From Paragordius varius (lineage: Eukaryota; Animalia; Nematomorpha), in the NCBI GenBank assembly GCA_964247055.1, contig OZ176055.1, forward strand, positions 5,642,001 through 5,706,000: DNA of 64,000 nucleotides, given 5' to 3'. Positions 1-64,000 of this stretch are shown here, in pieces (the first letter of the stretch is position 1; every line of letters starts with the position of its first letter). The notes beneath the pieces were generated by a model. It saw only the letters and a list, made by a program, of their open reading frames with translations. It had not been told where the DNA came from and searched no databases. A program made the position numbers and the translations under genes.

Positions 1-84
1 AAACAATAAATACTCGCATAAAAAGAAGTTTAAACCGAAGTTGGTCATAGAGTAATTCGAAAATTCCAATTACTAAAATAATAT

Positions 85-390
85 TTATTTTAATACTTTC
101 AATATGTTTCTCAAATAATTCAACAGGGGGTAAAAGTTGATTTGGAAAAAAAGCATCCACAAATGAAGGAAATCTAAATTAAATTTTAAAATACTCATCA
201 TATGCATGTTGAATTTCATTGGGCTTTTTTTCATTAATATAACGCTGAAAATTTTCAAAATAGTCAATGACCGGTTTAGGGATATCCATCTGTCAATGCT
301 TGATTTCGTAAAAAGAGTGCTTAGTATGGTTATAAATACAGTGTTGTATGGTTTATTTGATAACAGGTTATTAATATATTGTTTTAGCAT
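85..390 (-). pseudogene. Possible fragment of a rhodopsin-class GPCR-like membrane protein
   Basis: 101-codon ORF with hydrophobic stretches and SSIDRWISL, resembling the TM3 (S)IDRY motif. No clear start or splice context; stops on both sides. Confidence 0.25.
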
Positions 391-748
391 ATAAAATCAT
401 ATTTTATCATGATATTAATTATTGTTTGGATTTATAAATTACATAAAATGTTTAAACTTTATCTTTAGGGTTCTATGCCAGAATACCATCTCAATTTTAA
501 TAACTAAAAAATCTTTAATTCAAGCAATAATAGAATATATAAATTTTATGGCTGTTTAATATAAAAAATAATTGTAAAATGTAAAGCAATCCATTACTAT
601 AAAAAATATATAACGATTCTAAATCATAATTTATATCCTTATACTTTCTATTTTGTTAAACAGCGTTTAATTTTAAATATTTTGGAGGACACATTTAGAT
701 TGTAATGCAAACAGTAATATGTTAACCCTAATTTAGAACAAATTACAT

Positions 749-1230
749 TTACTTGGATACAACACATTCATTTCAGTCTTTCGATACAAATTTGGGGTAG
801 TTGAATACTCCATGCCTGTTTAAATTTAAATAAAATTCAAAAATATAAAATGAATTCAAACCATGGCAAAATGCACTCATATAACATTAATAAATTGAAA
901 TATATAAAGTTTATTCAAAAATACTTGATATTACTTATTAGGTAAAACCTTAAGGTAAAAATTTAGTCTATGTGTCCATTAGCTAAATTAAAAAATAATA
1001 CAAAATAAACCACTCTCCCTGCTTCTCAATGTTAGATGTGATTAAATAAAAAATTAGCTTAAATTTTTAAAATTAAACAAACACTATATTTTTCAAAAAT
1101 GTTTGATGTGAAACTTTTTTTTCAAAACTAAATTTTGTTTAGATATTTCAGCCTATTTATATATTTTTTACTAGGATAGAAGTATAAATTTAAACTAGGA
1201 CCGTTTCTTTCGGTAGTTTTTTTATATAAT
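749..1230 (+). mobile_element. TTAA/piggyBac-like MITE family A, 3'-truncated copy directly upstream of the next copy
   Basis: Starts ACTTGGATACAACACATTCATTTCAGTC and is collinear with copies at 1234, 3850 and 37478; ends before the 3' terminus. Confidence 0.8.
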
Positions 1231-1233
1231 TAC

Positions 1234-1801
1234 TTAACCCTTGTGTAACACATTCATTTTAGTCCTTCGATTTAATTTGGGGTAGTTGCATACCCCAGGC
1301 GTGTTTAAAACTAAATTCTTTAAAAAATATGAAATGAATTGAAATCATAGCAAAAGATTGCACCTATATAACCTTAATAAACCGAAATATATAAACATTT
1401 ATTTAAAAATACTTGATATTACTTATTTTAATAAAAAACCCAAAGATAAAAATTTAGTCAACGTGACATGTGTGCAATGGTAAAATTGAAAATAATACAA
1501 AAAAACCCGTTTTTCTATTTTTATCAATGTTAGATGAATTAAAATTAAAATTTAGCTTTAATTATTTCCTTAAAATAAAATGAAGACGATATTTTGCAAA
1601 ACTTTTGTAAAATAAAAATGGCGTCGAAATAGTTTTAGAACTTTTTTTGCAAAACAAAATTTTATCTAGATATTTTGGCTTATTTATATAATTTTTATTA
1701 TGATAGAAGCATTATTTAAATTGTTACAATTTCCTTCAGTTAAAAATAATAATTTAAATTAATGAGGTATTTAGATACCCCAATTTGAATCAAAATGTTA
1801 A
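1234..1801 (+). mobile_element. TTAA/piggyBac-like MITE family A, full-length copy
   Basis: TTAA at 1234-1237 and 1798-1801; left end ...AACACATTCATTTTAGTCCTTCGAT, right end ...GATACCCCAATTTGAATCAAAATG-TTAA. Confidence 0.85.
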
Positions 1802-3849
1802 GGGACAAAGACAGTCCAAAATATCTTAACACTTCACTACTTTTTTTTGTACAGACTTGTTTTGTGTTAGATTTAACCAAACTACTGTTTTAAGGGTTGT
1901 TTTGGTTAAAATTCAATTAACAAACATTGTTCTTCATTATAATTTTTTGTATTTTTTGTAGATAGAATTGAAAAAAATACATTAAAATCAATAAAAAAAA
2001 CTTGCTAGCATATTCTGTAAGGTTTTGAAGTTATTTTTTTGCATTCTTTTAATATACATTTATTTGGTTGTTGCGTTAGCGATTTAAAGATATCCAAAGA
2101 AAAAATGGCAGCGAAATTTGAGGTCTGGCTTTTTATTCAAAAACGTTGTGTGCCAAATATTTATTGAACAGCATAAGAATGACTTAAGCTTTTCATATAA
2201 TTAGTATTATCCAACTCTCTATGGTACGTCACCATCGGATTATTAAAAATCAACATCAATGCATCAGTATATAGCGCCGATATGAAAAAGACACTATAAA
2301 CCTGGGTTTTACAGAGAGGTGTCGGGTCCATCAAAAAATGACCGCCTGAAAAAATAAAAAAATGACTTTTGAATAGTTGGCTAAAGTTGTAATAATATTT
2401 ATTTTTAATAATTATTATGCATATGTTTTGGATGCATTAAAACTTAGAATCGATATTTCCCTGGAATATCGTATTTAAATTTTGTGCAGATTACAACAGA
2501 AGCAGCACATAATTAAAAAATTGCTGCTCTCCACTTTTTTGGGTCCACATATTTATGAGAATTGGCTTTTTTATTTATAAATGCTATCAAAACCAAACAG
2601 AAATCCCAAATCTCTGATAAACATTAAGAATCTTGGTTGAGAATCGCTTTGACTTAATTCGAACCAAATTAAATAAATTTTCTGAACTTTTGCACAGTCG
2701 GGCATTTTGAATATTTTTTAAATACACCTTATGGATGTTAACCAATTAATTGTGATATCTGCTGGAAAAAAACCGATTTACTAAAAAATATGTGGATGGA
2801 ATTATCAGCCATTTAAATATTTTTGACTATTGGTTCGTAACTGCATTGCTTTTTTTTAATTTCCTTAAATATTTTCATCACTATATTTGTTTTGTTTTCC
2901 CCTGTAATTTCATGAATGCAATCTTAATTCACATCATTATTACCGCATAAAATTAATTTGAAAAGTTTAATAAACGTTGTGAACTGCTTTATGTTAGTTA
3001 AAAAATTAAAATAGTTAGTAACGCATCGTCTCTTATATAAAAATTATTTTTGTATTTTGATACAATCTTCGAATTCAATTATAGAATGGTATTGACAAGT
3101 CACTCTAATCTGTAAAGCAGGCATATTCACCATTTGAAGTTTTGATTGAGTCATTTGATAGTATTTTTGGATCAATGCGAAAAAATTTTTTTCTAACGAA
3201 AAGCTCGCGACAAAAAGATGTGATCACCCCTGTAACCAATTACCTTTAACTGAACTACATGGATTTCAAGATCATCGAATGCTGATTCCAAGGACTATAA
3301 CACTAAAATTAAAATGTTTTAACATTATAAAGATGGGAGGGCACACCAAAACTAGGAAAAAAGTGCATAGGCTGTATTTTCCAACGGTGCTTAGACCGTA
3401 AGCAGAGCTAAAAACAACAACACTGACTACCATATTAGTATGCAATAAAAATTCTACACTAACTTACAAGTTAAAACCTGAAGCGAGGAGACCTTTGAAT
3501 TTTAGACCATTTAATGGATTTAAGCAAGAAACGTTTACCTAACAAATTGGATGAACCGATCACATGCTTCCTTATATTCCAAAAAATTATCATTTAATAG
3601 CTGTATATTTTTTTGAGTCGTGCCTGTAGATATATAAAAGATATTAACTATAAATGGGTATATAAACCACTGCGGAAATCGGGAGGTATAATTAAGGTGA
3701 CCAGACGTCCCGCTTTTGGTGGGATAGTCCCGCTTTGTTACGTTTATATAAAAAATTTTTTTTAAATACATTTAAATTTTTTATAAAAAATTTGTATTTT
3801 ATCCGTTTAAATGTTTTATCATTAGTTATCTTTAAAATCCATTTCTATT

Positions 3850-4419
3850 TTAACACTTGAATACAACACATTAATTTTAGTCCTTCGATTCAAATTGGGA
3901 TAGTTAAATACCCCATGCCTGTTTAAAATTAAATTCTTTAAAAAATATGGAAGGAATCAAAAACATGGCAAAATTTTGCACTTATATAAAATTAATAAAC
4001 CTATAAAAAAATTTATTCAAAAATACTTGTTTTACTTATTTTAAGCTAAAACCAAAAGGTATAAATTTAGTTAACGTAACATGTGTGCAATGGTAAAATT
4101 GAAAAATACAAAATAACCAGCTTTTTCTATTTCTATTCATTGTTAGAATGTAATTTAAATATATAATTAGCTTTAATTCTACCCTTAAAATTAAATAAAG
4201 ACGATATTTGCAAAATTTTGTAAAATAAAAATGGCGTCCTAGTAGTTTAATATCGAACTTTTTTTCAAAATAAAATTTTATTTAGATTTGGCATATTTAT
4301 ATAATTTTTATTAGGATAGAAGCATATATTGGGACCGTTTCCTTCAATAGTTTTTTAAAAATTCTAACTCAAATTTAGTCTGTGGTATTTAGATACCCCA
4401 AATCGAATCGAAATGTTAA
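3850..4419 (+). mobile_element. MITE family A nested inside hAT copy 1
   Basis: TTAA-CACTTGAATAC...GAATCGAAATG-TTAA. The equivalent position in hAT copy 2 (~18505-18520) has no insertion and a single TTAA. Confidence 0.9.
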
Positions 4420-4726
4420 ATTAAAATTTTTTTTATTTTTAAATTAAAAATATTTATTTTTTTCGAATTTATATCATATGAATAACTTTGCTTCCTACTC
4501 CTACTGCAAACATTATCAAAAAGACAAATTTACCACAAATCGGTAGCTTATACGCTTACTCCAGAAAATTAAGGTAATAAAATATTTTTTATACTAATAT
4601 TTTAATTATATTACCTGCCAACAATATCAATAAAACAAATCAATACCACAATTCGGTAGCTTATATGGGTACTCCAAAAAAATAAGGTAATATAATATTT
4701 TTTTATTCTAATATTAGTTTAAAAAT

Positions 4727-6560
4727 ATGAGTACAAAAAGAGGTTGTAAATTCAACGATGAGTTTATGAAAGAATTTCCCTCTATCAAAAAAACAAAGTG
4801 GAATCATTTGTTAAATGTTCTTGATGCGATGGGAAATTCAATCTAGAACATGGCGGCAAGGATATTAAAAAGCATATGGAAACACAAAAACATAAAAAAT
4901 GTTTAGATATGGCGGCATCATCTTACAAAATGAGCGATTTTTATCGAAAAACCGATTTCGGAGAAGAAGAATAGAATTTAGCATTAGCCGAAGGCGTTTT
5001 ATCTTTTCACGCCGTTAATCACAATCATTCCTTTAGATCTATGGATTGTAACTCACAGGTTATCCGTACGTTATTCCATAAAAAATTTTCATGTGCCCGT
5101 ACAAAGAAGCCATTGTATGCAATGTCCTTTCGCCACATGCATTTTCTGAAATACAAAAAAATTAGCTGAAAATTATTTCATATCGCTATACTCTGATGCA
5201 TCATATCACAAGGTAACAAAATTATTTCCCACTTCAAAAAGATATTTTGGTCCAGAAACTGGAGTAAAAATTAAAATTTTAGATTTGATTTCTCTACCCG
5301 GTGAAAACTCGACATAATTTTTACTTAAATAATGAATATTCTAGAAAAAAATTAATTTAAAAGACAAAATCATCGCATATTGCGCTGACAACACCAATAC
5401 GAACTTTGGGGGAAAAGCAAGGAGGGGGACAAAAATATTTTTCATAAATTAGCAGATAACCCTAATCAAAACATTATTGGCGTTGGGTGTGCAGCGCACA
5501 TAATACACAACAATATTCAAACAGCTGCTGATTTATTACCCCGGATGTGGAAATTATAGCTGTCAAAATATATTCCTATTTTTATACATATACGGTACGC
5601 GTTAAAACGCTCAAGGAATTTTGAGAAAATGCAGAAGTTCAATATCAAAAATGCTTCGATATTGTAAAACTCGTTGGTTAGCTCTTCTGCCAGCTATCGA
5701 AAGAATTTTAATAATGTATGATCTTTTAAAATCCTATTTTTTATCACAGGACAAATGTCCTTCAACTTTGGAAAAGTTTTTTAAAAGTGATTATGCAAAA
5801 ATATGGTTAGAGTTCCTACAAAATCAAGCTTTTCTCTTTTAAAATGTTATTAAATTGATTGAAGGTGACAAAATTTCGGCAATCGAAGTAGCCAATGAAG
5901 TTAATAACCCAAAATTTCAATGTCAAGAAAGGTTGAAAATAATTTTATACCATTAATCCGCAATATTTTTAGAGACACAAGGCTTATTAAATCGCTAAGA
6001 TATCCTGTACCATATAAAAATGTTTTATACAAATTGTAAAGATTATTTGGTACTGCAGGGTGCAATTCAATAAAATTAATCATTTTGATTGGATAACATT
6101 AAAACCTCAATTTAATTGGTGCGATTTAAAAATCATTTGATTACATCTGCATCTCCTAAAAATTCCCAAAAAGCAATCTTTCAGAAAATGATCATTTGTT
6201 CTGAAGTAACATTAGTTAAAAATATATTAATAATCAAAAACTTAAATTATGGACAACAGTAAAAAATACAGTAGAAAAGAAATGGTTAGAAATATTTCAT
6301 CATTTTGAAACAAACTATGTTCCATTCAATAATTTAAAAAAGTGGAATTCGCACTATCTTTACATGGAACCAACGCTGCTACTGAGCGCGTTTTTTCCAA
6401 AGAAGATCAGGTGTGGACATCGGAAAACTCTAATTTAAATGTTGAAACTTTAAAGGCCATTTTATCTCTCAAATATAATTTGACAAATTTTTGTTAAGAC
6501 TTCTACAATATTTTAAAAAATGATGGCAATCTGCTAAAACGCATTCACTCGTATAAAAAA
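4727..6560 (+). pseudogene. Frameshifted hAT transposase
   Basis: Fragments with DNTNTNFGG, CAAHIIHN and GTNAATERVF (hAT dimerisation-type) motifs, broken by stops and frameshifts; collinear with 18891-20610. Confidence 0.88.
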
Positions 6561-7623
6561 TATAATTGGGTTAAAAATAAATAAATATTACAATAAATTT
6601 TATGTATAAAAATTTTTGGTTGTACGCCCCCATCACCAGGCCTTCCCCCCTTTCTCAAATTTGTCCCGCTTTTTCCTTCAAAAAATCTGGTCACCCTAGG
6701 TTTAATGAATATCCTGGATATACATTGTCTGATAGGAAAAATCCTCCATATCAAAAAATGCAAAAACTACTTTTTTTGCAACTAATTTTTTCCGATTAAA
6801 CATTAATCATAACCTCTAAATGTTTTTAATAAAAATTGTAATAGATGAATGATACACGGTTCGATAGATAAAATATAAAAACAAAATAAAACTGTTCAAG
6901 GATCAATTAACTATAAATTTTAAAGGACACTCTTAAAGTGCAAATGGTATAAAATTAACTAAAGATAAAGCCGTGCCCCGATTAGAATTATTAGAACTGA
7001 AACCGGGCCTTAAATCTTTTAATGCAATTGCATATTAAAAATAATACAACCGTTCATGACAATATTACTTAAGGATTTTAAATATAAAATTATAATTTAT
7101 CCATAAAAATTAATTTTTCCTCCCGACAATTTTCCTATATGTAGCCTCAAGCTTTAAAATTGTTAAGGTTTATCACAAATCAGTTATTTAAAAATGCTTA
7201 GCTTTAACAGGACGCTAACGTGCATTAGAAATCAAATATTTTGTTAAAGAGAATGGATTCTGCTCTTCTGCCCAATCAGTAAGGCTTAAAATTTACGTCA
7301 ATCATATTCTACTAGAGCATAACCGATTTCAATATTTAATAAAAGTGCTAAAGTTTGGCAATACCATCTATTTTTAAACACAACGATCTTATGTGTACTT
7401 AAAAATTGTGAGGATTATTTCATAAATTAAAATGTTGATTATAATAAATAATATGAACTTGTACCTTCAAGTTGATCCCAAAATATTTTAGTGTTTAAAA
7501 TAAGAATATATTTTAAATTCAAATTGATAAATATTTCTTGTACCAAACTCAGTTGAGATTTAAAACATATAAAAAAATTTCTTTAAAATATATGAATAAA
7601 ATTATTATAATTCTTGTGCTATA

Positions 7624-10600
7624 ATGTTTCAATTGTTTATTTTATTGGGAGTCGTAACAATAAATCAAGCTGGTATATCATTAATATTAGTAATTCTAAT
7701 TTAACATATATAATTAAACTTTTATGTCATATTTATAGTTATACGGTTGTCAAATATCACCTATCTCCATCGATCAAAACCCGAAATCTATAATGGTCCA
7801 GGTAATACAAAACATTTATTAAGTGTAAAAATTTTTACATAACAAACGTAAAAATATAAAGCGAAATATTTTTTCAATATATCATTTACAGTTCAAATTC
7901 ACCCTAAAAATAAATTATGTATTTTCGAACTAATATAACTCATTATTAATATAAAATATATGTTTATGTTATAGTTTATCCTTTTTCAGTATTATTTTAA
8001 TTTAAAACAATATTTTTATTTTTTAAAAATATATAAAAATATTGGTAATTTTTAATCCTAAAAAATATATATTTTATTTGAGGGTGAAAACAGAATTGGG
8101 TGAATTTGAATTGTTCAAAGGTGAATTGGAATTGTTCAAGGGTGAATTTGAATTGTTAAGGGTGAAATTGAATTGTAAATGGTATATGTATTTAAAACCT
8201 TGATTTTTTAAACATAATTTATCGTTTTGAGTGCAAATTAGGGCATATTTAAATTGTTGAAATACAAACTATTAAGGTTTAAAAAGGTATTGGTCTCTTT
8301 ATAAAAAAACATATGTATAGCTTAAAATTTTTAGGTTTTGTCTGTACCATTTCAATTTATAATGTATATGTTTAATTAATTTACATTCTATAGACCATAA
8401 CGATAAGACACATTCAAATCAAGTGTATTGGGCACCCTACAAAGAAACTCAAAATAAAGTGCCTCTGAACGGTTCTTTTATAATTAAAATACTTTGTTAA
8501 ATAAATTAGGAAAGGACTCCCCTGTGATTACATTTTGTAATATTTTAGATGAATACATTCTGCATATTAATTTTTGATAAAACAAATAAAGATTTTTATA
8601 AAGCTCAAAAAAATACTCTTGTTAAATTAGGATATAATAAAGCGACATCCGACTTATGCCATATATTGAACAATATTTTCATTGTGACTATGAGGTCTGG
8701 GCAGGTGAGTGTGTTTGCCCTACAATTTGGAAATAAAAAAATGTATATTTTAAAATATAAAATAAAATTATCGAATTTAGGAATTTTATATTTATTATAT
8801 AAAAGTGTGTTTGAAATTTTTTGTTTCATGCTAATATATCATTACTTAAATTAGTGACCGAATTTATTGTCCCCAATTTTACCAGAATCGAAGATAAAAG
8901 TAATTAAACTATCCTAAAAAATCAAAAATTCAATTTAATTTCAGTTTTATGTTATATTAATATATTTTTGCATCATTTTCGTAGTACAATGGTTCCAAGA
9001 TCGTATATGCCTTATTTAATATTTCGATTCATATTCATATTATATCAAACTTAATTTTTTTACCGAATTTAGAGGCCAACAAAATCCGCAATTTTGACCA
9101 AAAAAGTAAATATATATTAAATTAAAAATATATAAATTTGGATAAGGATTTATATTATTTATATTTTATTAAAAATATTTTTTTAAAAATATTCGGACCA
9201 TAACTCAAATTTATATTTAAAATAGTACATCAAATAAATCAAAGAAGTATGTATAAGTTGAAATGTGATATGTAAAAAATATTTTTTTTAATTCATAACT
9301 AAATTTTAATTTAATTTTACTATAAACCATAGATAATACACGATTACTCATGTTGTTTGAATTAATGGGAGGTAAAATTTAATAATTTATTCAAATAACC
9401 AAAAATCAAGGAATTAGAAAGATTAAAAATTAAAATATTAAATACAAATAAAAGGTAAAAAGATTTTATAAAAAACAATATTTTTGGTTCCTGATTGGCC
9501 CTATTGATTAGAATCTTGACTATATTGCCAAGTTACAATTTTAAATCTTATTTGGGACGAAAAAGATTAAAATTCAAGGTGCTAAAACATGGTTTTTTAT
9601 AAAAAATCTTAGTATATTACTTTTTATTTTTTTAATTTTATTTTTTGATGTAAAATGCGTTTAAAAAATTGATTTTATTAATACAAAAATCAATATAGAG
9701 GCTAACACATAAGAGTTCTTTTTTATAAAAATACTGGCCTTTTTTCTTGATTAGGGTCCTAAATATGTAGCACTCTTTGCTTATAAAAAATGAAATAACT
9801 GCCTTTAACCTAATTATTGTTGTGAAAAGTTTTTAAAGTATGAAGTCAAAGTTATTTTTTGAATTCATATAAACGCCTTATCTATTTACAAACGGTTATT
9901 GTAATTCTATGGTGACAAGAGCTGATTAGAATCGATGATGAAATTATTTTTTTACATAGAAAAACCATTATATGAATAAATAGGATTGTTTTATTTTATT
10001 CTATAACATGGATTATATTTGTTTAGAATTGCTTCAGCTTCAAAAAACACTGACGTTTGGTAATAATTTTCACATTTTTACTTTATAAAATTTATGGTAA
10101 TTAAAAAATTATTTTTAGTATTGGGACCGTTTAATCCAACACTTGGTAAGTTGAGTGTGTATATATTTGGTTTAAAAATAAAAACCTTTTTTATCAATAT
10201 AAATACTATATTTTATATATAGTTTAATTTATACTACTAAAATATATTTTTCATTTCTCTAACAACTCGCATACCGAACAAATTGAATCATCTGCTTAAT
10301 ATAAATAAATAGGGACTTAGTAAAACTAGAATACAATTTCAATGTTTTGTTTTTTTTAACATCAATGTTAATTTCATGAAAATTTTTAAAAACAAAACTG
10401 CTGAGCATCAGTTTTTTGGGTTTGTATTTCTTTTGTGGGGACCCAAAATTTTTTTTACCTTGCGAGTTTTATCCAAAAATTTCAAAATCTAACATTTTAA
10501 AATCATATTACACATTATCAAATTAAGACATCCTTCAAAAAAATATATAGTAAACTATATGATGTGTGCTTAATAACCATTATCAAAAGTTTTATATTAT

Positions 10601-11944
10601 TATAATCTATATAATTTATATTTGACGCCATGATCAACGGATTTTGAGCTTATAAAATTAGTTTAAAGATTCTAAGTTGCATGTTATCTGATTTATTGGC
10701 GTATACTGGATTTCGTTTTTGATAAAACGAATTAAGGGGGTATAAAATTAATACATTGCCGAATTTTTATCAAAATTTTAAAAAAGTTACGCGTATATTC
10801 TCAGAAAAAGTTTGTAGATAGGATGCTTTTTTAACAAATTAGAAAAAGATAACTATCACATATACGAATCCTAAAATATTTACAATTATATTGTCAAGTA
10901 TATCCTCAAGCTTTATTATAATAGCATGTAAAAAAATCATTTTTTTAAAAAGATTTTGACAAGCATTATAATTTATAAACAAAGGTATGGGTGATTCAAA
11001 GACATCGAATTCAAGTTGCATGGATACACCGATAAAACCGCCTCAGATAGCGACTCTGTTAGAATCATTAAATAAATCAGGTTTTATAAATACTTTAAAT
11101 TTTAAAATGTTTAATATGATGCTTAGTAAAAATAGACAATTATCAAAATATAATAATAAACTTATAGTATAACGATATAAAACTAAATAAATTCTAATAT
11201 AATCATTTCATTACCTTTTGAATTTTTATATGGGGGGAGTTTAATTTGGGCTGTAAATTTTTGCTTTTCGATAGCCCACCCAATAGCTTATGTTGATGAT
11301 CCATTTTTCTGATTTTTGTACAAAGTCCTAATTTTTGAGTTATAATTGTATAAAATGAAAAATTTGGGTGTTGTATGAAGCCCTTAATAGGACAAAATTA
11401 AATAATTTAATATCAATCTCGTAATTTTGTAATCTATATTGTATATTAAATAAAAACTCTAATTATGCAGTTTTCAAAAAATAATATGTTAGTATTGTTG
11501 TTTAGTAAAATCAGAAAAAATTGTCAGCTTAACTTTTGAAATGATATTTTAGCAATTTTACATGTTTAAAGGTTTAAATATTATTTAAATGCGCCTAAAA
11601 TCATAAAATATACATTTTTTGTCAAAAGCATAGATATATTTAAATTTAACATCTCCTGGAGTATAAAAACCTGTTCCAGTGTTACAATTAAACGATATTA
11701 CTTCGATTTGACAAAGTATATTATAATAGAAACCTAAAATCTTTAATGTAGAATATATTATCTTTTGATTTGATTAATATTACAAAATTGTGTTATTCCC
11801 TACACATTAGATTTTAAATCAACCAAAAATGCTCTGAAATCGATCAAAAAATATGCAGAGGATTTGGCTCAAACACCGTTACCCAATACTCGTATTACAT
11901 TTAATTAAAACAAAAAATAATTATTTTCAAAACATTAATATATA

Positions 11945-11987
<43 letters not shown>

Positions 11988-12041
11988 AAGAGAAGAAGAT
12001 ACAGAAGTATGACAAATAAATATCAAACACAAAATAATTAA
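7624..12041 (+). CDS. 5' exon cluster of a secreted micro-exon-type gene (signal peptide MFQLFILLGVVTINQA). Exons 7624-7672, 7739-7801, 8394-8471, 8510-8536, [8631-8704 out of frame by 1 nt], 8855-8899, 8985-9002, 9073-9105, 9226-9246, 9333-9371, 10027-10059, 10119-10145, 10985-11080, 11811-11891, 11986-12006 (or terminal to 12041)
   Basis: ATG exon ends in phase 1. The following AG...GT segments are open only in phase 1 and are 63, 78, 27, 45, 18, 33, 21, 39, 33, 27, 96, 81 and 21 nt (all multiples of 3), GC-elevated over the flanks. No recognisable family. Confidence 0.7.
7880..8184. mobile_element. TA-flanked MITE family C (TIR TACCATTTACA) with 21-bp subterminal tandem repeats
   Basis: Ends TA-TCATTTACAG / TGTAAATGG-TA; repeated GGGTGAATTTGAATTGTT units at ~8090-8175; second copy at 30604-30947. 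Confidence 0.85.
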
Positions 12042-12050
12042 TTATACATA

Positions 12051-13585
12051 TACCATTTGCGATTCAAGAGTGTCCTCGAACACTTAAAATTGGTCCTTGA
12101 ACACTTCATGTTGGTCCTTTGGCTTTTTTGTTATGTTTTTAACTTTTATCATTAATCGTAAATTATTATATCTCTATTTAACATATACTTTAAATCAATA
12201 TCAATTTTTAATCCTCCAGAAACCCTATATCATCATTAAATTTTGAATATTTATATGAATTTTAATAAGATTTAACACGTAATCAAAAAAATAAGTTTTA
12301 TGGGTTATTTTACAATTCATTTAAAACATTCATAAGTTAATAATTTTGTTAAATTAGAAAAAAATAGTTTGAAACAAAAAAGTGGTTTCTTAATATTTTT
12401 TTTATTTTAAGTGAATCTATATATTTATAAAAATGGAAAATGCTGGCTTTGTGATCTGGTACAGGAAAACCGGTAGACCCAATCAAATCCAAATATCGAA
12501 AAAATATAATCATTAATGACGACAATAGCTTCGCCCTTTTTTTGAAAAAGGCCCCCAGTTCGGGCCCACCCCGTATGAAAAACGGTTTTTTTTTGAAAAC
12601 AGAAGTCCACAAAAATCGTGTATTTGAGACAATTTTCAACGTGTTGGACCATTCAATTTCAAATATGATTTTTGTTTACTTATTTTCGATTGCGCCGAAC
12701 ATAGTCGAGTCACTTTTTTGATTTAGGCCCTCTTTTTACCCGCTATCCCCGTAAAATGCCACCTTTTTCAAAAAACAAAGTCCACAAAAATAATTTTTTA
12801 AATCGATTTTTCGCCCTAGGTCTTAGACCGTAAAAATTCTATATAGATTCCACGTATTCCCTATTAAAAGGCAAAGATTTTAGTCTACCGTTTATTTGAT
12901 GATAGCTGCTGGGTAAGGAGCTACCCGCTAAAAACTGATTTTTCATATAACTTTGTGATCTGTTTCCGGAAAACCGGTGAACCCAATCAAATCCAAACAT
13001 CGAAAAAATTTAATCATTAATGAAAGCCCCGACAATAGCTTCGCCCTTTTTTGGAATTAGGTCCCCAGTTCGGGCCCACCCCGTGTGAAAAATGGGTTAA
13101 GTCAATTTTTTGGAGAACGTTTTGGCCCATTCAATTTCAAATATGATTTTGTTTACTTATTTTTGATCGCGCTGAACATAGTCGACTCACTTTTTTGATT
13201 TAGACCTTTTTTTACCCGCTACCCCCGTAAAATGCCATTTTTATCAAAAAAAAAGTCCACAAAAATAATTTTTTAAATCTATTTCTCCCCCAAGTAAACA
13301 ATAAATTAGTATGAATGCACCGTTTATTAAATAATTTTTCGAAATAATCCACATATGTAGATCATTTTATTGTCCCTTTTTTCAAATAACCCCCTCCCCC
13401 CAGAAGTCCGAAGGACTTCCTCGGGCTGCGTAGCAGCACGAGATTTATGCTAGTAAATTTATAAAAAAATAAGACAATCAGGTTAAAAAAAATATTAAAT
13501 AAATGCAAAAATTATGGTTAAATCCAAATTTAAAATTTTAGGACCAACTTGAAATATTGAAGATTCAAGGACACACTTGATATTC

Positions 13586-13592
<7 letters not shown>
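12051..13592. mobile_element. TA-flanked MITE family D (TACCATTTGC...), interrupted by a Helitron
   Basis: Left end TACCATTTGCGATTCAAGAGTGTCC matches the reverse complement of ~13540-13592. An isolated matching end also occurs at ~6890-6955. Confidence 0.6.
12416..13453 (+). mobile_element. Non-autonomous Helitron, copy 1
   Basis: A|TCTATATAT 5' end and CTAG|T 3' end, no TSD; 3' hairpins GAAGTCC-GAA-GGACTTC and GCTGC-GTA-GCAGC just upstream of CTAG; internal ~500-bp direct duplication; sister copy at 60534-62017. Confidence 0.9.
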
Positions 13593-13633
<41 letters not shown>

Positions 13634-14137
13634 CTTAATTAAATGCTTAATTAATCTTATTGAAACACACAATGTAAATGTAAATTGCAATGTGAGTGAG
13701 TTACATGTTGGATTTCGTTATTAAACCTCATCGTTAAATATTCATTTAGTTCCATTTTATAAAAATTTATATTTAGATTTAGAGTTTATTTAGCATCCAG
13801 TTAATGCTATCTTTCATTAATTTAGGACGATTTAAATAATTATGACAATTACAAAAATGTTACTAATATTCTCAGACTCCAATTATTTTTTAAAATTGGG
13901 AGGAATATCGATTCATTTTTTCCACAATTTTAGAAAGACTAACAAGAAAAAACCCCGTAAAAGGTATTGTATATGAACTTTATTACTTGATGCGATTTTT
14001 ACAACATTACATTCATCTAACTTACAAAAAAAGAATATAATACCGGGTTTAAAGCCTAAGATCTGATTCGATTAACCATAAAATTAAACAAGTTATATTA
14101 ATGATGGTTAATTAATTCTATAAATCTTAATATATAT

Positions 14138-15373
14138 CAAGTGTGTGCAAAAATTTTTTTTATAAGATAGCTTATGACCAGCGATTTGCCGCAAAAAATT
14201 TTATTTTCTAACAACCTAGTTTTTGAAATATGAGAGAAAATGAAAATTGGGCAAAAAGTGAAAATTAAAGATAATTAAGGATAAATCAAAAATAATAAAA
14301 AATTTGAGATAATATGGCTTATTATTCATTTTAGGATATATTTTTAATATACAAATAGCCTAAAATCATATAGTTAGGGTTTCTATAAAATTTCAGCTCA
14401 AAAGATGGCGTTTGTCTTTTATTACACTTAAAGGACAAAAATATTAAATGAAACTATATATAAATATTTTTTTAATTATTTACTACATAAACTCACTATT
14501 AAAATCTTAACATTCATATTTTATTCAGTAAAAAATACTTATATATCAAAATAAAACCAAAAAATTGTTTTTTATATTTGCATTTTTTTGTCATGTGGTT
14601 TAGTGTATAAAAAATTTATACTGTTTTATTTTGGATTCATACATGAGTGGGAATTATTAAGTATATTATGTAAAAGAGGATTTAAAATTAGTGTAATATC
14701 AACCAACAATCCTTACAAATACCTGTAACAAGTCTGTTTTATGACAAATTAATATTTGTATTGGGATTTGTACGGATTGTTGGTTGATATTCCACTAATT
14801 TTAAATCTATTTTGCATAAATTATATACTTTATAATTCGCACTCATGTAATGCAAAATAAAACAGTATAAATTTTTTATACACTCATAAACCACATGACA
14901 AAAAAAATGCAAATATAAAAAACAATATTTTTGGTTTTATTTTGACATATAAGTATTTTTAACTGAATAAAATATGAATGTTAAGATTTTAATAGTGAGT
15001 TTAGCTAGTAAATTAAAAAATTTTAGTGACATAGTTTTATAAAAAAATTGTCTTGTGAGTGTGTTAAAAGAAAAACGCCATCTTTTAAGCTGAAATTTTA
15101 GAAACCCCAATTATACGATTTTAGGCTATTTATATATTGAAAATATATCCTAAAATGATAATGAACCATAATATTTCAAATTCTATCATTTTTTGAAGTA
15201 TCCCTTATTAACCTTAATTTTTACTTTTTGCCCGATTTTGATTTTCTCCCAATATTTCAAAAACTAGGTTGTCAACAAAAATTTTTGCGGCAATTGAATT
15301 GACTTGTCATAAGCTAGCTCATGAAAAAAATTTTTTCGTTAAATCAAAATGACCCTCTTTTTTGCACACAGTG
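14138..15373. mobile_element. 1.24-kb foldback (near-complete inverted repeat) element
   Basis: 14138-~14720 is the diverged reverse complement of ~14765-15373; termini CA(A)GTGTGTGCAAAAA / TTTTTGCACACAGTG flanked by TAT/ATA. Confidence 0.88.
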
Positions 15374-15670
15374 ATAAATCCATTTAATAAAAAATTATGA
15401 CTTACAGTATGCACATTTATGCTTGCTATTCACATTATTGTTGGCCAATTGGTAATACATTAGCCTGTATTAGAAAATTAACTTTGTGGAAAAAATATCA
15501 ATATCAAGATTTTAATGTTTATAACTATACACAAGTGTGTCTATACGCAAGTGTGTCAATTGGCCATCAATAATGTCAATAAACAGCAAAAATTATGTGG
15601 TATTATAAAAGCACTGATAAAATTGTGCATTTTTTTACAAAAAACGCAACAAATTTGTCTGTGTAAAAAG

Positions 15671-16804
15671 ATCGGATATCAAATTTTTACATTTTTTTCA
15701 TGTTACCGGGTATTTAAATTTATAATATTAATTTTTGATAATATATTTATTAGCTCAACTTAACCCGTTCCCAAACGTCGTTAAAATCAATGCCACCACC
15801 ATAAAAGTTCCTATAAGTATGTATGTTTTATTACATGAATCATTCGACTTATTTTAAATTGCATACTTCATCCCTCAAAGCATTGTAAATACAAAAGTTA
15901 GAAATAACTGAGTGGTTAATGAATAATTTCTTTTGATGTTAGTTCAAATTGGAAATATTACAACTCCTGGATTAGCCAAAGAATTATCTTTGTTAATTCA
16001 CCAATCTCCAAAGAGAAGTGATGAGACCACTGCTAAAAATGAAAAAGTTGAGGATTTGAAACTAAATATATTTGGTAATAAACGAATAAAATCATTTTAT
16101 ATTTCTTTTTATTAAAACAATTATTATTATTACATTCCTGCTGTAGATATATTAAATAATCGGTATACCATGGCTAATACCCGAGCAGGTATAATTTTAC
16201 ATATATAAACTTAAAAAAAATTATTTTTGAAATCAAAAATAGATGTTGAAATATATGGTGAAATAAAACTAAAAATGATTTTTTTATCAATTTAATAAGG
16301 TCAATGCTGATGACCAAAAGATTCACCATATAAAAATATATAGAAAATTAATAAGCGCAAAATATCCTTTTCCATATTTAGCCAAATCATATGTTTTAAT
16401 TTTTTGTGTATAAACGTTGAAAGTTGTGTAAAAAAAATAAACCATACACATTTTAAATACAACACAATATATTGTTAAAAAATTAAAACAGACAAAAAAA
16501 TATTTTTGCCTTTAATTTATTCCAAGTTTTAAAATAAATGCTAAAATACTAAAATAAATTAATTGAATGAGATGGTTAAATTTTGATTCGATTATAAACA
16601 ACTTTATTTGTTTAAATTTTGAAGTATTTAAAGCTTTTTTATAGTCGAAAAAATATATTAATATCATGTTTAATAATTTAATAATTTAGAAATAGTTCCA
16701 GGCCTTGGAATTAAATTGATAATGAATGCCGTCGAACATATGATATCCGTACCAGATATTTTTGGTTTTGTCAAATTATTATTATGTGATTATCCCTATT
16801 CTTG

Positions 16805-16845
<41 letters not shown>

Positions 16846-17724
16846 TATTTTTAGTCGAAAAATTCTGGCAATTATTGATGGATGGTAATTCATTAAATAA
16901 AATTTTTATAAAAAATATATTATCTATATAATTTTTTTCAAATAATTAGCCAGTGAAATCATTACCTTACCAATATCGTTCGGTATGTTTTACCAAACAA
17001 TTGCTGAAAAATTAAGAAATATTATGTGAAAAAAATTGAAAAAATTCTCTTATTTTTAGTCCCTAATATCATTTTAATGTACCATCCTAAAACCGGACCA
17101 AGTATGTTTAAGATTTATTTTCTACTTGTTTATAAAATAAATCCCTAAAAAAACTTTATTTTAAGGTGTCAAAATGGTCAACATATCAATGTTAAGGAAA
17201 GAGCAAATGCCGCAAATTCCAAGTTTTAAAAATTTTTTGGCTCCAAAAAAATAATTTTAAAAATTTATTTTATACATTTCTAGGACCAACTCGAGTCATT
17301 GAAATAAACAAAACTACCTTCCAAATACCAATCAGTTATAGATAAAAAAATATTTTTATATATATACACATATTCATATAATTTTCCAACATTTGTATTT
17401 ATTTTAATAGCCAAAATTAATAATTTAACCACGAAAGGCATCGAAAGCGACATTTGTCTCTTGTTTAAATACAATGACACGGCTAAACCAATCCAGAATA
17501 GTATATATTTAATAGAGTTGTTGATTGATAAAAAAACTTTTTAAAAAATTGCGAAAATTATATTTATAAAATATATGTCCCATAAATGTGATTATAAAAA
17601 TTTATTTTAGATAAAAAAGCCTCTTTTAAAGATAGCGATGTCCAAACAATTTCTGCAGGTTAAAAAATAAATCTTTTATATGTTTTGCTCATTATGGGTA
17701 TGCCCAAAAACTATTTAAAAAATT

Positions 17725-17774
<50 letters not shown>

Positions 17775-20700
17775 ATCGTACCCAAAACTGGAATCGAAAT
17801 TCATTATAAAGGCGATAAACGGAAATTGATAAAATCCAAGGATATTTTCGGTAAAATTTTAATTAAATTTACTTATATAATTGATTTATTATTCGGAAAA
17901 TATCTCAAATATAATAAGAATGCTAAGACATGATTTACAGTAAGAGTAAATAAACATTGCCACTTTTTCATTGAAAAAAATTATTGGCTTTAGTTTTTTT
18001 TTGCTATTCACCAATTATAATTCTCTTTGCTGTATATGCTATCTGGCAATATCTGATGGAAAACTAGCAATGTTAAGTTATTCACACTGTATTATAGCTA
18101 CAGTGGACCTCCCCATAATATCTATAATCAAATATATATAGCTTTTTATTCACATAATGTGCATAAACATTTGAACCATTCATTTCAGTCCTTCGATGGA
18201 AATTGGGGTCTTTGGAAAGCCCAGGCTTGTTTAGAATTAAATATTTTAAAAAATATGGAATAAATTGAAGCCATAGCAAATTTCACTTATATAACATCAA
18301 TGAACCAAAATATAAAACATTCAAAAATACCTGATATTCCTTATTCAGAAGCCAACATGGCTAAGGTGACCAGACGTCCCGCTTTTGGCGGGACAGTCCC
18401 TCTTTTTCACACTTTGTCCCGCCTCCCGCTACGTTTTAAAATGTCCCGCTTTTTCACGATTATATAAAAAAAAATTTTTAATACAAATAAATTTTTTTAT
18501 CTGTTTAAATTTTAAATTAAAATTTTTTATTTTTATTTTAAAAATATTTATTTTTTTTCGAATTTATATCATATGATTATACACTTTGCTTCCTACTACT
18601 ACTGTCATCATTATCAAAAGCCAAGTTAATACCACAAATCTCTAGATTAAAAGACAAATTGATACCACAAATCGGTACCTTACACGTTTATTTCACAAAA
18701 TTAAGGTAATATAATATTTATTATACTAATATTTTAGTTTTATCACTTGCCAACATTATTAAAAAGCCAAATTAATACCACAAATCGGTAGCTTAAAAGA
18801 CAAATTGATACCACAAATCGGTACCTTACAAGTTTATTCTAGAAAATTAAGGTAATATAATATTTATTATACTAATAGTAGTTTATAAATATGAGCACAA
18901 AAAGAGGTAATTCAACGATGAATTAATGAAAGATTTTCCTTTAGCAAAAAAACGAAGAATGAATCATTTGTTAAATGTCTTATATGCGAGGGGGAATTCA
19001 CCCTAGCACATGGAAGCATGATACTACAAAGCATATGGAAACACAGAAACATAAAAAACGTTTAGATATGGCGGCATCATCTTACAAAATGAGCGATTTT
19101 TTTCGAAAAACCGCATTTGGAGTCTTTTCACGCCGTTAATCACAATCATTCCTTTAGATCTATGGACTGTATCTAGGTTATTCGCACATTATTCCATATA
19201 AAATTTACATGTGCCCGTACAAAGGCCAAAGCCATTGTGTGCAATGTCCTTTCGCCACATGCATTTTCTGAAATACAAAAAGATTTGCTGAAAATTAATA
19301 TCTTATCCCTATACTCTGATGCATCAAATCACCATGAAGCAAAATTATTTCCCAAAATTTTAGATTTAATTTCTTTACCCGGTGTAAATTCCGAAATAAT
19401 ATTTACTCCAATAATGAATATTCTAGAAAAAAATAATTTAAAAGACAAAATTATCGCATATTGCGCTGACAACACCAATACGAACTTTGGTGGAAAAGCA
19501 AGGAGAGGAACAAAAAATACTTTTCATAAATTAACAGATAATCTTAATCAAAACATTATTGGCGTTGGGTGTGCAGTGCATATAATACACAAAGCTATTC
19601 AAACAGCTGCTGATTTGTTACCCTTAGATGTGGAAAATGTAGTTGTTAAAATATGTTCCTATTTTTATGTATACACGGTACGTGTTGAAACGATTAAAGA
19701 ATTCTGTAAAAATGCAGAAATATCAAAAAATGCTTGGATATTGTAAAACTCGTTGGTTAGCTTTTATGCCAGCTATTTATCACGGGACAAATGTCCTTCA
19801 ACTTTAAAAAAGTTTTTTGAAAGTGATTCTTCAAAAATATGGTTATTCTTACATAATCAAGCTTCTCTGTTTCAAAATGTTATTAAATTTATAGACGGTG
19901 ACAAAATTTCGGCAATCGAAGTAACCAATGAAGTTAGTAACCGATAATTCCAATGTCAAGAACGGTTAGAAAATAATTTACCATTAATCATCCGTAATAT
20001 AATAAATAATTTAGAAAAACAAGGAATAATAAATCGCCAAGATATCCTGTACCATATAAAAATGTTTTATACAAACTGTAAAGATCATTTGGAAGATTGG
20101 ACGACGCAATTCAATAAAATGGATCATTTTCATTGGATAACATTAAAATCAGAATTAATTGGTGTGATGTTCAAAAATCATTTGGTTATATCTGCTCCCA
20201 AAAATTCTCAAAAAGTAATCTCAGAAAATGATCTTTTTTCTGAAGTATCATTAGTTAAAAGATATATTAATAATGAAAAACTTAAATTATGGACAAAAGA
20301 AAAATACACAGTAGAAAAGAAATGGTTGGAAATATTTCATCATTTTGAAGCCAACTATAATACATACAATAATATTTTAAAAATTGTGGAATTCGCACTA
20401 TCTTTACCTGGAACCAACGCTGCTACTGAGCGCGTTTTTTTCCACAGTAAATCAGGCGTGGACATTGGAAAAATCAAATTTAAATGTTGAAACTTTAAAG
20501 GCCGTCTTATCTGTCAAATATAATTTGACAAATTCTTGTAAAGACTTTTCTACAATATTTTAAAAAATGATGACAATCTGCTAAAACGCATTCGCTCAAA
20601 AAAATATACCAATGAATAAAATATTTTCTTATAATTATAAAGTTTTTTTGTTAAAAAATAAACAAAATTACTTAAAATATTGTATAAGTCTAATTTGTCA

Positions 20701-23700
20701 AATTATATTTGAACACATAAAATGGTTTTTATTCAACATTTAAATTTGATTTCGTGTCCTTACTTAATTTACTGTGGAAAAACGCGTTCAATAGCAGTGG
20801 TTCAGGTAAAGATAATGCAAATTTTATAATTAAAATATTTTTGTATGGAACATAATTTGTTTAAAAATGATTATTTTAACCATTTCTATCCTACGTTTTT
20901 TCTGTTGTCCATAATTTAAGTTTTCATTCAATATATTTATTTAATAATGAAACTTCATAAAAAGTGTCATTGTGCACCGTCTTGTCTTCCAAATAATCGT
21001 CTCTGTTTGTATAAAACATTTTTATATTCTGGATATTCATTGAGCCTTGTTTTTCTGGATGTTTTATAATATTGCGATTAGGTAATGGTATATTTTCTAA
21101 CCTTTTTTGACTTGGAATTTTGACCTTTGTCCTGTGATAAAAAATAGGGTTCTAGGAGATCACATTTTTATAAATATTTCAATCGCTGGCAAAAGAGCTA
21201 ACCAACAGTTCTACAATATCAAGCATTTTAACATCTATATTTTCTACATCCAGGGTTAACAAATCAGTAGCTGTCTGAATAGCGTTGTGTATCTGCCAAT
21301 AATGTTTAATTAAGATTATTCGCTAAATTGTCAAAATATTTTTTGTGCCGCTTCTTGAATCACCCAGCGCACTTTGTGATGATTTCGTCTTTATTATTCT
21401 TTTCTAGAATATTACAATCACTTCACCCTTTGTTCGTGCACATGTAAATTTAATGAATAAGGTACAAACAACCTGTAAGGTACAAATTTTTTATTTTTAT
21501 AATGTATTTGTGTTAAAAATAAATAAATATTACAATAATTTTTTGTATAAAAATTATTGGTTGTACCCCCAATGACCCCCCTCTCAGATTTGTCCCGCTT
21601 TTTCCTTAAAAAAATCTGGTCACCTTAAACATGGCATATAGTGCATATAATTATAAAAATGCATAACATATCACTTTTTTCTGTTTATATTAATGTTGAA
21701 TGTGATTATAATCATGAAAATTCAATTTTAGCCTTAAAAGCAAATAAACATGATATTTTGCAAAAAATTTGTAAAATAAAAATGGTGTCGAAGGAATTTG
21801 ATACTGAACTTTTTTCAAAACTAAATTTATTTAGATATTTTGGCTAATTTATATAATGTTTATCAGGAAAGTAGCATAAATTTAAATTGGAACCGTTTCT
21901 TTCTAAAGTTTTTTTAAATATCAAATTCAATACTGTCCAATTGGAATCGAAATGTTAATGTTTTAAAATAAGATACCAATTATAAATAAATAATTGTATT
22001 TTGATCTGATTGCTCAATTTTATATATCTAATATAATAATTATTTTAGAAAAATTTTGGTATGCATCTGCAGGTATAATTTTAAGAATAAATTATTTATC
22101 AAGTGATTATAGAATACTTTAAAAAAAATGAAAAATATTTTGGCTATTATAGCAACTTTTAAACGTTTGTAACATGCTAATGTTACATTATAAAATAACT
22201 AAAAAAATAAATCAGAAAAGTAAATGACAAATACTTATTATCAGTACACCTATATTTATCTAAACTTATTTTTTTTAAATATTATCTATCCTCTTGCGTC
22301 GCATAAGAAAAATCTCTAAATCAAGCTTTGCCTTGTACTTATTATGTTTTATGGTTATAAATTGAATTATTACTGTATATGTTACATGTAGTTGGTTCTA
22401 TAATAAATATCTCATTGGGAACAGGTATTTAAATTTTTTATGTAGAGTAAATAGTCACTTTATTGATTATAAGAGTCTATATTAATTCATCTAACAAATT
22501 AAAATACACTTATATCCAAGCTGTTATAAAACTAAAAAAAATTAGTAATATAACTTTGTAAAATATTATATTCATTTATATAGTGCAATTAGACGGTAGA
22601 TAACGTTTACATTAATATTTTGTTATATATTCAAAAATAAATAATCCCAAGGGCAATAATATCCACATTAAGGAAAGTTGAGATCAAAAAATAAGTTTAA
22701 TTCCTTTTTTCATATTTGATTAAAATCCGGTTTCTCTACATATGGTGGGGTATATTTTTATCAATCCATTTCAGATGTTATTTAAACAGTATAACTTGAT
22801 TAATTATATACGGCGAGACATCAATAGATCCAAAGCGCTATTATATTATATGTGGCACCAAAATTTGAACCAAAAAGCCGATATTTTTTATTTATATAAC
22901 TGGTTTTTATTAATAATACCACATACCTTTAATAACTGCCCGATAGAATTATATAGTTTAGGTTCATTTGATTATGTTTTATGAGGGCCATTCCAAATTT
23001 TGTTTCTTTCTGGAAGATAACGGAGAACTTTATTAAACTCATTACAAATTGAGATTAAAATTTTTTTTACAATATAAATATCTTTTCGTTCAAATTATTG
23101 TTTTAATATAATATTTCGACATGAAAAATTATTTTTTATATTACTATAACATAATTTAAGAACCATATTATTTAATTAATGGATGGTGTGGAAAATTGTT
23201 AATTTTGCATTCCTCAACTCTTATAAGAATTATATTAAATTCTGCGTTACCCCGATATGAAATGCCTAAAAGAGTCTGGGAGAAAACGTATTACAATTTT
23301 ATACTATACAGGGTGACGCGGTAAAATTATTCAAAAAATAACGGCTTTGCAATTATAATAACCATCGATGTGGCACTTAGGACTCCAATGATCACTTTAA
23401 AAAAAATTAAAACCCATATAAATTATCTGTTTTACAATAATTAATATAATCTATGTGATAGCAAAAAATTTTTTAGGTTATAATTGTTTTATCGATATAA
23501 CCCTAGAATTGTTATTAACTAAATGTGGTAAAAGGCAAATAACTTTTTTTACTCAATAACCCCATTTTTCATTGAATGACATTAAATATTAAAATTCCTA
23601 ATTTGGTATATTTATAATCTACATATTAGATAAAGCTTTTGACGTCCAAATAACAGAAAAATATAAAAATATGAATTTGGAGACAACAGAATTGGATGAT

Positions 23701-25078
23701 CCACAAACTCCAAGTATTTATTGACATTATTTCAAAAAGTATGGTAAAAATAAAAACTTGTTTGATAATAAATTAAATTGGTCCATTGATATTAATAAAA
23801 TCTATAAAGAATAACTACAAATTTCTTAAATACTTGAAATCAAATATGGAACGTAATTTTATTTTCAAAATTTTGACTAATGAACCCGAAAATATTTACA
23901 ATCAATCTTGAAATGAATCGTTAGATGTTCCAAGCTTACAATTTAACAATTCCATGTTGAAAATTCCAATCAGCTATGTTGGCCAATTATCTACTGGTTT
24001 GACACTCTCCGATTTCTGTATTCTGTTTAGTGTTGGAAATCGAATGCAATGTAAAAGTTTTCGTATTCTATAACATATATATTAGAGAAATATAATTATT
24101 TTATTCCTAATTAAAATTTATTTATTGATAAATTTAGCTACAAATACTATCATATCATCGGTTGCTAAGATAAGTGATTTAAATGCAAGTATGTTGTATT
24201 CTGACAAATATTTTATCAAAATTAAGTTTTTTATTAAAAAAATCACAAAATCCAAAAATGGTATTTTCTTTGTTTTAGTTATCCTCCCTGGGAAAGGTGT
24301 GCGCTTGTTCGCAGAATACATGGATATAACTATCAAGAATAGGAAGATTTTTAGTAATCTTTTTGTACCATTCATATACCCGTTTATTTTATATAATACG
24401 AATTATACATAATTATTTCAGCCACGGAGTTTTGGTCAAACTTAACAGGTATGACATAATAATTTTTAATTATTATAATAAAAAATAAAGAGTAAAATAA
24501 CAACAACAACTAGTTTCGATTTCAATGGGGAATCGTTTTAAAATCGATAATGAATGAATAAAAAATGAACTGTATTAATATTACATATATTTTATAGTTA
24601 TAGCAAATAAAATGAATTTATAAAATTTTTAATTATATTTTTTTTGATTGTTCTATAGATGCTATGAATCGCGTTTTTATTGGAAAAAGTAATTTTTATT
24701 ATTGAATAAACTTATTATTTTATATGTTCATAATACTGTCCTGAATTTTCTATCTGGTTTGTTTGGTTAAATCGTTAGAATAGGAATTTAAAAAGGCTAA
24801 ATGGCAATTAAACTAAGCTGCCTTTAACAATAACACTTTATTTTAACAGCAAATTGCTATACTATATTTAAATATTTCATGTAATTAAAGTCATTGCCTA
24901 TTTATATACCATTTTTTAATAGTATTCCTACAAAGTATTATTATTATTATTATTATTATCTTTTAAAAATAAATTAAATATCTGTTTTTGTCACATATAT
25001 TATTTTTACTATGTCATTCATTTAAGAAACGAGTAAGATATATATATATTTCTAGTTTTTTGACATATTTTGCGTCAA

Positions 25079-25112
<34 letters not shown>

Positions 25113-28100
25113 TCATTTTAGTGTTTGACATTTTCTTCAGCTATAATATTGACTTGAAGGGTAAATTATTTTCCAATCAATTTCGATTAAAATTATTCCA
25201 ATTTATAACATTTTTTAGATGGAAAAACGTTTTACGCCAACACTTCCAAAAAAGATTCAAAATCCATTAAAATAAATGAAACAACTATACAAATACCCAT
25301 AAGTAATAATTTTTAATAATTCCATTAGCTAAAATTGGAAACAAAACATTACCGGGATTCACGTCCGATTTTTGCATATACCTAAAAATAGAAAATAATA
25401 CGTCTTCAGATCAGAATCAAACTAAAAAAGAAGGTATAAATAGATAATTTATAATAACATCCATTTATTTATCTATTTATATATCCATGTATCCAGGCTC
25501 TTTAATGATAAAATACTTTACTAATTATTTTTCGGTCTAAAAAATATTAAATTAATCTCGGCCTCTGAAAAATTTCCGCCACCTTAACTGCCATAAAAAC
25601 GAAAATAACTGTGGTTAACTCTGTCTTAAAATCTGAAGCAGTAACTATATAAAACTACGGACTTGCGTGACAATTGTCCCATAATTTTTAAGGAATTATG
25701 TTAACAAAATAACTTTTTGGTGAAAATGTATCTCAACTGGACACACGGTTTTTTTCACTTAATAAAACGGAATTGCTTTATCTATCTAAACTAAACACAA
25801 TCAAAATCGGCGCAGAGAATGGAAACTTTGATGTTTTAGGTATTTTGATAGGATATTTGGTTATTTTGATCCAAAATATAATTTTATTTTAATTAAAAAT
25901 CATATTTTTTGTGAAATGTATTTTCGGGACTACTAAAGCGGTACTGAGTGCACCCTTGTCAAGCTTATTTCAAACTCAATGTGTTAGAGAATATTTACAT
26001 ACATATTTATAACTCGGAAATATATAATGACCTAGCGATTGCGTTCTAGTGTGATATTGGCTAACTTGATTTTCAATTTTACCTGGGTAGGTACCCGCAA
26101 AAAAAGCAAAATCTAAAAAATTTTAGTGTCCCTTTTATACCGTAGGCTACCTCTCAACGCCGCCTCATGCAGACCCGTAGAAAAGTTGTCATATTTTAGC
26201 ATCATGTGACGCCTGGTGTTTAGTCTTTAGACCAGGGGTGTCCAACACAAATGGCTTCGCGAGCTGCATTCGCAAAATATATGGGCATTCACAAATATTT
26301 TATTAGATTTTAAACATAGGACTGTGTAGATCTAATATTCATTTTAACGTTTTTGCTAGTTCATTGCCGAAATTCGTAAAGATTTAATAGGAAATTTGTT
26401 TAAAAAAATAATTTTATTTATAATTCGTATTAAATTTTATATTTAAAATTTCTCGCCGGCTGCAGTAATATTATAGAGGGCCGTATGTTTGACACCTCAT
26501 CCTTAGATAAAAATTTTATAAATTGTGGACGAAATAAAATTTATTGCATAATAACAAAAATGTTTTAATTATTATTATAATATATTACAGATTTCACCAA
26601 ACTTTTACCGTCCGAAATTGCACCGACTTATGCGAGTAATTCTTTTTATGTTTTATGCAAATTATTATTTTGTTTAAATTTAAAAATTAAATCCACTAAA
26701 ATTTACCATTTCAAACAAAATAAGCTATCAATCCCAATGTCGGAATCACAATTCATCATCAAGGCACGCAATACGATGTCTCAAGTCCTAACATCTTTAG
26801 TAAGTTGGTTTCTTAAGTATTTATGCAGGATTTCCATAATAATATGATAATAAATAAAAGTGGTCCAAAAAATTTTGAAAATATAAGAACATAATGAAGA
26901 GATACTCAACAAATATATTCACAAGTCAACCTTTTTAAATATTTTTAGACGCAAAACGCCCAAAAATATTAAAATAACTCTAAAAATAAGAATTTCAATT
27001 GGTCAAAGAACAATACTTTTATTCGTAACTTCATATGCAAATTTACAATACATTAATAATTTGTGTCTAATTTATAAATTTTTCCACAACTTTATCAATA
27101 AGCTTTAATTTTAATTATTGGATATCATTTTGAACCTTTATGCTTGTATTTACTAAAAAGGGTCTTGAAACGATAAGGGAAGCGTATCTATGAATTTTTT
27201 AAAAAGACTTTGTAATCGTTTGTTAATTTTCCGGTTAAATATATATATAATGAAGGAGCTCATCTTAGTTTATCGTTTTATAAAAAATTACTTTATCTAC
27301 AGGTAAAAACTTATCGAGACTGTCTCGATTTAACACATATATTGAATGTAATTCAAAATTATATCTTGTATATTTATAGGTAAGGCCTTTTGGGGATCTT
27401 TAACGGGTATATTAATTATTTATTATTTTTTGACTTTTTATTTTAATGGGCTTACAAAACGTTTTTATTTATTTAGTTGGTGGAATAGTGCTACTTTCCA
27501 TGGGAACATGTATTTATTTTTTCTATTTTTTTAAAAAAATATTATTGTACAGTAATGCATCCTTTATTTTATCAAAAATTATTTTTTGTTAAATGGGTAT
27601 AAATATTTGTCTGAGTATGGAAAAACAAGTCGTATTAAACAATATCATATTCATCAAAAAAGTAAGAAAAGTTTGGGGGAAAGTCGTCGAAAATCTTATC
27701 CTGTAAATTCCGTCTTTTAGCATTAGTTTTAAGATGAAGGGTTAGTTGTTAATATATTTTCATTATAATTAATTCATTTTTACTATATAAGATTTTCGAG
27801 GCCATTCCCCCACACTTCTTTTACTTTGATGAATGTGATATTGTTAAATACCAATAGAGCTCTAATTCCATTCTTTGACAAATGTAAACCCATTGAACGA
27901 AAAAAAATAAATTTTTGATAAAATAATATAAGACTGTAATATTTATGCCTTATGATATCCATATAGTAACAATCGGAAGTAAAATATAATTTTTTTAAAA
28001 TAAATTTATTTAATAATATAATTCAAAAAATTTAATTTTTACTCAATGATACAGGTATGATGACATCAAATAATTCAATATAAAAATGTTACACAGAGGG

Positions 28101-31100
28101 TTGGGTCTGATCAGTTATAAATGCCTTGAGATCGTGATGGCTATCGCTTTTAAAAAAGGCCCCAAAAAATTATAAAATGTTAACACGGTTAAATAATGGT
28201 ACGTGTATAATTTTATGTATAAAACGTGAAAGGTGAAATATTTTATCGACACAATCCGTTTAATAAATTACAATATGAAATTTCTATTTTTGTGTAAATC
28301 GTCTGGTTATATATAACCATGAATGAATGCATTTATAAGCGGTCAGAACGATTATTTTTTGACCGGTAAAATGCCCAACCCTGAAATGAATCATATATTT
28401 AAATGATTGATTGATCATTTATTTAGTAACAAATGTCTTGTTTGGCTCAACCTCATCCACATCAAGTTTATCTTTTTTATATTATTAAATAAAAAATTGC
28501 ACAGACAAAAGGTAAAAACCAAAAGACAATTTTTTTAAAAAATAACATCTATAAAGTGTTATTATACTGCATTATAAAATTCAATACTGTAGGTAAATAA
28601 TTTATGTCGGAAAAATCAAGGTTTGAAAAAGTATGGCTGTTAGTAGATTAAAAATATTTGTCTTTTATTTTTACGTTGTGCCTGTATAATTTTAATTTTT
28701 ATTATATAACTATAACGTGATGATATATAAAATGATATAATATAGTTGCCTCCACAGCAACTACAGGTATTGTAAAGATTTTTTATAAAAAGGTTTTTTT
28801 TAATTTCAAATATTATTTTTTATATATTTAGCGACAGGATCATCCATTGAACATCTTCCTGATCGTATTAATAATATGAATAATTAAAATTTTTTTACAT
28901 AAATATTTTAGTTGATGGTATTTATTATTCTTAATTATCTAAATAATTCGAAAATGTTTTACTATTTCATTAATGATTATTGTGAATATCACCTATACAA
29001 TAAACGTATTTAGAAATTCAAAGTAACATATTTTGGTTATTTATTAATTTTTATCAATATTAAAATTTTATTTGATAGGACAATTGCCCAACCCATCGAA
29101 CGATAATATAAACGAAAACGATCTATTAAGTAAATTCATTTTAATTAAAAATTAATTTTAATTATATGCAAAAAAATGTTTATATCTTGGATAATGTGTG
29201 CCTTTTCTATTACATAGATTTCGATGGGGATGATATTGATTCGCCTGGTATGATGAAATGCTTATAATTATATAACCGAATTTACCATTTAAAATTGATT
29301 AGGTATAGATTCGATAAGATTGTTTATCGGTTGTAGACGGTTATTAACAATTTTATCCAAAATATCCCTTTCTTTGTAATTATCGAATGCAATTCCATAA
29401 TACCAATAAAATTTTACGAATCCTTTGACTTTTACCAATTATTTTCCTTTATAACTAAAAATTTTCTAAAATATTTGATGGATATGTGAATTGGTGAATA
29501 GAAATTTTGTGTATATTTTTTCACTTATGCCGCAAAAAATCAATTTTTAAATTAAAGCATGGCCTATAAAAATCAATAATCGAATTATAATTATTTAATC
29601 TTGGTCGCCTTTGAAAATTCATTTTCAAAACACTTCCCACTTTCAAAATGGGAGATTACTTGATTCATTGAGATTATAATCTAAAGGTATTATGAGATTA
29701 TGATTAATTTAGGGCGGGAAGATATACGGGTTTAGACCCTTAATTTTGTCGGTAGGTTAAATATAATTATAACTCAGATTTGGGTGTTTTATTACAACAA
29801 TATCTGTAATTTTGTATTTAATATTGTGTTATGGTTTACGTACAGAAGTAAAACGTCGAAGACCAAGTAATGATGATGATGAAAGAAGAAACTCTATTTC
29901 TCCTGAAGCGGGCCCAAGCCAAACCAATGTACCAGAGAGACCTAAGCCGTCACACTCTGAATCCACTTCAACAAATACAAACTCCAATGCTGGTAGAGAA
30001 ACACAGAGTCAGCCAAGTTTCAGAGGAGATGAGGACACCTTAACTGACATGACTCGAGACACAGCGAGTGAAATTCCAGGTTAGAGATTTTGTCAAATTC
30101 GACAGGACAGGGATTAAAGATTTTTTTTGGTTCACAACTTTCGCAGAATTAAAGAATGTTGACAATATATTGTTTACCAATATAATATGGTTGATAGCGG
30201 TTTTAGAATCAATTTTAAACATTTTATCAAATTTAGAGCAAGATCCTCAAAACTTGGATGACATAGAAGCGAATCCAGATGAAGCACAACAATTGGAAGA
30301 GGCTGATGTAACTGGTATAACATTTCATTTAAGTTAATTTAAATTTGAAATATCAATTTCTTGGCCCTTTAGGAAAAGGATTTGAGTGAAAAAATATTTT
30401 AATATATTATACTTACTATGATGTGAGAAATAAATTGAAGTAAAAAATAAATTACGTGAAACAAAAAAAATAATTTTAAAGACCGTTGTACTTTTTTTAT
30501 ACTTAATTTTTTTCAATATACTTTCATAGTATTATACTACAAACTATGAAATAAACTGTATACCATCAATTTTGTGCTTTAAAATTGTAATCAAAATTTA
30601 TAATACCATTTACAGTTCAAATTAAAATTAAAATTCACCCTCGAAACAATTTAAATTCACCCTTGTACAATTCAAATTCACCTTAAAAAATAAATTGTGT
30701 TTTCGAACTAATATAACTGATTATTAATATTTAATATATCTTTATGGCATAGTTTATTATTTTTAAGTATTATTTTAACTTAAAACAAAATGTTTATTTT
30801 TTAAAAATATAAATAAATATAAGTAATTTTTAATCTTAAAAAACATATATTTTATGTGAGGGTGAATTTGATTTGTTCGAGGGTGAATTTGAATTGTTCA
30901 AGGGTGGATTTAATTTGTTTAAGAGTGAATTTAAATTGTAAATGGTATATGAAGTATAAGGGTTTAAAAAAGTAGGATTGTGTCTTTTGAAAAAAAATAC
31001 TTGCCGTTTTGTCCATATAATTTTATTTTTTACTGTAAATGATTTGTAGATTCCGAAGAATCTGAAGTCGACGATGATTGGTTTGATGCCGCAGAAGAGA

Positions 31101-34100
31101 ATGAACGTATAATAATTTGATATGAAAAAGCTTTTTTGCGTAGATAAATATATATATATATATTACATTTAGCATTGAACGCGCATCCATCGTACCGTTT
31201 TTTTAGGCGATGTAAGTTAAATTTAATATCATCTTCTTGCATATACAGTAGACCTAGGCGTTTTTGAGATAAATTAAATTTAAATTTTTCAGAAAATAAT
31301 CTGTTTTACATAATACATTTATGATAAAAAAATATATATTAAATATTTATTGCTCTTTTATAAATATGATAATTTTTTTAATTGTCTGGGCTCACTAAAA
31401 AATATCTACAATAGTACTTTTGTGAGAAACTTCAAACTATCATAACTAAAAATTGGATTAGTGTACATGAGCATTATTAAGAATCAATTAGTCTATTTTA
31501 AAAATCCCATTTCGAAAGGAGGGTCCACTGTATAATTCTATTTGAATTATATCATATGACTGAGTCAATCAGTGTTAATTTTAATATATTATGTTTCAAG
31601 TTGTATTGAGACTTAGAGCAGGTATCACAGATATTTATACTAAATATGCATGGAATAAACATAATTTTTCCATGATTGAATTTATTTTTTGCAATATTGA
31701 CACCATAACTATTTCTCTAACCATAATTTTGAATCTACAATATTTAGGAGCTACACGGATACATCATAGTTTATTTTATATTAAAATTATAATTGATCAA
31801 ATATATTTTTTAAAATTAAAAAAATTAATATTCTATATTATGATCTATATAAAATTCATTTTTTGATAGTTTCTCGTGGATTGGCAAGAAGTATAAATTA
31901 AATTTTTGATCAAAAATCTAGCCAGCAATGCCATCAGCCTAAGTAAGAATTCTCCTATATATGTATATTAAAATTACCTAATCTATGTAAAACTTTAACA
32001 TTCTGGAATTGATATGACTAAATTTTAAAATAAATTCTTAGATGCCGCTCATCATGGTAAATAAATTGAATACATAACTTTTTAACCTGGCTCTAACTCT
32101 GCGTGCCAGAGCTCGAACCCCGAAACTACGCATTTTTTCCATCATCACTGTCAGCCCTGGGTAGGCGAGTGTTAAAGCCTTCACATGTCCAAATACAAAT
32201 TTAAGTCTTTACCCTTTAATAAAAAAGGAAAAAAGAGACTCTAAACTGTATATATATATATATAACTTTTTAAAGAGACAAATGATCTTGACTTTTCAAT
32301 ATCTGAATGACATTGAAAACGTGTCTACGGTTTAAATTGCGTTGAAATTTAAATTTTAAAGAATTAAAAACACATTCATAATTTAATATGTTAATTTTCG
32401 GAATTAAATTTCGTTAAAAGTAAAAAATATGGTTAAAATTAATATTAGTATAAAAAGATTTATTTATTATCCAATGTTTTATGCGTAAACTCCACCATTT
32501 ATCTCAAAAACCTCTTTTGATATTTGTTTCTTTATGATTAAATTATTACAAAATAAAAAAATACATTTATCAAATAAATACATATTACTAAACTTGGCAA
32601 CAGTCAAACAATCGCTTGTATACCATTTTTCATCCAAACGCAACATTTTTAGTTTACGTTTGGATGGAAAATGTCGCTTTAGTTTAAAAAATATGGCATT
32701 GTTCGAAAAACTGTTGTTTTTAACTGAAATATGGCATATGATAAAATAAACTTCACTATTAACCTAATCAAAATCATACATATCGGCTGAAAGGATGGTA
32801 TTTTTAAATTAACTTTAAGAGATATAAAAAACGGTCAAATCACAGCACGAATACATAATTTAATTAGTACATTTCATACTCTAAAGTACACCTTTATGAT
32901 AAAAGATATATAATTTATCAATCAATAGAAAATACGTCTCTTTGTCATTAATTTAAAATTCCTTACATTTAGAGCTATTATTGGCTACTTCATTATTAGC
33001 TAACAGAGAATTTAAATTAGGTGTCTGTTGTCAAAGAAATTTTCCTTTTTTGCCACACATTTAAGAGTGTCTTTTTCTCCACAATTTTTGAAAATATAAC
33101 TATAAAAACCAGAAATTTCATATATGGCAACACATATATAAATTAAATTCCGAAATGCCCAAAAATATTTCTCAGTACTGGAGTATATAAAAATATTTAT
33201 TTAAAATATATTTATTATGATAGGATTAGTAAATTATGTCCGAAGTATGTTTCATTAGTTGAAATCTATATGCTTTAACATCATCATTGATAATTTTTGC
33301 TTTAAAAAAATAAATTTTTAGACATGCGACAAGGTAATTATTCTTATTATTATTAGACAAGTTTTCCATGATATTTTTTTCTAAACCTATTTTATTTTTT
33401 AACCATCTTTAGCCATGCCTCGTAAGTTATTTATGTTAAATTTAAATACTCTTAGATATGCGAAATGCGGTTAGAGGTATATAAAGTTCAGCAGTGATAT
33501 AACTTTTAAAGATATACTTTTTTAACAAATATTTTATAATATGCTATAGCTTTCAGAGAATTAAAGACAGGTGATTGTTTTTTCCCTTTCTAATCGAAAT
33601 TATTTGAATTTCATTAAAATTATAATAAATATACTTTTATGTGCTATTTTCACATAATCATTTAAACCTAATAAAAAAATGTTTGATTTAGATCTTAGTT
33701 CAACTTTAAGAAGTAATTAAATTAATTTTAAATAGATTTATATTATTTTCATCTCTACCTGCTTGTTAATTTTAGGCATTGAAAATCATGTGGAAAGTAA
33801 TATATTGTAACTGAAATAAAATATTTGAAATTAAGATCATTTCATAAACTACTTATAAATAACTCTGTAATTAAAGTACTCTCACTTCAATTACTAAATA
33901 TTTTAGTTATTTGAGTGCTATATTTTTCTGATACGGTTAAAATAAGAGGAGTTAGATAATATTTAATTAACTAATTTTTTATTTTTTACTTTACAAATTA
34001 AGGTTTCCCAACTGAGGCAGCCGAAGAAAATATTGCAGGTAATTTTTGCCTTTTTTAATATTTATTTAAAATAGAATTTTTGGAAGAAGAGCATGGTAAT

Positions 34101-34207
34101 GATTTTTATTTATTTTTAAAAAACTTATGAATTTCAAATAATACATAATTTAAATTTTAGACCTGGAAATGTTACGTAATGAAATAAATCCTGAAACCAA
34201 AAAATAG
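15671..34207 (+). CDS. Large repeat-containing micro-exon-type gene (possibly continuous with 7624-12006). Exons 15671-15709, 15754-15816, 15943-16074, 16147-16188, 16690-16764, 16855-16884, 16950-16982, 17060-17101, 17166-17222, 17284-17334, 17411-17500, 17611-17658, 17773-17850, 22049-22072, 22153-22164, 22308-22334, 22392-22424, 22584-22595, 23630-23713, 23925-24050, 24138-24188, 24279-24353, 24422-24448, 24659-24688, 25027-25032, 25122-25160, 25219-25302, 25329-25433, 26591-26635, 26725-26799, 27303-27347, 27380-27406, 27477-27509, 27967-27978, 28746-28766, 28832-28864, 28912-28917, 29079-29129, 29218-29247, 29846-30079, 30237-30314, 31050-31106, 31173-31211, 31601-31621, 31748-31768, 31870-31890, 31922-31942, 32042-32056, 32110-32160, 33000-33020, 33224-33244, 33322-33333, 33413-33421, 33456-33476, 33550-33570, 33692-33712, 33776-33796, 34003-34038, 34075-34095, 34161-34207 (TAG)
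   Basis: Every listed internal exon is AG..GT bounded, a multiple of 3 and stop-free in phase 1. Homologous exons recur (INxTTxxIPI; IGNxTxPG..SDFC; IVPGxGI..DIF; E/A-FW). The terminal exon ends in TAG with AATAAA at ~34290. The smallest exons are individually less certain. Confidence 0.78.
18891..20610 (+). pseudogene. Frameshifted hAT transposase (ORF-track pieces 19237-19746, 19753-19947, 20062-20490)
   Basis: ADNTNTNFGG, VGCAVHIIH and LSLPGTNAATERVF motifs in shifting frames. Confidence 0.9.
20665..21480 (-). pseudogene. Antisense, internally deleted fragment of the same hAT transposase, located inside copy 2
   Basis: Its reverse complement matches forward transposase segments (e.g. CAGACAGCTACTGATTTGTTAACCCTGGATGTAGAAAA; TTATCACAGGACAAAG; TCAAATATAATTTGACAAATT). 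Confidence 0.88.
26233..26500. mobile_element. hAT (Buster/Charlie-type) MITE
   Basis: TIR CAGGGGTGTCCAAC / GTTTGACACCTCAT; degenerate 8-bp TSD CTTTAGAC / CCTTAGAT with central TA. Confidence 0.7.
30604..30947. mobile_element. TA-flanked MITE family C, copy 2
   Basis: TA-CCATTTACAG...TGTAAATGG-TA; 21-bp AATTCACCC units at both ends; collinear with 7880-8184. Confidence 0.88.
32621..32800. mobile_element. Small MITE with TACCAT termini and an internal palindrome
   Basis: TACCATTTTTC / GAAAGGATGGTA ends; internal CATCCAAACG...CGTTTGGATG. Confidence 0.5.
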
Positions 34208-36720
34208 AATTAGTATTTATAAAAAAAGCCTTTATATATTTTAAGGGATGTATTTATTGAATTGATAACATTGTGATTTAATTTTTACCAATAAATTTGC
34301 TATATTATATATTTTACATTAATCTTCAAATCTCCAAAGATCAGATCAGTCAGTATATACATAAAATGTAAAATAGGAATAATAGTACATACATTTTTCA
34401 ATACATCCCTATTACACGCGTCGGTGTATCAAATCGACGATGATTTAAATAAAAACTGAGTTTAATTTATCATTTCACTTAATTAATTGTTTGTTTCCAT
34501 GCAAAGGGCTCGCTCTAAAAAATTTATTTTTTATTTACAAATGCTCCTTTAAGTTGGGAAGAATCTTATAAAGCGTATATTTTACATTATGTATATTATG
34601 CGAATTATATTGACGATGAGTTTTCGCAAAGGACTTTGTTAGGATTCACGATAACCTTTGGACTGACAATAAGGACCGTACTATTTCTGAAACAATATCT
34701 AAGAGTCATTATATTCTTGATATGAATGCCTCTAAAGGGTCGGTTTAATTCAGGTGCATAAAACACCCGTACGTTTTACGTATTCAATTAATTTAGAATG
34801 GTTATTATAATAGGTTCACACCAAAAAGTGTCACCCATTTTTTATTGGAGATATCGTATAATGACAAAATTGGGCACCTTAAAAAATTTTACCTTTGAGA
34901 ATTAAGATTAATTAGTCCGTACATACATTCTTTGTCTAATAAATTTGCGGCTAACGAAAAGCACTTGTATTTTAGCATTAGTGGGGTCATAGACAGAAAC
35001 GTGGGTGGTAGACCATGGTGGCGCATTCAATGATAAAATATATATGGCCACAATAAATCAGTATGTTTTCCCGAAAATCGCTTCAAATACACGATTATCA
35101 TATGTAAAAGCGTATTTTAGAGAGGGTGGGATCTAACCATGGTTTAATTTAAAGGGGGCTTCATTTCTACACCTACACAATATCTATGGTAAATAATTTG
35201 AACTATATTTTATAATTTATACAATCTACGTTTTCAAAAGAAATAATTAAAAAATATTTTGAACCTAGTGCAAAATATATTCGCTCAGGATAAGGCTGAA
35301 TTAACACAGGAGCTAAAAACTGAATTTAAACGTGCTTTCTCCTTCTCTTTCTTTGTATACCATAGAAATAAATTACTTTGGGGTAAAAATATCCCAAATT
35401 TACTTCAATTCAATAAATAATTTTCCAGTTTAATTTTGAAACGATAAAAGCCCATTTAATTTTGATAAGGCTATATCAGGATTGTCGTGTTGTTTGGGAT
35501 GGTAATCTGTTTCATAAATAAAATAAAATCCTGACTTGCATTGCGTCTAAACTAAATTCTCTTGTTATTAGTTTTTGGCCTAATTAAAAATTATTTGGCT
35601 TCATTTATACACATTATGATTAATATTTTTGGACAGGCCGGCATTTTAAACCAAAATTTATTTGTCTCCCCTCCCATTCACACACTAAAAGGGGACAATC
35701 CGCCCATCTCTTCCTCCCTTTAAGAAACTGCAAATCGAAGCATTTGTCCCAGTAAAGTGGAGTTGAGGCGTACAAAACGATAAGATATCTATATCAAAAA
35801 TTATGGCTAGATATATCATTAAGCGAATACTTTAAATGGATTAAAAGCGGCAAAGTCGCGATACTTAAATTCCTAAACGGCAATGGATATTATTTAAATT
35901 ATTTGTATTCGTTGAATTTATAGAAAATATCATGGCAGATATATGTCTTTATTATTGGACGTTTTTTTCCTATAACTAAACTATCGGGGTTTTCTCTATG
36001 ATCGACTTGAATTGGCAACGGGATCATTTTATTTTTATGATTTGAATTCTGAGATATATACCAAGTTTATTTTGCAACAATAGTAAAATGTTTATAATAT
36101 ACTGATTGACAATATAAAAATTTGTTTCACTTCGCATCTATTTGAATTTAATTTTCTTTTCTATACAGTTACGATAAAAGTAGTGAAAAAAGCATATTCC
36201 GCAATTATCTAGAAAGACTTGTTTAATTTGATCTGAGGCCGAGTGTTTAAGTAAGCTCATTAATTATACCCAATGCAAAAGATTAGGTTACATCAAGTGA
36301 GTTATTCAAAACATTATAATTCAGTAAAATGCTTAACAAAAAGATTTTTTTTTGCGTCTGAAACTAAATCTTTTTATTGGTTTTTGGCCTGATAAAAAAT
36401 TATTTTATTTTTTTTTTAGATAGAATATCACCATTTTTTTACACATTATGGTTATATTGGACAGGCCGGGATTTCATACTAAAATTAGCTTAAATTTTAT
36501 ATCATATTAGTTGAGTTTTAGGTAAAACTTTTTATTTTCTGAAAAACTAGATCGCGAGGTCGAGTTTCTAAAATAATCATAAAACCAAAAATCGATTTTT
36601 ATATATGCTATAGATCAAGGGTAGCCAACTGTTTTTTCCCATGGGAGATTTTTTGGAGAAATTTTACGCGGGCACGTATGAATATAAATAAGTATTAGAA
36701 GATTCATCACTTCAACAATG

Positions 36721-36722
<2 letters not shown>

Positions 36723-36778
<56 letters not shown>
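36723..36778. repeat. (TA)n microsatellite, longest in the window
   Basis: Uninterrupted AT dinucleotide run; others at 11948, 13591, 16809, 17730, 25086, 45516 and 53781. Confidence 0.95.
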
Positions 36779-36780
<2 letters not shown>

Positions 36781-37146
36781 ATTTACGGATTGGGGTGACT
36801 AGTCAGGCCATTTTAAAATAAATGTTACAATTTGTAGCTCTTGGCATATATGTTTATAATTTATTAGATTTTATGGATTACTGCATGCCAGGTTTTAAAC
36901 AATGGACATATGATTCAAGTTGGTAAATTCCATATAATCGAGAAGAGTGTCGCGCCGCGGTTTTGAGTCTAATTAAAGGGAATTGGTGTTGACATAGTTA
37001 ACTAGTTAATACAGATGTAAGATGGTTAAGTCGTGCTGCATTTTTGGAATGATAACACATTTTAACTACAAATATACTTATTTTACAGAAGAAAAATTAT
37101 TCATATCGACAATCAAAATAAAGTCGCTTCTTAAGCTTGCTTTTCG

Positions 37147-38205
37147 AAATCGAAACCATAGCAAAATTTTGCACTTATATAACATTAATAAACCGGAATA
37201 TATAAAAAACTTTTTCCAAAAATACTTGATATTACTTATTTTAAAGTAAAACCCAAAGGTAAAAATTTAGTCAACGTGACATATGTGCAATGGCTAAATT
37301 AAAAAATATTACAAAATAAACCACCTTTTTTATTTATATCAGTCTTTGATATGATTTAAATAAAAAATTAGCTTTAAATATACCTTGAAAAATAAATAAA
37401 CACGATATTTTGCAAAAAGTTTGCAAAATAATGGCGTCCAAAAAGTTTGACATAGAACTTTTTTTTCAAAACGAAATTTAACACTTCGATTCAAATTGGG
37501 GTATCTAAATACCCCAGACTAAGTTTAAATTAAAATTTTTAAAAAACTACTGACGGAAACGGTCCCAATTTAAATTTATGCTTCTATCCTGATAAATATT
37601 ATATAAATATGCCAAAATATCTTGATAAAATTTTGTTTTGAAAAAAAGTTCCATCTCAAACTACTTCGACGCCATTTTTATTTTACAAAAATTTTGCAAA
37701 ATATCGTCTTCATTTAATTTTAAGGGTAAAACTAAAGCTATTTTTATATATAAATTACATCTAACATTGATAGAAACGGAAAAAGCGGTTTATTTTGTAT
37801 TATTTTTTAATTCTACAATTTGGCACATGTCACGTTGACGAAATTTTTACCTTTCGATTTTAGCTTAAAATAAGTAATATCAAGTATTTTTGATTACAAT
37901 TTTTTATATATTTCGGTTTATAAATGTTTTATAAGTGCAAAATTTTGCAATGGTTTCGATTCCTTCCATACTTTTTAAAGTATTTAATTTTAAACAGGCC
38001 TGGGGTATCCAACTACCCCAATTTGAATCGAAGGACTAAAATGAGTGTGTTGTATCCAAGTGTTAATCGAAATATTTTAGCCTGTTTATATAATTGTTAT
38101 TTGGATAGAAGCATAAATTTAAATTTGGACCGTTTCCTTAAGTAGTTTTTTTAAAATTTAATTTGGTCTGGGGTATTAGATACCCAAATTGAATCGAAGT
38201 GTTAA
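37147..38205 (+). mobile_element. MITE family A copy (5'-truncated) interrupted by an inverted family A copy
   Basis: Forward segments 37147-37477 and 38067-38205 rejoin into the consensus, which ends GAATCGAAGTG-TTAA. Confidence 0.85.
37478..38066 (-). mobile_element. MITE family A, best-preserved full-length copy
   Basis: TTAA (37478-81) CACTTCGAT ... ATCCAAGTG TTAA (38063-66). Confidence 0.93.
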
Positions 38206-38298
38206 AAATTGATTTTAGCAATAATAATGCATGGTAAGTATCCGAATGTTTGTAAAATAAAAAAACAAATTACGGTTATTTATTTCCAACATGTGATT

Positions 38299-40720
38299 AT
38301 GGTTTCACGTTTTCCCAATGAGTTGAGGCGTGTTGAGCATTGGCTCACTTTTTCCAGGTTTTGGTGGCTCTTTGATGCCTCACATCAGACTCCTATTGCC
38401 ATCATTAAACGAGTATTACCTGTTCTTAAAGGCGAAAACAAGCCGATATATTCGCGAAAAAGTATTCAGATATTTTACGCAATATTTTTAAATCATTCCA
38501 CAAATATATATTAAATAATTTTAGATGATGTTGGGGATCATGTTGTTATATATAATACAAAATGGTTAGCTCTTAGAGGGGAAGCTTGGCGGTTTCGGCA
38601 TTACTACAGTCACTCAGGATATCCTGGCGGAATGAAGTTTACGCCAGCTTGGAAATTACACGAAACAGATCCTACTGCTGTTGGTTTTTATCTATAAAAA
38701 TTTATCTAAATTTCGACAATAATAATGTCTGAATATATATCAATAATTGTCATTTATTATATTTTATTACAATTTTTATTATTCTAAACTTCTCCTTTAT
38801 TAATAGTTTACAATTAATTTGAATAATCATAATACGCTTTACTAATAATAATCTAATAATTTAAAATTAATTATTTAGTAACATTGCAAATTTTTTATTG
38901 TAGTATATTTGTATAACCTAAATGTTAATTTAATTTGTATTTATCCTAGATATTATTGATATTCATAGATTGTTAAAAAGGTGATATACAGTGCAATGTC
39001 CAAAATTGAACAAAGGCCAACAATCATGACCCGTTTGCATTTATATGCCGAATTGGTAATTTTTTGCGTTATTTTTTTTTTACTTTTTAATAACTTAGAT
39101 ACGATTACGAGAAAATATAAATTTAGCTATTTCTTAAACATAAAATTGCTTCCAATGCAATTATTTAGATATATAATATATATATACAGATATTTAAAGT
39201 TTGATGTTCCTCTTATCGTTAATTGTATTTCATTTTGAATCTTATAATTTTAAAATAAAAGATTACAGATTTTATTGAATAAAATATTCCATCTTTGTTT
39301 ACTTTATTTGTCATCAAGAACGAATATTTTATGTAAATAATTTAAAATCTTGTAAAATTTATTGAATTATACAATATTCAAAAACTTTTCCATACATGGT
39401 AGTATAATTATTTTTAATAAAAACTATTATAACAATATTGATAATAAAATAATTAATTTTACCTCAAAAAATTGTTACTCATTTGCATCCGAATAGTTAA
39501 TAATAAGTTTTTAAACATAAAATTATATCTACCGTAAAATAATAATTTATTGTACATAAGATCTTGCTAAAATTCATATCTATATTTTTCCAGGGGATCA
39601 AGCGATCCTTCCGATTACCGTTAGAATAATCGGCTAGATAAAAAATTAATTTGCCCTTCTGATTATAATGAACTATTTTTACATCCTAGTGTATAAAATA
39701 TAACCGCTAAAACCATCTTAAACATGAGTCGCTATCCGCATCCATGACCCTTATATATTTTTAAACTTTTTTTATAAAAGTTGATTAATATTAAAATTTA
39801 TAAATATATATATATATATATAAAGATTAATACTTTTCCGTAGATAAATGAAAAAATTAATATGATTAATTTTCATTTTAGCATCACTTTGGGCTTATAT
39901 GAGCGTTTCACAAATTAGTAAATTAGGCTTTGTATTCTCACTTTTTGCAAATATATCTTAAAAATTATGGGGAGGAATACTAATGACTAGCCTGTGCGAT
40001 TTTTAAGCGCTGTTTATTTTAAAAAGCAAGTAGACAAATTTATTCGATTCAAAGAATGATATAGTACGGTCACCTTGACCGCATGAATCCTGATAATCTG
40101 ATCAAAACCTCATTCGACATCATTTAACCTGCGAACAATAATCTCGTTCGTTTTCGTTTAACTTGGGCTAAAAAAATGGATTTCCAACAACTCAAACTGC
40201 TAAAAACAAATTGTTTTGTTAAAGAACTATTTGATAAAAAGCTGGATAGTTTACGATGGTGCATCATTAAAACTGATTGTTAAATAACAAGACGAATTAT
40301 ATATGTGTCTAATTAACCAAAAACATAAAAAAATTCATCCTCGATGATTGTATTAAATTTTGAATAAATATAAAATAATAAAATTATTAAGCGCACGAAA
40401 AAATAATATTTTTTGGTGTAAAAAAGGTGATAATTCAAATTATGATCTCTATATTTTTCTCAACAATAATTAAAATATGTTACGGTTATGACCTTTAGAA
40501 AGATGTCCCAGAATCTATTTTACAAAACATATCCGGACAATTGCGCCAAATTCTACCCATACCCAAAGGTCTCCAAGATTATACAGAACAAGAAAAGGCA
40601 GAATTTCCAATTATTTGGCAAAGGTATAATTTTGAATTTTTTTTTATCAAAAATATAATATAAATTAATTTACCATTATACATTTATTTTAGGCCAGTGG
40701 ATTATTGCGAAGAATTATGA
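38299..40720 (+). CDS. MRPL13: Mitochondrial ribosomal protein uL13m; join(38299-38461, 38525-38679, 38969-39055, 40499-40623, 40693-40720), 185 aa
   Basis: W.TFSRFWWLFDA, GDHVVIYNT, YYSHSGYPGG and DPTAIVKKVIYSAM..RLHL motifs typical of uL13m; all junctions GT-AG and in phase. Confidence 0.93.
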
Positions 40721-42163
40721 AGAATGTTACTCAAAAATTTAATTTAATAAATCATTTGTATAGATTTATTGATTTTTGAAATGAATATTTCGGTATTTCA
40801 AAAATTTTGTTTGTGATAAATTTATTTCGTTATTTTATTATGGATAATTTTGTTTTAAGTTACATAACTCTAGCTGTTCGCAATATTACCATTTTTTCGG
40901 ATTCTTGGAGCATTTTATCCCAAAATTACTTATTGAATCAAATATGCGTTTTCGCTAATTACAAACAAAAACTTTTTATGTGAATATGATGCATTGTATA
41001 TCTAACTTAGAATGGTTGGAATAATAATTAATTTATAACTCCGCCAAACGAAGCCGACCACGTATGCGGTGATGATAAGAGTAGATTAAAAGGTTTGAAT
41101 GTTGCGGTAAGATATAGAAAGAAAAGGAAATCAATAGTGCAAGCTATATCCAAAAAGCTGTTTTTGACTTAGAAATAACCAACCGCTCAATATGATTTAG
41201 TTCATGGGTGTCCAACATGCGGACCGTCCAGGGACTGCGAAAAATTTGAAAAAAAAAGAAACAAATAAATAGCATTATATGTGAAAATATCTTAGAAAAA
41301 TAAAAAATTTATTTATTCTGCATTTTCTATATTTGGTTAATTAACACAATATATTGCTCGGTAAAGCGTCATATTAAGGCCGTTAACATTTATAACATGG
41401 ATTTTTTACCTATGATTTTTTAAGTTAAACAACATTGATTCAAAATTATATAGACGATAACCGTAAAGATAATCAGCGGATTAATTTTTTTCATTGAAAA
41501 TAAACCAACTTCTTAATAATGTAGGGAAATCTATATATTTCCTTCCAAATTTTGCCACGAATATACAAAATTTTAATTTGTTCGTATTTTTTTTACACTT
41601 CATCGATTGAAATATAATAAAATTTTTAATGTTTACAACCCGAATATTTTCAGCTGAAAGTGCAACCTGTATCATATGTTTGGGGACTCCCTAACTAGTT
41701 AGTAACCGTTTACTTTATAACGTATTAAATGCCTTGGTAAGTTTTTATCAAATATTTGAATAAAGGGACTAAAACAGGTGATTAATTTTTATCAATAATT
41801 TACAAACTTATTTTCTTTTTAATATTTTTATATTTACATTATAAGTTTAATATAAAATATGGACACCACTTGCTTTCTAATGGCAATATGTGGGGGAATA
41901 GGGTTGGAATTTTTTCTTAAAATTTTATATCAAAACTAAAGAAAATGGATATTTAATAATTTTAACAAGCTTTGATAATTTGAATTTTATGACTGTGAGT
42001 CAAAATTGTGCTGAAAGGAAATGAGGTTCAAAATATATCTTTTGTTTCAATACATTTTTTAATTAAACAACATAAAACCGAAATTTGAATGTAATATATA
42101 TAAATTTATTATAAATATTTATAATGATTTTCAAGAAGGTTGGTGTCAATTGCTTTAAATTCT

Positions 42164-43301
42164 CTAATCAAATAACCCTAAAATAGATAAATATATTATA
42201 AATATTTCAAAAAATTATTTTTAATCAAAAATGGGTTTTTACCGAATCCCATATCAGCATCCGACTCTTCACTCTCCTCTTTTTTAGCTTCTTCCTTCTT
42301 TCCACCTAAGTTTAATAAAATAAAATTAATTATATTTGTATAAAGTTAACAGATGTTGTATAATAATAAGAATACAATCAACATATCCAAAATTTAATAA
42401 TTATTGTTATATGTAGATTTCCTTATAAATCAAACAAAATGTTTGACTATACGATATACTACAATGTATATATAATATAATGATATATACAGAAAAAATT
42501 TTTTTTTTGTTAAAAATATCATTTTTTGAAATATAACTTGCCTACAAAAAATGCAAAATAAGGTAATAGAAATGTAAATTGGTAACTTCATTATCGCAAT
42601 CGTAATTGGTGTATGCAGTAAACATCGAGGTTTAAAAAACAGTGGTCTCTTTAAAAAATTTCTGTTTTTAGTTTTTACGCTTGACTGTAAAAATTTATTT
42701 TTTACGCTAAAAGATTACCTTTTCCACCTTCTTCTTTTTTATCAGAGGGGGCGGCAGCAGCTTGGGGAGCTGAGGATACCCCACCAATTGGCCCAGCTGA
42801 TACACCGGAACCCATGTTAGATATCAATTCCTTAACATCAACATTGTTTAAGGCTTTGGCATAAAGAACTAATATTATAAAAGATAAGTTAAATCAAATA
42901 AAAGTAATAAAAGTTTACCGCTGCTTTAATTGAAAGAAAACAAGAAAAAATATATATTTCGTTAAAATATTATTACAAATTATTTGATTGGCTATCAAAT
43001 AAAGAGACAAAATATACATACCACTCCAGAATGGCTCAATCTCAATTTTAGCTGCTTTGACCAATGTATTAATTTTGTCTGCCTAAAAATAATGTTAATT
43101 TATATATGGGAATTTTTAATAGTTAATTTAAAAATGGGAATAAAATTAATTTGATATGCCAAAATCAATTTTTTGAATCTAAAAATAGTTCAAAAACTCA
43201 ACATTTGGTTATTTAAATTAAATAATTTATACTGTAATGGCCACATTGTCGTCGGCTAAAATAAGGGAGCTGTATATGCAAGCTAATTCGGCTGTTGCCA
43301 T
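42164..43301 (-). CDS. RPLP1: 60S acidic ribosomal protein P1; complement(join(42164-42177, 42243-42305, 42719-42868, 43022-43082, 43233-43301)), 118 aa
   Basis: MATAELACIYSSLILADD...EPFW...KKEESEESDADMGFGLFD C-terminus; phases consistent. Confidence 0.96.
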
Positions 43302-44656
43302 CTCGTGAGGAAATATGGGACAAAAGGTTTTACACCTGATTTAGTAATTAAATTTATATTTTTGTGGAAATAGATATCTAATATTTAAAAAAAAAATTCA
43401 ATATATAAGGGGATCTACTTAATGTCTGCCTTAAATAAAAAAAACATGGAAGCACGCATAATAACTTTTATTTAAAAATCGACAATATTTTAAAGTTTCT
43501 GGGGCAACATATAATTTTAAGGTGTCTATGTACTTTATACATAATATTCCATGATGATGATGATATTTTTATTAAAATTATACAAAGAGAGCTAACTTTT
43601 AATGTAAAATGTATCTATATTTACACCAGCGATACTCAAACCGCGATCCACAGGGCCACATTGCCGTGCTATGTTGGCCCTGAAATATTATTAAATTGGT
43701 TTGGTAAGATTGCTAAGAATAATTAATTCTTTTTCAGTATGCCGAATCTTTATTTATGTTTTATAGTATTTTGAATAATTTTTGATATGGTAATTTCACA
43801 ATTATAATTTAAAAAGAACTTCCAAATTTTTCGTAGAAATATGCTTCTGTGGGCATCTTTTACACAGGGTCTAGAAAAAATATCCTGATAATAAATACGT
43901 ATACTGATAAGAAAAGGTATCATAATGGGGCTTTTGGTTGTGGCTCTTACAAGTGAATTAAGAAAGTTATTTACGCTTTTTCCCGTAAGTGCTCCATATA
44001 TGAAAATGACAAAATTTGCACACATTTTTTCAAATCAAAATATTCTGTGTAAGCTAAACGCTTTTTCCCCAAAATCTATGCCTAAAATATATTATTAACA
44101 AATTATAAAAAGCAATTACTTATAAGCTTTTAAAATAGCTAGTAAAGGCAAAACCAGATTTATCGATAAAAATTTTAGTTGTATGCTATATTTTGTAATC
44201 AACTGAAAGTATTTTTTATTTATACTTTTTTCAAAAATTTAATTTCTAAAAGTATATTGTTGAAGCGTTCTTCATACATTTTTGAGGCATGATGTAAACG
44301 GTATTGGCACTTGATATATTATAAAAAACTTTTTATATATAATTTGATACCACTGAACTCTTCTATCCCCCAGAATTTTAATTCAAATATTCCTTTGAAG
44401 ATTATGTTAAATATAAATTGTTTTTTTCCAAAAATCTATCCAAATTTTAAAGAAAACAAGCCTTTAAATTAAAATTTTGCGTTGAAAATGTTCACTAAAT
44501 CGAATTATGTAGAAAGTTTTATTATAATATTTTAAAGCGTTCATATATCATTCTAATTAGGCCTAAAAATAATATGAAGTACGTTTCAACAAAATTTTGC
44601 TAAAAATAAATTTATTATAATAATTTTTTATGATGCCAAATTTAACAATTAAACAG

Positions 44657-44810
44657 TTAATTAAAACACATTTATTTCAGTCCTTAAATTCAAATTGGGG
44701 TAGTTGGATACCTCAGACCTGTTTAAAATTAAATTCTATAAAAAATATGGAAATCGAAACCATGGCAAAATTTTGCACTTATAGAACATTAATAAACCCA
44801 AATATCTAAA
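44657..44810 (+). mobile_element. MITE family A 5' fragment
   Basis: AACACATTTATTTCAGTCCTTAAATTCAAATTGGGGTAGTTGGATACC matches the family A left end. Confidence 0.75.
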
Positions 44811-47800
44811 AAAATAGAACGAAAAATTTGGATTTCGGAAGGGACATCTGAAAATTAAAATATTTTAATAATAATTTTTTTATAGGTAGTTTATCTAATA
44901 TTTGAGGGATAATTTTTTGGAATAAAATATTTAGCTTTCATTGAAATTTTTTTTAATGATATTGCAAATTTGTCATTTTCTGATATGAAGTTCTTACCAT
45001 AAAAGTGTAAAAAACCTTCTTATATTACTTATAAATTAAAAGCACCATGATAAATCCTCATACTTCATATCAAAATATATATCATCAGGTCATTTTTAGT
45101 GAACACTGTGCGCTTTAACAAAACGCTAAAAACTAAATTTTCAAAAATTATATAGTTTTAAATATTTTTAGTTACTATCAAAGTTTAGCCTATATTTAAA
45201 ACTTTTATCGACATATACACGGCATTTTTGCAATTTTATGAGAACTGGCCGATTTTAGAAGAGCGAATATGAAACTTTCGGAGACCTCTTCTGAAAATTA
45301 AAATTTTCCACGAATATTGTTTTATTTTTTATTTATAGTTTATGATATATTTAAAAGATTTTTTGAAATAAAACATTTATAAACAAAAATTTAAAAAAAT
45401 ATGTCCCAAATTTTGCCTTTTTCTGATATGGAGCACTTGCCACAAAATATAAATCTCTTTAATTAGATCGGGCCCAACCCAAAAGTACCATGATAATCTC
45501 GACATTTTCCTATCAGTATATATATATATATATATATATTAATAATATTTTTATATCCCCGATTTCGGACGCAGTGTTTATCGATAATTATTATAATTGA
45601 GAAAAATCGCAACGTATAAGGGTATATAATAACGCTCCATTACCTTTTGTTGTTGTTTTATATCCCAAAGTTGTGTAAATTTTAATATCCTTAAAAGTGT
45701 TTAAGGTATTCAGAATTTAAATATATGCTTTCTTTAGCCTTTTAGGTGCATTAGAAAAAATTTAAAATTGTAAAAATCCTGATCTCAAACTTTTGCAGCC
45801 ATTTTTTCTGTAATTTTATAAAAATCTCTATGCAACAGGCATTAAGAAAATGTAAATAATTAATTTTAAAAAGGTTTCAAGCTACATTTCACCAGGAAAA
45901 AACATGGTTTTTGATATCGGCTCTTAATTTCAATCGTGTTTCATATCTGTCCCGATTTTACACTCTAAAAGTCACAAAACTGTAAAAATATAATCTTTTT
46001 TATCCACATGAGAACTGTTTGATTAAATTTTAACTAAAAGAACTCATAAAATAGAGTTCATTTACAAAATTTGGCTCTGAGATATTAAATGCCTTTTAAA
46101 CCAGGAGGAAAAATTAAAAAGGTAATGGAGTGTTAAGCAAGATGTCACAAATAAACATTAAAATCTAAATGGCTGAAATTATCTTTATTGTTTTGCAACT
46201 AACATCGATGCGGCATATATAAATGTGTTGAAAAAGATAGGTATATGACATAAGATTGGCTTATTAAAACCAGATTTCTCAAATTATTGATTAAATTTCG
46301 TTATCTGGATATTTGTTATGTAATATTTGTCGGCATTTATTATGGCCCTTCACATAAAAAAAAATCATTTCGGCTTGTCAATTTTTTTCGGTGAATACCC
46401 TGTTTTCGAATCAATGCAACAGCTCTAAAATAAGATTGGATTAGCCAAGTGCCTCTCAAAACGTAGAAAAATCTAGGAAAGGGGGGTGCTAAATAATCTA
46501 GAGAAACTGAAAATTGAAAGTCAAATAAAACTAGAAACAAATTGAAGGGTAATGTGAATCTTATGGGCAAATTAAGAAGATTTGTCCCCGATATGGAAAA
46601 AATATTTCAACAATTGCAGAAAGGATCTCATTGATTATGATTTTTATAATATTAAAATGTGTGTGTGTTATGAGCTAGCAGCGTAACGACTCTTAGCTTT
46701 CTGATAAATAAGCGTTATACATTCCAGACGATCTTGAGAATAACTATTTGAGAAAGGATAAGGTTTGTAACTGATTTAAGGACAGCAAGCCATAGCTTTT
46801 TGGGGCAACTTCTTCATTCGAGTACCATCGATCAACCCAAGAAGAATGTTTTTTTTTTCAGGGAATCAGATCGTAAATCTTTGCATTTCTCTCTTTTTTT
46901 AAGAAGGGGGAGGAATTTTTTTCAATTTGATGGGGCGTGAACTAAATAAAGTTAGGAACCACTGGATTAGCTGAATTTAAAATCAATAATTTTTACTGTA
47001 AAATCTAACCTTAAAGGGTACCATAGTTAATTATTTGCACTTTTACCATAATTTTATTTACCCATTCCAACGATAAAGTTAAGGATTTTTTTACAATTTT
47101 CATTTTTTTTAAAAAATTATAAATCATAACCTTAAAAGTATAGTGAGCATATCTTTGAATTCGGCCTAATACCTTAATGCTTTTTAAAATATTTAAATTT
47201 TAAATTGTTCTGGGACATAAAACTATACCAAAAGCTGTAAATCGTTAAAAAGCAAATTTATTCATATTATGGTTAAAAAATGTAAATAATTAACTTTAAA
47301 AGCTTTCAGGTTAAATTTTTCCAGCAAAAAACCTGAAATTTATTCCTTTATATCAGTTGTTTTTAATATTCGGAGCTATTTCAATTTACATTCCAAGTCA
47401 AATAATCAATGTTAGATATTTAAATTTCAACCAAAACAACTTTGAAAACAGTAGTTTATTTACACTAAGCTTGGTAAATGTAATCATCTACAAAAAATGA
47501 AAAGGTAATGAATTGTTTAATTTAGTATAGATATATATGAATAATATATTGGAATGAAGCATTCTGTTTTCACCAAAAATCTATTTGACATAAAATGCGC
47601 TATTTTTGCTATATACAACAGAAATATATTTCTAGGATTTGTGATAAATGAACAGTGAAAAACCTGATACTTTTATACTCTCTGATTTTGTGCACTCTGT
47701 TATAATATATTAAAGTTTGGAACCCTAGATGAATTCATAAAACATCCCCCTTGTGCCAGCATTTGGCTCTAAAATGCTGGCCTAAAATTTCAAAACTCCG

Positions 47801-49121
47801 AATCTAAAAAACTCATTACAAATCTATATGTATATCTCCCAAAATCTATAATAATCGAATCCTTACAGAATTCTAAATATAATTGCCGTTGATCATTCTT
47901 TAGATCTGAAAAATTAAACGGTTTGATCACATCCACCATAGACCATCAGATAATTATATTTAATAATGATGCCTTACTTAACTAAAAAGAGCTGACTCAG
48001 GACTACAAGTGACGTTATTTAGGCCAAAATAAATAAGAAGATCCGGAATAAGTGATCAATAAAAACCCTACTAAATTCAGCTACCTACAGGTAAGAAGAC
48101 CCACTGTGATAATTTCTTTAAAAACAGCGTAAAAACGACAAAAGATTAGATTACTTATCAAAATTTGATTTATGACATAAAATAAACATTTTTTCTGGTG
48201 TATATAACTATTATCAAGTTATGACATAAAGAACGTTTATAAAATAACCGTAAACTCAGGTAGAAATAATAAAATATTTTACAAATATAATTTTTAATTA
48301 TGTAACTTCAATCAATATGAGTATCGGAGAAATTTATATGATAATCAAGTTAGTTATTTGGAATTATAAAAATAAAAAAGACCCTTATATAATTTTCAAT
48401 ATAGTTAATGGATTATATCACATTTCCATCATGCATCACAACCGTATAAATTAAAAAAGCTTTGCATCATATTCGATAATCATTTCAGATTAATTGGTAT
48501 AAAATCACCGTTAACAAAATACATATATTTTTAAAACTAAATTAATTATTTTCCAATATTACAGTTGTGTATTGTATGGATATAATATGTGGTTGGTGGT
48601 AATTAGGCTTGTTTCCTAAAATAAAAAAATATATAGTATAGTTGAATGTCTTTAAATACTTTATGTTAAAATATACATTTAATTTATCAGCAACCAAAAA
48701 TTCATAATGCTATTGAAAGCAATATATGTTCGAAAAATTAAAGCCAAAATTTATTATGTTAATACATTTTTAAATATTGGGATGCAATTATATATCTAAT
48801 ATCTATATAAAATAGCTCTATAAATTTAATGGTTATATCAACAAAATCGATATACAAAAATTTTAAAATGGTCAAATTATGACCAAGGGTGTCTAATATG
48901 CAGCCCTTTGGCGAGAAATTTAAAAAAATACCAAATAATTTTTTAATAAAAAAATGGGATATGAAATCTAAGTAAATTGATATTTCATAAATAAATTTTG
49001 GCAATGAAGTACAAAAACTGTTCAAATAGATGCTAAATTTATTATGTTCGTATTTTATATTTTTATGTTTAAAATCTATCAAATTTTTTATTAATGCCCA
49101 AATATTTATCGAATAAACCCA

Positions 49122-52100
49122 TCAGATATTTTGAAGTAAGAATGCGCTCTGGCCATCTTCTGCACTCCTGACAAAATTTGATTTTATAATTATTTGAGTA
49201 AACAAAAATGTTTTTTCGTTTAAGTAAGTTTAGTTGATTTTATTAATTAATGCAACATTACATTGATTATCGGTTTCACTATAAGTATCAATCATCCATT
49301 TAAATCATTATTTCAAAAATATTTTGTTTAAACAACATCTGTCAAAAAAACCATTTAGTTTTACTAATATGGCCAACAAATTTATTGGTCATCTAATTTT
49401 TATGGCATAAAAGCCAAATTAAATATAATATATTGTATTAAACAAAAAAACAAATTTTAATTTAAAACGAATTATCAAATCATACTTTCTTTCTTGAGCT
49501 AAAGAACGTAACAAACGATTTCCAGTAAAAAAGAGTAGAGGCCCAAGTAAACTCATATATCTCAGCGTTGTAAACATATCCAATTTCAACCAAAACAAGA
49601 AGTAAAGCCCGAATATAGCTAATATAGCGAAAAAAATAATGTGAAAAAATTTTATTAACATATATAATTAATAAATTCGAAAAAAATTACCCGCTAAAGT
49701 CAAATGAAACAAGAGGGCCCAGGGTGACAAAATCATTTTGCCCAAATTAAATCCGGTTCTATTCCACTATGTAATGTGTAACATATAAACAAATTATAGT
49801 ATATGATTAATTAGGTTTAAACCAAATTTTATGCGATTAATTAATTTAAACAAAAGCGTTATATCTAAATCATTAAAAATTAGCAAAATGAAAAATATAG
49901 TTTTGATAAATTCAAATATTATGTATTTTGAAAACAATGATATTGAAATGAAAAAACTTGATTGTATGCTTATAAATAAATCATGTAGGCCGTTTTTATT
50001 AGTATAGAAATTTAAAAAATATAAAATTACCAATATTAGGAGTAGTAAAAATGGTAGAATCACAAGACCACAAAATATCAAACTGACAATTTTGGGTGGC
50101 CTAGCTTCGGGTGTCTTGAAAGTATGCTAAATATATCAAAATTAAGTGATTTCAAATAAAAATGATTTCAATAAAACAGTGTGACATCTTACATTCATCA
50201 AAGAATTCAATTAATTTCGCATTAAAATATTTAGTAATAAATAGGCTAAGATACAATATCCTTAATAAGTAAATTGCTAAACTATTGTGAAAAAAATTCT
50301 AAAATTAGAAGCTGGGACTAATTTTTTACAAATCAAAATAAACATTTCTTAGCCAAATTAACATTAACTTTAATATTTTAGAATCAAATAAATATATTAA
50401 ATAATAAAACATTTATAAAACAGTTATAAAATATGAGATTTCTAAACTTATTTTAGGTTGTTACCTTTATTTCTGGTTTTGGTTCATATTGCTTCTCCTT
50501 TTCAGCAAAATATTTACCAGATGTGGTGGCAGTTGAACCAACAGGGAATTCGCATTGTACATCCGCTAAATGCCAATCGATTGAATTAGATATGGCGGAA
50601 TCACCAATCACCAAATGTAAGGCGTAAGCACCTGTGCTCAACAATTTACCTGTTTTGCTGTCAGTTTTCTATGGCAAAATGGTTGAATATAAAAATTATA
50701 AATCTATTTATTATTTAAATACTAAACTATATTTAAAGTCGTCCCATTGTAGTATCTTTTTAATCGATAAAATAAAATATTTAAAAAAAATAAAAAGATG
50801 TACCGCTAGTTTACGAGAAATTATTATTAAATAAAATATTTGTTCTCGTAGACACTATTATTAATTGGCATGCCAATTCATTATAATCTCTAAAAAAATG
50901 GAGAAAATATTGAATATTAACTACAAAATCAATCGGTTTATTATAATAAAATTCTTTCTTACAATATCAAAAGTCCAAATTTTGTGATCAGTCGATTTTT
51001 TGGCTTCGGCATAAAACGTAACTTCCCCTTGTTGATTGGTGCTGCTGGAAAATGTATTAGGGAGATTGGGCTTAAAAATAAGTGCAATTTGTTGGGCATT
51101 TATGTCCTTGTTTGGATCGGCTTGTGAAACGATGCGAAACGACAAACTCATCTCTTTGTCAGGTAGTATGTTAATTTTGTTGGCTAATTTGGTGTAAGAG
51201 TTTGTATCCAAACTAAACATAAATTATATATAAAGGATGCGCATTAATCATAGTGTGAATGAAAAAAGTATGCGACAATAATAAATGGTAATTCCAAAAT
51301 GTACCTCAGAAAAAAAAGATTTTGGTTGCATTTAAATTAGTTAATTTATTAATGGGCATGATGCTTAAGTAGATAAATTTAAAACAGTTTATATAGTTTA
51401 TTAATAAATTTTTTAAATTACGGTCTAAATAATATTTGATTTCATGTCAAAATTGTGGATAGCACCTAAACTAAACATATCTAATATTGAAAAACTTACG
51501 CGTGTTTTTCATTGTTAACCATAATCACAGCATCACTAATGGATATTTTGGTTGTCAACTTTAATGTAATACTCCGAAGCGTTTCCAAACCAGATTTGGA
51601 TGGTACCGTCAATCCTAAATAAATCACACAGTTTATGTTACAAATTCATCTTTATTTTAAATTTTTTTTAAACCTACTATTGACTGTTAAATTTTTTGTG
51701 AAAAAGTTGAATGAAAAAAAAATATTGAAAAAAACCAAAATATTTTTTCCCAGCCATAGGTGGTTCTATCAATTCGGCCCAAACCTCGTAAGTTTGCCCA
51801 GGTTGAAATATATTGGCTTTATAAGCATTGAATTGGTATTGGGTGCTAAAAAAAATTAATTAACCATATTTAAAGAAGAATTCTGATAACTGTTTTTATG
51901 AAAATTTGAATATGTTGTTAATGTGGCAAATTCGAAAATATTTTAATAACCAATATTGTCAATACACATATAAAAGCTAAAGAGCAAATATTGACGAATG
52001 GCCTCAAAAGCGCACATATAGACTATATGTATGATATAAGGTCAAATTATATGCGAAGATAATAGGTTATAAATAGGTAACTAAGTATGGCAATATAAAA

Positions 52101-53589
52101 ATACGGAGGTTGAAATAAATAAATATTTAATACTTTTTGGTGTTGGGTACCATTTCCCATGATCCTGTTGCCGTTTTGATATTGTCGTCTCCATCCTATG
52201 TAATATATAATTAATTTAATTCAAAACTGAAATTCGTAGCTATTTATAATTTTATTTTTTTACATATACCTTGTATTTCAGAACGGGTTTCAAAACCATT
52301 TTTTCATCCGTGACCAAAGGTTTATCCAACAAATTAGTAAAGGTTGCAATCAAATAAGGCGATTGAGGGCTAAGATCGGATATGCCATATATGCGTGAAA
52401 TGATAGGAACCCCAGGCTAATTAAAATGTGTTGTAGAAATTTAACACTCAGAAAAAAATTAGTAACGGTAAAAAGGGTCAATTATATACATGACATAGAT
52501 ACCTTGTAATCCGCAAGCGATTTGATAGCTTGGTAAAGGGATGCGGCATTTTTTGGATTGGTTTGATGTTTTGAAGTCAAAAGATAATTGCTTAATAAGA
52601 GGACTTGTTCCTAACATTTAAAAATAATAAATTAAGAATGACCAAAAGTTATTTAACGTAAAATTTTAACCATAAAAATTTTTGGTATTTCATAAATTGT
52701 ACTTCGTTTAAAATGTCTGGTAGTAGTTTTCCAAATTTGGCCAATGTATCGATAACTAATCCATTAAAAGCCACACCATTATTCCACTAATAATTGTAAA
52801 TATAATTTTATATAAAGTGATTGGCAAAATGTTTATCAAATTAATTTCCAAAATTTCAACTTGCAATTGTTGATTAGCTATTGAGGCTCTGCTTAGTAAT
52901 GTGGCAATGTGCGTTTTTGCAGTCTCCAACTTACGAACACTTGGATTTTCATAGGCAAAGCGCAAGTAAAAGGCTAAACTATAAACAAAATACATGAATA
53001 TATGGCAAAATATTTAAAAAAATAGAATTAATATAAAAAAGTTACTTCCTAATAGATGCATCTCGGCTAATAATTTCCACCATTTTGTCATTAATAGTTT
53101 GAGTTTCCACCGTTTTCTGAGGTCTAAATCGTTTAACGATTTCTTGTATTTGATATAATTTTTCGCACGTGGTTTGTGAATCAAATTGTGAAGCCAAATT
53201 TTCGATGTCTTTAATTTCGAACTATAAAAATTTTAAATAATTTTAAATAGACTAACCTGGCATGACGCAAAGGCCTTCTTGATTATGGAAAGAAAATACA
53301 TGTTTGATAAGGAATTCGTTTCTGGGTTGACTAAACTTCGTATTTTATCGCATGTTTCCTAAAAATAAAATATAAATATTACTTTAGGGATCGCTTCATT
53401 TAAAACATTTAGTCCGTCTATTGCATAAGCTATATCGGATAAATCTGAATCTTTTTTCTCAAGAGATTTGTGAAATGCTGCGGATATACTTTTGACATCA
53501 GATTCAGTAAAAGGTTGATTTAAAGAAGTTGATAATGAAATTAAGACATTGCAAAGAACTATGAAAGAAAACCACGTTTTATGAAACAT
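49122..53589 (-). CDS. RPN2: Ribophorin II (oligosaccharyltransferase subunit 2), multi-exon. ATG at 53589; last exon either 49167-49122 or 49392-49389
   Basis: Signal peptide [22 protein letters not shown]; [19 protein letters not shown]; [19 protein letters not shown]; C-terminal TM segments ending [17 protein letters not shown]. Phases checked for the first five and last four to five exons; middle exons not fully resolved. Confidence 0.93.
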
Positions 53590-56500
53590 TTTCAGTTCAA
53601 AAAATGTGTATGTATGGGTGACGTGTTGCAATGGGCTGTGAAAAGGTAATCAGGGATATTTATTCGAAAAATAAAGTTATTGATTAAATTTACTTGACAA
53701 AGAAAATGTTTTTTTATAAATTAAATATTCTTGATGCTTTATTAGAAGGCCTTTATCTAGTAATTCAAATTTTATTGTCATATATATATATATATATATA
53801 TATATTCTTATCTGTGCCTACGGCCAAAATTCGGAACCAATAAATTATAATTATTATTTTAATTGGATTCCCACATTACTATTAGATTCAAATGTTATTT
53901 GGAGTTTTTAAGAAATTAAATGATAGAATAATTGAAAAGCACTAATATAAATTCAATATAATAAGAAAACATTTGAAAATAAAGAAAATCCCAAAGCCCT
54001 AAATTTATGATAAAATATTTAAAGCTATGAATAAATATAAATATCAAAATTTTTCTGTTATATAATTACTTCATGACCTTCATTATCCTAAAGCAATTCG
54101 AAATTTGGTTTATTAAAAAGTATAAAAGATATTAGGCTGATTCAAATAAATATGATTTATTTAGGGTGGGGTACAAAAAAGTCGCACTTGACTTGTAAGT
54201 CAACCGTAGCAATTTGAGCAAGTTTACTTAAGCCAGCAAATTTATACTTGAAAATGGGTGTTAAAAAACACTTAAGTTAAGGCTTTTGTTTATGAATGTA
54301 ACATTTTGTTGCCGCCCAATTTGAATTTGACGGATATTATTTTTTGAATTATCAGCCAAAAATATGAAATAAGGCACAAAAAGATGAACAATCAATACAA
54401 TATGCATTTATTAAAGTTTTTCAAACTCAGTGGCACGTATCCTTTTTAATATTTGAGATTTCTCTAAGTATTGAGCCCAATATTTGTAAAATGATTAAAC
54501 CATTCGCCCTTATAACACTCTCATTATTTTACCACACTACTCATTCTGTTAGGACTCCATTTGCAATTATAATGGGAAGATGTTACACAATATAACATAT
54601 TATAATTCTTAATTGATTATCAACATTGCATTTGAAATAAATTTATGATTAAATAAATTTTTTACATGTTTTTATAGTGAAGTAGCCTTTGGCGTTTATT
54701 ACACTGTGCAAAAAAATTTGGGGTCAATTTTCTGGACCTTACATTTTTAATATTTTTTAGTTCCTTATAGTGTTGTGATCAGACCTGTATAAAAAAATTT
54801 TACTTATCGAGTTCGTTTTCGAGATATGGGACTTTTTCCAAATTTGGATATTTCAAAAATTTCGTTTGTAAATATTTTTCTTTAGGTAAACAAATATGTG
54901 GCTTATAAAAATATTTTTATAAAAGATTACAAATTTATCTTCAAAATAAAAAAAAATTAACTCAAAATATCCAATACTTTTTATTGTAAGGGGAGAAACC
55001 GTCTAAAAATGGATAAGTTAACATTTTTTGACACATACATTTTTTATGATCATATTAAATAAAAACAAACTCATTTGATGTTTTTGGATGTTAATAATGA
55101 TTGTTTAAATATTTTTGTAAAACGGAGATTTGAAAATTTTAAAAACAAAATAAATAATTAATTATTTATTGAGATATTTTCGTGAATTTAATTTTTTGCG
55201 AGTTCACGGAATAAATAAATTTAGCATTTTATTGTATACATTGTTCTAAACATTAGCAGAGTTTTTCTAAAAATTTATCGACCCAATTTGAATAAGAAAT
55301 TAGCCAAAAATTATTAAAAGAGTTTATAGCATTAACAAAGGGTTTAAATCCTCATAAAAGCTAAATCATATATATAAATAGTATTCAAAATAATTTTATC
55401 CATATTTTTAAATCTGTAAGTGTGCCCTACACCGCACTTGCCAAATCTTCAAGTTTTATTTGATGATCTGATTTTTCATCACTTCTGAATCAAGTTTTCT
55501 TGCCTAACTTTTTCACATGAAAGCAAACTATGAAAACTTGCAAGTCAAAAAAATTCAGCTACAAAATATTTTTTAAAATATAAAAATCTTGAAATAATCC
55601 TCATATCAAATTTTTCGCCACCCTTTTTTTCTTTTACCTTTCACTTTTTGTTCTAGTGACATATTTAGTTAGTTTTATAGCCCAGTGCTCAATTTTATTA
55701 ATAAAATAATGTTTTAAAAGTTATTTTACTAAAAAATTAATTTATCTAACATTGTTCTCATGTATTGGATAAAGCTTATATTTTTACAGTTTTAAACTTC
55801 TAGATAAAATTACGACAGCCTCAAAACACGATTGAAACGAATACTGATATTTAAAATAAAATATATTAAATTAATGCTGGTAAAATGCAGCCTGAAATCC
55901 TTTTAAAGTTTTATATTTTCTAATTATATACATTTATTTGCCTCATTAGCTATTGAATTTATAGATAAAAATGTAAAAGGGTTGAGGTGAGGATTTTTTT
56001 TACAATTGTATAAAAAAAATTGTGTAATGCGCTTAATGGCTAAAGAAAGCATATTAAATTTGGCTAAATACCCTAAAAAATTTTTAAGATATTAAATTTC
56101 ATATCTCTCTCGGATGTAAAATTGCTTCAAAGAGTCATGGAGTTTTAATCGCTAATACAATAGGCTAAATCTCTATAATTGTTATAAATGTATATATTAA
56201 CTCTAATAAGCTTTGAGGTTCCATTTTTCATGCAAAAATTTGCTTTTTTTATTTACTTGTTTAGTTCAATCATGTTTTGGACTTATCCCATTTTTAGGCT
56301 TTAGTCGACAAATATAAAAATATAAGTTTTTTTATCTTCAGGTCAATAATGTTTGATAAAAGTTTTAACTAAAATAACTTTCGAAGCAGTAATTTATTTA
56401 CAAGATTGATCTCTATAGAAAACTACCCCAATATGTCACCGCAATTTATTTTTTATAATTAAAGTTACACGGCCTTGTTAAAATTGACTTTGATATCATA

Positions 56501-56898
56501 TACATCCGTTTAAAAAATTTAAACTATCTATTCTCTTTTAACCGACTGTTATTTTCAATTTTTGTTCTAGTGATAAAAATCTAGATAAATAATATTACAA
56601 TTTAAAAATAATAAAAATATTTTGAATTGATTTTGACAGCAATTTTTAATAACATAATTTCAAAACTAACTGTTTGTTTAGCACTTCATGACCTTTTAGA
56701 GTTATACCAGAAAGTCTTTTAAAATTCAAATATCTTATATAATATTTTTAGCTTTGAGCCAATTTTAAAATATGCTTTCGTAGCCTTGCAGAAAATCCCT
56801 ATACGGACAAATATAATATAACTAATAAAAATTAACCGTAGATTGGTTTTTTATTTATAGCACTTTTTTTTAACTTTTAACTTTTACATTTTTTTATA

Positions 56899-57440
56899 TT
56901 TACACTCCGATTTAGATTGAGGCTAAATACCCCAGACTAAGTTGATATTTATAAAAAACTACTAAAAGAAACGGTGCCAATTGAATTTTATGATACTATC
57001 TTAATAAAAATTATATACATAAGCCGAAATATCTAAATAAAAATTAGTTAAAAAAGATCCATATCGGTGCCATTTTTATATTACAATATTTTTGCATAAT
57101 ATAGTGTTAATTTAATTCTAAAGCTAAAATTAAAGCTATTTTTTTATTAAAATTAAATCTAACATTGATAGAAACAAAAGTGGTTTATTTTTTATTATTA
57201 AATTTAGATAATGCACATATGTCATGTTGACTATTTTTTTACCTTTGAGTTTTACCTTAAAATCAGTAATATCAACTATTTTTAAACGAATTTTTATTTT
57301 ATTTTGGTCCTTTAATGTTATATAAGTGCAAAATTTTGCCATGATTTCGATTACTTCCAGATTTTATAAAGTATTTTAGGCCTGGGGTATCCACCCAATT
57401 TGAATCGAAAGACTGAAATGATTATGTATCCAAATATTAA
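56899..57440 (-). mobile_element. MITE family A, diverged full-length copy
   Basis: Collinear with 37478-38066; ends GTATCCAAATA-TTAA. Confidence 0.82.
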
Positions 57441-58078
57441 ATTAAGCGTCATACTATTTTTATCCTATTTTTATTATGTTTAAATAACACATTATTCGCA
57501 TGGTTATTTTTATAAGCGGTCACAGTACAGCTGTATCGAAAATATCAGTTGATGCCCTATATATAATCAATCTTAATTTATCCTTTAGCTTAAATTCTTC
57601 TAAATTAAATTAGTAAACCTATATTCCAAACATATTTTTGCTCCACATTTCTTTAAATGCAAAATGGCCCTGATATTCTACATATAGTGATATTTTTTTC
57701 ATATTGGCCGAATTTAATGAAACAGACACACTGTAGCTTTTGTCACACTTCTGTAGTCATTTCGCATATGATCTAAAATAAAATCGATATGATGGATTCT
57801 GTTTTTTCACAGAGATGTGAATTTAGATTGCCCAACCTTATATCAAATTTACCATATATTTAAAAACAGTCTTTGTTTTTAAGCCCATAAAATTTGTGTT
57901 TCATAAACAAATTATTTAAACGACGTTGTACTACACATAAGATTTGTTTTAATAATATTGGCGGCATTCACTTTAAATAAAATTACAATATTGATCCCTT
58001 CGGGCTCTAATGAAATTACCATATTGGCATTATATTGATTAATAAAAAAACATAAAAATAATTGTGTATTTCATTTCT

Positions 58079-59513
58079 ATGGGTATCCTTAAATTTTTTT
58101 GGGTATTATTCTATTATAGTCTGATTCACCCTACATTTAGCCAAGATTTCTTGCAAAGAGGTAAACTATATAATATATAATATGTATGATTGGAAAAAAT
58201 GATTTAATATTTGAAAATTGAGTTTTAAACTTTAGGGTAGTTTGGGTTTGATATTTTTGGATGAATACGAGCTTTCATCCAAAAAATATTAAAAACATAA
58301 AATCTTACCTATATTTTTAACTTATCTTTATTTAGTAGTTCTATAACAAATTTTGATATTTTTAGCTGTAATAAAAACAGAAAACATTAGAGTTGGAACA
58401 ATTGGTGTTTGCATATTTTTTTCGGTAACATAATTTACTCAATCTGAAAGATGTTGCTAAAAAATTTAACACCCATATAAATGTATGTTTAAAAGGTTTA
58501 AAAATTTTTGCCCTCTTTAACTATTAGTGTTATTGTTAACATGCCCAAAACTGAAGTGTGACAAAGAATGTGCTTTGGGTTACATGAAAAACTGGCGTGG
58601 TTGCAAAACATGTCAATGTAAAGTTGACACGGAAGCTACAAATTGTAAGCCAAACTCAACTTCAATTAAACATGAATCATTATTTTTTTTGGCGAATTTA
58701 AGCCCTGTATAATATAATTTTGTTAATATGATCGGCAGATAATCAAAACTCACCGGCAAACACCCAATTTTATCAAGACAGAGCCTTAGTTTACAAAGAT
58801 GGAGAGGGGCGCCAGATAATCGAACAAAACGAGAAGACTTCGGATACTAATTTTCCACAACGGCAAATATATTTATATTAAATTGCAATAATAATTAATT
58901 TACATTTTTGGATTTAAAGTTGACTGGAAAGAAATCATATATATATTATTGAAAATATCGGTCGTAATTAATTTTTTTATGTGATGCAGCTGTTTTCTTA
59001 ATACACTTTTGCAAAAGTATCTAAAAAGTAAATTCTAAATATTTTTTTAATTCTAGAAGGATATCGCAAAAAACCACACTGACTCGATTCAATGAAGAGT
59101 ATGGTACGGGTTTTAAACCAGTGGTGATAAATAAGCAAAGAAAATTGGGAAACCGTCAAGGGTCATTAAGCGCTAGTTATGATAATTTGGATGATGAAGA
59201 TGATAATAGGCCACAAAATAAAAATAGACAAGACATTGATGGTAAGTAACGTTAATCTTATTTATGAATTTACTCGGTTCTAAATTACTTTGTAATCAAA
59301 ATTTGATTTTTGCAACGTGTAGATGATGTGGTAGATAAAAGAAAAAAATCTGATGGCGAAATTCCAAGAACTAATGGAAACGCACAAAACGATGGCGATG
59401 AAGGAAAAAATGATAATGATCGGGAAGAACCCAGTAATTCAGGAAGGCTGGCTCAAATCCGACCAGGAGTAATTTATGTCGATTTGACTAGAGGACGATC
59501 TAGCCATTATTAA
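58079..59513 (+). CDS. Secreted protein with one antistasin-like Cys domain and a charged, low-complexity tail; join(58079-58160, 58528-58644, 58739-58862, 59057-59241, 59323-59513), 232 aa
   Basis: Signal-like MGILKFFWVLFYYSLIHPTFS; CPKLKCDKECALGYMKNWRGCKTCQC matches the C-x4-C-x3-C-x10-C-x2-C-x-C antistasin spacing. Phases join only if the 58863 donor is GC. Confidence 0.75.
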
Positions 59514-60234
59514 TGTGATAAACCATATAATCTGTCTAAATTATAAGAATTATCTAATAATAAATATCTTTTTAACCAATGAAATGTATCTCTAAAAAAT
59601 AGCCTTAAAAAATAAAATGAAAAGATATTGTTAAATATATTCAAATATGAAGTTGACATATGTTAAAAATATTGAAATCCGTGTTTATGTAATGAATATG
59701 TTAGTGAATCATAAAATCAAAAAATGGCTGTCCAAAATGAAAATTAAAATGTCTTAACAGCTGGTTATCAGTTTTTTATCATAACTTTTAAAAATGAGTA
59801 GATTAGCAAAAAATATCATCTATTTACATAATATTAATAGGTGCGCAAAGTAATTAAACCAAATTGTTCCGATATATAATTTTATCTAAAAAGTTACGGG
59901 TTTTTATAAGTTTTAACATTTTAATACGGGAAAGTTTATGGTAAAAATATGCAATTTAGTTAAGTAATGACATAACATCATCCAGAAATAAATTTCGAAT
60001 ATATTTATTTTTAAAATAAAAATTTTAGTTTATATAGATATAGGGGTGTTTTAAAACTGGTTTTATATTTTATATGGCACGCGAAATTTTTATAAATAAA
60101 AAAGGAATGTGTAAAAGTTTCTAGAAAACGTGGAATCTAAACTATAATAACTTTATTCATTTGTAAATCCACCGCGAGCCACATGCCCCTATGTTCAGAC
60201 AGTCCCAACCTTACCCTTAAAAATAGAGGTTTTA

Positions 60235-62243
60235 TTAACACTTGGATACAACACATTCATTTCAATCCATCAATTTAAATTGAGGTCGTTAGCGAACCCA
60301 GGCCTGTTAAAATCAAAGATTTCAAAAATATGGAATAAATTAAAACCATTGCAAAAGTTTGTACTTAAATTACTTGATGCAACGAAATACAAAAAAGGTT
60401 TATTTAGAAAAGCTTGATATTATTTATTTATGGATAAATCTGAAGGTAAAAGTTTGTGAAATAACTATAAAAAATAAACCATTCTGTTTATCTCATTGTG
60501 ATTTCAAAAAGTAACTTAAAATTTAGTGTATTACTAGCGTAAATCTAGTGCTGCTACTCAGCCCAAGGAAGTCCTTCGGACTTCTGGGGAGCTATTTGAA
60601 AAAAGGGACACAATAAAATAATCCATATATGTGGATCATTTCAAAACATTATTTATTAGCTATAATCTCATAGGATTTTCTAAACGGCGCATTCATATTA
60701 ATATATTGTTTACTAATGTAAAGGCTCCAAATTGACAGCTAACGGAAAAAACCGCTATACTATAATTTTTACCTTTTTATGGGTATATTTAAAGCCTTTA
60801 TTGAACTCGTATGGCTTGTTTTTTGAAAATTAGCTCCAAAGCCACGCCATTTTTGTATGGCGTCTCAGTTTTAAACTGGTAGACCCCTACCCATAGGCCT
60901 ATATGAAAAAAAGCGCTAAGTTAAATTTTTTGCCTTTATAGGAAAATATTCGGATATCATCTTTGAGACCATCGGCTCATGGGTTTTTCGAAAAAATACC
61001 TCAACACTAAATAATCGTTATATGATGGCGTATTTTCAGGGCATAAAGGCCCCAAATTAACGGCTAATAAAAAAAGCCTAACCTTAATTTTTACCTAGTT
61101 ATGGGTAATATTTCGAATTTTAAATAGGCTCATATGGCATAAGTTTCAAATTATTTCCAAAACAACGCAATTTCTATATAGTGGCACAGTTTTTGGCGGG
61201 CAGCCTTTTACCCAGAGGCAGGTAGAAAGCGTCGGGCAAAATTTTTGTCTAATAGGGGGAATCTGGAATTATAATGTCCATATGCTCCTATAAGTTCTTG
61301 GAAATATGGCTTCAAAGCAAAAAATGGCGTCGATTTCAGGGCGTAAAACTTTTCTTAGCGACTCATTGAAATAACCCCCTATACTAGAATATTTGTTTTT
61401 TAAGGGCTAATAAAAATTTTAAGCCCATATTTAACTCACATAGTCTCATAAGTTTTGGCTCAAAGGCATGCTGTACCGATATAGTTACGCATTTTTACGC
61501 GGGAGCCCCCTGCCCAGAGCCAATTTAACCGCTAATTTGAAAAATCCGCGAGACTTTAATTTTTGCCTTTTAACAAGAAATACCTGGAATCCTTATTGTA
61601 TTTTTACGGTCTCATACCTTGGGCGAAAAATAGACTCAAAAAATTATTTTTGTGGACTTGATTTTTTTAAAAAATGGCATTTTATAGGGGAAGCGGGTAA
61701 AAAGAGGGCCTAAATTAAAAAAGCGAGCCGACTATGTTCGGCGCAATCAAAATAAGTAAAAAGCATATTTGAAATTGAATGGTCCAACACGTTCTCCGGA
61801 AAATTGTCTCAAAGATACGATTGTGGACTTATGTTTTCAAAAAAAAACGTTTTTTACACGTGATGGGCCCGAACTGGGGGCCTAATTCAAAAAAAGGGCG
61901 AAGCTATTGTCGGGGCATTCATTAATGATTATTTTTTCGACATTTGGAGAATGGGTCTACCGGTTTTCCGGAAACAGATCACAAAGCCAGCATTTTCCAT
62001 TTTTATAAATATATAGATTAAAGACGAAATTTTGTGAAAATGTTGCAAAACAAAAATGGAAGTGGTTTTCTATGAAACTTTTTTTCAAAACTAAATTTTA
62101 TTTAGAGATTGTGGTTTAATTTATATTATTATTAGAATAGAAGCATAAATTTAAATTAAAACCGCCATTTTCAGTAGTTTTTTAATAATAACATTTTTTT
62201 GGTCTGGGTTCACTAGTTACCCCCAATTTAATATTCCAGGTTG
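60235..62243 (+). mobile_element. MITE family A copy split by Helitron copy 2
   Basis: TTAACACTTGGATACAAC at 60235; the consensus resumes at 62018 after the Helitron. Confidence 0.8.
60534..62017 (-). mobile_element. Non-autonomous Helitron, copy 2
   Basis: On the minus strand A|TCTATATAT (62017) ... GAAGTCCGAAGGACTTC hairpin ... CTAG|T (60534); inserted between A and T with no TSD. Confidence 0.9.
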
Positions 62244-62690
62244 ACGCTCTCTGGGTAATTTTCCGGCATATATGGGTGAGTCCAAGGTTAGATCTTTAAA
62301 ATGAATATTGTTTCATCCATGAATGGCAAAGCCCTTGTGTTTGAATTGATTAGTAAATTTTTGAAAAACATATAAGACCAACTCAGATATATCAGTATTA
62401 ACCCGAATAATGTCAAGCATGGACTTTAAAATCAGAGCGTCATTGAAAAATTTTTTGAAATTTTTTAGGTACATCTATAAATAATAACTATCTACATTTT
62501 CCTATATGAATGCACTAACCATGCGTGTGTCACTATTCTAAAAACTTATTTCAAAAATAATCGTTTCGACTAAGTTGCAACGACGAGTAACAGGTAGATA
62601 CTCATTTAAAAAATGTCAATGGCAACGATCAGAATTAAAAATAACAAAACCAAAAAAAAACAAAATAATTTCCCAGAATATTGTTTATCC

Positions 62691-62872
62691 CAGGAGTGTC
62701 CAACACAAATTTCTACCCGTGCTGCTTTGATATTTTTTTTATTAATTTTAAGCTGATTTTGGATGATATAGTTTCTGGATAATATAATTTTGATTGAGTC
62801 CACAATTTTTTATGTTTAAACAATTTTTTAGAGCACCTTTGCACACCAAACAAAGCGTGTTGGACGTCCATG
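62691..62872. mobile_element. hAT (Buster/Charlie-type) MITE, 182 bp
   Basis: TIR CAGGAGTGTCCAACAC / GTGTTGGACGTCCATG; perfect TSD GTTTATCC (62683-90, 62873-80). Confidence 0.85.
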
Positions 62873-63480
62873 GTTTATCCTATCTACCAAAAACTCAATT
62901 TATAATGTGGCTCAAATTATTGTAAAAAAAATCAATGGAATAAACTAGTAATTTATTAAATTGGTAAAATTAATAATCCCAAATAAAATAAATTTTATCT
63001 AGATGTCGTTAAATACATTGCAAATCAACCGATTAATATAATTATATATTTGGCAAAGAATGTGTATATATATAGTACCGGAGACGTAAAAAGTGGACAA
63101 ATCATAATATTTTTGAATTGGAATGGATCATTGATATATAATGAGCTCATTGGTTTTAATAATAATTATAAAATTAATTAATTTCTTTTAGTAGCTTTTT
63201 TGTATATGTATGTGTGTGTGTGTGGATAAATGGTAAGCTTATAATATATTTCAAACAATGACATAATTAAGGTTAGTAATTCTTTGTCTGTATTAGGGTG
63301 TATATAATCTAAACATATTAAGATGGAAAAAATTGTGAAAAACAAGAATATAGGTAACTGGCTAAATTGAATACCCAAACGAATTTGGTAAAAAATAAAT
63401 TTAAAAAAGGCTACAAATTAATGTTTATATAGTTATACAATTAAAAAAATTGTGTTGATTAGTGAATGACACTAAACATT

Positions 63481-64000
63481 CTATTTTGTGGTGGTGTTAG
63501 TTAGCAGGCTACCAGAGTCGGCGGTGTGTTCACCAGCTATAAGGCCGGATTCAGGAATGGTTGCCGGAGTACCAGGAACAGCCCCAATTTTGCCCTGAAA
63601 TATGGAAAATAAAGTTAAAATTCAAATAGAAAAGGTCAAACTTAAAACAGTTAATCAGCATAAATTAAATTTTGATGTAGTTGATATCCCTGAGTATCAA
63701 AATTTAAAATCTTTTTAAAGGCGCATTCTAAAACCTTTTACCAAGTGTAGATATAAGTTTTTCCCGATTTCACTGGTAAAAAACATGTAACTTTAAAAGG
63801 AAAATAATTATTTATTTTATACAAAATTTCTACATCGGTTTCTACATTTCGCCCATCTCTCATGTAAAATATTAATGCCGTAAAAAATTGATTGACTTTT
63901 ACAGGAAACCATTAGTCAAGCTATCTAACCTCTTCAAAATCATGAATGGCTGCTCTGCAAGGATGTGCCCCATTAATGCAAAGTTGTAGCAAGACAGCAC
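63481..64000 (-). CDS. 3' end of an unidentified gene entering from beyond the window; exons >64000-63903, 63858-63823, 63772-63742, 63594-63481 (TAG)
   Basis: Phases 2-2-0 join into ...GHILAEQPFMILKRLDSLTNGFLDGRNVETDVEIFEIGKNLYLHLGKIGAVPGTPATIPESG...TTK*. Confidence 0.65.

Follow-up and report, generated by a model that had tools for sequence, protein, structure and literature searches.

Organization of the micro-exon gene

Between positions 7624 and 34207 of the forward strand, the window (the whole stretch of 64,000 nucleotides that was analysed) contains a gene with about 50 small, frame-neutral exons. It begins with a 49-nt signal-peptide-like exon that ends in phase 1, as the sequence-only reading of this DNA had described. 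The peptide encoded by this exon, read directly from 7624–7672, is hydrophobic; its hydrophobic core is typical of signal peptides, and small residues form a cleavage motif. A scripted check identified 46 internal exons up to 34.2 kb that are bounded by AG and GT, have lengths that are multiples of 3 and are free of stop codons in phase 1. Their lengths range from 9 to 138 nt with a median of 34.5 nt, and ten are exactly 21 nt long. Beyond these 46, there is an exon of 234 nt (29846–30079), as well as the last exon (34161–34207), which ends in TAG. Of 47 internal exons, 40 measure at most 81 nt and seven are longer; the 24 of the 46 scripted exons that do not exceed 36 nt together account for only some 23% of the coding length.

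The exons have a GC content of 36.8%, compared with 19.8% for the introns, and the splice sites are uniform, with TAG acceptors and GTA donors. Of the AG..GT candidates with high scores, 39 belong to the phase 1-1 class, against 0–4 in the eight other classes. This phase bias is absent from the other genes of the window. The joined model of 888 residues is open across every junction except for the unannotated gap 27509–29079. Most introns of the gene measure 60–130 nt (median about 95 nt), and introns of 24–36 nt are present both here and in the ribophorin II gene. Among 51 animals compared, introns shorter than 30 nt were reported only for myxobolid myxozoans and Dicyema (PMC13644364). The short introns seen here thus suggest that the genome belongs to a myxobolid or a dicyemid.

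The N-terminal part comprises the following exons.

7624–7672, forward strand: exon 1, start codon and signal-peptide-like hydrophobic stretch, read directly (donor GTAT, score 6.5)
7739–7801, forward strand: exon 2, 63 nt, phase 1-1, with an N-I-T sequon (acceptor score 9.9, donor score 6.1)
8855–11891, forward strand: weakly supported exons 8855–8899, 9073–9105, 9333–9371, 10119–10145 and 11859–11891 (excess of phase 1-1 candidates)

The last group bridges, by weak exons only, the 8 kb between the signal exon and the first repeat unit. In this region, a model trained only on downstream exons gave 7 candidates in the phase 1-1 class against 0–3 in the other classes; the weak exons are without homology or polymorphism support. 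The earlier description of phase-1 exons in multiples of three between AG and GT stands for the 46 scripted exons and their elevated GC content, but from 7.8 to 15.7 kb the chain has only about five supported exons. The exon count of about 75 given with it is probably an overcount. Although a lax penalty allows 74 phase 1-1 exons to be chained, chains of 14–38 exons come out of the controls (opposite strand, control region, 0-0 and 2-2 classes), and beyond the 46 exons the phase 1-1 excess is at chance level. Free-phase ab initio chaining was too noisy for micro-exons and took up transposon ORFs.

Four repeat units in the central region

The central two thirds of the locus encode four homologous units, which are 22–42% identical and have their introns in the same alignment columns. 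The repeated domain consists of about 130–150 amino acids and is coded by a common set of about eight small exons. Exon-class HMMs match four copies only. The units were assigned with these HMMs and the unit alignment.

15754–17222, forward strand: repeat unit 1, eight phase 1-1 exons of 63, 132, 42, 75, 30, 33, 42 and 57 nt
17284–23713, forward strand: repeat unit 2, exons 17284–17334, 17411–17500, 17611–17658, 17773–17850, 22049–22072, 22392–22424 and 23630–23713
23925–24688, forward strand: repeat unit 3, exons 23925–24062 (138 nt), 24138–24188, 24279–24353, 24422–24448 and 24659–24688
25219–27509, forward strand: repeat unit 4, exons 25219–25302, 25329–25433, 26591–26635, 26725–26799, 27380–27406 and 27477–27509

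The exon lists of units 2–4 are provisional for exons 7 and 8, as is the model of the stretch 27.5–28.4 kb. Exon 23925–24062 of unit 3 represents the first two exons fused, and in unit 4 an intron of 26 nt separates 25219–25302 from 25329–25433.

Linker, candidate membrane span and C-terminal exons

Downstream of the repeat units, the chain continues through a linker and an acidic tail into a run of micro-exons.

28427–29247, forward strand: Ser/Thr-rich and acidic linker, exons 28427–28465, 28746–28766 and 28832–28864 (these three with moderate support), then 29079–29129 and 29218–29247
29778–29845, forward strand: candidate transmembrane span, 20 hydrophobic and then basic residues, in ORF 29773–30081, in frame upstream of the 234-nt exon
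29846–30079, forward strand: largest exon, 234 nt (231 nt from the tandem acceptor at 29849), a basic motif followed by a Ser/Thr/acidic tail
30237–31196, forward strand: acidic exons 30237–30314, 31050–31106 and 31173–31196
31601–34095, forward strand: C-terminal micro-exon run, ten 21-nt exons and exons of 15, 12, 9 and 36 nt (21-nt length spike, GC-rich islands)
34161–34207, forward strand: last coding exon, ending in TAG

The linker exons were picked at all penalties in the chain search. An acceptor at 29778 would be in phase 2, which is at odds with the upstream phase-1 chain. The distribution of N-glycosylation sequons, with 18 in the first 648 residues against none in the last 240 and the switch at the candidate span, favours a possible membrane span at 29778–29845. 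A bridging exon at 29303–29375, which would put the span in frame, was considered and rejected; 10 differences are listed in its 73 nt, and third-position bias is absent from them.

The last 15 or so exons are all micro-exons. The 21-nt exons start at 31601, 31748, 31870, 31922, 33224, 33456, 33550, 33692, 33776 and 34075. The exons of the run are GC-rich islands bounded by TAG acceptors and GTAA or GTAT donors, and the spike in length at 21 nt (7 of 28 pairs) compares with a background of about 1.5%. The encoded sequence carries an amphipathic helix signal with a helical moment of z=4.5, and the net charge of the tail is -24.

Selection on the exons

The exons are under strong purifying selection. 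The selection test covered the 18 exon sites among the differences listed between the haplotypes, and 16 of these change only the third position of a codon and are synonymous when read in the proposed frame (P=1.7e-6); the two replacement differences are both conservative. Frame-breaking indels among the listed differences occur only in predicted introns, and a single 3-nt deletion lies inside an exon. The same pattern is seen region by region, again among the differences listed: in unit 1, six of seven differences are at third codon positions; exon 29846–30079 has six of seven synonymous and contains the in-frame 3-nt deletion, at 29870; and all four differences in exon 30237–30314 are synonymous. 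Listed indels of 1, 3 and 5 nt in the linker fall only between exons, and those of 1, 2, 11 and 12 nt in 30080–30236 mark this segment as an intron.

Transcripts and homologues

A 290-nt stretch of exon sequence, used as a query, matched only runs with intron coverage, i.e. DNA. Three RNA runs labelled as the same species contained no reads on 15400–18150. When the second exons of the four units were combined into a profile and compared with 1.84 billion representatives, only spurious matches were obtained. These were bacterial beta-propeller repeats and tandem-repeat artefacts. A word-based search with ORF 29773–30081 gave no candidate homologue, and single-exon family and fold searches (Pfam, Atlas and PDB sequences) gave no match. 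The first impression that the protein belongs to no recognised family has therefore withstood the profile, word-based and Pfam searches, none of which returned a homologue.

Comparison with known exon architectures

The likeness to schistosome micro-exon genes (MEGs) that was first pointed out for this locus is borne out by its architecture, in which a signal exon heads a long series of symmetric exons in phase 1, of which half do not exceed 36 nt. In both cases the organism is a parasite and a signal-peptide exon, a predicted one here, is followed by symmetric exons in multiples of 3; MEG products are secreted or located at the surface, as is predicted for the present gene. A MEG was reportedly defined by DeMarco in 2010 as having exons of 36 bp or less over most of its coding sequence. 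This description fits the C-terminal part alone. The last 15 or so exons (9–36 nt) are within the size range of schistosome MEG exons, which is 3–81 bp (bioRxiv 10.1101/2023.06.21.545858). Unlike the MEGs, the present gene encodes a protein of at least about 900 residues, in which four domains are repeated and probably folded. Its introns are mostly 60–130 nt, whereas those of MEGs are long, and its strong purifying selection (16 of the 18 listed differences synonymous) contrasts with their accelerated, often positively selected evolution and with the fast evolution of bicycle effectors. There is no sequence relation between the two, and the genome is apparently not that of a flatworm.

Class 1-1 modules of animal extracellular proteins follow the exon-shuffling rule of Patthy, by which tandem copies leave the frame intact. 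The present gene has the same phase-1 intron behind the signal peptide and tandem-duplicable sets of phase 1-1 exons. In such modules, however, phase 1 is found only at the module borders, whereas here every intron within the domains and the tail has this phase too, and the exons here are far smaller.

Compared by architecture only, the closest parallel, which the sequence-only reading did not mention, is the aphid gene megacycle, which has 118 exons, 2092 amino acids and 15 repeats with common intron positions (PMC9168663, Stern and Han 2022). It is a giant member of the bicycle family that arose by internal tandem duplication and is relatively conserved in sequence (PMC9168663). Shared features are an N-terminal secretion signal, which is a prediction for the present gene, many small internal exons, nearly all of them beginning at codon position 2, and about eight exons per repeat of about 140 amino acids. 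The bicycle family has been reported only from aphids and their relatives, and CYC motifs and salivary-gland expression are part of its definition (PMC9168663); solved members adopt saposin-like helical folds (PMC13552887). The present gene differs in having no CYC motifs and in its micro-introns, which point to another phylum. A further likeness is to Tb-MEG1 of the myxozoan Tetracapsuloides bryosalmonae, a micro-exon gene whose product is described as located in and on the surface of this parasitic cnidarian (PMC8481699, PMC7923790); should the present genome be that of a myxobolid, Tb-MEG1 would be its closest precedent by taxonomy.

Predicted product and alternative interpretations

We consider it likely that the locus is functional and codes for protein, as one gene or as two adjacent ones, with nearly all introns in phase 1 and nearly all internal exons in multiples of 3. 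Judging from the translated model, the product is predicted to be a secreted or surface glycoprotein that has at least about 900 residues and four repeated domains. The signal peptide would be followed by four heavily N-glycosylatable domains, a Ser/Thr-rich linker and possibly a single membrane span. Beyond the span, a very acidic Ser-rich tail would lead into an amphipathic helical end, in which each 21-nt exon encodes one heptad. This arrangement may have originated when symmetric exons, singly and in sets, were duplicated in tandem behind the phase-1 signal-peptide intron without harm to the frame, in keeping with the exon-shuffling 1-1 rule. The protein would be a conserved glycoprotein, either secreted or of type I at the surface, in a parasite that has micro-introns. 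We argue for mostly constitutive splicing, because purifying selection is strong and the domains are repeated and probably folded. The ectodomain exons in particular would be spliced constitutively, and exon skipping, if any, would be most plausible in the helical C-terminal run.

A MEG-like diversification, in which symmetric exons would be skipped in many combinations to produce variants of a secreted or surface protein from one locus, is unlikely. In its favour, skipping any subset of the supported internal exons would preserve the frame, since all are frame-neutral; the C-terminal run is made up entirely of exons of 9–36 nt; and a micro-exon gene product has been placed on the surface of a myxozoan (PMC8481699). 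However, the domain exons occur in conserved, ordered sets that form a domain of about 130–150 residues, and skipping one of them would probably break the fold. The strong purifying selection also stands against the fast evolution of MEGs, exons of 36 nt or less account for only 23% of the coding length, and no reads were found in the three RNA runs on 15400–18150. This lack of reads would also fit an accidental series of AG..GT islands in AT-rich DNA, or a dead pseudogene. Short AG..GT intervals are numerous in DNA of 25% GC, and the controls yield chains of 14–38 pseudo-exons, but the four-fold internal homology, the synonymous excess, the 21-nt spike and the excess of one phase class cannot all be accidental, which leaves this explanation with next to no probability.

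It is rather doubtful that the locus is split into a four-domain secreted glycoprotein ending near 29.25 kb and a membrane-anchored acidic helical protein extending from shortly before 29778 to 34207. The phase-2 acceptor that the span at 29778–29845 needs, unfit for the phase-1 chain upstream, speaks for such a split; against it, the phase-1 chain runs smoothly from 29218–29247 into 29846/29849, the search upstream of 29778 gave no exon that combines a start codon with a usable donor in the right phase, and it gave no convincing last exon for the upstream gene either. If there are two genes, a break near 29.3–29.8 kb is more likely than one at 12041, where a possible stop had been noted earlier. 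Membership of the aphid bicycle/megacycle family, which would make the genome that of a sap-sucking insect, is very improbable. The equal exon phase, with internal exons beginning at codon position 2, the combination of a signal peptide with many small exons, and the number of exons per repeat (8 per unit here, very near the roughly 8 per repeat of about 140 residues in megacycle; PMC9168663) would agree with it. On the other hand, the CYC motif is absent and the whole 888-residue model has 4 Cys; bicycle introns are long, compared with a median of about 95 nt here; megacycle has not been found outside aphids; and the introns of 24–36 nt belong to a size range that, below 30 nt, has been reported only for the myxobolids and Dicyema among the 51 animals (PMC13644364).

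A more general proposal we put forward tentatively and with somewhat less than even confidence: the genome, probably that of a myxobolid myxozoan or a dicyemid, may contain a whole class of phase-1 micro-exon genes for secreted and surface proteins that evolved independently of those in flukes and aphids. The present locus would be the 'mega' member of this class, with its eight-exon domain of about 130–150 residues, and the tail of one heptad per 21-nt exon would be a C-terminal module common to a gene family. Chains of micro-exons in the same phase are known as lineage-specific oddities, the blood-fluke MEGs and the aphid bicycle and megacycle genes, both of which are linked to manipulation of the host. 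Finding this design, plus micro-introns, in a third lineage would suggest convergence instead of an accident of history. Parasites would then have invented more than once a means of building and varying their surface by duplicating and skipping exons without loss of frame. In the present gene a large, conserved, repeated domain is encoded, as opposed to a short, fast-evolving peptide. This would make the locus a manageable system in which to ask whether symmetric exons promote evolvability, through duplication, or variation at the time of expression, through skipping. Automatic annotation misses or breaks such genes, so that the surface and secreted proteins of the parasite are probably under-annotated.

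Transposons in the locus

The transposon insertions had been cited as avoiding the exons and hence as a sign of selection. Their positions do lie between exons, but the avoidance is uninformative as evidence of selection because exons occupy only about 9% of the locus, so that chance alone would place all seven insertions outside them in about half of all cases.

18164–21625, forward strand: hAT-like transposon with decayed ORFs, in an intron of repeat unit 2 (ORFs, weak match to the hAT dimerisation domain)
30603–30955: MITE, for which family membership was found

The hAT-like transposon, which interrupts repeat unit 2, has homologues at 45–66% identity.

Symmetric exons of the gene

The locus at 7624–34207 on the forward strand opens with an exon of 49 nt that contains an ATG start codon and a short hydrophobic stretch resembling a signal peptide, and that ends in phase 1 at a GTAT donor. 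This exon had been described in a sequence-only reading of the same DNA, and direct reading of the sequence bore it out. Downstream, 46 internal exons were verified by script up to position 34207. Each is preceded by AG and followed by GT, has a length that is a multiple of 3, and is free of stops in phase 1, so that both of its boundaries fall after the first base of a codon. The features referred to below are as follows.

7624, plus strand, start of the 49-nt signal-peptide-like exon
15754–17222, plus strand, unit 1 of four homologous exon sets
17284–23713, plus strand, unit 2
23925–24688, plus strand, unit 3
25219–27509, plus strand, unit 4
29846–30079, plus strand, 234-nt exon, additional to the 46 scripted exons
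34161–34207, plus strand, last exon, ending in TAG

The internal exons are 9–138 nt long with a median of 34.5 nt; 24 of the 46 do not exceed 36 nt, and a length of exactly 21 nt occurs ten times. The window as a whole is strongly AT-rich (GC about 25–26%), and GC is 36.8% in the exons versus 19.8% in the short introns, which include introns of 26, 31, 34, and 36 nt. TAG is the acceptor at 41 of 48 sites, and the donor is GTAT or GTAA at 40 of 48. A tandem acceptor at 29844–29849 (cag/aag/) would make the 234-nt exon one codon longer or shorter at its 5' end.

The locus is a real and unusual gene, beyond chance, on four independent lines of evidence: phase classes, internal homology, a spike of 21-nt exons, and polymorphism. 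Together with the verified exons, these uphold the symmetric phase-1 chain proposed earlier. The phase classes were compared using splice-site matrices limited to intron positions and a codon score blind to frame. Among high-scoring AG..GT candidates, 39 were of phase 1-1, versus 0–4 in each of the other eight classes. The excess of multiple-of-3 lengths and of open phase 1-1 intervals persisted outside the first 25 exons used for training, and the same phase bias was absent from the other genes of the window. Hidden Markov models of the exon classes found the exon types always in the same order, each of the first four in exactly four copies and each of the next two in three. The four units are 22–42% identical, and their intron positions fall in matching alignment columns except in unit 3, which has its first two exons fused into one. 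Of the 28 good AG..GT pairs between 30.35 and 34.3 kb, 7 enclose exactly 21 nt; elsewhere, and also on the reverse strand, the share is ~1.5%.

The number of exons had been put at ~75. A maximal chain of 74 exons was reproduced at a lax penalty, but beyond 46 the excess is at chance level: the same chaining gave 14–38 exons when applied to the reverse strand, a control region, or the 0-0 and 2-2 classes. Multiples of 3 were not enriched among splice pairs from 7.8 to 15.7 kb, and only about five exons there stood out with a model trained elsewhere. A fair estimate is 46–55 internal exons.

Two sequence versions and selection

DNA runs carrying the same species label contain two versions of the sequence at equal depth, seen at 15739–15968, 29225–29452, and 30039–30312. 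The versions differ by about 4–10% over two compared stretches, by about 3–10% in exons, and by ~14% across one 105-nt intron stretch, which is far above the usual level of heterozygosity. Highly divergent alleles, homoeologues, or a mixed infection could account for them. Differences within exons are almost all synonymous. Among those listed, 16 of 18 exon differences are synonymous third-position changes in the claimed frame (P = 1.7e-6), and the remaining two replace a residue conservatively. Among the listed differences, indels of 1, 2, 4, 5, 9, 11, and 12 nt are confined to predicted introns, and the sole indel within an exon is 3 nt. The polymorphism pattern rules out a long alternative open reading frame through 30080–30236. 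Parts of the locus were also found at a very low depth of 1–5 in runs labeled with other organisms (29040–30420 in one run, with three more indicated by shared words), several contigs being identical to the window, as expected if parasite DNA contaminates host samples.

The predicted product

The supported exons join into an open frame of 888 codons with one junction stop, across the unannotated gap 27509–29079. The predicted product has the following parts, in order.

Signal peptide (predicted)
N-terminal stretch, weakly supported
Four tandem units of ~130–150 residues each, with many N-X-S/T sequons and very little cysteine
Linker exons, rich in Ser/Thr and acidic
Basic motif, then a 122-residue tail with a net charge of -24
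117-residue end that scores strongly as an amphipathic alpha helix (z = 4.5), mostly one heptad per exon

The first 648 residues contain 18 N-glycosylation sequons and the last 240 contain none, a distribution in keeping with a putative ectodomain and, after it, a cytoplasmic portion. A textbook-like membrane span with basic residues lies in frame immediately upstream of the 234-nt exon (29778–29845), but it requires an acceptor at 29778 of phase 2. This clash with the phase-1 chain leaves room for a less likely two-gene reading, in which 29.7–34.2 kb would hold a separate gene for a membrane-anchored acidic helical protein. No start exon was found for such a gene. The only candidate exon that could bridge the phases to the span, at 29303–29375, is not conserved. 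The span, a T-rich stretch adjoining an acceptor, could owe its appearance to chance; a membrane protein and a secreted one are about equally probable.

No relatives were found in protein, family, or structure databases. A profile built from exon 2 of the units returned only artefacts from 1.84 billion representative proteins, a word-based search with the largest open reading frame gave no match, and neither did single exons against Pfam, Atlas, and PDB. These searches had low power, the queries being contiguous exons rather than spliced sequence.

Comparison with other micro-exon genes

The analogy drawn earlier to schistosome micro-exon genes (MEGs) holds for architecture, in that both combine a signal exon with symmetric micro-exons. 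Schistosome MEGs are small and evolve fast, and it is the predominance of micro-exons that defines them. In architecture, the closest match is the bicycle/megacycle genes of aphids; the megacycle gene has 118 exons, 2092 amino acids, and 15 internally duplicated repeats with common intron positions, and its sequence is comparatively conserved (PMC9168663). An aphid genome is very unlikely here because of the 26–36-nt introns of the gene and those of 24 nt (53361–53384) and 35 nt (about 53224–53258) in the ribophorin II gene of the window, whose conserved frame demands their removal. Other genes recognized in the window are as follows.

38300–38700, plus strand, mitochondrial ribosomal protein L13
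42700–43340, minus strand, acidic ribosomal protein P1
49400–54000, minus strand, ribophorin II (OST subunit)

The L13 and P1 sequences appear to depart strongly from the consensus found in most animals, as they would in a lineage that evolves fast. In a comparison of 51 animal genomes, introns below 30 nt occurred only in myxobolid myxozoans and Dicyema japonicum (PMC13644364). The GC content is 36.7% in D. japonicum (PMC6736024) and 29.1% in Henneguya salminicola (PMC13644364). Given these values and the ~26% of the window, a myxobolid is the likeliest source of the DNA, with a dicyemid as a possible one. The presence of the L13 gene speaks against H. salminicola itself, which has no mitochondrion. 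One micro-exon gene, Tb-MEG1, is reported from a myxozoan, with its product on the parasite surface (PMC8481699, PMC7923790).

The RNA runs searched gave no match to the locus, which leaves splicing, and most of all any combinatorial skipping of exons, as something that we infer. The proposal that such skipping diversifies the protein, as in MEGs, is unsupported. The central exons recur in conserved sets of fixed order that encode a repeated domain, and they are under strong purifying selection, whereas accelerated evolution is reported for MEG proteins (PMC4350168) and for aphid bicycle proteins (PMC9168663). Both points argue against skipping as the main purpose of these exons, and diversification by this route is unlikely for the domain exons. 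It is more economical to suppose that, thanks to their symmetry, single exons and whole exon sets could be duplicated in tandem without loss of frame, and that the gene grew in this way behind a phase-1 signal-peptide intron.

Repeats

The repeats of the window are decayed hAT-like transposons, MITEs, and (TA)n runs. Transposon insertions had been noted to fall between exons; their positions were confirmed, but they carry no weight as evidence of selection, because exons make up only ~9% of the locus. The hAT-like family has two decayed copies (4700–6500 and 18164–21625) with reading frames interrupted by stops, and its closest database proteins are just 45–66% identical. Two MITE copies (7879–8195 and 30603–30955), 86% identical, lie within introns of the gene; they carry a terminal inverted motif, and a 21-nt sequence is repeated in tandem three or four times in their interior. 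The 8-kb stretch that separates the signal exon from unit 1 holds a long, nearly perfect palindromic element (14326–15158), with nested arms of up to 103 nt and 89–90% complementarity.
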